This document shows, piece by piece, positions 1 through 64,000 of a DNA stretch of 64,000 bases. The notes beneath the pieces were generated by a model. That model saw only the letters and a list, made by a program, of their open reading frames with translations, searched no databases and was not told the DNA's origin. Position numbers and translations under genes: made by a program. The stretch is from Polyangiales bacterium (GTDB lineage Bacteria; Myxococcota_A; Polyangia; Polyangiales; Ga0077539), in assembly GCA_044229975.1 (NCBI GenBank), contig JBGARZ010000007.1, positions 160,001 through 224,000 of the forward strand, written 5' to 3'. Positions within the stretch are counted from its first letter, which is position 1; each line of letters begins with the position of its first letter.

Positions 1-489
1 AGCGAGCAGGGCTCGCTGCCGATGCTGCGGCGCGCGTTCGCGCACATGACGCTGCCGCTCGCGGTGCTGTCGGTGCTCATCGTCGGCGTGGGCGCAGGCG
101 TCGCGGAGGAGCTGTTCTTCCGCGGTTACCTCCTCACGCGTCTCGAGCAGCGGGTGCGCCCCTGGCTCGCCAACGCGGCGGTGGCGATGGCCTTCGCGCT
201 CGCGCACTTCGACCTGGTGCACTCGACCTTCGCGCTGCTGGTCGGCTTCGCGCAGGGTTGGACCTCGCGACGCAGCGGGAGCATCCGACCGGCGATGGTG
301 GCTCACACCATCAACAACATCATCGGCGTGGTGGGCATGGCGGTGGCGGACTCGACTCGCCCGGAGCCGTTCTCGGCGCCGGAGCTGGTGGGTGGTGCGC
401 TGTTGATGCTGGTCGGGACGGCGGGCGTCTGGCGACTCACCCGCGACAACGTGGCAGGTCAGCCGCCGTCAAACGGCGGAGCGCCGTAG
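1..489 (+). CDS. CPBP family (Abi/CAAX) intramembrane glutamic metalloprotease, probably 5'-truncated by the window edge
   Basis: EELFFRG, FALAH and AHTINN motifs of CPBP proteases; hydrophobic helices; frame is open from base 1. Confidence 0.85.
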   Translation, partial: SEQGSLPMLRRAFAHMTLPLAVLSVLIVGVGAGVAEELFFRGYLLTRLEQRVRPWLANAAVAMAFALAHFDLVHSTFALLVGFAQGWTSRRSGSIRPAMVAHTINNIIGVVGMAVADSTRPEPFSAPELVGGALLMLVGTAGVWRLTRDNVAGQPPSNGGAP

Positions 490-914
490 AGGTCCATCGC
501 GCCGCCGTCGTCGTCGGGGGCGCCGGCGTCTTCGGGCGGAGGGATGCCGTAGGGCGGCGCGACGTTGCCGATGTCGAGCACACCGGTGTCGACGGCGCCG
601 GTGTCGCGCGCGCCGGTGTCCGTCGGCGCGTGATCGACAGGGAAGCCCTGATCAGTGGCGGGGCGATCGACGGGGACGTCACCACCGCCGACGTCGGCGT
701 TGGGTGCGGCGTCGGTGGCGGACACCGAGCTGCTGCACCCGGCGGCCGTGAGCGAGGCGGCGAAGGTGATGAGCGCGGCGCGGGACAGCCGACGCGGCGG
801 GTCGCGGCGGGTGGGCAGCGGTCCGACGATGGGACGGTGACAGAACGGGCACGCCGACTCGGTCGCGACGACGTGGCGATGGCAGCCGGGGCAGGGGGCG
901 AGCGGGCGGTACAT
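459..914 (-). CDS. Zn-ribbon (CPGCHRH...CPFC) lipoprotein-like protein with C-terminal YG-x-PP motifs
   Basis: Internal ATG at 914 of ORF 459..2174; MYRPLAPCPGCHRHVVATESACPFC, LSRAALITFAASLTAAGC lipobox-like segment, PPYGIPP and LYGAPP; paralogous to 9883..10440. Confidence 0.75.
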   Translation of the reverse strand: MYRPLAPCPGCHRHVVATESACPFCHRPIVGPLPTRRDPPRRLSRAALITFAASLTAAGCSSSVSATDAAPNADVGGGDVPVDRPATDQGFPVDHAPTDTGARDTGAVDTGVLDIGNVAPPYGIPPPEDAGAPDDDGGAMDLYGAPPFDGG

Positions 915-1041
915 CGGTGGGTGACCTCCGCGCGCGAGCGTATCGTGAAACCGCGGGGCACCACCGTCACTCGGTGCACACGATGGCGCGCGTATCCTGA
1001 CGGCCATCACCGCGCTGATGCTCGTCGCACCGCTCACTGGT

Positions 1042-1057
1042 TGGCGACCTGTTTGCA
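1042..1057 (+). promoter_or_regulatory. Possible sigma54 (-24/-12) promoter
   Basis: TGGCGACCTGTTTGCA has GG-N10-GC spacing just upstream of the ATG at 1071. Confidence 0.35.
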
Positions 1058-1070
1058 GTGCCTCACTCCC

Positions 1071-2390
1071 ATGAACGAAGTCCGCCTCCGCCGACTGATC
1101 GAAGCCGCCGTCGCGCTCACCCTCGCGGGCTGCGCTCAGCGCATCGACCCGGCCACCTTCGCCGTCAACGTGTGCCGTGATGGTGTGTACACCCCCCTTG
1201 CGAACATCACCCCGGCGACGCCCGTGGACTTCGTCGCGCTCCGCGATCAGGTCGACCAGAACGTCGGCTTCCCTCCGGGAATGGACTTCGAGACGGTCGC
1301 ATCCACGGGAGCGTCCTGCTCCACTGCGACCGACCCGGTCGCCTGCACCACCGCACTCGCCGCCCTTCGCTCCGCAGAAGGATGGAAGCCCAACGTGCCA
1401 TTTGCCCGGCGGTGGGAAACGCATCGCTACGTGGTCACGACGCGCGGCGACACCATCGCCACCATCACGACGCTCGACGCGCTCGCCGACTTCCTGGGGC
1501 CGTTGGCGACCGAGGACGAGGCGGCGTGGTTTGCGAGCGAGCGCGGGTACCGCATCTCCTGCGATGGTCCCAACGCGCGTCGCACGCCGACGGGCTTCGA
1601 GCTGCGGGTGCAGTCGGGCAGCGACTGCGGCGGAGACGTCGGCGCCGTCGGCGTCGACGAACACGTGCTCGCGGTGGACCAGAGCGGCCGGGTGACGGTG
1701 CGGGAGACCGTTCGGGTGCGGGACGCCTACCCCAACTGCATCTCCGGTCGACGACCCTCGGGCATGGCGCTCGGTGGTGCTTCTCCGACGGCTCACGTGG
1801 GCGATTACCTCGCACGCGCCGCGGAGCTGGAGGCCGCGTCGGTGCATGCGTTTCGCAGACTCGCGTGTGAGCTGCGGGCGTTGGGTGCGCCCGAGAGGTT
1901 GGCGCTCGCGGCGGAGCGATCGATGCGCGACGAGGTGCGCCACGCGCGGGTGATGTCCCGCCTTGCCCAGCGCCACGGTGGAACAGTGCGCTCGCTGCGA
2001 CCGCCGCCATCGCAGCCGAGGCGATCGGCCTACGCCATCGCCCACGAGAACGCCGTCGAAGGATGCGTGCGGGAGACCTTCGGCGCGCTCCAGGCAACGT
2101 ACCAGTCGGCGCATGCTCGCGACCCGGAATTGGCCCGCGCGCTGGGTGCGATTGCGCGCGACGAGACGCGCCACGCCGCGCTCGCGTGGGACGTCGCTGC
2201 GTGGCTGGAACCGCGGCTCACCGATCGACAGCGAGCGTCTCTCGCGGGGGCGAGGCGGCGGGCGGTCGCGACGCTGCGACGAGAGCTCAGCGCTGCGGCG
2301 CCGCGCGATGCGGTTGCACTCGCGGGGGTGCCCGACGTGGGCGCGGCGCGGTCGCTGCTGACGTCGGTCGCGGGCGAGCTGTGGGCGTAG
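1071..2390 (+). CDS. Lipoprotein with C-terminal ferritin-like (diiron) domain
   Basis: ATG at 1071; LAGC lipobox; GRRP linker; ELEAASV, DEVRH, ENAVEGCVRE and DETRH (ExxH) ligand motifs. Confidence 0.8.
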   Translation: MNEVRLRRLIEAAVALTLAGCAQRIDPATFAVNVCRDGVYTPLANITPATPVDFVALRDQVDQNVGFPPGMDFETVASTGASCSTATDPVACTTALAALRSAEGWKPNVPFARRWETHRYVVTTRGDTIATITTLDALADFLGPLATEDEAAWFASERGYRISCDGPNARRTPTGFELRVQSGSDCGGDVGAVGVDEHVLAVDQSGRVTVRETVRVRDAYPNCISGRRPSGMALGGASPTAHVGDYLARAAELEAASVHAFRRLACELRALGAPERLALAAERSMRDEVRHARVMSRLAQRHGGTVRSLRPPPSQPRRSAYAIAHENAVEGCVRETFGALQATYQSAHARDPELARALGAIARDETRHAALAWDVAAWLEPRLTDRQRASLAGARRRAVATLRRELSAAAPRDAVALAGVPDVGAARSLLTSVAGELWA

Positions 2391-2396
2391 CGCCCG

Positions 2397-3365
2397 TTAC
2401 CCGATCGGGTACTGCGCCTTGAACTTCGCGATCTCCACCTCCCACCGCCGACTGAACTCCTCCCAGCTCGGATACTCCAGCCCAGGGATGCGCGGCGTCT
2501 CGACGCGCCATCCGTGGTGCCGGTCCCACGCCTCCCAGGTCGAGATCTTGTACGCGAGGCTCTCCGGGGGTCCGCAGTCCGCCTGGTGGTGCTCGTCCCA
2601 CGCCTCCTGCGATTGGATGAGCGGCCACCCTTCTAGCGCGACGGCGAGCGCGAGCGTCGGGCCCGCGTCCCACGCCGCCCCACCGATGACCTCGTCCCGC
2701 AGCAGCGCCTGATCGGTCGGGTCGAGCTCCAGTCGGTCGCCGTGTCGTCGCGCCCGCGACAGCACGATGGGCTCCCCGTGGTGCGTCACCGTGAGCGTCG
2801 CCTCGTCGGGGCCGACGTCGATCACCCGCGGCGGGCACCGGGCGTTCCAGCGGAGCGTCAGGTCGCGCTTCCACATCTGCGCCCACATCCCGGCGCGCAG
2901 GTAGAAGCGCACCGTGCGCTGCCAGCTCCAGCAGGTGTCGAGTCGCACCCCGAGCTTCTCCGCGGCGGCGATCTCGCGGAGCCGATCGAGCGCGCGTCGC
3001 CCGGTGCCGAGACCGCGTCGCGAGCGCAGAACGTAGAAGCTCCAGATGCGCATGTCGGCGACGCCGTAGGTCGTGCGCGAGAGCGCGATGGTTCCGACGC
3101 GCTGGCCGTCTTCCAGCAGCCAGTAGGGTTCGGAGTACGAGCTGCCGACGGGTTCGAGCGCGTCGTGCCACTCGGTGGTGGCGGTGGCGATCCAGCGGGC
3201 GCGGCGGTCGGCGTCGAGGGTGAGGGGGTCGGTGTCGTCGCCGAGGCGGTGCTCTGCGAAGGCCGCGAGGTCGCAGTCGATCCAGCGGCGCTCATCGGCT
3301 CCGCCGCGCTCGACGGGCTCGATGAGTCCGCGAGCGAGGAAGGCGTCGTGGGTGAGGTCCCTCAT
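2397..3365 (-). CDS. GNAT-domain protein
   Basis: FYVLRSRRGLGTG acetyl-CoA-binding motif and RFYLRAG motif. Confidence 0.65.
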   Translation of the reverse strand: MRDLTHDAFLARGLIEPVERGGADERRWIDCDLAAFAEHRLGDDTDPLTLDADRRARWIATATTEWHDALEPVGSSYSEPYWLLEDGQRVGTIALSRTTYGVADMRIWSFYVLRSRRGLGTGRRALDRLREIAAAEKLGVRLDTCWSWQRTVRFYLRAGMWAQMWKRDLTLRWNARCPPRVIDVGPDEATLTVTHHGEPIVLSRARRHGDRLELDPTDQALLRDEVIGGAAWDAGPTLALAVALEGWPLIQSQEAWDEHHQADCGPPESLAYKISTWEAWDRHHGWRVETPRIPGLEYPSWEEFSRRWEVEIAKFKAQYPIG

Positions 3366-3416
3366 CGCCGCGATGGTACCGCTCGGGCGACGGCGGGTCG
3401 CTGTTTCCGCGACGCC

Positions 3417-4026
3417 CTACAACTCCCCGAACAACTCCTTCATCGGCACGCCCAGCGCCACTGCGAGTCGGTACAGCGCGGACACGCTCGCGCTCCCTTC
3501 GCCGCGCTCCACCTGGGACAACTGCGACACCGACAGATCCGCCCGCCGCCCGAGGTCCTTCAGCGTCAGCCCCAACCCATGCCGCTTCGTCCGAACCACC
3601 TCGCCGATGGCCTTGAGCACCTGCTCCTCCGGCGCGCGCAGCAACCCCCTGCGCCGCAGCACCCGCGTCACCACCTCGCGCAGCGCCTCTACGGTGAAGG
3701 GCTTCTTCAGGTAGTCCATCGCTTCGAGCTGCATCGCCGCCACGGCCGTCTCCACCGACGGAAACCCGGTGATCATCACCACCGCCAGGTCGCGGTCGAC
3801 GGCGCGCACCTTCCGCAGCGTCTCCACCCCGTCCTGCTGCGGCATCATCACGTCCAGCAGCAGCAGGTGGTACGCCCCGTCGCGCACCCGCGCCTCGGCC
3901 TTCGTCGGGTCGCTCTCCGTGTCCACCGCGCACCCGTCGTGCGCGAGAACGGTCACCAGCAGCTCGCAGATGGCCGCGTCGTCGTCGACCACCAGCACCC
4001 GCGGAATCGTCGGCGTCGAGTGCCGC

Positions 4027-4034
<8 letters not shown>
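3417..4034 (-). CDS. Response regulator, REC plus C-terminal XRE-type HTH
   Basis: VLVVDDD, LLDVMMP and KPF receiver motifs; LTLKDLGRRADLSVSQLSQVERG HTH_3. Confidence 0.9.
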
Positions 4035-5558
<1,524 letters not shown>

Positions 5559-5562
<4 letters not shown>

Positions 5563-6557
5563 GACACAACCGCCTTGCGCCCGCCCGGCAGGAAGCGCCG
5601 CAGGTCGAGCTCGCGCGTGCCGAGGAGGCCTTGTGGTCGCGCGAGCATGAGCCCGATGAGCAGCAGCGCGTACACCACCAGCCGGTAGCCGTGAAACTCG
5701 CGCAGGAGTTCGAGCGAGACGGCCACGGCGACGCCGCCGATGACGGCGCCGGTGATGCTGCCGAGGCCGCCGAAGATGATCATCACGAGGATGTCGACGG
5801 AGCGATCGAGGCGGAAGAGACCGGGGTCGATGTGCTGCCCGCCAGTCGCGTCGTGGGCGTAGAGCGATCCCGCCAGGCCGGTGGTCATCGCGCTGATGGC
5901 GAAGGCGAGCACCTTGTAGCGGGTGGTCGGGATGCCCGCGGCCTCGGCGGCGATCTCGTCTTCGCGGATGGCGGTGAGCGCGCGGCCGTAGGAGCTGTAC
6001 GTGAGGTTGCCGACGAGGAGGACGGTGAGGAGGACGCCGCCCCAGATCCACGGGAGGGTGGCCGTCGCGGGGATGCTCTCGGCGCCGAAGGGCCAGCCGC
6101 CGCCGCCGCCGAGGGGCGCGAGGCTCTCGATGGAGATGCGGATGATCTCGCCGAAGCCGAGGGTGACGATGGCGAGGTAGTCGCCGCGCAGTCGCAGCGA
6201 CGGAACGCCCACCGCGACGCCCGCGAGGCCCGCGCAGACGACGGCGACGAGGCAGGAGACGACGAGCGCGAGGGCGGGCGAGGTGTGCCCGAGGGAGCCC
6301 GCGGTGAGGTGCGAGGTGATGGCCCCGGCGTAGGCGCCGACGGCCATGAAGCCGGCGTGGCCGATGGAGAACTGCCCGGTGGTTCCGTTGACGAGGTTGA
6401 GGGAGACCGCGAGCATGGCGTTGACGCCGCACATGGCGAGCACGCGCACGGCGTACTCGCCCGCGGTGGCGCGGGTGAGGCGCTCGACGGCGAAGAAGAG
6501 CGCGATCGCGACAACGAAGCCGAGGAGTCTGCGTGCAGCGGTCACAGGAGGGTTCAC
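5559..6557 (-). CDS. livM: Branched-chain amino acid ABC transporter permease
   Basis: GQFSIGHAGFMAVGAY, LRLRGDYLAIVTLGFGEII and AIREDEIAA motifs. Confidence 0.92.
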
Positions 6558-6668
6558 CCCGGCGCCGGAGGAGAGGAGTCGGAGACCCGGCGCGCGGCGG
6601 CGATGCTACGTCGAAACCGGGTCGCATCGAAGCCCTTCGGTGAGGGGGCCAGCAACCCCGATCGACGT

Positions 6669-7520
6669 CTATCCTCCGTCGCCCGGCGCCCCGGCGTCCG
6701 CCGCCTCGCGCGGCATCGCGTTGGGCCCGCAGTCCACCACCATCGGGGTCAAGCCCCCCGGCGGCGTCTGATCGAACACGTCTGCTGGCAGCTCGGGGTC
6801 GATGGACACCTCGCGGTAGCGCACCAGCAGGTCGATGCCGTCGCGCTCCATCTCCACGCGCACCCGCCGCGGAAAGGCCACGCCCTCGAACTCGGTGTAG
6901 TCCTCGAAGGTCAGCACCGCCCGCACGCCCCGCGCGTCGCGCATCTCCGCCCGCGTCGGCCGCGGGTGCTGCGCCTCGGGCCGCGCGCCCTCCCGCTCGG
7001 CGTCGGTGATCTCCATCCACAACGACTCGCCCGCTCCTCCGGTGCCCGCGATGTCGATCACGTAGTGCCCGTCGTCCCACCGGATGCGACGGTCGCCCGC
7101 GATGAGCGGCGGACCGCCCCCGAGCACTGCCACCACCTCCGCCGACTCCATCGGGATGCCGAGGAGCTGCGCCGCCACGCAGGGCCGCGCCTCGCCGACG
7201 TAGAAGTTGCCGCCGCGCAGGTCGGCCATCGCGAGGTGCTGCCCGTCCGAGAGCAGCGTGCTCACGGTGTTGCCGAAGGCCCGCGTGTCGACCCGCACCC
7301 GCGACGGTCGCTCCACGAACACGAACACCTCCCCCCGGATGCGCCCCTGCGGCCCGAAGTGGTCGGCCGATCCGTGCGCTCTCAGTCGGTGAAAGCGCTC
7401 GTCTCGCGCGCTCACGTGCCGCAGGGCCATGGCCGGGTCGGTGATGGGAAACCGCGGCGGGTGGCCCGAGCAGCCCACCACCACCGCCAACAGCCACGCG
7501 CCCACAGAAGCTCTACGCAT
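6669..7520 (-). CDS. Lipoprotein, LolA/LolB-like or DUF4292-like fold
   Basis: VVVGC lipobox; beta-rich body with RPSRVRVD and C-terminal FPRRVRV...LPADVF typical of LolA-like proteins. Confidence 0.55.
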   Translation of the reverse strand: MRRASVGAWLLAVVVGCSGHPPRFPITDPAMALRHVSARDERFHRLRAHGSADHFGPQGRIRGEVFVFVERPSRVRVDTRAFGNTVSTLLSDGQHLAMADLRGGNFYVGEARPCVAAQLLGIPMESAEVVAVLGGGPPLIAGDRRIRWDDGHYVIDIAGTGGAGESLWMEITDAEREGARPEAQHPRPTRAEMRDARGVRAVLTFEDYTEFEGVAFPRRVRVEMERDGIDLLVRYREVSIDPELPADVFDQTPPGGLTPMVVDCGPNAMPREAADAGAPGDGG

Positions 7521-7576
7521 CGCGCGGGAACATATCGCGGCCCGGCGCGGGTGTGCGGTACAACGCGCGCCCTGTG

Positions 7577-8407
7577 ATGCTCGCGACGATGACCTGGTGG
7601 GAGGCGGTGGTGCTCGGCGTGGTCGAGGGCCTCACCGAGTACCTCCCGGTGAGCTCGACGGCCCACCTCATCCTGGCGCAGCGGGCGCTCGGCATCGCCG
7701 CGAGCGAGGAGGCCAACGCCTTCGCCATCTGCGTTCAGCTCGGGGCCATCGTCGCCGTGCTCGGGGTGTTCTTCGCGCGGGTGAAGTCCATGGCGCTCGG
7801 GGTGATCGGCCGCGACCCGGTCGGCCGCGCGCTCGCCCTGCGCGTCCTCGTCGGGTTCATCCCGGCGGCGATTCTCGGCAAGCTCTTCGACAAGCGCATC
7901 GAGCGGGTGCTCTTCGGGCTGTACCCCGTCGTCGCTGCGTGGTTCGTCGGCGGCCTCGGCATCCTGGTGCTGCACTTCACGAAGCGCGATCGCAAGCCCG
8001 GCCGCGCGCTCACCGAGCTCACCACGCGCGACGCCGTCCTCATCGGCCTCGCCCAGTGCCTCGCCATGTGGCCGGGCACGTCGCGCTCGCTCGCCACCCT
8101 CGTCGCGGGCCTGCTCGTGGGCCTCTCGCTCGAAGCCGCCGTCGAGTACAGCTTCCTCCTCGGCCTCGTCACCCTCAGCGCCGCCAGCGGGTACAAGCTG
8201 CTCAAGAGCGGCGCGGTGATGTTCCATGCGTACGGGCCGGTGAGCCTCACGCTGGGCTTCCTCGCCGCTGCCATCTCCGCCGTGCTCGCGGTGCGCTGGA
8301 TGCTCACCTGGCTCAAGGGCCACGGGCTCTGGGTCTTCGGCGTCTACCGGGTGCTGCTCGCGCTCGTCGTCGCCGAGATGCTCGGCACCGGGATGCTCCG
8401 GCCGTGA
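7577..8407 (+). CDS. uppP: Undecaprenyl-diphosphate phosphatase
   Basis: EGLTEYLPVSSTAH, QLGAIVAV and PGTSRS motifs. Confidence 0.95.
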   Translation: MLATMTWWEAVVLGVVEGLTEYLPVSSTAHLILAQRALGIAASEEANAFAICVQLGAIVAVLGVFFARVKSMALGVIGRDPVGRALALRVLVGFIPAAILGKLFDKRIERVLFGLYPVVAAWFVGGLGILVLHFTKRDRKPGRALTELTTRDAVLIGLAQCLAMWPGTSRSLATLVAGLLVGLSLEAAVEYSFLLGLVTLSAASGYKLLKSGAVMFHAYGPVSLTLGFLAAAISAVLAVRWMLTWLKGHGLWVFGVYRVLLALVVAEMLGTGMLRP

Positions 8408-9372
8408 GCGTCTGCTCGCTTCCAGCTCGCCGCGCCGCGCTCGCCATCGCTGCCTCGCTGCTCTCGTTCTCCATCAACGCCAGCGCGCAGACCGTCCCCG
8501 CTCCCACGACCAGCGTCGTGCCCGCGGCTGCGCGGCCCACCAGCGACCGCATGACGCGCGACGAGCGCATCCTCTTCGGCCTGCTCACCGCGACCTACGG
8601 GCTGCGCCTCGGCTCCGCCATCAACCTCGGCGCCTTCGGCCGAACGCCCGATGACCCCGAGCCCGAGACCTATTGGCTACTCCCTGGAGCGCTCGCCATC
8701 GCCGTCCCGGTGGGCGCGCTGCTCATCGAGCACCGCTACCCGCTGCGCCGCGGGCGTGGACTGTCGGCGGGCACCGGCGGCCTCATGGGCTACCTCGCCG
8801 GGACGGCCCTGCGGTCGTGGATTGCTGAAGAGTCGTTCCCTTCGAGCGCGACCCTCTCCGGGTGGACCACCTTCATCGGAACCACCTCCGGCATCGCCCT
8901 CGGCGCCCTCGTCGGTCACCTCACCGACGCCACCCCCGCCGACGCGCTCTACGTCGGGACCGGCGGCGTGGGCGGCGCGCTCCTCGGCGGCCTCGTCTGC
9001 GGCTCGGTGCGCTGTGGCACGAGCCTCGGCGCCTACGTCCTCGTCGGCGAGGTCACGCTGCTCACCACGGCGCTGCTCACCCGCTCGCGGGTGCGACCCA
9101 CGGCGCCCACCATGCGCCTCGTCGGCGCGGGCGCGCTCGGCACCGGCGTGCTCATGGGCGGCGGCGTGCTGCTCGCCCACGCCGTGCGCGACGGCGAGAT
9201 CACCCGCGAAGGCGTGCAGCGCAGCGCCGTCTTCGGCCTGGCGGGTCTGGTGGTGGGGGCGGTGACCTTCTTCGCGATCGGGCGGCAGGCGGAGGGGAGC
9301 GCGACGGTGGTTCCGACCGCGCAGGTGACGGGGCCGGGCATGGTGCTCGGGCTCGCGATGAGCAACCGGTAG
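8404..9372 (+). CDS. Hypothetical exported or membrane protein (Gly-rich helices)
   Basis: GTG overlaps the uppP stop; signal peptide ending ASA-Q; multiple hydrophobic segments. Confidence 0.6.
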   Translation: MSVCSLPARRAALAIAASLLSFSINASAQTVPAPTTSVVPAAARPTSDRMTRDERILFGLLTATYGLRLGSAINLGAFGRTPDDPEPETYWLLPGALAIAVPVGALLIEHRYPLRRGRGLSAGTGGLMGYLAGTALRSWIAEESFPSSATLSGWTTFIGTTSGIALGALVGHLTDATPADALYVGTGGVGGALLGGLVCGSVRCGTSLGAYVLVGEVTLLTTALLTRSRVRPTAPTMRLVGAGALGTGVLMGGGVLLAHAVRDGEITREGVQRSAVFGLAGLVVGAVTFFAIGRQAEGSATVVPTAQVTGPGMVLGLAMSNR

Positions 9373-9444
9373 AACACCCCTTCGACGACGGTGCGCCATG
9401 CGCAGTGTGTGACAACCCCCGCGGGACGGTGAGAGTCTCCGCGC

Positions 9445-9825
9445 ATGACACCCGCAGCTCGTTCGCTCCTCGCCGTCCTCCCGCTGCTGCTCGTCGCGTC
9501 TGCGCCGTCGACGGCCTGGGCGCAGTCCGCGGCCGTGTGTGCTCCCGCGGTGCCGATGGAGCCGCGCGGTCCTGGCAACCACGACGCGCCCGAGCGGCTT
9601 CACTCGGGGCGTCATGTGTTGCGTATCGACGGTCGCATCCAGCTCGTCGTGCGTGGCGACCGCCCGGTGCGCGTCGACGGGCTCGCTCCCGGCGTGCACA
9701 CCATCGAGTACTTCTACGACGGGCACCGCATCGCGACCGTTCGGCGGAGGCTGCGCGCGGGGCAGGTGCTCGGGCTGGTGCCCGACGACTACGACGGCCC
9801 GCAGGTGCTCCCGGCGCGCTGCTGA
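9445..9825 (+). CDS. Small secreted hypothetical protein (PEGA-like beta-sandwich possible)
   Basis: Signal peptide AWA-Q; GLAPGVHTIE motif. Confidence 0.55.
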   Translation: MTPAARSLLAVLPLLLVASAPSTAWAQSAAVCAPAVPMEPRGPGNHDAPERLHSGRHVLRIDGRIQLVVRGDRPVRVDGLAPGVHTIEYFYDGHRIATVRRRLRAGQVLGLVPDDYDGPQVLPARC

Positions 9826-9882
9826 GTCGGCGCGGCGTCGCCCTCCTTCCACCACGCGTGGCGGTCGTGGTGTCATCGCCCC

Positions 9883-10440
9883 ATGAGCCACGACACGCTG
9901 GTCCCTTGCGGCGGCTGCCATCGTCACGTGCGTTTGAGCGAAGCCGCCTGCCCCTTCTGCGCACACTCGCTCGCGGGCGCTTCGGCCGATGGCGTCGTCC
10001 CGGAGCCCGCGCAGCGCCTCAGCCGCGCGGGCGTGCTCGCCTTCGCCGCGGCCTTCCTCTCGACCGCGTGCCCGGCGCAACCCGCGCCGCCGACCCCCAA
10101 CAACAACGGCGGCGTGATGCAGACCATCTACGGCGGTCCGCCGCCTCCCACGCCGCCACCACCGACCGTCGACGCTTCGGCGCAGGCCATCGTCCCGAAC
10201 GCTCCCTTGTATGGCGGTCCGCCTCCCGAGCCGCCGCCGCCGCCCTCCCTGCCAACCGCCGACGCGTCGACCGTGCCCTCGACGCCTCCGACGCCTCCGC
10301 ACCGCCACCGGCGCGAAGCGCACGCGCAGGAGACGCCCCACGCGGTGCCCATGCCTGCGTACGGCATCTCCCCTCGGCCCGACCCCGGCAGCATGGTGAC
10401 CCGCTACGGCGCGCCGCCACGCCCCGACGTCGACGACTGA
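9883..10440 (+). CDS. Zn-ribbon lipoprotein-like protein with four YG-x-(P/S)P motifs
   Basis: CGGCHRH...CPFC; RLSRAGVLAFAAAFLSTAC; IYGGPP, LYGGPP, AYGISP and RYGAPP; paralog of 459..914. Confidence 0.75.
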   Translation: MSHDTLVPCGGCHRHVRLSEAACPFCAHSLAGASADGVVPEPAQRLSRAGVLAFAAAFLSTACPAQPAPPTPNNNGGVMQTIYGGPPPPTPPPPTVDASAQAIVPNAPLYGGPPPEPPPPPSLPTADASTVPSTPPTPPHRHRREAHAQETPHAVPMPAYGISPRPDPGSMVTRYGAPPRPDVDD

Positions 10441-10548
10441 CGAGCGTCGTCGGCGGTTCGTCGAAGTCCTCCGCGCGTCGCCCCCTCCCTCACCAACCGA
10501 CCATCTTCCATGTTGTTGGTTGACTATTTTCCGTGATATTCTGCATGC

Positions 10549-12225
10549 ATGATTTCCTCGTTTTTGTCTGGTCGCGCTGAAAAGCGCCCTTCTCCCAGCG
10601 GACCTGAGGTCACTTCCCGTCCGCCGCCTCGCACCTGGCGCGAGCGCGCCCGGCTGCTCCGCTACGACGGTCATCGCCTCCTGGGCATGGCTCAGGTCGC
10701 GGGGCGCTTCGGCATCGCCGACCCTCAATCGAGTCTCTACGACCTGCTCTTCGCGGTCGGCGTGATGGACTCGCCGCCTCCTGCCCACGTCGACCCGCCG
10801 GAGCTCGACCCGATGCCGTGGGGTGGACGCGAGTACGCCGCGCCGCCGCCGACGCCCCCACCGGGCTTCGACTGCATGTGGCCCCAGGCGCCCGCGGTGC
10901 ACCCGGAGTTTCCCACCGCGGTGCTCAACGTGAGCGCCGAGGAGAGCCGGCATCACCTCTACAAAAACGCCGCGCGCTACCTCGGTCAGGCGCTCGCCCT
11001 CGTTCCCCGCGCGGTGCTCCGCTGTTGGTTCAATGACCCGCTGGCGACGATGGACGCCGCGCGCTTCGACGCGATCATCTCGGAGACCTGCTTCGCGCAG
11101 TACCTGAGCGACGTCGTCGACGAGGACGACCTCGCGTCCCTCGGTTCTCCCAGTGAGCCGGTCTTCGTGATCGACGCGGTGCCGGTGGACGACGTGCCGA
11201 CCTTCGATGGCCTGCATGTGTCCCGCTGCCGCGTCTTCTTCGTGCGCGGCGAGGGCGACCGCTTCGCCGTCCGCGCCGTCCGCATCGGCGACCAGCTCTT
11301 CCGCCGCGACGACGGGCCCGACTGGTCGTTATCCCTCTATCACGCCTTGATGGGAATCAATTACCACCTGCTCGCCGGCCAGCACGGCATGCTGCACTTC
11401 CCCTATGACGCCATCAACGCAGTGACGCAGAGCCTCGTGCCGCGCGGGCATATCCTCTATCAGATATTGCGGCCCTTTACCCGATACACGCTGGGCATCA
11501 ACAAAGCGGTGTTGAACCACCGTCGCTCCGTCTATCACAACTCACAACGGGAGATCTATTCGCCCTTCGCCATGAGGAGCGCGGTGATTCGCGCGGTCAC
11601 GGCCCTCGGCTACAACGGCGTCGAGGGCGACCCCTACCACCGGCCCTACTGCTTCGGACAACGGCGGATGGTCCCGAGCGCGTACAAGCGCTTCCTCGAT
11701 GACTGGGAGTCGGCGATCGGGGAGCTCGTCTCGACGGTGGCGGCGGGCATCCCGAAGGGCGACCCGTATGTGCGGGCCTGGGCGGACGCGCTGGCGGGGC
11801 ACGTCCCCGGCTTCCCCGATGGCGAGAGCGTCTTCGTGGGCGACGCGCTGGCCCGCGCGGTGACGAGCTACATCTTCACGGTCACCGTCCACCACGCCGG
11901 GGACCACCACAGCTACGCGACGATTCCGGTGGAGGAGAGCCCGCTGCGGCTGCGCGTGCCGCCGCCCGATCGTCGCGCCCCGCGGCCCTGGCGGCGCGCC
12001 GACCTCCAGACCCGCGAGGACTACTTCCGCCACCAGCTCGCGCGGCCGATGTACTTCGCCCCGGTCAACATGGAGACCATCGACCAGGTGGTCTTCGGGT
12101 TTCAATCACGACACTACAAAGACGCGGTGAAGCTGTTTCGCGCGCGCATGGTGGAGATCGACGAGCGTTGGGCCGGGAGCCGCTTCCCGAGCTCGCGCGA
12201 GATCGCCTGCAGCATCCAGTACTGA
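10549..12225 (+). CDS. Divergent lipoxygenase-like non-heme metalloenzyme
   Basis: HLLAGQHGMLHF...VPRGHILYQILRPFTRYTLGINK matches the LOX His helix and PHFRYTLxIN region; VHHAGDH; C-terminus SIQY resembles the LOX SISI end. Confidence 0.7.
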   Translation: MISSFLSGRAEKRPSPSGPEVTSRPPPRTWRERARLLRYDGHRLLGMAQVAGRFGIADPQSSLYDLLFAVGVMDSPPPAHVDPPELDPMPWGGREYAAPPPTPPPGFDCMWPQAPAVHPEFPTAVLNVSAEESRHHLYKNAARYLGQALALVPRAVLRCWFNDPLATMDAARFDAIISETCFAQYLSDVVDEDDLASLGSPSEPVFVIDAVPVDDVPTFDGLHVSRCRVFFVRGEGDRFAVRAVRIGDQLFRRDDGPDWSLSLYHALMGINYHLLAGQHGMLHFPYDAINAVTQSLVPRGHILYQILRPFTRYTLGINKAVLNHRRSVYHNSQREIYSPFAMRSAVIRAVTALGYNGVEGDPYHRPYCFGQRRMVPSAYKRFLDDWESAIGELVSTVAAGIPKGDPYVRAWADALAGHVPGFPDGESVFVGDALARAVTSYIFTVTVHHAGDHHSYATIPVEESPLRLRVPPPDRRAPRPWRRADLQTREDYFRHQLARPMYFAPVNMETIDQVVFGFQSRHYKDAVKLFRARMVEIDERWAGSRFPSSREIACSIQY

Positions 12226-12240
12226 TACCGATTCACCTCG

Positions 12241-12515
12241 TGGAGGTTCGCGAAGTGGGCCGGGGTTCACGGTGCAGGCTCCGCGTCCGTCGCGCTCCGT
12301 TCACCCCGGTCAATGGTAGGGGGTCACCCCGCCGCTGCGCGACGGGGTTGCAGGATCGGATTCATTCGAGATCCGTTGTTGAAGTCGTCGAGAGACCTCT
12401 CTTGCAACCCCGTCGCGCAGCGGCGGGGTGACCCCTACCATTGACCGGGGTGAACGGAGCGCGACGGACGCGAAGCCTGCACCGTGAACCCCGGCCCCCA
12501 CGTCGCGAACGTCCA
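12241..12515. repeat. Long inverted-repeat element (family A), arms about 112 bp, spacer about 50 nt
   Basis: 12241-12352 is the near-perfect reverse complement of 12403-12515; lies between convergent genes. Confidence 0.9.
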
Positions 12516-12555
12516 TGGGGCAGATCGGTATGAGGCGCCGCGCCGTCGGCGCCGA

Positions 12556-13653
12556 TCACTCCCCCAGCCAGCGGCTCGCGATGGCGGCGATGGTGCCGTC
12601 CTGGCGCAGCGACAGGAGCGCGACGTCGATGGGCACGCGCAGGCTGCTGCCGTGGCGCACCGAGAAGCCGTACCCGAGCGGCTCGTACGACGCTTCGGAG
12701 ATGGTGAGCTGGAGGTCGGGGCGTTGGTTGAGCAGGTGCCGCAGCGCGGGCCGATCGAACACCACCGCGACGACCTCGCGGCGCACCAGCGAGCGCACCG
12801 CCCCGTCGAGCGTGCGGAACTCCACGGCCGTCCCGCCGTGGTGGCGCACGAAGAGCGGCGAGGTGGTTCCGCCGACGGTCGCGACGCGGCGGCCGCGCAG
12901 GTCGCCCGAGGTGAGGATGGACGCCGGGTCGAGCTGCGAGAGCGTGAGCGCGGTGGTGAGCGACGCCGTGAGCGACGACGTGATGACCAGCGCGGAGAGC
13001 ATCCACACGCCCGCGATGAGGCGCCCCGCCGGAGTGACGGGCGCGCGGTCGCCGTAGCCCACGGTGGTCATCGTCACGAGCGCGAGCCACACGCCGTTGG
13101 CCACACCCGGCCCCGCCGCCGTCGGAAACTGCGCCCCGTTGCGCCGCCGCTCCGCGAGCCAGAGCAGCACGCCCACCAGCAGCACCGCCAGGGTGATGGA
13201 CGCCGCGCCCAGCGCGAAGGTGCGCGAGAGAAACGGCCGGATGCGGTCGGAGTACCGCCGCTCGGCCGGCGCGAGGATGGCGAGGCTCGCGTCCTGGTAG
13301 GGCTGGCTGAAGGCCACGCGCTGCGCGCGCTCGGCGGTGATGCTGGTGGGTCCGACCCCGACGTCGACCTCGCCTGCGGCGACCAGCCGGAGGAGCTGCT
13401 CGGTGCTGTCCACGCGGCGAAACTCGTAGGTCCAGTGGTTGCGCGAGGCGACGTCGCGCCACACGTCGACGCTGAGGCCGTTGGGCTCCGCTCCTTCCAC
13501 ATCGGGCGCCACCACGAAGGGCGCCGACCCCGCGACGCCGACGCGTATCGGGTGCGCGGCGGGTTCTGGCGGCGTGATCGGTTGTGCGATCGCGGCCCGC
13601 GACGCGAGCGCCAACGCCGCGATGGAAAGCCAGCGGGTGATCGGGTTGGCCAT
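12556..13653 (-). CDS. Ligand-gated K+ channel, GluR0-like (periplasmic binding domain split by a pore domain)
   Basis: Signal peptide; ITAERAQRVAFSQPY SBP motif; TMTTVGYGD K+ selectivity filter. Confidence 0.88.
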   Translation of the reverse strand: MANPITRWLSIAALALASRAAIAQPITPPEPAAHPIRVGVAGSAPFVVAPDVEGAEPNGLSVDVWRDVASRNHWTYEFRRVDSTEQLLRLVAAGEVDVGVGPTSITAERAQRVAFSQPYQDASLAILAPAERRYSDRIRPFLSRTFALGAASITLAVLLVGVLLWLAERRRNGAQFPTAAGPGVANGVWLALVTMTTVGYGDRAPVTPAGRLIAGVWMLSALVITSSLTASLTTALTLSQLDPASILTSGDLRGRRVATVGGTTSPLFVRHHGGTAVEFRTLDGAVRSLVRREVVAVVFDRPALRHLLNQRPDLQLTISEASYEPLGYGFSVRHGSSLRVPIDVALLSLRQDGTIAAIASRWLGE

Positions 13654-13906
13654 GGAGGGTCGCGACTCTATCGCGGGGCGTTCAGGTGATCCCGAAACCG
13701 GCGGCGTGGCGGGTCGAGGGTCGCCCCATCGACTGCCCCGCTGAACGCACCGGCGGTCGAATGGTCGCAGCGCTCTTCTGCCTCGCGTCCGTCATGCACG
13801 CGCGGGCGGTGCGGTCGACCTTTCTCCATTACCGCGAGGAGTTCACGCCGTGAACGGAGGGCGCGCTTCAGAGCGCGGGTACAGGCGATTGGTTGCAGTG
13901 CTGACG

Positions 13907-14121
13907 TTCGGAGAAGACGGTGTTGGGAGGCAGAAGCCGCAAGGGCGCGAGGGTCGCAAGGACCGGGGTTTCATGAGGAGTGGAGACGAGCGCCGTGTGC
14001 GTGAGGGCGGTGCTTTGAAAGACTGCGGGCCCATACGTCCGCTCTTCTGAAACTCCGATCCTTGCGACCCTCGCGCCCTTGCGGCTTCTGCCTCCCAACG
14101 CCGCCAACGCCAGCTCCGAAC
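13907..14121. repeat. Inverted-repeat element (family B)
   Basis: gttgggaggcagaagccgcaagggcgcgagggtcgcaagga... (13922-13973) pairs with 14048-14099; related to 33881-34020. Confidence 0.85.
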
Positions 14122-14198
14122 ATCCGGTCGCATTGACGCGCGCTTGACGCGAGCGCTGGGTTCATGGCGCTTCGTCGGTCACCAAGGAGGGAGCGCAG

Positions 14199-14426
14199 AT
14201 GTTCGATTTCTTTCGCCGCCGCAAGGCCAACGGTCTGCTGGAGCGAGCCAGGGAGGCGCAGCGCAAGGGGGAGCGCGAGGAGGCGGCGCGACTCTTCGAA
14301 GAGGTGATCGCGCTCGGCACGGACCTGGCCGGTACCGCGGCCGCTACGCTCGCGGCGATGGCGCACGAGCGCGGGGACCACGCGAAGACCTGTCGTCACC
14401 TGGAGAGAGCACGCAGGGCGTGCTGA
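14199..14426 (+). CDS. Small TPR-like protein (possibly truncated)
   Basis: AGGAGG RBS upstream; A...G..EEAARLFEEVIAL TPR pattern. Confidence 0.55.
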   Translation: MFDFFRRRKANGLLERAREAQRKGEREEAARLFEEVIALGTDLAGTAAATLAAMAHERGDHAKTCRHLERARRAC

Positions 14427-14571
14427 TGCCCGAGGAGGGGGTGCTCGCGCTGCAACTCGGCGACGGAGGGCGCGCTCCAGATCGCGGGTACGTGCGACTA
14501 CGTCGTGGACTGATCGCTCGTCGACCGAGGGAGCGCCGCCCGGCGTCGAGCGTGGTAGTGCGGAGCCCACG

Positions 14572-15600
14572 ATGATCTCCATCGAACCGGCGTTCGACGT
14601 CCAGTTGGAGCATGGCGCGTACCTCCTCGCGGCCTCGGCCTCGGGTCACGTCGCCGCCCTCGACTCGAACGGAAAGGGCACCCTCCTCGGGTCGGATGGG
14701 GCGGTTTGCGCGCGGTTCCAACTCTGCGCGCGAGCGATGGGCCTGGCGCTCTCGACGCAGGGCGAGTGGATCGCGGCGTCCAACGAGGACGGGTTGCGCG
14801 TGGTTCGCGCGACCGGCGAGGAGGTGTGGCGAGCGTCTGGCTCGACGCAGGGCGTGGTGTTCACGCGCGGCGATTCGCTGCTGTGGAGCGTGGTCGTCGT
14901 GTCGCCATCCCTGGGCCGCGTGCAGGTCCGCGACGTCGCGACGTCCCAGGTCGTCAGCGAGGTCGAGGTGCCAGACCCCTTCGAACACTCGGTGTGGGTG
15001 CTGCTGAACCGTCCGGCAGACGACGGCGTCGTGCTCTGCTGCGTGTGGCCTCACGGAGGGCGCGCGCTCTTCCACCTGTCGCTCGACGGCGGGGCCGTTC
15101 GCGTGGCGCAGATTCCCGGGCACGACACGGCGACGGAGCCCCGCTTCGACGCCACGGGATCGCGCTTCCTCGACGTCGGGAACGACCGGGTCCGGCACCG
15201 CGAGTTTCCGGGCGGCGCCGTGTTGGGAGAGCTGTACTGGACCCCCGACACCGACTGGGTCGGGGACTACGTCTGCTACGCCACGGCGGAGCACGCGGTG
15301 GTCGTCTCCGGTGGGGGGCATCTGCACCTGCTCCGGTTGCGCGAGATGACGCTCGTCGACGAGCTCGTGCTGAGTGGCCACGAGCCGCAGCTCCTGAGCG
15401 CCCTCTACGATCAGCTGACGGGGAAGGATGCGCTGTGTGGAGACGCCGGCTACGTGCAGTTGCATCCCGCGGGTGGCCTCGTGTCGGCGCATCGTCATCT
15501 CGGGCGCTCGCTGAGCGATCCGGCGAAGTCGCGCGTGCTCCGGTGGCGCCTTCCTGCGGAACTCGATCCGACCGCGGCGGCGGCCCGCGCTCTCCCGTAG
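14572..15600 (+). CDS. Hypothetical beta-strand-rich (propeller-like) protein
   Basis: Long ORF with normal codon pattern; repeated short strands (LALSTQGEWIAA, PRFDATGSRFL). Confidence 0.6.
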   Translation: MISIEPAFDVQLEHGAYLLAASASGHVAALDSNGKGTLLGSDGAVCARFQLCARAMGLALSTQGEWIAASNEDGLRVVRATGEEVWRASGSTQGVVFTRGDSLLWSVVVVSPSLGRVQVRDVATSQVVSEVEVPDPFEHSVWVLLNRPADDGVVLCCVWPHGGRALFHLSLDGGAVRVAQIPGHDTATEPRFDATGSRFLDVGNDRVRHREFPGGAVLGELYWTPDTDWVGDYVCYATAEHAVVVSGGGHLHLLRLREMTLVDELVLSGHEPQLLSALYDQLTGKDALCGDAGYVQLHPAGGLVSAHRHLGRSLSDPAKSRVLRWRLPAELDPTAAAARALP

Positions 15601-15639
15601 ATCGGGTCGCCACACTCCCACGTGATGCGCGTCGGCGCG

Positions 15640-15980
15640 CGAGGGAGGCGGTCGGACCGCGAGCGCCCACTGCGCGGTTGCGGACGGCCCGTGGGCGGGC
15701 CTGCAACCGCTGAAGTGGGAGGCTGGAGCTGGGCGTCCCGCCGTCGCGGGACTTGCTGGCGGAGCGCCGAGCGCGCTGCGCTCGACGAGTGGAGGTAGAG
15801 GCTCGCCGAACGGCTTGGAGAGGAACGTCTTCACCCTCTCGACGGTCGCTCCAGCGACCGGCGCTCCGACAGGAAGTCCCGCGACGGCGGGACGCCCAGC
15901 TCCAGGTCCCGACTTCAGCGCGAGCAGGGCCACAGGCCCGTCCGCGAGCGCGCAGTCGGCGGCCTCCGATCGACCGCTCT
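15640..15980. repeat. Imperfect long inverted-repeat element
   Basis: Perfect 32-bp core 15723-15754 / 15874-15905 with imperfect pairing extending outward and inward. Confidence 0.75.
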
Positions 15981-16171
15981 CACGTACGTTGATGCACAAC
16001 CCGTGGGCACTGAACCCACCGAGGTCGAACCGTCGCAGCTCGCGCCTGGGTGGTCGATGCCCGTCGCTTCGCGACGGTTGAGGAGCGTCGGGCTGACCTG
16101 AGCGGGCGCTGAGCTCGCACATCCCTCTCGACACACCGATGGGGTCCCGCCGATACTCTCTCCCGCATGTG

Positions 16172-17032
16172 ATGGATGTGGGCGATCTCATCGCAGATCG
16201 GTTCGAGCTGGAGAGGGTGGCAGACCGCGGCGGCATGGCCGACGTGTGGCTGGCGCGCGACCGACACTCCGGGGCACCGACGGCGGTGAAATTCCTTCAC
16301 GACCGCACGGGTGATTCGGAGTTCGAACGGCTTGCGCGCGAAGCCCAGGTGCTCGCGGGCATCGTGCATCCGGGGGTGGTGCGCTACGTGGCTCACGGCA
16401 CTGCGCCCGGGGGAGTGCCCTTTCTCGCGATGGAGTGGCTGGAGGGTGAGACGCTGGCGCGTCGCCTCGCGGGAGGGCCCATCGGAGTCGGCGAGACGCT
16501 GCGGGTGCTCCGCGCCGTCGGCGACGCGCTCGCGGCTGTGCATAGCCGCGGCATCGTGCACCGCGACCTCAAGCCACAGAACCTCATGGCGGTGGGAGGC
16601 GACCTCTCGCGGCTCAAGCTCATCGACTTCGGCATCGCCCGATGGGACGAGGTGCTCTACGCGATGACGCGCACCGGCGTCGTCGTCGGCACCCTGGGGT
16701 ACATGGCGCCCGAACAGGCTCGCGGTGAGCGCGACCTCGATGCGCGCGTGGACATCTTCGCCCTCGGATGTGTCGCCTACGAGTGCATCGTCGGGCGCCC
16801 GCCCTTCGCGGCGTCCACCTCCGTCGCGCTGCTGGCGCGCCTCGCCCTTGAGACGGCGCCGCGGGTGAGCGAGACCTCGCCCGACATCCCCGCCGAGCTC
16901 GATGACCTCATCGCCGCGATGCTCGCGCGCGACCCGGCGAAGCGCGTCGCCGACGGGAGAGCGCTCGCGTCGAAGCTCGCGGCCTTCGACGCGACATCGT
17001 CGCGAGCGTTGACACCCGCGCGGGAGAAGTAG
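16172..17032 (+). CDS. Hanks-type Ser/Thr protein kinase (kinase domain only)
   Basis: RGGMADVW, AVK, HRDLKPQN, DFG, YMAPEQ and DIFALG motifs. Confidence 0.92.
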   Translation: MDVGDLIADRFELERVADRGGMADVWLARDRHSGAPTAVKFLHDRTGDSEFERLAREAQVLAGIVHPGVVRYVAHGTAPGGVPFLAMEWLEGETLARRLAGGPIGVGETLRVLRAVGDALAAVHSRGIVHRDLKPQNLMAVGGDLSRLKLIDFGIARWDEVLYAMTRTGVVVGTLGYMAPEQARGERDLDARVDIFALGCVAYECIVGRPPFAASTSVALLARLALETAPRVSETSPDIPAELDDLIAAMLARDPAKRVADGRALASKLAAFDATSSRALTPAREK

Positions 17033-17079
17033 GAGTACCGTGCAGCAGCCTCAGGCCTTCAACCAGTGAGCGACACGCG

Positions 17080-19551
17080 ATGACGACAGGGGCCGACGAC
17101 AAGCCCGATGGCCTGACCCTCGGAGCCAACGGACTCACCCTCGAGTTTCTCGCCAACCGGTCGAGCCGGTCGCCCGCGCCGGACGTCGAGCTGTCGTTCA
17201 CGGCACCGGCGCTCGGCGATGCCGCGCTGCGCGTGACCGCTGCGGACGTGCGCGAGGCGCTCAACGAGCTCTACGACATCGAGGTCGAGCTCAACACCCC
17301 CGACGCGTCGCTCGACCTCGACCTGCTCCTCGGCGCGCGCGCGGCGCTCGTCGCGAGCCGCGGGCCCCGGCAGCGCCGCTTCTGCGGCATCGTTCGCCGC
17401 GTCGAGCCGCTGGAGTCATGGGCCGATCGACGGCGCGCTCGCGTGTGGCTGGTGCCTGCGCTCTGGACGCTCTCCCAGCGGTCGGACTGCCGGATCTTCC
17501 AGGGGCTCTCGGCGGTCCAGATCGTCCAGAAGGTCTTGCGCGACGCCGACCTCACGGGAGAGGCGCTGAGCATCGATCTCCGCCGGGAGTATCCCGTCCG
17601 GGAGTACTGCGTTCAGTATCGGGAGACCGACCTCGCGTTCGTGATGCGCCTGCTGGAGGAGGAGGGGATCACCTTCTTCTTCCGACATGATCACGCCGAA
17701 GAGCAGCTCGTGCTCGTGGACTCTCCCAGCTTCGCGCTGGTGCCGACCCTCGACCGGCGCGCGGTGCCCTTCGCTCCGCCGCAGTCCGATCGGGCGCCCG
17801 TGGAGGTCGTCGATCGCTTCGGGCTGACGAGGGAGCTGCGACCCACCGGGGTGACGCTGCGCGACTACGACTTCACGCGCCCCACCGCGGAGGTCGACCT
17901 GACCCGCGCCCGACCTCGCGGCAGTGCGGGCCCGCGCGCCCTCTACGACTACCCGGGCGACTTCACGCAGGGCGAGTACTCCGTCGACGGGCAGTACTAC
18001 ACCGAGCACGACGGGAGCCGCCGGGCCGAGGTGCGGCACCTCGAAGCGCTGACGCCCGAGCGCCGCGCCGGCGGGAGCGGAAACGTCACCGGGTTCATGC
18101 CGGGTCGCGTCTTCGAGCTGCTCGGACACGAACACCCGAGCCACGACCAGCGCTACCTCCTGACCGGTGTCGTGCATCGGTTTCGCGCACCGGAAGAGCT
18201 GCTGGCCGGGGCCGCGCAGACGAGCGACGCGAAGGGTGACGAGCCGTATCGCAACACCTTCGAGTGCACGCCCACGAGCGTGGCGTGGACTCCCCCGCGG
18301 CGCACCCCGCGACCGGCGGTGCTGGCCTCGCAGACCGCGACGGTGGTCGGGCCGCCGGGGGAGGAGATCCACGTCGACTTCCACGGGCGCATCAAGGTCC
18401 AGTTTCATTGGGACCGCCGCGGCAAGCGCGATCACGACAGCTCGTGCTGGATCAGGGTCGCGCAGACGTGGTCCGGCGCCGGATGGGGGACGCACTTCAC
18501 CCCGCGCATCGGGATGGAGGTCGTGGTGACCTTTCTGGAGGGCAACCCCGATCGGCCGCTGGTCATCGGGTGCGTGCCCAACGGCGCCAACGCCACGCCG
18601 TACCACCTGCCCGACATGAAGACCCGCAGCACCATCCGGAGCAACAGCACGCCGGGGGGCAACGGCTACAACGAGCTGCGCTTCGAAGATCGCAGCGGGC
18701 ACGAGCAGGTGTTCGTGCATGCGCAGCGCGACCTCGACGAGGAGGTGCGCCGCCAGCACACCATCAAGACCGGGGAAGACGAGCTCATCACCATCGGCGC
18801 CAACCAGGTCACCAACATCGCCAACGTTCAGCGCATCAGCGTGGGCGCCGACCGCTTCACCACGGTCGAGAAGAGCGACCACGAGAACGTGCTCGAAGAC
18901 CAGGAGCAGGTCGTGGAGGGCGCGCGCACTCGGGTGGTGGTGAAGGACGAGACGGTGACCGTCCACGGTCATCGGACGATGAACATCCATCACGGCGAGA
19001 CGCGCGTCGTCCGCGGCGGATCGTCGACGGTCGTACACCCGATGCCTCCGCCGCCGCCGGGCCATCCGCCGCGGAACGACGACGACGGGCACTTCGCCAA
19101 CAGCACCGCCATTCACGGCAACCAACTCACCCAGATCCACGGGAACGAGCACGTCGAGATCAGCAACCGTAAGACCTACGTGGGGCGCCACGAAGAGCTC
19201 AAGGTCGAGAAGGACTACGTGATCAACGTCGGGGAGTCGGCCAACCTCCTCGTGGGTGACCTCGCCGAGCCCGGCAAGTCCAGCACCGGCTATTACATCG
19301 CCGCCGACACGGTGCGGCTCGGCGGCACGAGCGCCGACCTGAATGAACTTTCTCTTTTGAGAGAGAGCGACAGCATGACGTTTACGCCCGAGGCGATCAC
19401 CGTCGAGAGCCACGGGCGCGACATCGTCATCCAGATCGCGGGCACCGGGACGCACATCAAGATCTCCGGCGACGGCGAGGAGATCGAGATCAGCGCGAAG
19501 AACAGAATCACGCTGAAGGCCGCGAAGATCGCGCTCTCGTCGGGAGGTTAG
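17080..19551 (+). CDS. vgrG: Type VI secretion spike protein VgrG/TssI
   Basis: YCVQYRETDLAFVMRLLEEEGI, GRIKVQFHWDR, SCWIRVAQ, PRIGMEVVVTFLEGNPDRP and NELRFED...HAQRD motifs. Confidence 0.95.
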   Translation: MTTGADDKPDGLTLGANGLTLEFLANRSSRSPAPDVELSFTAPALGDAALRVTAADVREALNELYDIEVELNTPDASLDLDLLLGARAALVASRGPRQRRFCGIVRRVEPLESWADRRRARVWLVPALWTLSQRSDCRIFQGLSAVQIVQKVLRDADLTGEALSIDLRREYPVREYCVQYRETDLAFVMRLLEEEGITFFFRHDHAEEQLVLVDSPSFALVPTLDRRAVPFAPPQSDRAPVEVVDRFGLTRELRPTGVTLRDYDFTRPTAEVDLTRARPRGSAGPRALYDYPGDFTQGEYSVDGQYYTEHDGSRRAEVRHLEALTPERRAGGSGNVTGFMPGRVFELLGHEHPSHDQRYLLTGVVHRFRAPEELLAGAAQTSDAKGDEPYRNTFECTPTSVAWTPPRRTPRPAVLASQTATVVGPPGEEIHVDFHGRIKVQFHWDRRGKRDHDSSCWIRVAQTWSGAGWGTHFTPRIGMEVVVTFLEGNPDRPLVIGCVPNGANATPYHLPDMKTRSTIRSNSTPGGNGYNELRFEDRSGHEQVFVHAQRDLDEEVRRQHTIKTGEDELITIGANQVTNIANVQRISVGADRFTTVEKSDHENVLEDQEQVVEGARTRVVVKDETVTVHGHRTMNIHHGETRVVRGGSSTVVHPMPPPPPGHPPRNDDDGHFANSTAIHGNQLTQIHGNEHVEISNRKTYVGRHEELKVEKDYVINVGESANLLVGDLAEPGKSSTGYYIAADTVRLGGTSADLNELSLLRESDSMTFTPEAITVESHGRDIVIQIAGTGTHIKISGDGEEIEISAKNRITLKAAKIALSSGG

Positions 19552-19554
19552 CTC

Positions 19555-20811
19555 GTGATCGAAGTCGTGAGTGAGATGAAGTACTACGAAGACCCCGCGC
19601 CGGCCGACACGCCGACGAACGAGGCGGACTTCGAGACGCAGGGGAAGGCCCTGATCGCGGCGGTGGACGCCCTGACCCCGACGTGGGCGCAGACGAGGGC
19701 GGGCGACAGCGACGGCGGAGTGGTCAAGGACTTCGGGCGGTGGTTCTCCGAGCTGCAAGACAAGCTCACCGCGTCGGTGCAGTGGAGCGACGCCCACGAG
19801 GCGGCGCACAAGCTCCTTTATCGATATGCGATGTGGAAGATGGAGACGCAGTGGGGGATGAGCCCGGTCCCCGCCAACATCGAATACCTGTGTCGGTTTC
19901 TCGGGAAGGCCGAGGACAACCAGCCGCCGATCAGCCGGATCAACGGCCAGGTTCGGATGCACGGCGGCGTCCTGATGACCGAGAGCAGCGCGTTTTTCGG
20001 TGCGCCGGGCGCCGCGGCGTGGTGCGCGCCGGCGAGCTCGATCCCCATCCAGTCGGTGCTTCGCAAGTACAAGATCATCCTGATGGATGGCGGTGACCCG
20101 CAGGGCGCCTGGGCGAAGAAGCTGAACATCACCGTGTCTGGAGAGGCCCTCGACGCCTATACCCTCACGCCTGGTGACTATCTCCAGATGGTCGGTCACG
20201 GCGGACCGCTGTCAGGCCACATCGCGACGGCGATGAAGGCCGAGCCTGCCACCGGGCCCGCGCAGACCATCTGGTATGTGTCGGGCAACGCGGGTCGCTT
20301 CGGAGGAGGCGCCATCCGCATCGACAGCGTCACGCGGGAGAAGCCCCCGGAGGGGTACAGCTACCGACGGGTGAGCGGGCTCGGCAACGATCGAAACAAC
20401 CTGGGCGGCGACATCAAGAAGCGGCAGGCCAACATCGACAGCCTGCGATCGCAGGGCCACTGGAACCCCACCCAACACAACGACGTGCAGGACGCCAACG
20501 CGGCGGCCGAGGCGCACCGCAAGGAGGTCCAGAAGAAGATCGACGCGGACACGGCCGGCATCGCTGCGGACAAGGCGCAGATCGCCCGGGACGACCAGAG
20601 CCTGATCGACGAAGCCGCGAAGGTGAACCCGGGCGAGAGCGCCGCGACGGCGGAAGCGGCCGAGAAGATGCTCAAGCCGAAGACGCCCGGCACCATCTGG
20701 CTGACCTATGTGGCGACGACCGGGAAGATGGACTTGAACTCCTTGAAGCCATCCACCGATCCGTCGATGGCGTCATGGATGAAGAAGTGGCGCGGCTCCG
20801 CGACCCGCTGA
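19555..20811 (+). CDS. Putative T6SS cargo effector with CHAP/NlpC-P60-like amidase motifs
   Basis: Lies between vgrG and PAAR-like genes; WCA...PGD...SGHI...VSGN pattern; coiled-coil segment. Confidence 0.55.
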   Translation: MIEVVSEMKYYEDPAPADTPTNEADFETQGKALIAAVDALTPTWAQTRAGDSDGGVVKDFGRWFSELQDKLTASVQWSDAHEAAHKLLYRYAMWKMETQWGMSPVPANIEYLCRFLGKAEDNQPPISRINGQVRMHGGVLMTESSAFFGAPGAAAWCAPASSIPIQSVLRKYKIILMDGGDPQGAWAKKLNITVSGEALDAYTLTPGDYLQMVGHGGPLSGHIATAMKAEPATGPAQTIWYVSGNAGRFGGGAIRIDSVTREKPPEGYSYRRVSGLGNDRNNLGGDIKKRQANIDSLRSQGHWNPTQHNDVQDANAAAEAHRKEVQKKIDADTAGIAADKAQIARDDQSLIDEAAKVNPGESAATAEAAEKMLKPKTPGTIWLTYVATTGKMDLNSLKPSTDPSMASWMKKWRGSATR

Positions 20812-20821
20812 GGCAACCTTC

Positions 20822-21211
20822 ATGGCGAAGATCGTGGTTCATGGCGCCAGCCTGATGTGCAGTTGCGGCACCGCTCCGTCCTCGCTGACGGTGTTGCCGA
20901 TCGTGGTGTCGGAGGCGGACACGCGCCCCACGGCGACCGTCAACGACTTCGCCCCGATGTTGAACATCGCGCCGTTTGGCATGTGCACGACGCAGCTCAA
21001 CCCCCAGGTTGCCGCCGCGACGGCGGCCGCCATGGGGACACCGACGCCTCAGCCGTGCATCCCGGTGACGACCGCGCCGTGGTCGCCGGGTTCGTCGGTG
21101 GTCACCATCGACGGCCTCAAGGCGCTGACCAACGACTCGACGTGCAAGTGCCAATGGGCCGGCAGCATCTCCGTGAGCGATGCCGGCTCGGGGCAGGTCG
21201 AACTGGACTGA
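20822..21211 (+). CDS. DUF4280 PAAR-like spike tip protein
   Basis: VVHGASLMCSCG, NIAPFGMC...NPQV, PCIP...W.PG and CQWAGSISV motifs. Confidence 0.9.
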   Translation: MAKIVVHGASLMCSCGTAPSSLTVLPIVVSEADTRPTATVNDFAPMLNIAPFGMCTTQLNPQVAAATAAAMGTPTPQPCIPVTTAPWSPGSSVVTIDGLKALTNDSTCKCQWAGSISVSDAGSGQVELD

Positions 21212-21214
21212 GCG

Positions 21215-22867
21215 TCAGCCCTTGCCGCCGAAGGTCTTCGAGAAGAACCCGGTGATCTTGTTGGTGACCGAGTTCTTCTCCTTGATGTAGGCCTCGCGGC
21301 GCGACTGGAAGAGGTTGAACTCGCGCTGCGCTTCGAGGTTGTTGGGGTTGATCTCCAACGCCTGCTTGAAGAACCCCGGCGCCCGCTTGTCGCCGCGGAA
21401 CTTCAGCGCGATGCCCATCAGGTAGCGGGAGGCGTCGTTGGACTCCACCGTCTTGATGATCTTCGCGAGCCGCGTGATGACCTCTTCGAGGTGCGGCGCG
21501 GGATTGGTCTCCAACAGGCAGCGACAGAGCAGCACGTTGACCGCGATGTCATCGGGGTTCTTCTCCAGCACCCGGCGACAGATCTCGACGGCCTCCAGCG
21601 GCTTGCGCTGGTTGTAGAGAATCTCCGCGCGGTGGGCCTCCTGCACCGTCTCGATGACGTCGTCGACCTTCTTCTGCGCCGCGGGCGTGCCGCCGCCGCC
21701 GGTCATGCGGTCTTCGTACTCGTTGCGGGCCGTGGGGTCGGTGAGCGTGCTGTGGGCCTTGTTGTAGAGCGCGAAGATGTCCGTGTAGACCGCGCGCAGT
21801 TCGGGCGTCGCCACCCGGTCGGGGTGCCACATCGCCGCGAACTTCGGGAAGCGCGAGCGGATGTCCTCCATCGAGGCGCTCGGCAGCAGGTCGAACATCT
21901 CGAAGTAGGTGAAGTGCTGCATGCGCGAGAGCTGCACCTTCGCCTCCTTCACCTTCGGGTCGACGGGCGGCCCCTCCGGCGGAGCGATGGACGCGTTGGG
22001 CGCCGGGATGATCGAGCTGCCCGGCTTCGCCGCAGGCGGATCGCTCGGGCCGCGCGGGGGCGCGATGCTGGCCGCCGCCGCGCTCGCGGTGACGGGCGTG
22101 AGGGCCACCGCCTCGATCTGCTTGGTGAGCGCCAGCAGGTACACCATTGTGCGCACCAGCGTGGGGTTGGGCGCGAGGCCCATGAGCTGCTCGACGCTCG
22201 ACGCCGCGGTGCGGAGCTGCGTCGCCGCGAGGCCCAGCTCGACGCCGAACTCGAAGCGGTCGAACTCGTGGCCCTCGCGCAGCCGCACGCCGCGCGCGCC
22301 GATCTTCACGAACACCGCCGCGAGCGCGTCGTCGGTGGGAGGCGATGACTGCAAGCCCCGCCACACGATGGGAAACACGTCCTCGGCGACCTTCGCGCGA
22401 CCTTCGCCCGAGAGCAGGTCGACGCCGGCGTAGTAGGCGTAGGTGCCCTGCGCGTTGCCGAAGAGCGCCGCGACCTTGCGGCGGAACTGCTCCCGCATCG
22501 CCATCTCCAGCGTCGCCGGGTCGGCCGCGCGCAGCCGCAGCAGCGTGGGGATCTCCTGCGCGCCGGGGGCGTCGAGCGCCTGCTGCGCCTTCACGAACGC
22601 GTCGTCGGTGAGCTTCCCGAGCTCGTGCAGCACCCACGCGAGGTTCTGCGAGAAGCGCGGCAGCTCGACGGCCACGACCGAGCCCTGCTCGAGCACGACG
22701 ATGGACTCGCCCACCCCGTCGTCCTCCGCCCCTTCGGGCGAGAGCACCGGGTTGCGCACCACGAACGACCCCGTCATGCGCTTCTCGCGAGCGTAGAGGA
22801 GGACGTTGGGGAGCGGAGTCTTGGAGAAGGTCCCTTCGGTGGTCGGCTGCGTGGTCGGGGCGGTCAT
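21215..22867 (-). CDS. J-domain (DnaJ-like) plus TPR protein with N-terminal DUF4388-like region
   Basis: GTFSKTPLPNVL N-terminus; WHPDR J-domain motif; C-terminal TPRs (ALEINPNN). Confidence 0.75.
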   Translation of the reverse strand: MTAPTTQPTTEGTFSKTPLPNVLLYAREKRMTGSFVVRNPVLSPEGAEDDGVGESIVVLEQGSVVAVELPRFSQNLAWVLHELGKLTDDAFVKAQQALDAPGAQEIPTLLRLRAADPATLEMAMREQFRRKVAALFGNAQGTYAYYAGVDLLSGEGRAKVAEDVFPIVWRGLQSSPPTDDALAAVFVKIGARGVRLREGHEFDRFEFGVELGLAATQLRTAASSVEQLMGLAPNPTLVRTMVYLLALTKQIEAVALTPVTASAAAASIAPPRGPSDPPAAKPGSSIIPAPNASIAPPEGPPVDPKVKEAKVQLSRMQHFTYFEMFDLLPSASMEDIRSRFPKFAAMWHPDRVATPELRAVYTDIFALYNKAHSTLTDPTARNEYEDRMTGGGGTPAAQKKVDDVIETVQEAHRAEILYNQRKPLEAVEICRRVLEKNPDDIAVNVLLCRCLLETNPAPHLEEVITRLAKIIKTVESNDASRYLMGIALKFRGDKRAPGFFKQALEINPNNLEAQREFNLFQSRREAYIKEKNSVTNKITGFFSKTFGGKG

Positions 22868-22916
22868 TGCGATCTGAGCTCCGGAGGGGATAGAGCGAAG
22901 TGCGGGAAGGGCCCGA

Positions 22917-24557
22917 CTATACCGCGCGCCACGCCGTACCCGAAGCACCATCCCGCAGTTCGATGCCGAGGGCGGTGAGCTCGGCCCTGATCTCGTCGGC
23001 CCGCGCAAACTCCCTGCCCTCCCGCGCCGCGGTGCGTTGCCGCACGAGGTCGTCGATGTGCTTCGGGTCGAGCTTGCGGCATCGCACCCGCCGCTCGGTG
23101 ATTCGCGCGAAGAATGCCTCGGGATCGCCCTCGCCCACCCCGAGCACGGCCGTCACGTGGGCGATGGCCGTCCCGGCTGCTTCGAGGTCGCGCGCGTCGG
23201 GCCGCTTGGCGTCGCAGAGCTTGTTGGTGAGCGTGAACACCTGCCCGAAGGGGTCGAGCGCCCCGGCCGTGTTGAGGTCGTCGTCGAGGGCGGCGTCGAA
23301 GTCCCGCACCAGCTTCTTCATGGTGTCGACGAGCGTGGGCTTGGCCTGCACCCCCGCGGCGAGCTTGCCCGCCAGCTTGAGGCGCGTGTCGTAGACGTAC
23401 TCCAGGCGCTTCTCGGCCTGCTCGATGGTGGGGAAGGCCACGTCGTCGCCGACCTCGGCCAGGTCGAAGGCCAGCGGCGCGCGGTAGTGCGTCCCGAGGA
23501 TCCAGAACCGGATGGCCTCGCCGTCGACCCGGTCGCGCAGCCGACGGAGCTGAAACCAGTGCCCGAAGTGCACCTTGCGTTCGAGCACGGCCATCATGGC
23601 GCGGTCGGTGGCGGTGAGCGTGGTGGGGTCGCGGTCGCGGTACCCCTGGAGCTTCTTGGGGTCGGACTTGGACACCTTCCGCAGCTCGGGCTCGCACTCC
23701 TTCAAGATCGGGAGCATCGCGATGACCTCGGGGCTGAAGCCCGAGTGGCGCTCGATGTCGACCTCGATGAAGCCGTGGTGCATCCACGCGCTCGCCATGG
23801 GGCCGTACACCGGCTCGCTCTGGGCGATCTCGTTTTCGTGGTGGGGAAACTTCAGGTCGGGCCCGCCGCCGTGCACGTCGAAGCCGTCGCCGAGGAGCTC
23901 GTGCGCCATGGCCGAGCACTCGATGTGCCACCCGGGGCGTCCATCGCCCCACGGCGAGGACCACCGGGCGCCTTCGGGCTCGTGGGGCTTCGCGGCCTTC
24001 CACAGCGCGAAGTCGTGCTCATTGCGCTTGCCCTCGCCCGTCTTGCCGCGGCCCTCGTCGGCGCACTGCTGGTCGATGTGGCGCTTGGAGAGCTTGCCGT
24101 AGCCCGCGAACTTCGCCGTCTCGTAGTACACGTCGCCGGCCTCGGTGACGTACGCGAAGCCCTTGGCGATGAGGGCTTCGGTGAGGGCGATGATGCCGGG
24201 GATGCTGTCGCTGACGCGCGGCTCGGCCCACGGCGGACGGCACACGAGGGCGCTCACGTCTTCCTGGTAGGCGGCGATGTAGCGGTCGGTGATGGCGCGC
24301 GGGGTGTCGCCGGTGTCGAGCGCCGTCTGGATGATCTTGTCGTCGACGTCGGTGTAGTTGCGGACGTAGCGGACGATGTTTCCCTGGCGTTCGAGGTGGC
24401 GGACGAACACGTCGAAGACCACCGGGCCTCGGGCGTTGCCGACGTGGATGTACCCGTACACCGTGGGGCCGCAGAGGTAGAGCGAGGTCTCGCCAGGGGT
24501 GCGCTGCGGGAGCGGAACAACGGTGTTGGTCAGGCTGTCGTGCAAACGGAAGGACAT
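22917..24557 (-). CDS. cysS: Cysteine--tRNA ligase with insertions around the KMSKS loop
   Basis: CGPTVY..HVGN, NYTDVDDKII, DFALWK, GRPGWHIECSAM, HGGGPDLKFPHHENEIAQ and KVSKS motifs. Confidence 0.95.
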   Translation of the reverse strand: MSFRLHDSLTNTVVPLPQRTPGETSLYLCGPTVYGYIHVGNARGPVVFDVFVRHLERQGNIVRYVRNYTDVDDKIIQTALDTGDTPRAITDRYIAAYQEDVSALVCRPPWAEPRVSDSIPGIIALTEALIAKGFAYVTEAGDVYYETAKFAGYGKLSKRHIDQQCADEGRGKTGEGKRNEHDFALWKAAKPHEPEGARWSSPWGDGRPGWHIECSAMAHELLGDGFDVHGGGPDLKFPHHENEIAQSEPVYGPMASAWMHHGFIEVDIERHSGFSPEVIAMLPILKECEPELRKVSKSDPKKLQGYRDRDPTTLTATDRAMMAVLERKVHFGHWFQLRRLRDRVDGEAIRFWILGTHYRAPLAFDLAEVGDDVAFPTIEQAEKRLEYVYDTRLKLAGKLAAGVQAKPTLVDTMKKLVRDFDAALDDDLNTAGALDPFGQVFTLTNKLCDAKRPDARDLEAAGTAIAHVTAVLGVGEGDPEAFFARITERRVRCRKLDPKHIDDLVRQRTAAREGREFARADEIRAELTALGIELRDGASGTAWRAV

Positions 24558-24645
24558 GGTGCAGTGGAGGTAGCCCAGCGCGTCGGGGTGCGGCAAGGGG
24601 CACCGCAAACCTCCGGCGACGGCGGGCGGTGGTACTTAGGCATCC

Positions 24646-25788
24646 ATGGACGCCACCACGCTGCGGTCTCGCATCACCGGGTCGCTCGACGGATTGTTTC
24701 TCGGCGACGCGCTCGGGTGCCCGGTGGAGATGAAGACCCCGGCGGAGATTCGCGCGAAGTACGGCGAGCTGAAGACCCTGGAGGACACGCCCCGCCCGTG
24801 GTGGCGACCCGCGGGATTGCACTCCGACGACAGCCAGCAGGCGATGGCCGTGTGCGACGCGCTCCTCGAAGCGCCGTCGGCGCCCGAAGGTCCCTTCGCG
24901 CGGATGCTGGTGGAGGTGTATCGGGCGTTCAAGGGAGGCCGCGGGCAGCACGGTGGTCACCGCGGGACGGGGAAGAATTTCCGCGAGACCGTGGACAAGC
25001 TCGTCGCGGGCGAGGCGAGCGATCCCTTCGCGGGCGCGCAGCCGACGGCGGGCAACGGCGTGGCGATGCTGGCGGCGCCCATCGCGTGGCGCTTTCCCAC
25101 GGAGCCCGATCGGAGGCTCGCCGCGCTGCTCTCCATCGCGCGCGTGAAGACCACCGACCCACGAGCGGTGGGCGCGGGCGCGGCCGTGGTCGAAGCCGTC
25201 GCCTGGGGCATCGAGCACGGAACGCTCCGCACCCTCGACCACACCCGCTGGATCGACGCGACCGCGCGGGCCGAGCGCGAGGCGGCCAGGGCGTGGGCGG
25301 TGGACGGCCCGACGACGCACGCGTTTTCACGCGCGCTGACGGCGATGCTGGCGCGGCTGCCGTGTCCGCGGGCGGAGATGCTGTCGGCCATCGAGGCGGT
25401 GGCCCTGGCGACGAGCGATCGCCCGGTGGGCCCGAGCGGCGGCTACGCGCTGGGCTCGGTGGTGACGTCGCTGTACCTGGCGCTCGACGCCGCGACGCTG
25501 GAGCGCGCGCTCATCGACGCGGTGAACCTGGGCGACGACGCCGACACGGTGGGCGCGATGGTGGGCGCGGTGCGCGGCGCGGCCGATGGGGCGAGCGCGG
25601 TGCCGCGGCGGTGGCGCGAGGGCCTGTGGGCGAAGGGGGCGTTCAACGACCGGGTCGAGGCGCTGGTGGCCGGGTGGTCGAGCGGATGGAGCGGGCCGGA
25701 GGGCGGGTGGCGGCCGCAGGAGTCGCTCGCGGACAGCGAAGGGCGCTGGTCGAAGATGGCCGACCGGGCGCGCGAGTCGGCGGGGTAG
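24646..25788 (+). CDS. ADP-ribosylglycohydrolase family protein
   Basis: GDALGCPVE, SDDSQ, GNGVAM and GDDADTVGAMVGA motifs. Confidence 0.9.
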   Translation: MDATTLRSRITGSLDGLFLGDALGCPVEMKTPAEIRAKYGELKTLEDTPRPWWRPAGLHSDDSQQAMAVCDALLEAPSAPEGPFARMLVEVYRAFKGGRGQHGGHRGTGKNFRETVDKLVAGEASDPFAGAQPTAGNGVAMLAAPIAWRFPTEPDRRLAALLSIARVKTTDPRAVGAGAAVVEAVAWGIEHGTLRTLDHTRWIDATARAEREAARAWAVDGPTTHAFSRALTAMLARLPCPRAEMLSAIEAVALATSDRPVGPSGGYALGSVVTSLYLALDAATLERALIDAVNLGDDADTVGAMVGAVRGAADGASAVPRRWREGLWAKGAFNDRVEALVAGWSSGWSGPEGGWRPQESLADSEGRWSKMADRARESAG

Positions 25789-25823
25789 AGGCGAGCGTTC
25801 ATTCAAGCGGGCGGTGATCTCGT

Positions 25824-26101
25824 CCGGTGGTCGCCGGAGTTCGCGTGCCTCCATGAGCCGGGGTGCAGTCGCTCACTCCGGGCTATTTCACGTCGTCACC
25901 CCGCGGCGCGGGGTTGCAGGGCCAGAGGCGTTTCCGCTGCCACGCGCTCACTCGACGGACCCATCGCAGACGCGAAGACGAACAGATTCTCCGCGAGCGG
26001 ATTCTCTGCAACCCCGCGCCGCGGGGTGACGACGTGAAATAGCCCGGAGTGAGCGACTGCACCCCGGCTCATGGAGGCACGCGAACTCCGGCGACCACCG
26101 G
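25824..26101. repeat. Long inverted-repeat element (family A), perfect 96-bp arms, 86-nt spacer
   Basis: 25824-25919 is the exact reverse complement of 26006-26101; lies between convergent genes. Confidence 0.95.
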
Positions 26102-26110
26102 GCGCTCGGG

Positions 26111-27370
26111 TCAGAGCCCCGCGGAGGCCATCGCGTCGACGATCGCCTGGCCGTCGCGCAGCCGCCCGCCGCGCTCGCGGCGCATCATCGCGGCGATGAG
26201 GTCTTCGAGTGCCTCGGGCACGTCGGCCCGCACGTCGCGCACCCGCGGGGTGTCTTCCAGCATCAGCCGCGCGATGGTCGCCATCGGCGTCGCGCCGTGG
26301 AAGGGCGACACGCCCGCGAGGCACTCGTAGGCCACGCAGCCCGCCGCGAACACGTCGCAGCGCGCGTCGGGCGTGAAGCCCTCCTTCACCTGCTCGGGGG
26401 CGAGGTAGCCCGGCGTCCCCAGCAGCATCCCGCTCTGGGTCAGCGGCGCGCTGTCGTGGTCGCGCGCCAGACCGAAGTCGATGAGCACCATCGCGTCGAC
26501 GTCGCCGCCCACCAGAAACAGGTTGGCCGGCTTCACGTCGCGGTGAACCATCCCCGCGTGGTGCACGTGCGCCAGCGCCTCGCCGACGTGACGAATCAGC
26601 CGCGTCACCTCCTCCACCGGCAGCGGGCCGCGGGTGAGGCGGCGCGCGAGGTCTTCCCCCTCCAGCCAGTCCATCACCAGGAAGTGGAAGCCTTCGCCCA
26701 CCTCGCCGTGCGCTCGGTACGGAACCACCCGCGGATGCGTGATGCTCGCCAGCGTCTGGCACTCCCGCGCGAAGCGCTCGGTCGACGTGGGTGAGCGCGG
26801 CACCAGCTTCACCGCCACCGACTGCCCCGTCTGCTCGTCCTTCCCCGCGTACACGGAGCCCATGCCGCCTTCGGCCACGCGGCGCTCCAGCAGGTAGCGC
26901 CCCGCGACGACCGTGCGCCCGGATCCCACGGCGAGCGGGAGCAGCAGCGTCGGGTTGGTGCCGCTCGTGGAGGGCTGTGTCGGGCGCTCGGAGTGGCGGT
27001 GCAGCCGCGCGCGAACCGTGTCGATGAGCTCCTCCGCCGTGAAGGGCTTCACGAGGTAGTCGTCGGCGCCGAGGTTCATCCCGCGGCGCACGTCCTTGCG
27101 GTCGGCCCCGCCGCTCAGCAGCACGAAGGGGATGCCCTTGGTCGAGGGCAGCGTGCGGAGCTGCGTCAGGGTGTCGTGCCCGTCCATCTCGGGCATCCGC
27201 ACGTCGCACAGGATGATCGCCGGCAAGAGGTCGGTGGCCAGCGCGACGCCCACCCGACCGTTCTCCGCGGGGAAGACCTCGAAGCCGTCGGACTCCAGCG
27301 CGAGGCACATCATCGCCCGGAAATCCGGGTCGTCCTCGATCACCAGCACTCGCGGCGAAGACTCCTGCAT
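26111..27370 (-). CDS. Receiver domain-Ser/Thr kinase fusion
   Basis: VLVIEDD, CDVRMP and KPF followed by EGGMGSVY, HRDVKPAN, DFG and APE motifs. Confidence 0.9.
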   Translation of the reverse strand: MQESSPRVLVIEDDPDFRAMMCLALESDGFEVFPAENGRVGVALATDLLPAIILCDVRMPEMDGHDTLTQLRTLPSTKGIPFVLLSGGADRKDVRRGMNLGADDYLVKPFTAEELIDTVRARLHRHSERPTQPSTSGTNPTLLLPLAVGSGRTVVAGRYLLERRVAEGGMGSVYAGKDEQTGQSVAVKLVPRSPTSTERFARECQTLASITHPRVVPYRAHGEVGEGFHFLVMDWLEGEDLARRLTRGPLPVEEVTRLIRHVGEALAHVHHAGMVHRDVKPANLFLVGGDVDAMVLIDFGLARDHDSAPLTQSGMLLGTPGYLAPEQVKEGFTPDARCDVFAAGCVAYECLAGVSPFHGATPMATIARLMLEDTPRVRDVRADVPEALEDLIAAMMRRERGGRLRDGQAIVDAMASAGL

Positions 27371-27439
27371 GGTCGTGTTGTGGGCTTGCACCCGTCTCTG
27401 CTCCTCCGCGGCATCAAACACTGCCGGACTCCTGAGCGG

Positions 27440-27455
27440 TGCAGCGCATGTGCCA
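27440..27455 (-). promoter_or_regulatory. Putative sigma54 (-24/-12) promoter for the REC-kinase gene
   Basis: Minus strand TGGCACATGCGCTGCA (GG-N10-GC), about 70 nt upstream of ATG 27370 and next to a sigma54 activator gene. Confidence 0.5.
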
Positions 27456-27628
27456 CGACGCTGCGGCGCGATCCCTCGTACCACGACCCCACTGGCGGAT
27501 CACACCTGCCTGCCCCACTGTGGCAGCGTGACACAGCGCTTGCGCCGTCACGCAATCCACGATTCGGGTAGCGTGCGACGACACAGGGGAGCGCACTCCC
27601 CACAACCACCAACAACAGGACCGCGGCA

Positions 27629-29015
<1,387 letters not shown>

Positions 29016-29041
<26 letters not shown>

Positions 29042-30110
29042 ACGACAGCGTCGCTCCGCCGCCCTCGTCGCTCTCGGCGGTGATGGCGCCGCGGTGCGCG
29101 AGCACGAGCCCGCGGGCGATGTAGAGCCCGAGGCCCGCGCCGTGGCGGCCCGAGCGCTCGCCCTTCCAATAGCGATCGAAGAGGCGCGGGAGGTGCTCGG
29201 CGGCGATGCCGGGGCCCGTGTCGGCGACGGAGAAGCGGGCGTGCTCGCCGTCGCGACGGACGCTGACGGTGATGGCGCCGCCCTTCGGGGTGAACTTCAG
29301 CGCGTTGCCCAGCAGGTTGGAGAACACCTGGAGCACGCGGTCGCGGTCGGCCATCACGCGAAGCGGCTCGACGAGGGTGGCGTCGACGGTGACCTTGCCC
29401 GCGGCGGCCTCGATGGCGGCGGCGTCGACGGCGGCGCGCACGAGGTCGTCGGCCTCGACGGGGCGCGGGGCCACCTGCACCGACCCGTTGTCGAGGCGCG
29501 AGGCGTCGAGGAGGTCTTCGATGAGGCGCTCCATGCGCTTGCAGCTCCGCGCGATGCGGTTGACGATCTCGACGTCGTTGGGGGCGGTGAGGCTGCGGCG
29601 CAGCATCGCGGCGCCCATGGAGACGGTGCCGAGGGGGCTGCGCAGGTCGTGCGAGACCACCGCGAGCACCTCGTCGCGCACCTTCGCGGCGACCACCGAG
29701 GCGCGCAGGAGACAGGCGTTTTCCAGGGCGATGGCCGAGAGCCGGGCGAACTGTTCGAGCGCGGCGGCGTCGATGCGCGGGTCGAGCCACGCGCCGCCGT
29801 GCAGCACGATGCGGCCGAGGCGGCGACCCTGTCCGTCGCGCAGGGCCTGCACGAGCCCGTCGCCTTCGGTGGGCCCCTGGCCGTCGAGCTCGGTGGCCAC
29901 GCGGGTGAGGGCGGGCAGGTCGTCGCGGGCGTCGACCTCGACGGAGACCTCGCTGGCGCCGAAGAGGGCGCGGGCCTCGACGGCGATGGCGGCGACCATC
30001 TCCTCCAGTGAGCGCGCGGCGTGGATGCGACCGCTGCACTCGACGAGCTGGTGGAGCCGCTGGGCCTGCTGGGCGAGCTGAGCCTGGGTGAGGTCGGGCA
30101 TGATCCGCAT
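29016..30110 (-). CDS. Sensor histidine kinase
   Basis: SHDLRSPL H-box, NLLGNALKF, DTGPGI and GLGLYI motifs. Confidence 0.93.
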
Positions 30111-30181
30111 GGCTTCGGTGCTTCGGGTGGCGGTGTCAAGGCGCCGCGTGATGCCGGAGGCGTGCTATCTCCGGCGCCGCC

Positions 30182-31555
30182 ATGGCCCTTGAGTGCGCCC
30201 ACTGTGGAACCCGCTGCGACGACGGCTCTCCCCGCTGCCCGAAGTGCCTCCGCGCAGGCAACCTCGTACCCGTCACCGAGGCGCCCGCGGGCGGCGGCCG
30301 GCGGATGCGCGGACCGATGATCGGTGCTGCCGTCGCGGTGGTGGCGCTTGGGGTCGGGGGAGGGTGGTACGCCCTCGGACGTCGAGCGGCTCCGGGGGCG
30401 GAGCGGGCGGTGCCGGCGGAGGTTCCGGCGCAGGCCAACGACGCGCTGTCGGTGGGCACGACGCTGGGCGAGGTGGTGGCTCGCGTGCGCGCCGAGCGGG
30501 ACCCGGTGTCGCGCGCGCGGCGGGCCGCAGAGCTGGTGCACCAGCGTCGGCGGGCGAGGGTGACGGGGGAGGGGGAGGAGGTTCCGCCGCCGCGGTCGGC
30601 GGAGCTGGTGTGGGGGGTGCTGCCGTCGGAGCGCGAGCGGGTGAGCTCGCTCGACCTGGCGCGGCTGGTGGCGGCGCTGCTGCGCGCAGCGGGGGACGCG
30701 GGCGTGACCGTGGCCGAGCGGACGGCGCCCGCGCGGGCCGACGAGCCGGTGGACCCGACGGGGATGCTCGGGAGCTTCGTGGTGCGCGCGGGCGAGCACG
30801 TGGTGGAGGTCACCGAGGGGACGCTCACGGCGCAGGCGAGCGTCGGGCACCAGTCGCTCGACAACGCCTCGCTGGCGGGCGCGATCGCGGCGCAGTCGGC
30901 GCTGGAGCTGGCGACCAACCGCGGTCCGCGCGACCGGGCGCAGCAGTACGCCTCGGCGGCGGTGGACGCGTGGACGACCTCGCCGACGCCGCTCATGGCG
31001 CGGGCGAGGGTGTGGATCGAGGTGGGCGGTTCGAGCGGCCTCGACCTCGCCGACGCCGACCTGCGGGCGGCCATCGCGCTGCGTGATGACCCGGCGGCGC
31101 ACCTCGCGCGGGCGCGGGTGCTGCTGGCGATGGACCGCCTCGCCGAAGCGGCGACGGAGTCGTTGCGCGCGGCCCGGATGGCCCCCGCGTGGGGCAGCGC
31201 GGCGCTGGCGATGATCGCGCTGGGTCCGGTGCTGTCGCGGCTCGACGCGTCGGCGCCGAGCGGATGCGACGGGCTGCGCCGGGGACGGGCGCCGTGGACC
31301 GACGATGCGTACGCGTTGTGCGCGCCGGACGTGGCGGCCGAGGCGCGGCGCGCGGCGGCGACGCGGCTGGTGGCGGGCAGCGACGACCCGCTGCGGGCGG
31401 CCTACGGGGTGGCGACGCTGGGCGACGGCGCGGCGGGTGAGCTGCATGATCGGCTGCGGGTGGGGCCGCGGCGCGAGGCGGCGCGGTGGCTGTTGTTGTT
31501 GGGTCACGCCGAGCTGGCGGCGCGGGTGATGGGCGACGCGGACGCGGGGCGCTGA
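30182..31555 (+). CDS. Hypothetical membrane-anchored protein with N-terminal Zn ribbon and TPR-like C-terminus
   Basis: CAHC...CPKC, one TM helix, helical repeats. Confidence 0.6.
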   Translation: MALECAHCGTRCDDGSPRCPKCLRAGNLVPVTEAPAGGGRRMRGPMIGAAVAVVALGVGGGWYALGRRAAPGAERAVPAEVPAQANDALSVGTTLGEVVARVRAERDPVSRARRAAELVHQRRRARVTGEGEEVPPPRSAELVWGVLPSERERVSSLDLARLVAALLRAAGDAGVTVAERTAPARADEPVDPTGMLGSFVVRAGEHVVEVTEGTLTAQASVGHQSLDNASLAGAIAAQSALELATNRGPRDRAQQYASAAVDAWTTSPTPLMARARVWIEVGGSSGLDLADADLRAAIALRDDPAAHLARARVLLAMDRLAEAATESLRAARMAPAWGSAALAMIALGPVLSRLDASAPSGCDGLRRGRAPWTDDAYALCAPDVAAEARRAAATRLVAGSDDPLRAAYGVATLGDGAAGELHDRLRVGPRREAARWLLLLGHAELAARVMGDADAGR

Positions 31556-31559
31556 GCGG

Positions 31560-31967
31560 GTGCGCGTCGCGGTGCGGGCGGTCGCGGTGATCGCGACGGC
31601 GGGGTGGCTCGTGGGGTGTGAGCGCGCGGCGGTGGAGGATGGTCCGGTCGACGCGCGGGCGGCGATGGGGCAGTGGGTGCGGTGTGCCTTCGACGGGGTG
31701 GGCGACGCGCCGGCGGCGGGGAGCCTGGAGGGCGCGATGCGGCAGGCGCTGCGACGCGACCGGGCGCAGTGGGTGTTGCGCGCGGGGCGGTGTGAAGACG
31801 CGCTGTCGGTGCGGGGACAGACACCAGCGTGCCTCGTGGGGTTGCGGACGCGCTGGGCGGAGATGCTGCCGGTGGTGCAGCGGGCGAGCGACGACGCGAT
31901 CGAGACGGACGTGGCGGTGCGGCGCGTGGGCGAGGCATGGAGCGCGGCGCGGCGCGGGTGCCCGTAG
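31560..31967 (+). CDS. Small lipoprotein
   Basis: LVGC lipobox; follows the previous gene closely. Confidence 0.55.
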   Translation: MRVAVRAVAVIATAGWLVGCERAAVEDGPVDARAAMGQWVRCAFDGVGDAPAAGSLEGAMRQALRRDRAQWVLRAGRCEDALSVRGQTPACLVGLRTRWAEMLPVVQRASDDAIETDVAVRRVGEAWSAARRGCP

Positions 31968-31972
31968 GAACG

Positions 31973-32347
31973 CTGGTGCTCACCCTCGACAACCGCACCG
32001 CCCTCTTCCTGCACGACACTGCTGCCCACGAAGACGACGCCACCGCCGCGGCCGTGACCCGCCGCCTGTGGTCGCTCCGCGAGGGCGAGCGCACCGCCGC
32101 GGAGACCGTTGCCGCGCTCGGTCCTGCGGGGGGCGGCTCCGACGACCCGGTGTACCGCCGCCCGTCGCTCACCAGCGAGTCGCTGCTCGTGGCGCTCCAT
32201 GACGGCTCGCTCTCGGCCGCGTTGCGGCTGGCGGCGGCGAGGCACCTCGCGACGCAGGGAGCCGACGGTGCGCGCGCGGTGCGTGAGGCCGCCGGGGCCT
32301 GGGTGGACGAAGACTCGCGACGCGCGCTCGATGCGATGACGGCGTAG
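31973..32347 (+). CDS. Hypothetical helical protein or C-terminal gene fragment
   Basis: Protein-like frame without a clear start. Confidence 0.3.
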   Translation: MVLTLDNRTALFLHDTAAHEDDATAAAVTRRLWSLREGERTAAETVAALGPAGGGSDDPVYRRPSLTSESLLVALHDGSLSAALRLAAARHLATQGADGARAVREAAGAWVDEDSRRALDAMTA

Positions 32348-32361
32348 GGGAGGGCGGGGCG

Positions 32362-32826
32362 TCAGCGAACGACGACGACGCCGTTCATCCCGAGGAAGCC
32401 GTGCATCCCGCAGACGTACGGGAAGACGCCCGCGCGCGGGAACGTCACCGTCACGGTGGTGCCGCTCGACGTGAGCCGGATGGGGTTGCCGGACGAGCCG
32501 CCGCGGGTGTCGCCGGGGACGCCGGGCGTGAGCGGGTGCGTGGAGAAAGCGCCTTCGAAGGTGACCTGCTGCCCGACGGCGATGGTCATGCACTTGGGGG
32601 CGAAGCTGAACCCGCCGCTGCCGCGCTCGCCACCGAAGCCCACGATGCGCTCGGCGTCGACGGCGGTGCGGTCGACGAAGCCCTCCACGGTGCAGCCGTT
32701 GAGCGTGACTGCGACCGCGGCGTCACCGCCGACGTTGAGCCGCTCGGTCTCCACGGGGATGAAGTAGTCGACGCAGCCGACGGTGAGCGAGAGGCCGGTG
32801 ACGAGCAGGCGTTGGGCGGGGTGCAT
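32362..32826 (-). CDS. Plastocyanin/azurin-type blue copper lipoprotein
   Basis: TVGC lipobox; HPL and YVCGMH...M type-1 Cu ligands. Confidence 0.85.
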   Translation of the reverse strand: MHPAQRLLVTGLSLTVGCVDYFIPVETERLNVGGDAAVAVTLNGCTVEGFVDRTAVDAERIVGFGGERGSGGFSFAPKCMTIAVGQQVTFEGAFSTHPLTPGVPGDTRGGSSGNPIRLTSSGTTVTVTFPRAGVFPYVCGMHGFLGMNGVVVVR

Positions 32827-32882
32827 GGGGTGGTTGGTGCCGCGATGGATGATTCGCCCGATCGGGCATGGTTGGCAATGGT

Positions 32883-33794
32883 CTACGGGGCGCAGACGAT
32901 GGCCGCGGGGAGCACACAACGGCCGCCCTGGCAGCGCGCGGGATACGCGCACGGAGCCTCGTAGGATTCGCACGCCGCGCCATCGGCCACGAGCGGCGCG
33001 CAGCGGCCCTGGCCGAAGTCGTTGCGGTTGCGGCAGACGTGGCGCTCCTCGCACATCGGGCTCGCGGGCCGCGTGGGGTCGGTCACGATCTGCGAGAGGC
33101 ACGATCCATCGGTGGGAGACACCGGGCGGCGGATGCAGCGACGCGCCGTGCGGTCGCACGCGAGGCCCTGGGATGGGTCGCAGTCGCTGTCTCCCCCGCA
33201 CGCCTCGCCGAGGCCCACTCGCTCGACGCAGACGCCCGCCTCGCAGCGCAGCCAGTAGCGGCACGGCTGTCCATTGCCGCAGGTCTCGCCGACGCGTTGG
33301 GTGGGCGGTGTTCCGGCGGAGGAGCAGGTGCCGCAGCCGCGGTCGCGACCAAACGAACACTGCCCGCTCGCGCACTGCGCTCCGACCCGACACGCCGCGC
33401 CCATCGCACGGGTGCCGCGGGGCCAGGCGTCACAGGGAGGACCGTCGGTGAAGTAGCGCCAGCCGACCTCGCCGCACGAGGCGGCGTTGACCTCCGCGCG
33501 GCAGGCGTCGACGCGGTCGGGCGTGGCCGCGAGGTCGGACGCGGCGCGCCAACCATCACAGGCGAGGGTGACGCGCCCGACGCACGCGTCGACACCGATG
33601 GCGCGGCCCTCGGTGAGTCCGTTGGACAGCGCCGCGGGGGCGCACTGCTGGAGGCGCGCGCAGAGGGTCTCGGCGAGGCGGGCGCACGGGCTCGCGGGGA
33701 CGATGGCGTCGGTGGCGAGGTCGGGCTCGTGGAGGGAGCTGCGCGCGCCGCACGCGACGAGGGCGAGCAGCAGTGCGAGCGCGCGAAGGGGCAT
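32883..33794 (-). CDS. Cys-rich lipoprotein
   Basis: LVAC lipobox; repeated G..C....C...L.C units. Confidence 0.7.
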   Translation of the reverse strand: MPLRALALLLALVACGARSSLHEPDLATDAIVPASPCARLAETLCARLQQCAPAALSNGLTEGRAIGVDACVGRVTLACDGWRAASDLAATPDRVDACRAEVNAASCGEVGWRYFTDGPPCDAWPRGTRAMGAACRVGAQCASGQCSFGRDRGCGTCSSAGTPPTQRVGETCGNGQPCRYWLRCEAGVCVERVGLGEACGGDSDCDPSQGLACDRTARRCIRRPVSPTDGSCLSQIVTDPTRPASPMCEERHVCRNRNDFGQGRCAPLVADGAACESYEAPCAYPARCQGGRCVLPAAIVCAP

Positions 33795-33880
33795 CACCGT
33801 GTGGCAACACACGGGCGATGGGCAGGTCAAGCTCGGGTCATGGGCATCCGCGCGGCGGAGGAATAGCGCCACGACAGCGC

Positions 33881-34020
33881 AGGGCCGCCAGGGCGCAAGG
33901 GTCGCAAGGGACAAGACGGGTTGGGCAAGCGCTGGATGGGTCCACGCTCACCTTCTCGCGAACTCGAAGAACCTTCTCTGTGATGGCTCTTCCTCGCGAT
34001 CCTTGCGCCCTGGCGGCCTT
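33881..34020. repeat. Inverted-repeat element (family B)
   Basis: agggccgccagggcgcaagggtcgcaaggga (33881-33911) pairs with 33990-34020; shares the cgcaaggg..cgcaagg motif with the 13.9 kb element. Confidence 0.75.
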
Positions 34021-34075
34021 TCAGTGCCGCGACGCTCTTCCTGCCACCACGCCGACCGCGGAGCGGTCAAGGACG

Positions 34076-34933
34076 TCAGATGCGCGAGTCGAGCGAGACG
34101 CCGAGGGACACCGTCACGAAGTGCAGCCAGTTGCTCTGGTAGCCGTCGCTGGTGTTGGTGGGGTCGCCCTGGCCGACGGCGCCGCCGCCGAGGTAGCGCA
34201 GGTTCACGAAGGACTCGACGTGCGGAATGACCCGCCACCCGACGCGCACGCTCGCGTCGAGGATGGCGCCGGTGACCTCGTTGTCGCTGCCGTTGAGCAC
34301 GGAGATGGGCGCGTACAGCCCGTCGAGCTCGAAGCCGAAGAAGCCGCGCGTCGCGATGGGGAAGCGCCCGCGCACCCGGAGCAGCGGCACCGGCCCGACG
34401 TCGTTGCGCTGGCGGTAGCTGCGCCCGTCGACGGACTCGAACTCGATGCTGGCGTTGCGGAGCTGGAGACCGACGCCGAGAGCGAGCTCCTTGTCGGGCG
34501 CGGGCAGCAGGTCATACGCCCACCCCGCGCGAAAGAACGGGAACCCATACCGGAAGCGCACCGGCGTCCCCGCGGCGAAGGTGGCGCCGTCGATGCGGAG
34601 GTCGCGCCCGAGCGTGGCCGACGAGTCGATCTGCAAGGGTTGGTAGAGCAAGGTGATGATGTGCCGACGGTGGATGTCGAGCTCGATGGAGGCGCGGGCG
34701 AAGGTGTAGAGGTTGGTCTGCCCGCCGTCGTCGCGGTAGTCGATGCGGCTGCCGTCGCGACCCAGCGTGATGACGTGCGACCCCACCGCGAGGAAGCCGA
34801 GCTCGGCGTGGGCGCGCAGCCCGAGCACCGACTCCGCGGGAGCGATCGGTGGTGGCGGCGGTGTCTGCGCCGAGGCGAGCGCGGAGGCGAGCGCGAGGGA
34901 GCACCCGAGGGCAACGATCGAGGCGTTGTTCAT
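34076..34933 (-). CDS. Putative outer-membrane beta-barrel protein
   Basis: Signal peptide ASA-Q; alternating amphipathic strands. Confidence 0.6.
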   Translation of the reverse strand: MNNASIVALGCSLALASALASAQTPPPPPIAPAESVLGLRAHAELGFLAVGSHVITLGRDGSRIDYRDDGGQTNLYTFARASIELDIHRRHIITLLYQPLQIDSSATLGRDLRIDGATFAAGTPVRFRYGFPFFRAGWAYDLLPAPDKELALGVGLQLRNASIEFESVDGRSYRQRNDVGPVPLLRVRGRFPIATRGFFGFELDGLYAPISVLNGSDNEVTGAILDASVRVGWRVIPHVESFVNLRYLGGGAVGQGDPTNTSDGYQSNWLHFVTVSLGVSLDSRI

Positions 34934-34973
34934 GTCGCGTGAGATGATTGAGACCGAGGGATGGATTCGCCAG

Positions 34974-35567
34974 TCACGCACCGAGCGCGGCGATGACCTC
35001 GTCGGCGGATTGCCCCGCCCAGTGCGCGCGCAACGCCTCGTTGCTCATGAACGACCGCGGCAGCATCCGGTCGACGTAGAGCGCGCCGTGCAGGTGGTCG
35101 ACCTCGTGCTGGAGGATGCGCGCGAACCACCCGTGCGCGACGGTCGTGACGGCGTTGCCCTCCTCGTCGAGCGACTCGACGCGCACCGAGCGCGCCCGCG
35201 GCGTCACGGCCGTCATCCCGGCGAGGCTGAGGCAGCCCTCGAAGAACCTCCGCGGCGTCGCGTCGAGCACCGTCAGCCGCGGGTTGATGAGCACCTGAAA
35301 CGGAACCTCCTCCATCTCCATCGCCGCGTTGCGAGCCGCGTCACGTCGGGAGAGCCCTTCGCGGGTGAGCTCGACCACGGCGATCTGGAGCCCGACGCCC
35401 GCCTGCGGCGCGGCGAGCCCGACGCCGCTCGCGGCCCGCATCAGGTCGCGCATGCGGGCGATGAGCGCGCGGGTCCCGGCGCTGCGAATCTCATCGGGCG
35501 TGAGCGCCTCGGCTGCGCGACGAAGGACAGGCGCGCCCGCCTGCACGATGGCCGCCGCGTCGCTCAC
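34974..35567 (-). CDS. def: Peptide deformylase
   Basis: GVGLAAPQ, EGCLS and QHEVDHL motifs; GTG overlaps the Nif3 gene stop. Confidence 0.95.
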   Translation of the reverse strand: MSDAAAIVQAGAPVLRRAAEALTPDEIRSAGTRALIARMRDLMRAASGVGLAAPQAGVGLQIAVVELTREGLSRRDAARNAAMEMEEVPFQVLINPRLTVLDATPRRFFEGCLSLAGMTAVTPRARSVRVESLDEEGNAVTTVAHGWFARILQHEVDHLHGALYVDRMLPRSFMSNEALRAHWAGQSADEVIAALGA

Positions 35568-36343
35568 GCCCCCACCACGCGGAACGGATCGCGGTCCGCC
35601 GTCGACACCGTCACCGTCGCGCCCGGCAGCGCCGCCCGCAGCCGCTCGGCGAGCACGTCCAGCGTCTTGCGTTCGCTGTTGGAGTGCAGCGCGCACGCCA
35701 CCGTCACGCCCGCGGCGGCCGCCCGCAGCGCGTCGTGGTGGCGCATCTCGCCCGTCACATAGAGCCCCGCCCCCGACGCGATCACCTCGTTGAGCAGGTC
35801 ACCGCACGCGCCCGCCCCCACCGCGACGCGCGTCACCTCTCCCGCCGACGGACCGGCCACCACCAGGTGATCGAGACCCAGCGCCGCGCGCACCTGCGCC
35901 AGCAGTGCACCGCGCTCGATCGGCGACACCTCGCCCACGCGCCCGAGGCCGAGCCCCTCGGCCATCGAGGTCACCCGCAGCGGTCGTCGATCGGTCATCC
36001 CGACGGCGTCGGCGAGCACGTCGTTGGTCCCGCCGTCGGCGACGTCGAGCGAGGTGTGCGGGGTGTAGACGGCCACGCCCGCGCGCACCAACGCGTACGC
36101 CATCGATCCGGCGAGCACGCGCTTCAGCCCATCGAAGATCACCGGGTGGTACGACACCACCGCGGTGCACCCGAGCGAGAGCGCTTCGTCGAGCACCTCG
36201 CGCGTGAGGTCGATAGCCAGCAGCACGCGGTCGGCGTCGGCGTCGCGGTCGCCCACCAGCAGCCCGACGTTGTCCCACTTCTCGGCGAGGCGCGTGGGGG
36301 CGATGGCCTCCATCGCGCGGCACAGGTCATCCACGGTCGTCAT
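35564..36343 (-). CDS. Nif3-like (DUF34/YbgI) dinuclear metal protein
   Basis: AEKWDNVGLLVG, YHPVIF, HTSLD and TGEMRHH motifs. Confidence 0.92.
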   Translation of the reverse strand: MTTVDDLCRAMEAIAPTRLAEKWDNVGLLVGDRDADADRVLLAIDLTREVLDEALSLGCTAVVSYHPVIFDGLKRVLAGSMAYALVRAGVAVYTPHTSLDVADGGTNDVLADAVGMTDRRPLRVTSMAEGLGLGRVGEVSPIERGALLAQVRAALGLDHLVVAGPSAGEVTRVAVGAGACGDLLNEVIASGAGLYVTGEMRHHDALRAAAAGVTVACALHSNSERKTLDVLAERLRAALPGATVTVSTADRDPFRVVGA

Positions 36344-36370
36344 CGTGGCGAAACCTACCAGACCGGCTCT

Positions 36371-36871
36371 ATGGTGGACGTCGCCATGCAGCCCACTCCC
36401 GCAGTCACCGTGCGACCCGCGACCCACGACGACCTCGACGCCCTCGGCACCATGGCCGGCGCGCTCGTGCGCTTCCACCACGAGGTCGACGCGGGGAGGT
36501 TTCTCCTCGTGAACGGCGTCGAGGAGGGCTACCGGCGCTGGTTTCGCCAGGAGCTCGCCAACGCCGACGCCATCGTCCGCGTGGCGGTCGACGGTGGGGG
36601 TCGCGTGCTCGGATACACCTACGCCCGCGCCGAGGGCCGCGACTGGAACCTCCTCCTCGACGACCACGTCGCCCTGCACGACATCTTCGTCGACCCGGCC
36701 GCCCGCGGCGCCAGCGTGGGCGACGCGCTCATGGCCGCGCTCGTGGCCGACGTCGAGGCGCGCGGGGCCAGGCGCGTGGTGCTCCACACCATGGTCTCCA
36801 ACGAGCGCGCGCAGAAGCTCTTCGCGAAGTTTGGCTTCCGCCCGACGATGCTGGAGATGACCCGCGGTTGA
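36371..36871 (+). CDS. GNAT N-acetyltransferase
   Basis: IFVDPAARGASVG and NERAQKLFAKFGF motifs. Confidence 0.88.
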   Translation: MVDVAMQPTPAVTVRPATHDDLDALGTMAGALVRFHHEVDAGRFLLVNGVEEGYRRWFRQELANADAIVRVAVDGGGRVLGYTYARAEGRDWNLLLDDHVALHDIFVDPAARGASVGDALMAALVADVEARGARRVVLHTMVSNERAQKLFAKFGFRPTMLEMTRG

Positions 36872-37039
36872 CGTCAGCGTGGCGGCAGCGCCACGACCGA
36901 CGCGCCGGCGCTCCAGTGGGTCGCGCGACGATTGCATCAGACGCCGCGCGATCAGCGCTGGCACGGAGGGTGATATCGGGTGTTGGGCAGTGAAGGTCCT
37001 GCGTGGCGTGCGCGTCACCGCGGGGCGGGAGTGAAGCTC

Positions 37040-38002
37040 ATGAACATCTACCAGAAGACCTCGTTGGCGTTCGCGGTTGCCTCGATGACCCTCGGCCTCG
37101 CCGGTGTCGCAGAGGCGCAGCCGTTTGCGGTGCCCGGCGACACGGCGGGCTGCGAGTCGGCCAACGGGCCCTTCGCGTGGAGCTGCTACCGCGCCATCCC
37201 GGGCATGGCGTGCACGCAGATTCGCGAAGACGCCGACCCCCACACCTGGGGCGACAACTACTTCTGCTCGGCGCAGCCGCTGGGCATCCGCTGGTCATCC
37301 GCGGGGCCCGTCGCCGGGATGCGCTGCACCCAGATCACCGAAGGCGCCGACCCCAACACCTGGAACGACAACTTCCTCTGCGTCCCGCCGACGTCTCCGC
37401 TGGTGTTCTCGTGGAGCAGCGCGGGACCCGTCCCCGGCCTCCAGTGCGTCCAGTGGAATGAGCCCGCCGACCCCCACACCTGGCAGGACAACTACCTCTG
37501 CTGGCAGGGCGGCCAGCGCTTCGGGCGCCCCGTCTTCGCCGCGCCTCCGCCTGTCTTCGTCGCCCCGCCGCAACCCCCCGTGGTGGTGCAGCCCGCGCCC
37601 GTCTCGTGCGAGTCGGCCAACGGCCCCTTCGCGTGGAGCTGCTCGCGTCCGCTCCCCGGCATGGCATGCACGCAGATCACCGAAGGCGCCGACCCCAACA
37701 CCTGGAACGACAACTACTTCTGCTCGGCGCAGCCGATGGGCATCCGCTGGTCGTCCGCGGGGCCCATTCCAGGGATGCGTTGCACCCAGATCACGGAAGG
37801 GGCCGACCCTCACACCTGGAATGACAACTTCCTGTGCGTCCCGCCGATGGCGCCGGTGCAGTTCCAGTGGAGCAGCGCCGGTCCCATCGCGGGCCTCTCA
37901 TGCGTCCAATGGAACGAACCGTCGGACCCCCACACGTGGCAGGACAACTTCCTCTGCTGGGGCGGTGGTCGCGGTCGTCGTATGGGCCCGCGCTTCTACT
38001 GA
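37040..38002 (+). CDS. Secreted protein with six Trp/Cys-rich ~38-aa repeats
   Basis: Signal peptide; WSSAGP.PG..C.Q..E..DPHTW.DN..C repeated as two triplets joined by a Pro-rich linker. Confidence 0.85.
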   Translation: MNIYQKTSLAFAVASMTLGLAGVAEAQPFAVPGDTAGCESANGPFAWSCYRAIPGMACTQIREDADPHTWGDNYFCSAQPLGIRWSSAGPVAGMRCTQITEGADPNTWNDNFLCVPPTSPLVFSWSSAGPVPGLQCVQWNEPADPHTWQDNYLCWQGGQRFGRPVFAAPPPVFVAPPQPPVVVQPAPVSCESANGPFAWSCSRPLPGMACTQITEGADPNTWNDNYFCSAQPMGIRWSSAGPIPGMRCTQITEGADPHTWNDNFLCVPPMAPVQFQWSSAGPIAGLSCVQWNEPSDPHTWQDNFLCWGGGRGRRMGPRFY

Positions 38003-38024
38003 CCGCCGCGCATCGTCGCAGACA

Positions 38025-39185
38025 TCACCCCGCGACGGACTTCGACACCTCCAGCGCGCCGCTCCCGTAGCCCCACTTCAGCAGCGCCTTCAGCTCCGGC
38101 CGACGGTAGAGCCCGCTCGCCACCAGCGCCTGCATCGCGTCCTGGATGCGCCCGCGCACCGCCGCCGGAGCATCCACCTCGCGCGCCACCCGCCACCGAT
38201 ACCGCCGCACCGCCTCGTCATCGAGCGCGCCCGCCTTCAACGCCGCGGCGCACACCTCGCCCGCGATCTCGCCTGTCCGCAGCGCCTGCCAGATGCCCTC
38301 ACCCGTCAGCGGATCAACGTGCCGCCCGGCATCGCCCGTCGTCAGCATCCCGGGCATCCCCACCCGCACGCCGACGTCGCTCAAGGGGAGCTGCCACGTG
38401 CGCACCGAGCCCACCCGCTTCGCCCCCGCGAAGCGGTCGCGGTGCTGCTCCATGAAGGCATCGAAGAGCGCCGCGAGCGACAGCTTGCGGGCGTCGTAGC
38501 CGTCGCGCCGCAGGTACACGCCCACGTTGGAGACGCCCTCCACCGCGGGGAAGATCCAGCCGTACCCGTACGGCAACCCCGGGTCGAACCAGTGCTCGCT
38601 CCAGCCTTCACGCAGTGCCCCCGTGACGCCCTCGAAGTACGCCGTCGCCGAGATGGCCAGACCCCGCCCGCGCGGCTTCTCCACCCCGAGCGCCCGCGTC
38701 GCGACCGAGCCCGGTCCGTCGGCCGCCAGCACCGCTCGCGCCCGCACCACTTCGCCGCCGATGCGCGCGCCCACCACGGCGCCGCCCTCCACCACGAGGT
38801 CGTCCGCCGCCACGGCCTCGGTGACCTCCGCGCCAGCGTTCACGAGCGCTCGCACCAGCAGCGCGTCGAGGTCGAGCCGACCGACGATCATCCCGCGCGC
38901 GTCGCCGTAGTCCCGCGGGATGCTCCCGCCATCGGGCAGCAGCGCGAGCGCTCCCAGTACGTCGGTGTGCGGGGCCGCGCGCAGGGCGTCGCCCGCGCCG
39001 AGCGACCCGATGATGGCGATGGCCTTGTTGGAGAGCGCGTCGCCGCACACCTTCGGCCGCGGAAAGGTTGCCCGGTCGATGACCCGCACGTCGAGCCCGG
39101 CCCGCGCGGCCACCACCCCCGCGGCGCACCCCGAGGGGCCCGCGCCGATCACCAGGACGTCGACGGTCTTCATGGTTCCGCTCAT
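38025..39185 (-). CDS. Geranylgeranyl reductase family FAD-dependent oxidoreductase
   Basis: IGAGPSG, FPRPKVCGD, GYGWIFP and GDAGRHVDPLTGEGI motifs. Confidence 0.9.
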   Translation of the reverse strand: MSGTMKTVDVLVIGAGPSGCAAGVVAARAGLDVRVIDRATFPRPKVCGDALSNKAIAIIGSLGAGDALRAAPHTDVLGALALLPDGGSIPRDYGDARGMIVGRLDLDALLVRALVNAGAEVTEAVAADDLVVEGGAVVGARIGGEVVRARAVLAADGPGSVATRALGVEKPRGRGLAISATAYFEGVTGALREGWSEHWFDPGLPYGYGWIFPAVEGVSNVGVYLRRDGYDARKLSLAALFDAFMEQHRDRFAGAKRVGSVRTWQLPLSDVGVRVGMPGMLTTGDAGRHVDPLTGEGIWQALRTGEIAGEVCAAALKAGALDDEAVRRYRWRVAREVDAPAAVRGRIQDAMQALVASGLYRRPELKALLKWGYGSGALEVSKSVAG

Positions 39186-39242
39186 CGCACGCTGCGAGGG
39201 ATCGGCACAATCGCGCCGCGATCTGCGACACTCCCGCGCGCC

Positions 39243-40961
39243 ATGCGTACCCGCGCCCCGCTCCTCCTGCTCGCCGTCACCGCCCCGCTCGCCTGCGGCG
39301 ACGATCGCCCCTCTTCCGTGGTCCTCGTCGACGCCGGAACCGACGCTTCACCCGATGTTCCGGTCGTCGATGTTCCCGTCGACGTGCCCGTCACGCCGGG
39401 CGCCGCTCGCGTCATCGTCGAGCACTATGACTACGACCTCGACGTCGCCGCCCGCCGCGGCCGCGCCAGCCTGCGCCTCCGCGTCACCGCCGCGGGCGAC
39501 TGCGTGTCCCTCCCGTTTCGTCCCACGGCGGCCGACGACGTGACCCTCGACGGCGCCCCGGCTCGCGACGTCATGGTCGCCGGCGGCCGCCTCGTCGCGT
39601 GCGACCCTACCGGTCAGGGCTACGCCGTCGGGAGCACCGTCACCCTCGCCGCGGGCTCCTCGCTCATGGGAACCGCCACGCTCCGCAACACCCAGGTCGG
39701 CTTCAGCTCCCGCGTCGACTCCGCGGGCGGAAACTTCACCTACCTCCTCTCGTGGGTCGGCCAGTGCGACCGCTTCGGGGCCTGCGACAACGACCCGGGG
39801 GTGTTCGCCACCTACCACTTCAACGTCACGCACGCGGCCAACCAGCGGGTCTTCTGCCCCGGAACCATCACCCCCACCGAGACGCGCACCGAGTGCGACT
39901 TCCGCTTCGAGGGCGGCCCGACGTACAGCACCTTCGGCGTGATGATCGGCCAGCGCTGGCTCGACCACCCGCTCGGCCGCGCCGCCAACGTCGACCTCAT
40001 CCTCTATGACCTCCTGGACACCGGCGTCACCGCGGCCCTCGACGCGACCCGGGTGCAGGGGATGGTGTCGTTCATGAGCGAGCGCTTCGGGCGCTACCCC
40101 TACGGCAACACCCTGCGCTTCGTGGTGGCTCCGACGACCTGGGCGGGCTTCGAGCACCCCGGCAACATCGCCCTCGCGCAGACCCTCGCCAACGGCAACG
40201 CCGAGCACACCGTCTTCCACGAGATCGCCCACCAGTGGGCCGGCGACCAGACCACCATCGCCTCGGTGCGCGACTTCGTCTGGAAGGAGGCCATGGCCGA
40301 GTACCTGAGCTTCGTCTACGAGTCGACGCGCCTCGGCGACGCGCGGGGCATCACCACCGCGCGCATCTGGAAGGACTCCGCCCGCTCGCTCACCAACCAC
40401 CCGGTGCCGCGCGCGGAGGTGCCCATCAACGAGTTCTATGGGTCGGCGTACGGGCCGGGCCCGATGGTGCTCTTCCGGCAGTTGGAGGTTCGCTACTCCC
40501 GCGACGCCGTCATGGGCGCCCTCACCGACCTCCTCGGCCGACCCCGCGCGATCTCCCTCGACGACGTTCGACGCGCCCTCGAAGCGCGCACCTCGGCCAA
40601 CCTCGCGGCCTACTTCACCGGCTGGCTCGTGGGCGACGGCGCGCCTGTCTGGCCGACCGCGCGCGTCACCCGCAACACCGTCGCCGACGGCCCCGTCACC
40701 ATCACCGTCGACCCGCACGGAACGGGTCGCGGGATGATGTTCGTCGTGCGCGTCGAGGGTGCTGCGGGCGAGCGGCTCGATGTCCCCGTCGACCTCGGCA
40801 TTGACGGCGCAGGGTCGCCGACGGTCACCGCACGGCCGGGCTTCGTGGTCACCCGCGTCACCGTCGACCCCGACGCGCAGGCCCTGGTCTACGCGGACAA
40901 CACCGCGAGTGGAGCGCCCGCGGCGAGCGCCCCGCCGGTGCGTCCGTGGCTCGCGCCGTGA
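39243..40961 (+). CDS. M1 family zinc aminopeptidase lipoprotein
   Basis: PLAC lipobox; AGFEH, HEIAHQW and WKEAMAEY motifs. Confidence 0.88.
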   Translation: MRTRAPLLLLAVTAPLACGDDRPSSVVLVDAGTDASPDVPVVDVPVDVPVTPGAARVIVEHYDYDLDVAARRGRASLRLRVTAAGDCVSLPFRPTAADDVTLDGAPARDVMVAGGRLVACDPTGQGYAVGSTVTLAAGSSLMGTATLRNTQVGFSSRVDSAGGNFTYLLSWVGQCDRFGACDNDPGVFATYHFNVTHAANQRVFCPGTITPTETRTECDFRFEGGPTYSTFGVMIGQRWLDHPLGRAANVDLILYDLLDTGVTAALDATRVQGMVSFMSERFGRYPYGNTLRFVVAPTTWAGFEHPGNIALAQTLANGNAEHTVFHEIAHQWAGDQTTIASVRDFVWKEAMAEYLSFVYESTRLGDARGITTARIWKDSARSLTNHPVPRAEVPINEFYGSAYGPGPMVLFRQLEVRYSRDAVMGALTDLLGRPRAISLDDVRRALEARTSANLAAYFTGWLVGDGAPVWPTARVTRNTVADGPVTITVDPHGTGRGMMFVVRVEGAAGERLDVPVDLGIDGAGSPTVTARPGFVVTRVTVDPDAQALVYADNTASGAPAASAPPVRPWLAP

Positions 40962-41032
40962 CCTGACGAAAAGGGTGACGGCCGCCGTGTCGCGCGTTGG
41001 GCGATGGCCTCATGCGCGGTAACTTATCGGGC

Positions 41033-41869
41033 ATGCGACCAGTGGTGATCTTCGGGACGATCGCGGCGACCATGGTGTGCTGGCTCTCGACGCGCATGTG
41101 GTTGGGCGATGTGTTGTCGGTGTGGAAGGTGAGCTGCCTGCTCGGGGCGTGGGCGCCCATCGGCGCGGCGGCGGTGTTTCTCTACGTGCGCGAGGTGGGC
41201 GACAACGAGCACGGGGTGTTCGCCGCGTGGTGCGTGCGCGCCATCGGGATGCACTGGACCCTCGTGTGGCTCGTCGGCATGTCCGACTGGCTCCGCGGCC
41301 CGCCGCACACCCCGCCCGCGTGGAACTCCGACGTCGGCATGCCCCTCGTCTTCCTCGCGTTCATCCCCGTCTTCGCGCTCTCCGTGGCCGCCCTGCAATG
41401 GACCCGCTCGGTGGCAGCCCGCTTCGGCGAGCACCTCCGCGCCCGCCAGGCTGGCGCGCTCCACGTCGTCGACGGCGCGCGCAGCCCGTACCGCGGCGCC
41501 ACCACCGAGCTCCGTCGCGTCGTGCCCCCGCTCGCGCCCGCGCCCTTCGCGCCGGTGCTCATCGGGGCCGTCGGCCTCGGCGCCACCTGGGTCGCGCTCT
41601 CCACCTCGCTCTCCTCCACGATGGTGCTCATCGGCACCTCCGTCGCGCTGTGCCTGGTGTCGCTCCGTAGTGCGCGCGCCGTCGAGCCGTCGGTGTGCGC
41701 CCTCGTCGCCGTCGGCGGTCTGCTCGTGACCCGCGCGCAGCACTTCGACACGCTCGTCATCGTCGACCGCGGGATGCTCTGGCCCGTCGCCGCGCTCGCG
41801 GGTCTCGCGCTCTACCTGGTGCTCCTCGAAGGTCGGCTCTTCCTCACGCGGGCTCGCGCACAGGGCTGA
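41033..41869 (+). CDS. Hypothetical multi-pass membrane protein
   Basis: About 8 hydrophobic segments. Confidence 0.6.
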   Translation: MRPVVIFGTIAATMVCWLSTRMWLGDVLSVWKVSCLLGAWAPIGAAAVFLYVREVGDNEHGVFAAWCVRAIGMHWTLVWLVGMSDWLRGPPHTPPAWNSDVGMPLVFLAFIPVFALSVAALQWTRSVAARFGEHLRARQAGALHVVDGARSPYRGATTELRRVVPPLAPAPFAPVLIGAVGLGATWVALSTSLSSTMVLIGTSVALCLVSLRSARAVEPSVCALVAVGGLLVTRAQHFDTLVIVDRGMLWPVAALAGLALYLVLLEGRLFLTRARAQG

Positions 41870-41927
41870 GCGGGGCTGTCGATCGCGGCACCTCGTCTCT
41901 AGATGGGGTGCTCGGAGGAGACATCCC

Positions 41928-42368
41928 ATGAGCAAGATTTTGGTTCCGCTGGACTCGACGCCCGTCGCCGCGGCGGTGCTGTCGACGGCCGTGCAGCTCG
42001 CCCGCTGGCAGGGCGCCGACCTCCTGCTGCTGCGCGCCATCGGCGTGCCCACCGAGCTCCCGCTGGAGGCGTACGCGATGGCGCCCGACAACGTCGCGGG
42101 GCTGCTGGAGAAGAGCGCGCGCTCGGAGCTCGCCCGCATCGCCGCGGAGGTCCCCGCGGGCGTCGCGGCGAGCGTGCATGTGGAGTTCGGCGCGGCGTGG
42201 CGGGTCATCTGCGACGTCGCCAAGGACCAGGGGGTCTCGCTCATCGTGATGGGCGCGCACAACCACCGCATCCTCGACGGCGTGCTCGGGACGACGGCGA
42301 GTCGGGTGGTCAATCACTCCGATCGGTCGGTGTTCCTCGTGAGGGAGCCCGCGGCGCCGAAGGGGTGA
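41928..42368 (+). CDS. Universal stress protein
   Basis: KILVPLD and IVMGAH...LGTTASRVV motifs; GGAGGAG RBS. Confidence 0.92.
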   Translation: MSKILVPLDSTPVAAAVLSTAVQLARWQGADLLLLRAIGVPTELPLEAYAMAPDNVAGLLEKSARSELARIAAEVPAGVAASVHVEFGAAWRVICDVAKDQGVSLIVMGAHNHRILDGVLGTTASRVVNHSDRSVFLVREPAAPKG

Positions 42369-42369
42369 G

Positions 42370-42649
42370 ATCACCGCTCGACGGAATGCGCTCGCGCCGG
42401 GAGGTGAGCGCCCGGAGCGCACCGCTCAAGCCCGCGGTCGAGTCCCGTAGCCCCACGAGACCCGATGAGTCGTTTGGACCGGTGACTGCGGGCCTGAGCG
42501 TTGCGCGCCGCGCTGACGCCGCGGCGTGGGCCCCGGTGACTGCGGGCCTGACCGGTGCGCGCCGCGCTGACGCTGCGGCGTGGGCCCCGGTGACTGCGGG
42601 CGCGGTCGTCGCTCGCCCGATGTCCAGCACCGACAACCCGAGGGGTGTC
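42370..42649. repeat. Family C repeat element (partial): central core plus 54-bp tandem units
   Basis: Units start at 42481, 42535 and 42589; core gagtcccgtagcc..cgagacc.gatgagtcgtt.ggaccgg is shared with 44458-44883. Confidence 0.85.
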
Positions 42650-42831
42650 GCTGGAGTCGGCCATCCTGGCCGACGGGACCGGAGTGGAGTTCTTGTGGAG
42701 GGAGCGTGCGACGCGGGTGTACCGCCGACACGAGAGCTGGTGGTCGCGCGATTGCCTCGATGACTGGGACAACTGCGTGGCGGAAGGGGTGGGTCGACGA
42801 GCGCGATCGATCGTCGCCATGAAGCGAGCGC

Positions 42832-43130
42832 CTACCAGGCGCCCGTGATGGGCAGGTCGCCCACGGCCCCGAAGGTCGGCACGCAGCGGTCGACGGAGCA
42901 CTCGTCGAAGCGACCGTTGTCGTTGAGGTCGAGGATCCAGGTGCGATCGCTCGGGCGGAAGATGCCGATGGCGGTGCGGCCGGTGCCCGTCCAGTCGCCC
43001 GTCACGGGGAGGTCACCCGGACCGCCGAAGCCGTCGAGGCAGCGGTCGACGGAGCAGCCGTCGAACACGAGGTTGTTGTTGAAGTCGAGCGCCCACGTCC
43101 GGTCGTTGGGGCGGTAGATGCCGACGGCGG
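42832..43130 (-). pseudogene. C-terminal remnant of an FG-GAP/VCBS-like repeat protein
   Basis: Two GIxRP..RTW.LD.N.N..FD.C.VDRC...FG..GDLP.TG.W repeats with no plausible start. Confidence 0.6.
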
Positions 43131-43236
43131 CCCGAAGGGACGCCCCGGGAGCATCAAGTGCGTCTGGGCGGGCGAGGGCGACGAGCTGCTTGTCGGCACC
43201 GAGTACATGGTCGAGATTGGTTGAGGCGAACCCACG

Positions 43237-44457
43237 ATGGCGACCCGATTGAAGGTTCCGTTCGCGCTGCACCCCGCGCTGAACCTGCGCAGCAACATCA
43301 CCATCGCCGACGGAAGCGAGGCGGTGCTGAGCCCCGATGGCACCACGGCAGGGGTGATCCGCGGCGGGTACGGTCAGAGCTGCCTCGAACTCCACACGCT
43401 GGCCACCGGGGCCGTCGAGGTTGTTCTGCCCGCGCAATCCGCGCACGGCATCGAGCACCTGGTCTGGTCACGCGACGGTCGCCGGTGGGCCGTCGGGCAG
43501 CTCCGCTTCGAGGGCAACGACCGCAACGGGATGGTCTTCATCGGCGAGCGCGGTCGCGCCGACCTGCTCTCGGTGGCTCGCACCGCGGCGTACGGTGGGG
43601 TGACGCTCAACGCCCAGGCGCGACCGTCGCCGCTGCTCGCGTTTTCACCGGACGCTGAGCGGGTGGTGCTGCGGGTGTGCGGCGACGACCGCAACGCGCT
43701 CATGCACATCGCCGCGGCGACCGGCGCCGTGCGCGAGCAGTGGCTCGACCCCTCGGAGCAGGACGTCTTCGCCCACGCCTTCGCCGACGACGGAACGCTC
43801 TACACCGCCTGTGCGTGGGCGGGCGACACCGCTGGCCTCGCGTGGTACCCGCCGGGCGCCGCGGGCCCGGCCGGGCGGCTCGCGTGGCCCCACGGGCTGG
43901 TCATCGTCCCGACGGGTCGCGGGCTGTGGACGCTGGGCAACCCGAGCTGTTGCTTTCGCGTGGCGCCGGGCCCTGCGATGCCCGTTGTTGCGGCGGTGCC
44001 CTCGCGGCGCGAGCGAGTCGAAGCACTCCGCGCGCGCGCCTCCACCCGGTGGGACCAGGAGTATCTGGATCAGGTTCTCCAGCGGCTCACGGAAGGGCCA
44101 CCGACGCTGGACTACCACCCGTCGCGCAACGAGGTGCAGGGAGGCGCCGAGCTCCCGCGGCAGAGCGGCTTCCGCGTGCTGGAGCACGAGCTGTCGTGGG
44201 AGACGTCGTTCGCGTCGCGCCTCGGCGACGATGACCTCGTGGTGTCGGACGGCGTGGGCGTGTGGCGGTGGCATGACGACGGCGCTTCGCTCGCCCGCGA
44301 GCTGCTGGTCGACGACACGCAGCGATGCACCCACCGGGCGCCGCGCATCATCGGGATCTCGACCGCCGGCGACACGCTCGCGCTGCTCTGGAAGCAGGAC
44401 GCGCGCGGCGCGAAGACCGTGCTCTCGCTCTTCGACGTCGCCCGCGCGGCGACCTGA
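43237..44457 (+). CDS. Hypothetical beta-propeller-like protein
   Basis: LSPDG, VWSRDG, FSPDA and FADDG blade-type motifs. Confidence 0.65.
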   Translation: MATRLKVPFALHPALNLRSNITIADGSEAVLSPDGTTAGVIRGGYGQSCLELHTLATGAVEVVLPAQSAHGIEHLVWSRDGRRWAVGQLRFEGNDRNGMVFIGERGRADLLSVARTAAYGGVTLNAQARPSPLLAFSPDAERVVLRVCGDDRNALMHIAAATGAVREQWLDPSEQDVFAHAFADDGTLYTACAWAGDTAGLAWYPPGAAGPAGRLAWPHGLVIVPTGRGLWTLGNPSCCFRVAPGPAMPVVAAVPSRRERVEALRARASTRWDQEYLDQVLQRLTEGPPTLDYHPSRNEVQGGAELPRQSGFRVLEHELSWETSFASRLGDDDLVVSDGVGVWRWHDDGASLARELLVDDTQRCTHRAPRIIGISTAGDTLALLWKQDARGAKTVLSLFDVARAAT

Positions 44458-44883
44458 GACACCCGTCGGGCGATGGGTGCTCGACATCGGGCGCGCACCG
44501 GTCGGGCCCGCAGTCGTCGGGCCCACGCCGCAGCGTCAGCGCGGCGCGCACCGGTCAGGCCGCAGCCACCGGGGCTCGCGCCGCGGCGTCAGCGCGGCGC
44601 GCACCGGTCAGGCCCGCAGTCGTCGGGCCCACGCCGCAGCGTCAGTGCGGCGCGCAACGGTCAGGCCCGCAGTCGAGTCCCGTAGCCTTGCGAGACCGGA
44701 TGAGTCGTTCGGACCGGGGCTGCGGGCCTGACCGGTGCGCGCCGCGCTGACGCCGCGGCGTGGGCGCCGGTGGCTGCATGCCTGACCGTTGCGCGCCGCG
44801 CTGACGCCGCGGCGTGGGCGCCGGTGGCTGCTGGCCTGACCGATGCGCGCCCGATGTCGAGCACCCATCGCCCGACGGGTGTC
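44458..44883. repeat. Family C MITE-like element: 40-bp terminal inverted repeats enclosing inverted arrays of ~53-bp units
   Basis: 44458-44497 pairs with 44844-44883; units at 44491, 44544, 44597 and 44650, then inverted units after the core. Confidence 0.9.
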
Positions 44884-44945
44884 CCGGCGCCGGGTGCTTG
44901 TGAGACGCGCGGAGACCGGCGATGTTTCGGGTCGGGAGGCCGACG

Positions 44946-45491
44946 ATGACCCCACGCGTTCGTTCGATGTCCGAGTTTGAGAACACGCGCTCGGGAATGC
45001 TCGCCGGCGTCATCCTCGGAGCGCTCGCGACGACCCTCTGCGGCCTGGTCACGCTCGCCGCGATCGGGGACGTGTTTCAGAGACTGAGCTCACCCTTCGG
45101 CGTCGGTGTCACCTCGATCGTCGTCGCGGGCGCGGGCTTCGTCGGAGCCGCCATCTTCGGGCTCATGGGCTACTCTTCCCGCCGAACGCTCGCGCGCTGG
45201 CAGCGCATCAACGACCGACCCGTGATGGCGTGGGGGACACTGGGCGAGCCCCACCGGACCAACACGCGAATCAACCGCCGGTATCTCTACGAGCTCCCGG
45301 TCATGGTCACGCCTCCGCAGGGAGCCCCCTACGCGACGGTGGCCAGGTGGTTCTACCCGTCGGAGCTGCGCGACATCGTGACGGCCAACGCGCGCGTCGT
45401 CGTGCGGATCGACCCCGAAGACGCCAAGACCGTCCTCGTTGATTGGGACCAGACCCGCGAAGCGATGGGCCTGCCGCCAGCTTCCAGGTGA
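44946..45491 (+). CDS. Hypothetical membrane protein (two TM helices plus OB-like C-terminus)
   Basis: Two hydrophobic helices; VVVRIDPED end motif. Confidence 0.6.
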   Translation: MTPRVRSMSEFENTRSGMLAGVILGALATTLCGLVTLAAIGDVFQRLSSPFGVGVTSIVVAGAGFVGAAIFGLMGYSSRRTLARWQRINDRPVMAWGTLGEPHRTNTRINRRYLYELPVMVTPPQGAPYATVARWFYPSELRDIVTANARVVVRIDPEDAKTVLVDWDQTREAMGLPPASR

Positions 45492-45514
45492 CGCCACCGC
45501 GGGTGACGCTCTCC

Positions 45515-45904
45515 ATGCGCTCGATACGCGCGCTGCTGTTGTGGAGTGTTCTCGCGCTCGGATGCTCCGAGGTGGCGACGCCGGGCGACGCCGCGGCGGA
45601 TGTGCCCGGCGCCTGCAATGTTCGCCACGACGTGCCGATGGTGGCCGTCAGCACGGTCTGCGACGGCATGGGGGTGGCGGCTTGCGAGCGGTTCGCCGCC
45701 GGCAGCGGTACGGGGCTCCGCACCTACGCGACCTGCATCCCCGTCACGAACCTGTGCGTGTTCGCCAACCGCTGCGCCTCGCTCGACGTCGCGAGCTGCC
45801 GGTGCGGGACGGAGCCGCCCTGCCGCGAGGGCGAGGTCTGCGCGGCGGGCGCGGCGGGCGCGGCGGGTGACATCCCGCACTGCGCCTGCGTCGGTGCGCC
45901 GTAG
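45515..45904 (+). CDS. Small Cys-rich lipoprotein
   Basis: LALGC lipobox; many Cys. Confidence 0.6.
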   Translation: MRSIRALLLWSVLALGCSEVATPGDAAADVPGACNVRHDVPMVAVSTVCDGMGVAACERFAAGSGTGLRTYATCIPVTNLCVFANRCASLDVASCRCGTEPPCREGEVCAAGAAGAAGDIPHCACVGAP

Positions 45905-46117
45905 GAGGGGAATGGTGGTCGCTGCCGGTTGCGTATCGGCTCGCTGCCGCAGCACTTCGGCGAGACTCCGTCGGCATGACCTCGGGTGGTTGCTGGTGGC
46001 CAGCTACGAGGGCGCGGCCGTCGTGCGCGGAGCCCTTCGACGCTGTCGCGCTCGAACTCGCTGAGCTCTACGGTCGACTGAGCGCTGCCCCCCACCTGCG
46101 ATACCCTCCCGCCCCTG

Positions 46118-49100
46118 GTGGCACGACTCAACAAGATCGCGTTCAAGCACTACGTCGAGACCGGCTGCGACCGGCGGCTCCTCTGGGACGTCGCCGAGGC
46201 CGACCCCGACTGGCTCTCGCCCTACCGCGAGCTCGTCCCGCCCGCCTTCGAGCGCCGCGACGCCGCCCGCCTCGGCCACGTCTGGGAGCAGCGCGTCTAC
46301 AAGGCCCTCCGTCAGCTCCCCGGCGCCCACGCCGAGCTCGATCGCGCCGACAACGTCACCACCACCCGCCTCGACCCCGCCACACTCCGCTCGCTCGCCG
46401 ACGCCGCGCGCGTCACCCCGCAGATCCTCCTCGAACACGAAGCCGCCGCGCCCGAGAGCTTCTACCGCTTCCTCCTCGGCGCGAGCGCCAACGGCCCGCT
46501 CGCCGTCTCGCTCCCCGAGCAGGGCATGCGCCCCGACGTGCTCATCGTCTCCGCCGCGGACGACACCCTCCGCCGCGAGGTGATGCCCGACGGACGCCTC
46601 CGCACGCTCCCGCCCGCCGAGCGCGCCGTGCGCCTCGCGCTGCGCATCATCGACGTCAAGCACACCAGCGAGCACGGCGTCGGCCGCTCGCACTTCGTCG
46701 AGCTCCTCTTCTACGCCCACGGGCTCTCGCACTGGCTCCGCGTCCACGCGCTCGAAGACCGCTTCTTCGTCGCCGCCGACGGCCACGGCATCTTGCCCTT
46801 CGCCGACGACCCCTTCGCCGGACTCACCCTCGCGCGTGTCACCCATGAGCTCGTCGTCCCGCTCGTCTGGGACGACACCCGCGTGCTCTTCGAGCGCGTT
46901 CGTGATCGCGTCCGCGAGCTCGGCCTCGCGCGCCCACACGACCCCGACGCGGTGCCCGTCCGCGTGCAGCCCGCATGCGGAACCTGCCACTACCTCAACG
47001 ACTGCAAGATCTCCCTCGAACGCGGCTCCACCGACCCCGGCGACTGGGACCTCCGCCTCATCCCCTACACCTCTCCCGCCATCGCCGAGCTCCTTCGCTC
47101 GCAGGAGCACCTCGACACCGTCCGCGACGTCGCCACGCGCCTCGTCGCGCATCCCGCCGTCACGGGCTACGACCCGCTCTACGCCGAGCGCCCGATGCTG
47201 CGCCTGCGCGCCCGCGCCCTCGTCGAGCGAACCCGCGTCCCCGCCCACTCCCTCGACCTCGGCGGCCAGCGGCACCTCTCCATGGCGCTGCCGAAGTACA
47301 GCGACATCACGCTGCTCGTCGACCTCGAAGCCGACCCCACCCACGACGTCGTCTTCGGCGCCGCGCTGCGCCTGGAGATCGGCTGCGCCCCGACCGCGGT
47401 TTACCGACCCGTGTATGAACGCTGGTGGTCGCAGCTCCGCCCGCTGGTGGAGTCCGACCTCGCGCCCGCGGCGCTGGGCAAGGCCGTCGCGGCGCTGCGA
47501 TCGTCGCTCGACGAGGACTTCCTCAAGGCCGCCGGGAGCACTCCCACCGTCGACGCGCTGCTCACGGAAGCGGGCACCGCGCTGGGGCTCTTGCGGGACG
47601 GCGGCAAGCTCACCTTCGTCGACCCGAAGGACAGCGCCGACGCCACGCTAAGGGTGCGCTGGACGTGGCAGTACGTCGCCGGGGACGTCGACCCGTTGGA
47701 GGAGTTCGAGCTCGCGAAGGACCTCCTCCAACAGCTCTCGGCCTGCGTGATGCTGGGCAACGCGATGGAGTCCCTGGTGGGCGCCGCGGTGCCGCGGCAG
47801 GGCGCCGAGGGGAGGGGGTACGTCAGCGCGCAGTCGCCGTCGCTGGCGGTGTTCTATTGGTCCGACGATCAGGTCGACAACGCGCAGGACATGCTCGAAC
47901 GGCAGGTGCATCGCATCAACGCCGACGCCACGCTGCGCCGCCGCTTCGAGGAGCTGCTGCAATGGCTGGCCCCGTCGGAGTCGGGCGTGGTGCATGCCTC
48001 GCGGCACCAGAAGCTCTTCAACCTCCGGGCCTTCGTCGAGACCACGCAGGGCCTGCCCCACGTCATCAACTGCACCTGGCACGAGCTGCTCACGAGCGAG
48101 TTTGGCTGGAGCGTGTCGCACCAGTTCTGGGCTCCGCACTTCAACTACATGGACCACGCCACCTGGCACGCCGCCATCGAGGAGGGCAACCAGAACAAGC
48201 GCGCCCAGCGCCTCGCCCGCATCGGCGAACAGCTCGACGTGAAGCTCCAGGGCGTCGACCGCATCCTCGGCCTCGTGCGCCGCGAGATGCGCGACGAGCT
48301 CGTGCTGCGCGAGGCCACTGCCGTGCGCCGCATGCGCGAGGGCCTGCGCGTGGGCGACCTGCACGCGATCGCGCGCACCTGGTACATGTTCCAGAAGCTG
48401 AGCGCGACGGCCGGGCAGTTGAAGGCCGACGACGCGCGGTACAGCTACCCCTCGAAGGGCATCGGGCGGCTCACCGCGGCGGAGGTGAGCGGGCTGGCGG
48501 TGTTCGCCCCCGACGCCGAGCACGAGCACGGCGGCGTGACCTTCGAGCTGCGCGGGATGTCCGCCGAGGTGCGCTTCAAGGAGGGCGACCACGTGCTGCT
48601 GGTGCCGGAGTCGAAGCGGGCCTTTGCGTCGCTCGACGAGTGGAAGCTGGAGCTGGAGACGATGCGCTACGACGCCGCCCAGCGCTGCTACCGCTGCGTC
48701 GCCGCGGCGAGGGACAAGCGCTTCGTCACCGCAGTGGGAGCGGTCGACGACGCCGAGAGCGTGTACCTCTACCCGACGGCCTCGGACCTCTGGTCGGGTC
48801 GGCTGCTCGACAACAAGGACGGGCTCCTGCGCCGCTGGTCGTGGCGCGCCGGGCACTCGTGGCTGGGTCACCGCGCGTCGTACCTGATGGGCCTCAACGC
48901 CGACGCCGCGCTGCCGGCGCCCGCGAGCCTGACCTTCTCCGCCGCGGAGGCGTACGTCTTCGCGCCCGCGCTGCTGCCCGCGGGGCGCATCGACGCGGGT
49001 GACCCGCTTCGTACGACGGTCTCGCCGCCGCCCGACGCGTCGCAGGAGGCCGCCATCCGCGCCGCGCTCGGCAGTACCATCACCTGCCTCCAGGGGCCGC

Positions 49101-50614
49101 CCGGAACGGGCAAGTCGCAGACGCTCGCCGCCCTCATCGATGAGTTCATCCTGCGTGCGAGCGGGGACGTGCGCGTGCTGGTGACGGCGTTTTCGTACGA
49201 CGCCATGACGGTGCTGGCGAAGAAGCTGCTGGAGCACACCGACGCCCACGGACAGCCCACGAAGGCCGCACGGATTCCGTTGGTGTACGTCGTGTCGGAA
49301 GACCGCGAGATGCCCGTCGAGGGGCCCACGGTGCACCGCATGGAGTTCTCGGGCTCGTCGGTCGTCGTCGACGGACAGCGCCTCGGGCGCAGCGGCGGGC
49401 GTCGGCTGGAGGACGTGCTGCCGCCGTCGTTCGTGATGATGGCCAACGCGCACGCGCTCTTCAAGCTGACGAAGCCCAGCGAGTCGAAGAGCCAGCGGTC
49501 GATGTTCGTGCACGACGATTTCGGCTTCGACCTCGTCATCGTCGACGAGGCGTCGCAGCTCCCGACCGACCACTTCCTCGCGGCCTCCGAGGCGCTGCTG
49601 CCGGGGGCGGTGACGCTGCGCTACGACGAGGCGACGCCCGACTACGAGCGCCCGGTGCCGCGGTTGTTGGAGGCGATGAGCGCGGCGACGTTGCCGGCAC
49701 GCATGACCCGCGTGGTGGTGGTGGGCGATCAGCACCAGCTCCCGCCGGTGCAGCCGGTGAAGCCGCCGCGCAAGCTGCGCAAGGTGCTGGGGAGCCTCTT
49801 CCACTACCTCATTGAAGGGCACCGGCTGCCGACGCATCAGCTCCAGGTGAACTACCGCGCCACCGACACGCTGGTGGACTACACCCGCACGCTCGGCATC
49901 TACGACGAGCTCTTCGCGTTTCGGAAGGAGCGCCCATATGAGCCATTGCCCGCGGTGCCGGAGGCGGTGACGAGCGCGTGGGTGCGGGCGGTGCTCGACC
50001 CGGTGGGGGATGTGCACGCGCTCATCCACGAGCGCGAGGGAGAGCGGGCGACGAGCCCGTTGGAGTCGGCGCTGGCGGCGGAGGTGGTGGCGGCGTTCTT
50101 TGGGCAGATGGCGGTGGGGAGCGCGGCGGAGGAGCGGGCGTTCTGGGCGGAGCACGTCGGGGTGGTGGCGCCGCACAACGCGCAGGGGCGGCAGATCATC
50201 CGGGATGTGAAGGCGAGGCTCGCGGGGGAGGGGACCGCGCGGCGGAGCTACCTGGACGACGTGGAGCTCGATCGGTGTCTGCGGCAGACGGTGTACTCGG
50301 TGGAGAAGTTCCAGGGGTCCGACCGGACGTTCATCGTGGCGTCGATGGGGGTGTCGGCGCGAGATCAGCTCGCGGCGGAGGAGGAGTTCATCTACGGGCT
50401 CAACCGCTTCAACGTGCTGACCTCGCGGGCGAAGCAGAAGATGCTGCTGCTGTGCAGTCGGGCCTTTCTGGAGCACATCCCGGGCGACCGCGATGTGATG
50501 GCGTGCGCGTCGCGCATCAGGGCGTACGCGGTGGACTTCTGCGAGCGCGAGGCAGCGGTGACGGTGAGCAACGAGCGCGGCGAGCCGGAGCGGGTGAGCT
50601 GGAGACGGCGGTGA
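46118..50614 (+). CDS. Dna2-like protein: Cas4/RecB-type PD-(D/E)xK nuclease fused to an SF1 (Upf1/Dna2-like) helicase
   Basis: N-terminal Cys plus RPD...IIDVK...ELLFY plus CGTCHYLNDC; QGPPGTGKS, IVDEASQ, GDQHQLPP, NYR, VEKFQG and FNVLTSRAK motifs. Confidence 0.85.
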   Translation: MARLNKIAFKHYVETGCDRRLLWDVAEADPDWLSPYRELVPPAFERRDAARLGHVWEQRVYKALRQLPGAHAELDRADNVTTTRLDPATLRSLADAARVTPQILLEHEAAAPESFYRFLLGASANGPLAVSLPEQGMRPDVLIVSAADDTLRREVMPDGRLRTLPPAERAVRLALRIIDVKHTSEHGVGRSHFVELLFYAHGLSHWLRVHALEDRFFVAADGHGILPFADDPFAGLTLARVTHELVVPLVWDDTRVLFERVRDRVRELGLARPHDPDAVPVRVQPACGTCHYLNDCKISLERGSTDPGDWDLRLIPYTSPAIAELLRSQEHLDTVRDVATRLVAHPAVTGYDPLYAERPMLRLRARALVERTRVPAHSLDLGGQRHLSMALPKYSDITLLVDLEADPTHDVVFGAALRLEIGCAPTAVYRPVYERWWSQLRPLVESDLAPAALGKAVAALRSSLDEDFLKAAGSTPTVDALLTEAGTALGLLRDGGKLTFVDPKDSADATLRVRWTWQYVAGDVDPLEEFELAKDLLQQLSACVMLGNAMESLVGAAVPRQGAEGRGYVSAQSPSLAVFYWSDDQVDNAQDMLERQVHRINADATLRRRFEELLQWLAPSESGVVHASRHQKLFNLRAFVETTQGLPHVINCTWHELLTSEFGWSVSHQFWAPHFNYMDHATWHAAIEEGNQNKRAQRLARIGEQLDVKLQGVDRILGLVRREMRDELVLREATAVRRMREGLRVGDLHAIARTWYMFQKLSATAGQLKADDARYSYPSKGIGRLTAAEVSGLAVFAPDAEHEHGGVTFELRGMSAEVRFKEGDHVLLVPESKRAFASLDEWKLELETMRYDAAQRCYRCVAAARDKRFVTAVGAVDDAESVYLYPTASDLWSGRLLDNKDGLLRRWSWRAGHSWLGHRASYLMGLNADAALPAPASLTFSAAEAYVFAPALLPAGRIDAGDPLRTTVSPPPDASQEAAIRAALGSTITCLQGPPGTGKSQTLAALIDEFILRASGDVRVLVTAFSYDAMTVLAKKLLEHTDAHGQPTKAARIPLVYVVSEDREMPVEGPTVHRMEFSGSSVVVDGQRLGRSGGRRLEDVLPPSFVMMANAHALFKLTKPSESKSQRSMFVHDDFGFDLVIVDEASQLPTDHFLAASEALLPGAVTLRYDEATPDYERPVPRLLEAMSAATLPARMTRVVVVGDQHQLPPVQPVKPPRKLRKVLGSLFHYLIEGHRLPTHQLQVNYRATDTLVDYTRTLGIYDELFAFRKERPYEPLPAVPEAVTSAWVRAVLDPVGDVHALIHEREGERATSPLESALAAEVVAAFFGQMAVGSAAEERAFWAEHVGVVAPHNAQGRQIIRDVKARLAGEGTARRSYLDDVELDRCLRQTVYSVEKFQGSDRTFIVASMGVSARDQLAAEEEFIYGLNRFNVLTSRAKQKMLLLCSRAFLEHIPGDRDVMACASRIRAYAVDFCEREAAVTVSNERGEPERVSWRRR

Positions 50615-51285
50615 AGATCTCGTTTCGCTACAAGGTCGCTGGGGACGATGGCTGGCGGTCGCGGCCGATCACGCCCGAGGAGTACTTCGAGCCCTTGTTC
50701 GAAGAGGAGCGCCCTTTCGAGTGGGATGACGTCCCCGATCGTCTCTCTCCAGACGAGTATCTCGACGTCGCAACGGAGAGGGACCTGGCGACAGAGGTGC
50801 GGATCTGGGACCCGGACGACAAGCTCCAACTCGTGGTGCGGGAGGTCTTCTGGGCACGTCGGCGACACCATGTGACCCATCGCGTCGAAGAGGGGCTGGA
50901 GTTGCTGATCGTTCAGGTCCTCGTGAAGGGAGAACCGAACGTCTGGCACACGGTTCGTCTCAACCATCACCCCGATGGGCAGGGGTTTCTCGAGCATCTC
51001 CAGGCCATCGAGGACGGGCGGCGTCAGTTTGAGGGCCCTTGCATCAAGACGGATGCGCCGCCTTCCCGGCGCGTCTCGTGGCACGAGGGAAGGAGCGAGT
51101 GTCTCCTCGACTCGGACGAGCAGTCTTTCGGCTGCACGCTGCGCGTCCTGACGTCCGAATCACCCGACGAGTGGGAGGTCGTCGACGCGCGGTTCCGCTC
51201 GGAGGGAGGCGCTCGCGTCGAGCATCGGACCGGGGGTCGGCGGGACGCCGCGGCGCCTTGCGGGATCACCGTCGTCGAGATGTGA
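50611..51285 (+). CDS. Hypothetical acidic protein translationally coupled to the helicase gene
   Basis: GTGA start/stop overlap; visibly more A/T-ending codons than neighbours. Confidence 0.6.
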   Translation: MKISFRYKVAGDDGWRSRPITPEEYFEPLFEEERPFEWDDVPDRLSPDEYLDVATERDLATEVRIWDPDDKLQLVVREVFWARRRHHVTHRVEEGLELLIVQVLVKGEPNVWHTVRLNHHPDGQGFLEHLQAIEDGRRQFEGPCIKTDAPPSRRVSWHEGRSECLLDSDEQSFGCTLRVLTSESPDEWEVVDARFRSEGGARVEHRTGGRRDAAAPCGITVVEM

Positions 51286-51374
51286 TCGGCTCGCGAGAGC
51301 AGGAGTGTCGGCAGGGCGGCTGCTCTTGTTCAAGCGGTTGGCGAGGTTGGCGGTGCCCTGCGGAGGACGCCGAG

Positions 51375-51680
51375 TTCTCCTCCGCTTCCAACGTAGGGCA
51401 GCTCGCCGCGTCCACGCCGGAGTTCACCGTGCTGCCCTCGCGCTCGTCACGCTCGGTTCACTCCGGGCTATTTCACGAGGATCGCCCCGCCTGAAGCGGG
51501 GCTCAGAAGTACCTTGTGGAGGCATTCAGTTGGATGAAAGCGCTTGGACGGAGCCCCGCTTCAGGCGGGGTGATCCTCGTGAAATAGCCCGGAGTGAACC
51601 GGGCGCGACGGGCGCGGGGGCGGCACGGTGAACTCCGGCGTGGACGCGGCGAGCTGCCCTACGTTGGAAGCGGAGGAGAA
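51375..51680. repeat. Long inverted-repeat element (family A), 130-bp arms, 46-nt spacer
   Basis: 51375-51504 pairs with 51551-51680 with a few transitions. Confidence 0.95.
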
Positions 51681-51811
51681 ATCGGTGTCCTGACGATGCT
51701 CTGGACCGTCGGCTCCGCGGCCGCTCAATCCATGCGCCACAGCTCCTCGTTGATGCGTCGGTCGTACTCGTCGCCGCTCGCTTCGGCCGCGAGCCTACCG
51801 CACCCGCCGCG

Positions 51812-52566
51812 TCAGAACGTCCCGAGCAGCAAGAGCCCCGCCGACCTCCCGAGGAGCGACGGGGCGACGGTCCAGTGCGCGGACCCGGACCCGCGCGATG
51901 CGTCGACGCGGTCGAGGACGATCGTGCTGACGATGTGGCTCGTCGTCGCGGCGAGCGAGAGACCCGCGAGCGAGTACAGTGCGATCGCCTCCTCGTCGTG
52001 GTCGGCCGTGACCGCGAGCGCGACGCTGCCCACGGTCGCGAGGCCCCCGTAGATCGCGGAGACGACCATCGCGCCCGTCGTGTTGGTGCGTCGGCCCCAG
52101 GTGAGCCCCACGTGCACGACGGTGAACGCGGTCACCGCGGAGACGCGCCGATCCACGGGTCGCGCGGGCGTGCGCCGAGGCCGCCGTACCCCAGGCCGGC
52201 CATGCCCCAGTACGTTGCCGCCAAGAGCGTTGCCGGGAACGCGGCCTCCCCCATGGCGGGCTGGGTACGGCCGATGAGCCCCATCCAATACAGCGACGCG
52301 ATGCCCACGCCGGTGCCAAACGTCGCGTACACAGCGGAGGCGGCAAGCGACGGGCGCTCGTCGTTCGCGAACTCCACGGCCGACACGACGTAGGGCGTGA
52401 GGCTCAGCGCGGTCAGCTCAAGCAGGAAGGTGCCGCCGATCACCGCCCCGGCGGTCCCGTACACCACGGCGCCGATTCCGTGCGCGTGCGCGATGCTCGG
52501 GTGAGCCGCAAGCGACGCCAGGACCATCACACCCACCAGGCCGCTCCGGAGGCGCGTCATGGGCAT
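51812..52566 (-). pseudogene. Hypothetical membrane protein, frameshifted near 52146
   Basis: Signal peptide and hydrophobic frame ends at PWIGASPR*; an adjacent frame continues VSAVTAFTVV... to 51812. Confidence 0.5.
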
Positions 52567-52592
52567 TGATGATCGCACGCTGGAGCGACCGG

Positions 52593-53046
52593 TCAGAGTG
52601 CGAGCGTCATGAAGACGCTGTTGGGGTCGGGGCGGTAGTGCGCGTAGGGCCCGCACTCGACGAAGCCGTGTCGGCGGTAGAGCGCGATCGCCGGGTGGAA
52701 GTACGCCATCGACCCGGTCTCCAGACTGAGCCGGGTGTGACCCCGCTCCGTGGCCGTCGCGATGATGTGTCGCAGCAGCGCCGCGCCCACGCCGCGTCCG
52801 CGCGCAGCTTCGGCGGTGTGCATCGACTTCACCTCGCCGTGGTCGGGCGCGAACGCGTGCAGCGCGCCGATGCCGAGGAGCGCGTCGCCCTCCCACGCGG
52901 CCCACAGCGTGATGGACGGGATGCGGAGGCCGGAGAGGTCGAGCGCGTGGGCGCTGCCGGGCGGGGACGCCGCGCGCGCGGGTGAAGTGGACGCGCAGCA
53001 GGTCGATGATGCGCGGGTCGTCGAGGTCGGCGGGGAGGATGTTCAC
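52593..53046 (-). pseudogene. GNAT acetyltransferase (YedL-like), frameshifted in a (CG)n run near 52975
   Basis: MNILPADLDDPRIIDLLRVH in one frame; SPPGSAHALDL...EVKSMHT..ARGRGVG...SLETGS in another. Confidence 0.8.
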
Positions 53047-53053
53047 GGGGCGA

Positions 53054-54043
53054 TCATCGCGCAGGTCGCGACGAACGGACGCGGGCCAGTTCGACGAGCA
53101 ACGCCTCGGCTCTCGGGTCGGTCTTCGCGAGCAGCGTCAGCTTCGCGACGGCGACCTCGGGCAACGCCCTGTTGTTCAGGATCCCCTGATTGAACCAGTA
53201 GTAGATGTGTCGATGGATCACGGGCCGCTCTTCGTCGAGGAGTGCGAGCGCCTCGTTCACATACCTCTCGTAATAGTTGAGCAGCCAGGGAAACTCCGCT
53301 TTCGCGGCCACGGCCTCGCCTGACGCGACGATGCCGTCCCGAGCCTCGATCGCGGCCGCGCGGACCTTCTTGCTGCGGTCGCCTGCGAGCGTTTCGAGCG
53401 TCGCGAGCGCAGGCGCCAGGCGCTCCGCCGCGTTGAGCGTGTAGTGGCCGACGTGATCGAGCATGGTCGCGCCGAGAAGGCGCACCTTGGCGTCGTCATC
53501 GGTGCAGAGATCGAGGATGTCGTCGATCGACTCCGCCCCGACGCCATCCAGCAAGATGTGCCAGTCGTTGCCCCTGCGCATCATCTGCAGCCACTGCGAC
53601 ACCGACCATAGCGAGATCATCGCTTCATCGGCTTTCGCCGCGGCCAACGGCGCTTCGAGGCGCAGCGCGACCTTCTCGCCGCCATCCAGCCAATCGAAGC
53701 GGAAGCCCAGGGTCACGAGCGTATCCTCCACGCTCGCCTTCAACTCGCCCTTCCATTGCCCCTGCGCGAGCACCTTGATGCTCGGGTAGAGGTCGTTGTC
53801 GACGTTGGTCGTCACGAGGTAGGTGCGTCTCTTCGATGTCTTCGAGAGCGCCATCGCGAGTGCACTTGCGTCCACCCTTTCCGATCCTGGCTCTTCATCG
53901 ATGATCGCGACATATCCCTTGTCGCCGTCGAACAACGCCCACGGGCGGTCGTCCTCGGGATCCTGTCGGGTGACCTTCAAGATCGTCGGTTCGAGCCGCT
54001 TCACGCTGCCAGGAGCGAGGACGATCCAGTAGGGCAGGTCCAT
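53054..54043 (-). CDS. Hypothetical protein with HEAT-like C-terminal repeats
   Basis: DDDAKVRLLGA and DRSKKVRAAA motifs; atypical codon usage. Confidence 0.6.
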   Translation of the reverse strand: MDLPYWIVLAPGSVKRLEPTILKVTRQDPEDDRPWALFDGDKGYVAIIDEEPGSERVDASALAMALSKTSKRRTYLVTTNVDNDLYPSIKVLAQGQWKGELKASVEDTLVTLGFRFDWLDGGEKVALRLEAPLAAAKADEAMISLWSVSQWLQMMRRGNDWHILLDGVGAESIDDILDLCTDDDAKVRLLGATMLDHVGHYTLNAAERLAPALATLETLAGDRSKKVRAAAIEARDGIVASGEAVAAKAEFPWLLNYYERYVNEALALLDEERPVIHRHIYYWFNQGILNNRALPEVAVAKLTLLAKTDPRAEALLVELARVRSSRPAR

Positions 54044-54280
54044 GCGGGGACGGTAGGCCGTCCCCGCTGTCGCCGAACAGCGAACCCGACGTCAGCCCGC
54101 GCCGCGCCATCGTGTGCCGCGCCTCGTCCAGCGGTACCGCGAAGGTCTGCGCCCGCACCGCCGGCGCGACGAGCGTGAGGGAGAGCGTCAGGGCGAGAGC
54201 GTGTGGTCGCATGGTGGGCCAACCTCGTGCTCGCCGCGCTACTGGCAATCCTCCGATCTTGTCGCGCCTCGACGACCGGC

Positions 54281-55369
54281 TCAGGGTGCTCCGCCCTCCG
54301 TCAGCGCACGCATCAGGTCGACGGCCGAGCGGTGCACCAGGTTGGGCGCGATCTGTCCGCTCCACAGCGAGATCACATCGGAGCGCCCCGCCGACGCGGC
54401 CGCCGCCTTCAGGTGCCCGGCGATCCAGCTCTGGATGGGAAACGGCGGCAGCTCCGGCACGCGGCGATGCACCTCGCGCGTCCAGCGGTTGACGATGCCT
54501 CGCGCCAGTCGCCCGGTGAACGACCGCGTCAGCACCGTCTCACGCGCGTCGGCGCTGAAGAGCTTCTCGCGATGCGCCGGTGACGCGCCCGACTCCACGC
54601 ACGCCAGAAACGCCGTCCCGATCTGCACCGCGTCGGCGCCCAGCATCCGCGCCGCGGCCACACCACGGGCGTCGCACACGCCTCCCGCCGCGATGACTGG
54701 CGCCTTCACCCGCGGGGCCACGAGCTGCGTGAGCGCGAAGGTCCCCGTGAGGTTGTCCTCCGCGCTCCCGATGAACGACACCCGATGACCGCCCGCCTCC
54801 ATGCCCGTCGCGACGATGGCGTCGACGCCCGCCGCGTCGAGGGCCTCGGCCTCCGCGAGCGTGGTCGCCGTCCCGACGGTGACGATGTGCCTGCGCCGAC
54901 ACTCCGCGAGCACGGCCGCCGAGGGGATGCCGTACACGAAGCTGAACACCGGCGGCGCCGCGGCGAGTAGCGCCTCGATCTGCTCGTCGAAGGGGTGATG
55001 GAAGCGCGCGGGCAGCGCGGGCAGCGGGACGCCGAGCTCGTCGAAGTAGGGCGCGAGAACCTCCAGCGCGCGGGCATACACGTCGGGGGCGATGGCGAGC
55101 CCGCCGGGGTCGTGGTCGTTGACCCAGAGGTTGATGTTGAAGGGGCCGTCGGTCGCCGCGCGCAGCTCTGCGACGAGGGGGCCGATGCGCTCGGCGGGGA
55201 GGTTCACCGCGCCGAAGGAACCCAACGCCCCGAGGGACGACACCGTCGCTGCGAGCGCGACGCGGGAGAGCCCGCCGCCGAAGGGCCCCTGTACGATCGG
55301 GTGTCGCAACCCGAGCATCTGCGCCAGCCGCGACGAACCCGCTTTGCTCTCCCCGTGACTCGACACCAT
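54281..55369 (-). CDS. Nitronate monooxygenase family flavoprotein
   Basis: PIVQGP, EAGGHR, IAAGG, VQIGTAF and FTGRLARG motifs. Confidence 0.92.
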   Translation of the reverse strand: MVSSHGESKAGSSRLAQMLGLRHPIVQGPFGGGLSRVALAATVSSLGALGSFGAVNLPAERIGPLVAELRAATDGPFNINLWVNDHDPGGLAIAPDVYARALEVLAPYFDELGVPLPALPARFHHPFDEQIEALLAAAPPVFSFVYGIPSAAVLAECRRRHIVTVGTATTLAEAEALDAAGVDAIVATGMEAGGHRVSFIGSAEDNLTGTFALTQLVAPRVKAPVIAAGGVCDARGVAAARMLGADAVQIGTAFLACVESGASPAHREKLFSADARETVLTRSFTGRLARGIVNRWTREVHRRVPELPPFPIQSWIAGHLKAAAASAGRSDVISLWSGQIAPNLVHRSAVDLMRALTEGGAP

Positions 55370-55412
55370 CGCTCACCTCCGCCCGCGGTCTGTGCGGGCG
55401 AGGGATGCTCCG

Positions 55413-55922
55413 CTACCGTCGGCGCTGGCGCATCATCGTTCGGGCGAACTCGCCGTTGGAGGCGTTGAACGACGTGTAGTTGGGCCTGGCCGGTTGGCCC
55501 GTCAGCTCGACGCGGATGAACTCCTCGGCGCGCGTGCAGGTGAACACGAACTTCTGATCCCACGCCGTGCGCGCGATGCTGGTCGGCGAGAGCGTGTATC
55601 CCCCCTGCTCGCAGGCCCGGCGGCTGTCGATGAGCAGCTCCAGCACGTTGCGCTCGGCGCCGCCTTCGATGAAGTCCGGCGACGTCGGTCGCAGACGAAC
55701 GCCCGGGATGGCTGGTATCCACCGCGGCCAGCGTGGGTCGACGGCGGGCGCTGCCGGGGCCGCCGCGGGGGCGGCTGCCGCAGAGGGCATCGCGGGCTGC
55801 ACCGCGGGCGGGGTCGCCGTGGCGGTCGCGGTGGGGTTGGCGCTGCTCTCAGCGCGCTTGCATCCGCCCGCGAGGGCGAGGGTCGCGACGAGGGCATACG
55901 AGATGGTGGTGGGCTTGTTCAC
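55413..55922 (-). CDS. Hypothetical lipoprotein
   Basis: LAGGC lipobox; Ala/Pro linker. Confidence 0.6.
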   Translation of the reverse strand: MNKPTTISYALVATLALAGGCKRAESSANPTATATATPPAVQPAMPSAAAAPAAAPAAPAVDPRWPRWIPAIPGVRLRPTSPDFIEGGAERNVLELLIDSRRACEQGGYTLSPTSIARTAWDQKFVFTCTRAEEFIRVELTGQPARPNYTSFNASNGEFARTMMRQRRR

Positions 55923-56014
55923 GAGGGGCCTCCGATGCGAGGCACCACACCACGCCGCGCTGAAAGGCCCGCCTCAAGCGCCCTCAAGGAGCCTCAAGGA
56001 CGGGCGCGAGCCCG

Positions 56015-58099
56015 CTACAGCACGCACCCCGGCGGGCTCGCGGTCGAGCCGTTCACCAGCACCTGGAGCTGCACCCGCTCGCGCTCCCAGAAGCACAGCG
56101 AGTTCGCATAGAACAAATACCCATGCTGATACAGCGTCGGGTTGCGCCCGCGCGTGACCAGCCGCTCTGCGTCCGGCCAGTGCAGCGCCGCGTGCCTCCG
56201 CGCCACCACCGCTCGCCCCTCCGCCACCAGCGCGTCCAGTTGCGCCACCAGCGCCGGCGCCACTCCCTCGCGGCCGCCCTCTCCGAAGCGCAGCGCCGCC
56301 TCCCACGCCACCGCCGCGAAGCGCACGCGCAGCGCGTCCACCGCCACGCCGTCACGCACCTCCGCCATCCACGGGTCGCTCAGGTCGGCGCCGCTCGCCG
56401 TCACCGCCGCGAGCACCGCCTCGGTGTCCGTCGCGTGCTGTTGCAACGGCGTCAACACGTCGCGCACGAAGGCCGCCCGCCCCGCCGCGTCGAGCGCCGC
56501 CACCGCCGCGAACGCCGGCCGCCGCGGCTGCGCCACGATGCCGAGCCCTTCGCCCGCGTCGAGCACCGCCTCGCGCCCGGCCACGTACGGTCCGAGTCCG
56601 TGGGTGATGAGCGCGTCGTACTGGAGGTCGCCCAGCCGCGTGACCTGCCGCGCCACGATGCGCCCGCCCTCGCCCCACGGCGAGAAGAACTCCTCCATCA
56701 CATCGCCCCACCGCGGGGGTAGGTGATAGCCCATGCGCAGCACGGCGGCGTCGGTCTGCCAGTAGCCCCACTCCCACCCCGACGAGAACAGGCTGTGCTC
56801 GGTGAGCTCGCCGAAGCCACCGGCGCGGGCCGTCGCGCGCAGCCCGGCGAGGTCGTCGAAGCGCGCCCGGATATACACCGGCAGGTACGTCGGAACGCTG
56901 TTGTCGAAGGCCACCCAGTACGCCGACTCGGGGTGGTAGATGACCCGTTGCCCGGCGCGCAGTCGCTCCACGAGATACTCGCGGTGCTCGTCGAAGTTCT
57001 CGTGCCGGTACGCTCCGCCCGCGGGGCCAGAGAGCGGGTAGTACATCACCGTGTGCACCGACGGGACGATGCTCGGGTCGGCGTAGCGCACGAGGAAGTA
57101 GTAGAGCTGCGAGCGCCCCTGGTACTCGACGCGCAGCTCCTCCGAGTTGCCCACGTGGATGGTCGCCGACATCTCCGCCGTCGGTGACAGCTCGCCCACC
57201 ACCGCGCGCGCGTCGTTGACCCGCGCGATGAAGGTCTCCGGCGTGCTGCCCGAGAACTCCCCGAAGGTGAGGTTGATGACGTCCCACGCGACGCCGTCCA
57301 TGAGCACATGCAGGCGCGAGCGCATCTCGGCGCGCGGGTCGGCGACGTCGCGGTCGAGCAGATCAAACGCCCGCTGGAGGTTGCTGCGGCCGAAGAGCTG
57401 GATGCCCACACCGACCCGAACCCCGCGGCGATGCGCGTACTCCACGATGGCGCGGATGTGCGGTCGCCACGCGTCGGCGTTTTCGGCGGAGCGCTGGATG
57501 TCGTCGACGGCGACGACCTGGAGGTAGTTGCCGCGGTTCTTCACGAGCCAGTCGACGACGGACTTCGCGTGGGCGAGCTGACGGTCGCCGGGCGTCCAGA
57601 AGTCGAGCGACTCGATGGGGTGCAGCGTGTGGAGCTGAAGCCCGCGGACGGTCTGCTCCGGCGCGAACTGCGGGCCGAAGGCAGCGGGGTCGGCGGCGTC
57701 GAGGTTGACCTCCCACGGGCGCACCACCACGGTCGGATGGAAGTATCGATACCCGATGGTCTCCAGCAGGTGCGTGAGGCCGTACTGGGCGCCGAGGGCG
57801 TCGCCCGCGTGCACCGCCCAGACGTGGGCGGTGGGGGTGGAGGCGAGGCGTTCGAGGCGGTAGCACTCGCGGCAGGTGAGGTCGTTGAGCACGCGGATGG
57901 TGGGCAGCGCGGTCGACCCGGTCGCGACACCGAGACGCGGGAGCGCCGTCTCGCTGGCGTAGTCACGGAGCGGCGGCAGCCACGCAGCGGGCGCCTCGAC
58001 GCGAAACTCGGGCGACGGCCCGGCGTCGGCGGGCGGCGCAGGAGGCGCGGCGTCGGTGCACGCGGCGAGCAGGAGCGAGGCGAGGAGCGGGCTGCGCAT
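56015..58099 (-). CDS. Large lipoprotein, possibly glycoside hydrolase-like (hexosaminidase domain-2 plus TIM barrel)
   Basis: LAAC lipobox; ECYRL...GDALGAQYG...RGLQLH arrangement resembles GH20-like N-terminal domains. Confidence 0.5.
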   Translation of the reverse strand: MRSPLLASLLLAACTDAAPPAPPADAGPSPEFRVEAPAAWLPPLRDYASETALPRLGVATGSTALPTIRVLNDLTCRECYRLERLASTPTAHVWAVHAGDALGAQYGLTHLLETIGYRYFHPTVVVRPWEVNLDAADPAAFGPQFAPEQTVRGLQLHTLHPIESLDFWTPGDRQLAHAKSVVDWLVKNRGNYLQVVAVDDIQRSAENADAWRPHIRAIVEYAHRRGVRVGVGIQLFGRSNLQRAFDLLDRDVADPRAEMRSRLHVLMDGVAWDVINLTFGEFSGSTPETFIARVNDARAVVGELSPTAEMSATIHVGNSEELRVEYQGRSQLYYFLVRYADPSIVPSVHTVMYYPLSGPAGGAYRHENFDEHREYLVERLRAGQRVIYHPESAYWVAFDNSVPTYLPVYIRARFDDLAGLRATARAGGFGELTEHSLFSSGWEWGYWQTDAAVLRMGYHLPPRWGDVMEEFFSPWGEGGRIVARQVTRLGDLQYDALITHGLGPYVAGREAVLDAGEGLGIVAQPRRPAFAAVAALDAAGRAAFVRDVLTPLQQHATDTEAVLAAVTASGADLSDPWMAEVRDGVAVDALRVRFAAVAWEAALRFGEGGREGVAPALVAQLDALVAEGRAVVARRHAALHWPDAERLVTRGRNPTLYQHGYLFYANSLCFWERERVQLQVLVNGSTASPPGCVL

Positions 58100-58190
58100 C
58101 GTCGCGCAGCGTACCAGCGGACGGCAGAGCAGGTGATCGGCGCGACGGACGGGCTTGCGCGTGAGCGCGGCATCGGGCTGAAGTGCGACG

Positions 58191-58883
58191 ATGAGTGAGT
58201 CAGCGCCGGGGATGGTGTCGCGTCGGTCGTTGTTGGTGGGGACGGGGGCCGTCACGACCGCGGCGGTGATTCCAGGATGCGGCTCGACCGCGCGGCCGCC
58301 CGTCTACACGACGGACGTGGTCGCCGTGGACACGGCCGTCAGCGATGTGGCCCGCGACGTGGCGATGGACGCCCCCGACGCCGGGACGGGCCTCGACGCG
58401 GGCGATGCGGCGAGCGCACCCATCGACGCGGTGGATGCCTCCGACGTGGTGGACGCCGTCGATGCGGTCGATGCGCCGGACGTGGTGGACGTTGTCGATG
58501 TACCGATCGATGTACCGATCGATGTACCGATCGATATGCCGGTGGTGTGTACGCTCGATGCGGGGCCCGTCAGCGACTACGCGGTGGGTACGTTTCGGGT
58601 GTTTCTTTCGCAGCACGCCATCGTCGGTCGTGATGCAGGGGGCTTGTATGCGTTTACGAGCGTGTGCCCCCACTCGGGCTGCGACGTCGACCTCCCCGAC
58701 GCGAGCGGAACCATCACCTGCCCCTGTCACGGCTCGCAGTTCGACGCCAACGGCGACCTCACGCGCGGCCCCGCGAAGAGCTCGCTCATCCACGTCCCGG
58801 TCACCCTCAGCGCCGATCGCCGGGTGTGCGTCGCGACGACCGTGCTGGAGTCCGATCGCGCGCGCCGGGTGGCTGTGTCGTAG
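58191..58883 (+). CDS. Tat-exported Rieske [2Fe-2S] lipoprotein with an Asp/Val-rich linker
   Basis: SRRSLL twin-arginine motif; PGC; CPHSGC and CPCHGSQF motifs. Confidence 0.9.
   Translation: MSESAPGMVSRRSLLVGTGAVTTAAVIPGCGSTARPPVYTTDVVAVDTAVSDVARDVAMDAPDAGTGLDAGDAASAPIDAVDASDVVDAVDAVDAPDVVDVVDVPIDVPIDVPIDMPVVCTLDAGPVSDYAVGTFRVFLSQHAIVGRDAGGLYAFTSVCPHSGCDVDLPDASGTITCPCHGSQFDANGDLTRGPAKSSLIHVPVTLSADRRVCVATTVLESDRARRVAVS
58495..58530 (+). repeat. 12-bp tandem repeat x3 (tcgatgtaccga) encoding DVPI
   Basis: Read directly from the sequence. Confidence 0.85.
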
Positions 58884-58895
58884 GGACTCGTGCCG

Positions 58896-59046
58896 TTTCG
58901 ACGTGTCCGAGGTGACCTTGCGAGGAACCGGCGACCGTGAGGGCGCCGGAATCCAAGGGCCCGTGGTGCGTCGCAGTCTCCTCGGAGGGATTCCGGCGCC
59001 CTCACGGTCGCCGGTTCCTCGCAAGGTCACCTCGGACACGTCGAAA
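58896..59046. repeat. Inverted-repeat element (family D), perfect 59-bp arms, 33-nt spacer
   Basis: 58896-58954 pairs with 58988-59046; flanked by direct repeat gtagggactc at 58880 and 59057. Confidence 0.95.
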
Positions 59047-59158
59047 GGGCTGCTTTGTAGGGACTCACCCCTCGTCGGGGTCTGAGGTTCGGAGCAGGCG
59101 TCGGCGGCGTGGGCTGGGACGGTCATGTCGTCGGTCCCTTGTGGGGACCAACGACGAG

Positions 59159-59196
59159 CACCTCGCGTCGCCACGACGCCTACTCCGAATCCCAGG
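59159..59196. repeat. 38-bp dispersed direct repeat (second copy 62543-62580)
   Basis: cacctcgcgtcgccacgacgcctactccgaatcccagg is identical at both sites. Confidence 0.9.
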
Positions 59197-59199
59197 TCG

Positions 59200-60066
59200 G
59201 GGTGCTCACGGTTGCACTCTCGCGCGTAGATCTGGAAGGCCGCGACGAAGAGCGCGAGGGCGAGCGGGCCGAGGATGATGCCCCAGCCGCCGAAGGCTTC
59301 GAGGCCGCCGAAGATGCCGAGGAAGAGCAGCAGCGGGTGCACCTTCGCCGCGCCCATGCGCGCGAAGAACGGTCGCAGGATGTTGTCGATGCTGCCGATG
59401 ACGACCACGCCGACGACCCCGAGGATGATCGCCTCCTTCGTGCGTCCGGCGAGCCCGAGCAGCAGCGCGAGCGGCGCCCAGACGAGCGAGCTGCCCACGG
59501 TCGGGATGAGCGACGCGACGACGGTGAGCACGCCCAGCAGCAGCGCGCTCGGAAGACCGAGGATGACACTCGGTGAGCGATCCGCCGGCCGACATGAGGC
59601 GGTGGGTGATGCCCGTGGTGGCGCCTCCTCCTCCGCCGCTTCCGGGAGCGGGGTGGTCTCCTTGCAGCGATCGGACGAGCTGTTGGATGGCGGCCTCGGG
59701 GCGCCCCCGGCTGGCCGCCCGACCGAACTCCACCGCGATGCCTACGATGGGGACCGCGAGCAGCACCATCGGGGCGACGATGACGACGACGAGGAGGGCG
59801 GTGGCCACGGCGGCGACGTGGTGACGATCGCCGATGCGCTTCGCGACGCGGGCGCGCAGGTCGGCCGTGAGCCCGGCGAACCACGCGGCCACCACGATGG
59901 GCGCGAGGAACTTCAGCACGGTGAGGGTGGCCAACGCGCCGAGGGCGATCACGAAGACGGCGAGCGCGCGAAACTGCTCGCTCGTGGCGCCGCTGGTGGG
60001 CGTGGCCGGGGCGTCGGGGTTGGACATGGTGCGAGACACATGGAGCCCGAGCGCGGGATTGGACAT
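59200..60066 (-). pseudogene. AI-2E family transporter, internally deleted and frameshifted, stop codon lost
   Basis: N-half ends at GGSLT near 59570; another frame gives IPTVGSSLVWAP...IDNILRP...HPLLLFLGIFGGL...GIILGP; the middle helices are missing. Confidence 0.75.
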
Positions 60067-60107
60067 CGCTCCACCGATGCGCGCGTGCGCGGTTACACTC
60101 GCGGTCG

Positions 60108-60737
60108 ATGACCAGTCACCCCGACGACGAGCTCAAGGGCAGCGAGGTTCGCCTCTGGAACCTCATCGAACAACGCGCCCGCCCCGGCGCCGACACCGCG
60201 CGCATCGACCAGCGCATCTGGGACCTCTTCGGCGAGGAGTGGGCCGTGATGTTCACCGACCTCGCGGGCTTCTCCCGCCAGGTCGCCGCCTTCGGCATCA
60301 TCCATTTCCTCCAGGAGATCTTCGAGCAGAAGCGCCTCCTGCTGCCCATCGTCGCCGCCCGCGACGGCATCCTCGTGAAGGTCGAGGCCGACAGCTTCCT
60401 CATCCTCTTCAAGCGCGCCGCGAGCGCCGTGCGCTGCGCCGTCGAGATGCAGCACGCCTGTCAGCGCTTCAACGAGCAGCGCCCCCCGGAGTCGCAGGTG
60501 CTCCTCTGCGTGGGCGTCGGGTACGGGCGCATCCTCCGCATCGGCGACGTCGACGTCTTCGGCGCCGAGGTCAACGCGGCCAGCAAGCTCGGCGAAGACA
60601 TCGCGAAGGCCAACGAGGTGCTCGTCACCCAGGCCGCCCGCGACGCGGCGGGCGAGGCGCCGGGGCTGTCGTTCAGCAGCATCGACACGGAGGTGCCGGG
60701 GACCACGCAGTCGTGGCGGCTCCACTACCCGCGCTGA
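60108..60737 (+). CDS. Class III adenylate/guanylate cyclase
   Basis: FTDLAGFS, KVEADS and DVFGAEVNAASKL motifs. Confidence 0.88.
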   Translation: MTSHPDDELKGSEVRLWNLIEQRARPGADTARIDQRIWDLFGEEWAVMFTDLAGFSRQVAAFGIIHFLQEIFEQKRLLLPIVAARDGILVKVEADSFLILFKRAASAVRCAVEMQHACQRFNEQRPPESQVLLCVGVGYGRILRIGDVDVFGAEVNAASKLGEDIAKANEVLVTQAARDAAGEAPGLSFSSIDTEVPGTTQSWRLHYPR

Positions 60738-60749
60738 TGCGAGGGGGGT

Positions 60750-61685
60750 CTACAGCCCGCCGTAGTCGACGCCCGTGGCCTTGACCGAGATCGCCCACAG
60801 GCGTCGTGCGAGGTCGGGGTTGCGGGCGGCGCGTGACGCCTTCGAGCGCACCGGCGGGCCCGACGTCTCGGTGATTCCGCCGGGGCCGATGTAGTCGCCG
60901 CCGCGCGCCTCGGGCGAGGTCGCGGCGAAGAGCGTCGGCCAGGCGCCCACGGCGGACGGCTGCGCGAGGAAGCGGTTCATGAAGGCCGCGACTCCTTCGC
61001 TGTACCCGAACGCGCCGCCCGCGGCGGCGGAGGTTCCCTGGAGGTTGGTGGCGGCGTAGCCGGGGTGACAGGTGAGGGCGTGAAAGCCGAGGCCCGCGGC
61101 GGTGGCGCGGCGGTCGAGCTCGTTGGCGAAGAGAACGTTGGCCAGCTTGGTCTGCCCATAGACCAGCCACGGGTTGAGCCGCTTGCCTTCCATCATCGCC
61201 TCGAAGCGGTCGCCGCCGACGTGGTGCATGCCGCTGCTCACGTTGACGACGCGCGCCGACCCGGTCGACTTGAGGACGTCGAGCAGGAGCCCGGTGAGGG
61301 CGAAGTGACCGAGGTGGTTGGTCGCCATCTGGATGTCGAAGCCGTCTTCGGTGAGCGACGGCGGCAGCGCCATCACGCCGGCGTTGTTGCAGAGCACGTC
61401 GAGGCGCGAGTGCTTCGCGCGAAAGGCTTCTGCGAAGGCGCGCACGCTGGCGAGCCGCGACACGTCGAGCGCCATCACCTCGACCGAGGCGCTCGGGGTC
61501 TCGGCGCGCACGAGGGACTCCGCGTCGGTCGCCTTGGCGGGGTTGCGGCACGCGAGGACGACGTGGGCGCCCTTCGCGGCGAACATGCGCGCGGCTTCGA
61601 GTCCGATGCCCGAGTTGGCGCCGGTGATGACGACGACGTGGCCGGTCTGGTCGGGAATCTGCGCGGTGGTCCACGGGGAGGTCAT
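60750..61685 (-). CDS. Short-chain dehydrogenase/reductase (retinol-DH-like)
   Basis: TGANSGIG, NNAGVM, NHLGHF and YGQTK motifs. Confidence 0.93.
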   Translation of the reverse strand: MTSPWTTAQIPDQTGHVVVITGANSGIGLEAARMFAAKGAHVVLACRNPAKATDAESLVRAETPSASVEVMALDVSRLASVRAFAEAFRAKHSRLDVLCNNAGVMALPPSLTEDGFDIQMATNHLGHFALTGLLLDVLKSTGSARVVNVSSGMHHVGGDRFEAMMEGKRLNPWLVYGQTKLANVLFANELDRRATAAGLGFHALTCHPGYAATNLQGTSAAAGGAFGYSEGVAAFMNRFLAQPSAVGAWPTLFAATSPEARGGDYIGPGGITETSGPPVRSKASRAARNPDLARRLWAISVKATGVDYGGL

Positions 61686-61747
61686 GGAGGCGGGTTCTAC
61701 GCGCGGAGGTCGCGCGGGCGCAACGGGCGGGGGTACCGTCGCGGGCG

Positions 61748-62230
61748 ATGCCCATCACGCCCCTGCACTTCGGCGCGGCGCTTCCCTTCGAGCTCGCGCT
61801 CCGCGGGCGCTTCTCGACGGTCGCCTTCGTGCTCGCCAACGTCGTGATGGACGTTCAGCCGGTGCTGGCGCTCGGGTTCGGCGTGCCCGTCGCGGTGCAC
61901 GGGTGGACCCACTCGCTGCTCGGCGCGTCGCTCATCGCCGCCGCGCTCACGCTGCTCGCGTGGTGGCTCCCGCGACGCTTCGCCTACGCCGCGGGCTTCT
62001 TCGCCGGGACGCTCACGCACGTCGCGCTCGACAGCCTGATGCACCACGACCTGTGGCCGCTGTGGCCGTGGCGCGAGGGCAACCCCGTCATCGAGCGCGT
62101 CGACGTCGACATCAGCTTCGTGATGATCGCGCCGAGCACGCTGTGGGTGCTCGTGGTGATGTGGCGGGTGCACCGTGACCAGCTCGCCAACCCCGATCGC
62201 CGGTGGCGCGATCGACTGCTGGCGATGTGA
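61748..62230 (+). CDS. DUF4184 / metal-dependent hydrolase-like membrane protein
   Basis: MPITPLH, HGWTHS and THVALDSLMH motifs. Confidence 0.7.
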   Translation: MPITPLHFGAALPFELALRGRFSTVAFVLANVVMDVQPVLALGFGVPVAVHGWTHSLLGASLIAAALTLLAWWLPRRFAYAAGFFAGTLTHVALDSLMHHDLWPLWPWREGNPVIERVDVDISFVMIAPSTLWVLVVMWRVHRDQLANPDRRWRDRLLAM

Positions 62231-62700
62231 CGACGGATCAGCCGAAGTCGCGCTCGCCCGGCACCACCACGGGCTCGCCCGCGATCGCCCGCGCCGCCTG
62301 CCGCCCAGTCCCGCGACGCCGCTGTTGCCCATCGGCGCGCTCGCACCACCGCGCGCCAGCGCTCGGACGCTGCCGACATCTCCGCGGTCACGGCCGGGAC
62401 CGCGCCCGATCACCTTGTGAGGACGAGCGCCGCGCACGGGCTCAGCGGAGTCGAAGCGTCGCGCCCAATCCCTCGCCCTGTTCAGCACCCATCGAGGCGT
62501 ATCACCAGTGGCGCGGACGGGTCGAGTGGGGCCCACGACAACCACCTCGCGTCGCCACGACGCCTACTCCGAATCCCAGGCGCTCTCCCAGGTCGCTGGA
62601 TCAGACCCGCGCCCGCGTCCGGCTCATCTCGTTGCTGGGTTGGGTTCCCCATGCGGTCGTGTCCCAAGTTGAAGCCAAGTGTCCCAAGTTGAGAACCCGC

Positions 62701-62943
62701 GTCGCTCACGCCGGAGTTCACCGTGCCGTCCTCGCGCTCACCGCGTCCGGTTCACTCCACGGCTATTTCACGCGGATCGCCCCGCTTGAAGCGGGGCTCC
62801 GTGGCTCGTCATGCGATGATTGGTGGCCCACGATCGGATTCACGGAGCCCCGCTTCGAGCGGGGCGATCCGCGTGAAATAGCCGTGGAGTGAACCGGACG
62901 CGGTGAGCGCGAGGACGGTACGGTGAACTCCGGCATGAGCGAC
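62701..62943. repeat. Long inverted-repeat element (family A), 103-bp arms, 37-nt spacer
   Basis: 62701-62803 pairs with 62841-62943; closely related to 51375-51680. Confidence 0.95.
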
Positions 62944-63101
62944 GCAGGTGTCCTACTTTGGCGGGCGCTCGATAATCGGTGTCCAAACTCGGACACCACT
63001 CCCCATGCGCTCGCGTTGACAGCGGCGATCGGGCGGCGTTCGATCGCGCGCAACGACCCGTCGGAATGGCTCTCGAACGAACCCGCAGGGAGGGTTGATC
63101 G

Positions 63102-63731
63102 ATGCAGTGCGCAAGGTGTGGGCTCGCGAACGGTGAAGGCGCCTGGCAGTGCGCGCAGTGCGGCTCGGCCCTCCAACCCTCGGGGCAACCCTACGCGGGG
63201 CCGCCGCCGTACCTGGGGCCGCCGCCCAGCAAGCCCTTCCCGCTGGCGCTCGTCCTCGGGCTCGTGCTGGGCATTCCGGCCGCGGTCTGCATGCTCGGCG
63301 TGATGGCGGCCATCGCGATCCCCGCCTTCACCCGCTACGTGAAGCGCTCGAAGACCATCGAGGCGACGTCCAACATCGCGGCCATCTATCAGGCCGAGAT
63401 CGCCTACTACAACCGCACGTCCGAGCGCGGCAACGGGCAGTTCCTCGCCGTGGATCCGACCCCGGCGGAGCTGCCATCGGCCGGCAGATACCCCGCTTCG
63501 ACCTCGCCCTGGTTGAGCAATGGCAACTGGGTCGCCCTCGGCTTCTCCGTCCCCACGCCGCACTACTACCAGTACCGCGTGACCACCAGCAACGGTGGGC
63601 AGACCTTCACCGTCACTGCGGTCGGCGACCTCGACGGCGACGGTCGCCATTCGTTCTTCTCTCGCTCCGCGACGGCCTTCAACGGGGAGATCCAGGGCAC
63701 GCCCATCGAGATCACCAACGAGTTGGAGTGA
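63102..63731 (+). CDS. Type IV pilin-like protein with N-terminal Zn ribbon instead of a prepilin leader
   Basis: CARC...CAQC; Pro-rich linker; GVMAAIAIPAFTRYVKRSKTIEA..NI..IYQAEIAYY; C-terminal AVGDLDGDG. Confidence 0.7.
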   Translation: MQCARCGLANGEGAWQCAQCGSALQPSGQPYAGPPPYLGPPPSKPFPLALVLGLVLGIPAAVCMLGVMAAIAIPAFTRYVKRSKTIEATSNIAAIYQAEIAYYNRTSERGNGQFLAVDPTPAELPSAGRYPASTSPWLSNGNWVALGFSVPTPHYYQYRVTTSNGGQTFTVTAVGDLDGDGRHSFFSRSATAFNGEIQGTPIEITNELE

Positions 63732-63783
63732 CGGCGCCGCGTCGACGGCGTGCTGCCGCTCGCGGCGGCGACGGCCAACGGAC

Positions 63784-64000
63784 ATGACCCCCGGCGAGGA
63801 CCTCCAGCCGGCGCAGGGCGTCGGGACAAGCGACGAGCGCACCTCCCTGCGTGAGCTCGGGCTGCTCTTCCTGCGGCTCGGAACGACGGCCTTCGGCGGG
63901 CCCGCCGCCCACGTCGCGATGATGCAGGACGAGGTCGTGCGCCGCCGCGAGTGGCTCTCCGAGGAGCGCTTCCTCGACCTCCTCGGCGCGACCAACCTCA
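63784..64000 (+). CDS. chrA: Chromate efflux transporter, 3'-truncated by the window edge
   Basis: FLRLGTTAFGGPAAHVAMMQDEVVRRREWLSEERFLDLLGATNL. Confidence 0.9.
   Translation, partial: MTPGEDLQPAQGVGTSDERTSLRELGLLFLRLGTTAFGGPAAHVAMMQDEVVRRREWLSEERFLDLLGATNL

Follow-up and report, generated by a model that had tools for sequence, protein, structure and literature searches.

The four long palindromes in the window (the whole 64,000-nucleotide stretch of Polyangiales DNA analyzed here) are real, lie far beyond chance, and belong to a dispersed repeat family that we call family A. Judging from sequence, we propose, with a probability of roughly three in four, that these elements are gene-less doublets of the ends of IS200-like tnpA units, spread by TnpA acting in trans, and that their arms have been kept alike by template switching or recombination. 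The preliminary description had named a scarcity of further copies as evidence against such a family; a genome-wide search instead returned 155 arm matches, forming 74 inverted arm pairs in the 10-Mb genome, four of them in the window. Seven arm matches are unpaired, four representing two IS-interrupted pairs and two lying at contig ends. The family comprises three subfamilies (A1, A2 and A3), 66–70% alike, with A2 as the largest class (37 of 70 elements). A covariance model, built partly from the window's own arms, finds exactly eight arms in the window, those of the four palindromes (Table 1).

Table 1. Positions of family A elements and associated features in the window.
Feature	Position	Strand	Description
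A1-type element	12226..12530	.	palindrome core with symmetric ~35-nt outer ends starting TACCGAT; convergent genes on either side
TGA, 3-bp direct repeat around the 12-kb A1 element	12223-12225 and 12531-12533
12-kb left arm, A1 type	12257..12352	+	outer hairpin, linker, inner hairpin
12-kb right arm, A1 type	12403..12497	-
Left outer extension of the 25.8-kb copy	25799..25823	+	common to four other long A2 copies
A2-type doublet	25824..26101	.	arms 25824-25919 and 26006-26101, 96 nt, perfect; spacer 86 nt
Shell end Y, left side of the 51-kb copy	51350..51416	+
A3-type doublet	51364..51691	.	arms 51364-51504 and 51551-51691, 141 nt, 8 mismatches; spacer 51505-51550, 46 nt
CCCCATGC, 8-bp target-site duplication, left copy	62647..62654	+
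CCCCATGC, 8-bp target-site duplication, right copy	63001..63008	+
346-bp composite	62655..63000	.	MITE-like shell enclosing an A3 doublet; X end 62655-62710, Y end 62934-63000
A3 doublet	62695..62949	.	arms 62695-62803 and 62841-62949, 109 nt; spacer 37 nt

The arm layout recognized earlier holds, as does the ggctatttcacg motif in three of the four elements, and by the codon-model gene calls made in this analysis three of the four do lie between convergent genes. The arm sizes first given, 96–130 bp, fit the 25.8-kb copy but are too small for the 51-kb copy, and the elements, although palindromic as described, are longer than their palindromes, continuing into shell ends flanked by target duplications. 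Strong divergence among the elements does not extend to the 51-kb and 62.7-kb copies, which form one subfamily and are 82–85% alike over matched stretches. In the 12-kb copy the arm alignment spans ~135 nt with three gap positions.

First, the arms are tied to a specific enzyme. Family A arms enclose two intact IS200-like Y1/HUH tnpA genes in the host genome, one at G000:C34:47318-47915 with A2 arms, the type of the 25.8-kb doublet, and one at G000:C23:54383-55140 with A1 arms, the type of the 12-kb left arm; the flanking ends are inverted copies of ~100 nt that are 91–93% complementary. The two proteins (146–150 aa) are 57–58% identical and carry the motifs DHVH, WQ and YxxxQxxHH, the signature of TnpA-Y1 subclass 1.2. 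Against NCBIfam, the C34 protein scores 59.1 bits for IS200 (NF033573, cut-off 55) and 30 bits for RAYT (NF047646, cut-off 80), and the best PDB matches of TnpA are IS200/IS605-type transposases (E about 1e-3). The non-autonomous, REPIN-like family linked to an HUH Y1 transposase that had been suspected is thereby borne out, with the amendment that the tnpA found between the same arms is of IS200 type, with the subclass 1.2 signature, and not a RAYT. In the assembly, which is 93% complete, no tnpA enclosed by A3-type arms turned up.

The association extends well beyond the host. Among tnpA homologues from many phyla, inverted double-hairpin repeats flank 56 of 77, compared with 0 of 72 control windows, and YxxxQxxHH is present in 72 of 77. 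Within the same taxonomic family, a close tnpA (best E<1e-39) is present in 13 genomes, 10 of which have at least 14 arm matches; of the 18 genomes lacking one, a single genome reaches that number. This co-occurrence is not independent because the genomes are kin; four of the seven tnpA-positive genomes left out of model building reach at least 14 arm matches, and genome G032 has a tnpA and no arm matches. Genome G002 carries three tnpA copies, 96–99% identical, at different sites, and G011 carries two at 97%, duplications that the shell described below may have driven; G001 and G007 share one tnpA locus. An end-motif match 2 kb from the G001 tnpA proved unconnected to that gene.

Second, we analyzed the sequences surrounding the palindromes. 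The termini of the 62.7-kb shell are related to GGTRGTGTCC. The right side of the 51-kb copy also consists of Y sequence in place of the usual X end, likely as a result of arm-to-arm copying. Target duplications matching at seven or more of eight positions flank 6 of the 10 A3 copies with both ends called (null 29/20000), and four of six long A1 copies show a 3-bp duplication (TNA). A2, whose short copies could not be mapped to precise ends, has direct repeats at its flanks no more often than expected, and no target duplication was found around the 25.8-kb copy, where the left outer extension is possibly a decayed IS-end shell. These MITE-like shells, and the spacer flipping described below, had been overlooked in the preliminary description.

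The type of ends and duplications suggests that the shells are DDE-type MITEs. Like bacterial DDE-moved MITEs they are bounded by short inverted termini and by target duplications that are specific to each locus (8 bp for A3, TNA for long A1), but the bulk of each family A element is Y1-type palindrome cargo, and a search for an autonomous partner came up empty: the host genome and up to 300 others searched yielded no autonomous DDE element bearing shell ends, no IS256- or IS6-type gene was found in the host genome, and exact or near-exact end motifs did not lead to an IS in any of 30 family genomes, 300 order genomes and 14 metagenome matches. Matches to DDE_Tnp_1, DDE_5, ISL3 and DDE_3 were rejected as shell parents, having no shell ends, and a plasmid search with the empty shell gave no significant match. 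That the whole family consists of ordinary DDE-transposase MITEs, with tnpA having merely ended up between their arms as a passenger, is improbable: the duplications at A3 and A1 shell ends and a 9-bp direct repeat bounding one G002 tnpA are what it would lead one to expect, but it is at odds with the A2 majority, with the link between tnpA and inverted repeats across phyla, and with an empty 101-bp shell that holds no palindrome (C32:914522) and a DDE parent that did not come to light. We favor a mechanism in which TnpA would recognize the hairpins and would likely act in trans on single-stranded DNA, copying doublets to new intergenic sites and, for the bulk of A2, moving them without target duplication, while A3 and long A1 copies would have inserted into a miniature cut-and-paste (DDE-type) element, or gained its ends, and from then on been carried along as cargo, with 8-bp or 3-bp duplications left behind.

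The spacers of the window are mutually unrelated, as first reported, but this does not apply genome-wide: 61 of 70 have a partner of at least 70% identity (0 of 70 after shuffling), and for four of the 70 a partner matches exactly. Spacers are passed down within subfamilies, in each of which their lengths are nearly fixed. The 62.7-kb spacer recurs exactly at C34:413979, inverted relative to the X/Y shell, and among 16 assignable A3 copies the two spacer orientations number nine and seven. A system that acquires foreign or host DNA between its arms, as initially suggested, might be read from the unrelated spacers in the window and their nearly fixed lengths, but is scarcely credible and already largely refuted given their family relationships; away from arms only five weak genome matches were found (E 0.006–0.007), and searches with the whole 25.8-kb element in phages and the whole 51.4-kb element in plasmids yielded chance matches only. 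An origin of spacers from the tnpA interior was not supported either: the best match, of one spacer among 70, has E 4e-4, and profile comparisons gave nothing significant.

Third, we asked how the arms within an element remain alike. Private variants occur in both arms in 35 cases and in one arm in 66, and 18 of the 35 belong to elements with arms that are not yet identical; among lineage variants, both arms are affected in 314 cases and one arm in 87. The homogenization within elements proposed earlier is supported. The mismatches of the 51-kb arms, first given as mostly C/T, are four T/C, two G/A, one A/G and one G/T, and across 70 elements the transitions giving a top-strand G-U pair number 37 against 40 that do not; selection for dsRNA through G-U pairing is not supported. 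In the cited passages of PMC8604942, arm homogenization together with spacer inversion is the signature of template switching. Since sister copies differ in spacer orientation relative to the shell, and since many private mutations are found in both arms, the arm symmetry probably reflects template switching or recombination of one arm with the other, and not selection on an RNA stem.

Could the palindromes, or their perfection, be fold-back or bulge-collapse artefacts of assembly? Several contigs end inside repeats, family A copies included, which suggests a short-read assembly, and among contigs from sequencing runs (shares up to 0.21) no piece spans an element. We nevertheless judge this very improbable, since all but 27 of 72 cores are imperfect, target duplications are present, doublets occur in separately assembled genomes, imperfect elements carry private variants in both arms, and arm differences ~30–60 nt apart anchor the flipped spacer.

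Each arm folds into two hairpins, the first of them enlarged as described below, and 8 of 14 predicted pairs show double-sided (compensatory) changes across lineages. Arm alignments have TAGC/TTGC or TGCA next to the hairpins and no GT[AG]G at the hairpin foot. Compared with shuffled sequences, one of four single window arms folds clearly better, and none of the window's four spacers shows an advantage (z from -0.5 to 0.8). No Rfam family matches the window at its gathering score; the single E-value match, MIR918, scores 79.6 against a threshold of 268 and was dismissed as a generic long hairpin. The arms resemble Acido-Lenti-1 (RF01687), described in the cited text of Weinberg et al. 2010 (PMC2864571), in the succession hairpin, GGCTA(T/A)TT linker, hairpin, but their first hairpin is ~35 nt larger and no window arm scores at or above the 37-bit threshold; of 20 tnpA homologues scanned, two (L141 and L145) do have directly flanking sequences that match Acido-Lenti-1.

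The genomic setting bears on function. By the same gene calls, only one of 70 elements overlaps a called gene, the inverted doublets lying in intergenic DNA, and A1 and A2 are strongly enriched between convergent genes (34 of 50, versus 1422 of 7842 of all gene gaps), a placement found for only 4 of 20 A3 elements. This enrichment, the likeness to Acido-Lenti-1 and the covarying hairpins would suit functional RNA structures with selected pairing, acting as bidirectional terminators or stabilizers or as Acido-Lenti-1-like small RNAs. We regard this as quite improbable: G-U pairs show no bias, covariation is equally expected of single-stranded DNA hairpins, spacer flips and the overwritten shell end fit events at the DNA level, and the site orthologous to the 25.8-kb doublet is empty in six congeneric genomes (the five congeners tried show no conserved synteny around the 12-kb or the 62.7-kb copy). 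The most fitting view of family A is of selfish DNA that is tolerated where gene 3' ends face each other, and the elements may have a secondary effect on transcripts.

Family A is a variant within the REPIN/TIRtron kind. With the REPIN/RAYT systems of Pseudomonas and E. coli, as presented in the cited parts of Bertels & Rainey (PMC3116915, PMC3337134; bioRxiv 10.1101/2021.07.10.451892), it shares gene-less, intergenic inverted doublets whose spacers vary, and a Y1 HUH gene that has the repeat of the doublets on both sides. It differs from them in that: (i) its arms are ~90–140 nt with two hairpins, compared with ~25 nt; (ii) there is no GTAG tag; (iii) the partner scores as IS200-type, with YxxxQxxHH and not the YxxxNP of class-2 TnpA-REP; and (iv) the partner gene, single-copy and immobile in REPIN/RAYT systems, may be more mobile, with several copies in G002 and G011. 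The same parts tie REPINs to group 2 and 3 RAYTs only. Like the TIRtrons in the cited sections of Di Nocera et al. 2013 (PMC3733652), it combines a tyrosine transposase gene (TIRYT in TIRtrons) with long terminal inverted repeats, some self-complementary, that are dispersed as dimers, and its A1 and A2 arms contain GGGGWSAS-type words; unlike TIRtrons as described there, it has MITE-like shells and spacer flips. The 26 TIRYTs in the cited part of Quentin et al. 2018 (PMC6006769) are class 2 (subclasses 2.1, 2.2 and 2.5), whereas the family A TnpA carries the class 1.2 signature and is not RAYT-like. The same part gives subclass 1.2 the features seen here, namely DH[IV]H, WQ, YxxxQxxHH, ~148 aa and few, divergent copies per genome, but lists it with REP 'no' and terminal structures generally absent, in contrast to the flanking inverted repeats of most homologues in our set. 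A specific C-terminal domain of 30 aa is a further mark of that subclass. As in IS200/IS605 (subclass 1.1), TnpA scores above the IS200 family cut-off; unlike those elements, family A has no small, distinct left and right subterminal hairpins and no near-identical multicopy genes in the host genome.

Finally, we tentatively suggest, at clearly less than even odds, that family A represents an independent REPIN-like system, the second of its kind, within the IS200 branch of the Y1 transposases, present in many phyla, with an enzyme caught before full domestication. Its palindromes would repeatedly team with cut-and-paste IS ends, and arm-to-arm copying past the core would duplicate a single IS end into a new MITE, so that the palindrome and, in one relative, tnpA would gain another way of spreading. 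For the replication of REP/REPIN doublets and the likeness of their arms, family A offers a workable test system among IS200-type enzymes, with a named enzyme, two cognate arm types in one genome and long, variable arms that record their history. As the asymmetric shell is an orientation marker that shows spacer flips, template switching during replication becomes separable from RNA-level selection as the cause of symmetry. Family A also supports viewing the Acido-Lenti-1 RNA, of 'unknown function', as a DNA repeat.

All four palindromes named in the preliminary description are present in the window (C33:160001-224000) as arm-spacer-arm structures, and further copies exist elsewhere in the source genome (10.0 Mb, 71% GC, 39 contigs, 93% complete). 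An inverted-repeat scan of this assembly gave 183 long local elements, and a family A profile trained on 65 arms gave 155 matches, which resolve into 74 inverted pairs (arms at most 700 nt apart) and seven unpaired matches: four from two pairs split by insertion sequences (Table), one of which we take from its sequence to be IS66-like, two at contig ends, and one partial. Cores were parsed in 72 of the 74 pairs (two dropped); two contain tnpA, an IS200-like Y1 transposase gene, leaving 70 gene-less elements divided among the arm subfamilies A1 (13), A2 (37) and A3 (20), which are 66–70% alike. Arm identity within an element averages 97.5% and is perfect in 27/72, and the nearest arm is the element's own partner in 51/72 (ties in eight). 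Family A is a real element family; that the palindromes, or their perfection, are an assembly artefact is very unlikely.

The elements are unevenly spread. Contig C38 (1.08 Mb) is a repeat desert with none of the 183 inverted-repeat elements (expected 19.7, P ~3e-9), contigs C38, C32 and C11 together carry two family A elements (expected 21), and the element-rich C23 bears dnaA and two tnpA genes, which suggests a possible origin-proximal bias. Other repeats and genes are collected in the Table; no cognate transposase of the GCAAGG palindromes was identified in the source genome.

Features of the window and of other contigs (C-numbers) of the source genome
Feature	Position	Strand	Remark
Gene with SBP_bac_3 and Lig_chan/Ion_trans_2 domains	12556-13653	-	prokaryotic glutamate-receptor-like channel
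Third palindrome family (GCAAGG type)	13918-14103		24 elements by motif
Second palindrome family	15697-15931		13 elements by motif
ADP-ribosylglycohydrolase	24646-25788	+	
Receiver-domain/Ser-Thr kinase fusion	26111-27421	-	
1285-aa frame	37104-40961	+	six ~38-aa repeats near start; weak Peptidase_M1 match at end
Tandem ~53-nt units	42413-42660 and 44453-44883		inverted clusters; 12 elements by motif
Palindrome	58892-59050		63-nt arms, 98% complementary; 33-nt spacer
tnpA between A2 arms	C34:47318-47915		146 aa
tnpA between A1 arms	C23:54383-55140		150 aa
Third Y1 tnpA	C23:67402-68128		flanked by arms of the second palindrome family
Divergent Y1 gene	C26:71082-71276		bracketed by ~53-nt units; class-3-like motifs
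Family A element split by insertion sequence	C23:501283-503080		
Family A element split by insertion sequence	C39:198512-200982		

The source genome has four Y1_Tnp matches. A tnpA flanked by family A arms, for which a search had been proposed, was found twice, on C34 and C23; the remaining two genes lie between repeats of other families. Scored with NCBIfam models, the C34 protein lies above the cut-off for IS200 (59.1 bits, cut-off 55) and below that for RAYT (30 bits, cut-off 80). Both proteins carry the DHVH, WQ and YxxxQxxHH motifs characteristic of subclass 1.2, a group entered as REP-less by Quentin et al. (PMC6006769). The 80 best of 501 homologue loci in GTDB genomes included 77 with sufficient flanking sequence: an inverted repeat (score at least 20) spans the gene in 56/77 versus 0/72 control windows, YxxxQxxHH is present in 72/77, and an (A/T/C)AGC-plus-hairpin word lies upstream in 51/73 (controls 15/73). 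Matches to Rfam Acido-Lenti-1, a hairpin-GGCTA(T/A)TT-hairpin motif built like a family A arm minus the enlarged first loop, directly flank 2/20 scanned loci and lie near a third; the accessible literature naming this motif yielded no function and no transposase link.

At least 14 covariance-model arms occur in 10/13 genomes of the same taxonomic family with a close tnpA versus 1/18 without, as counted among the matches listed (largest count at least 136), in genomes that are kin and not independent, six of which contributed arms to the model. The gene is present at three different sites in G002 (96–99% identical) and in two copies in G011 (97%), and at one common locus in G001 and G007. Around the tnpA at one G002 locus (L033, contig C165) the inverted match reaches ~220 nt into flank-like sequence. 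Beyond it, ~30 nt of the left flank recur in direct orientation, as though host DNA had been copied across the element during replication.

The proposed comparison of empty and filled sites showed no element at the 25.8-kb site in six congeners, where the flanking genes almost abut; the gap is 322 nt in the source genome. The kinase fusion and the ADP-ribosylglycohydrolase form a convergent pair kept in congeners. By the gene calls made here, 34/50 A1 and A2 elements lie between convergent genes (18% of all gaps), as do 4/20 A3 elements. Direct repeats are not enriched at the flanks of A2 elements in the source genome, the pattern to be expected from IS200-type peel-and-paste movement. The A3 cores have asymmetric outer ends, X (56 nt) and Y (~67 nt), with related termini at the start. 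In the 10/20 copies with both termini called, comparison of eight bases on each side gave a match of at least 7/8 in six (null 29/20000), with a sequence that differs from copy to copy; at the 62.7-kb copy all eight bases match. A palindrome-free X+Y shell of 101 bp lies at C32:914522. In long A1 copies the ends are symmetric and begin with TACCGAT; a TNA duplication is present in 4/6 called, the 12.2-kb copy included, and one G002 tnpA unit has a 9-bp direct repeat at both borders. Duplications of this kind imply a staggered-cut, DDE-type enzyme; no gene for one with shell ends was found in the source genome or the other genomes searched. Directly left of the 51-kb element, 51320-51349 resembles a long-A2 outer end, which suggests that insertions are nested at this spot.

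Of the variants private to a single element, 35 are present in both arms and 66 in one; had the arms mutated independently, almost none would be shared. Elements with non-identical arms account for 18 of the 35. Variants common to several elements occur in both arms 314 times and in one 87 times. Outward symmetry past the core (at least 8 nt) is more frequent within than between elements (A1, 62% versus 10%; A2, 35% versus 7%), and the 51-kb copy has a Y end on both sides. Relative to the X-to-Y marker, A3 spacers run 5 versus 3 in one type and 4 versus 4 in the other (four unassignable). The 62.7-kb copy is nearly identical to C34:413919; the spacer common to both is inverted between them, together with an inner-hairpin difference. 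Polymerase template switching between the inverted arms could account for both arm matching and spacer flips; PMC8604942 describes arm homogenisation and spacer inversion by this route. RecA-type recombination between arms could give the same result. Arm identity kept by selection for RNA pairing is improbable: it would not produce flipped spacers, and the arm mismatches, earlier read as G-U compatible in the 51-kb copy, have no G-U bias (37 vs 40).

The suggestion that the elements capture spacer DNA did not hold. Spacer lengths, as measured in the spacer comparison, are near-constant (A1 52–58, most A2 55–57, A3 43–49 nt), and 61/70 spacers have a partner of at least 70% elsewhere in family A (shuffled 0/70), identical in 4/70; those at 25.9 and 51.5 kb in the window have none in the family (best 65% and 64%). 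Judged from these sequences, spacers are inherited along with the arms. High spacer diversity was already known for SBW25 REPINs (PMC3337134).

Family A was rejected as a REPIN/RAYT member, having no GTAG and a partner that is not class 2, and was not assigned to classical IS200. A partial literature search of main-text passages turned up neither doublets tied to subclass 1.2, nor MITE shells with Y1 palindromes inside them, nor flipped spacers in REPINs. In architecture family A comes closest to the TIRtrons of Di Nocera et al. (PMC3733652), whose TIRs are also found as dimers, and we propose that it works like a REPIN/TIRtron system.
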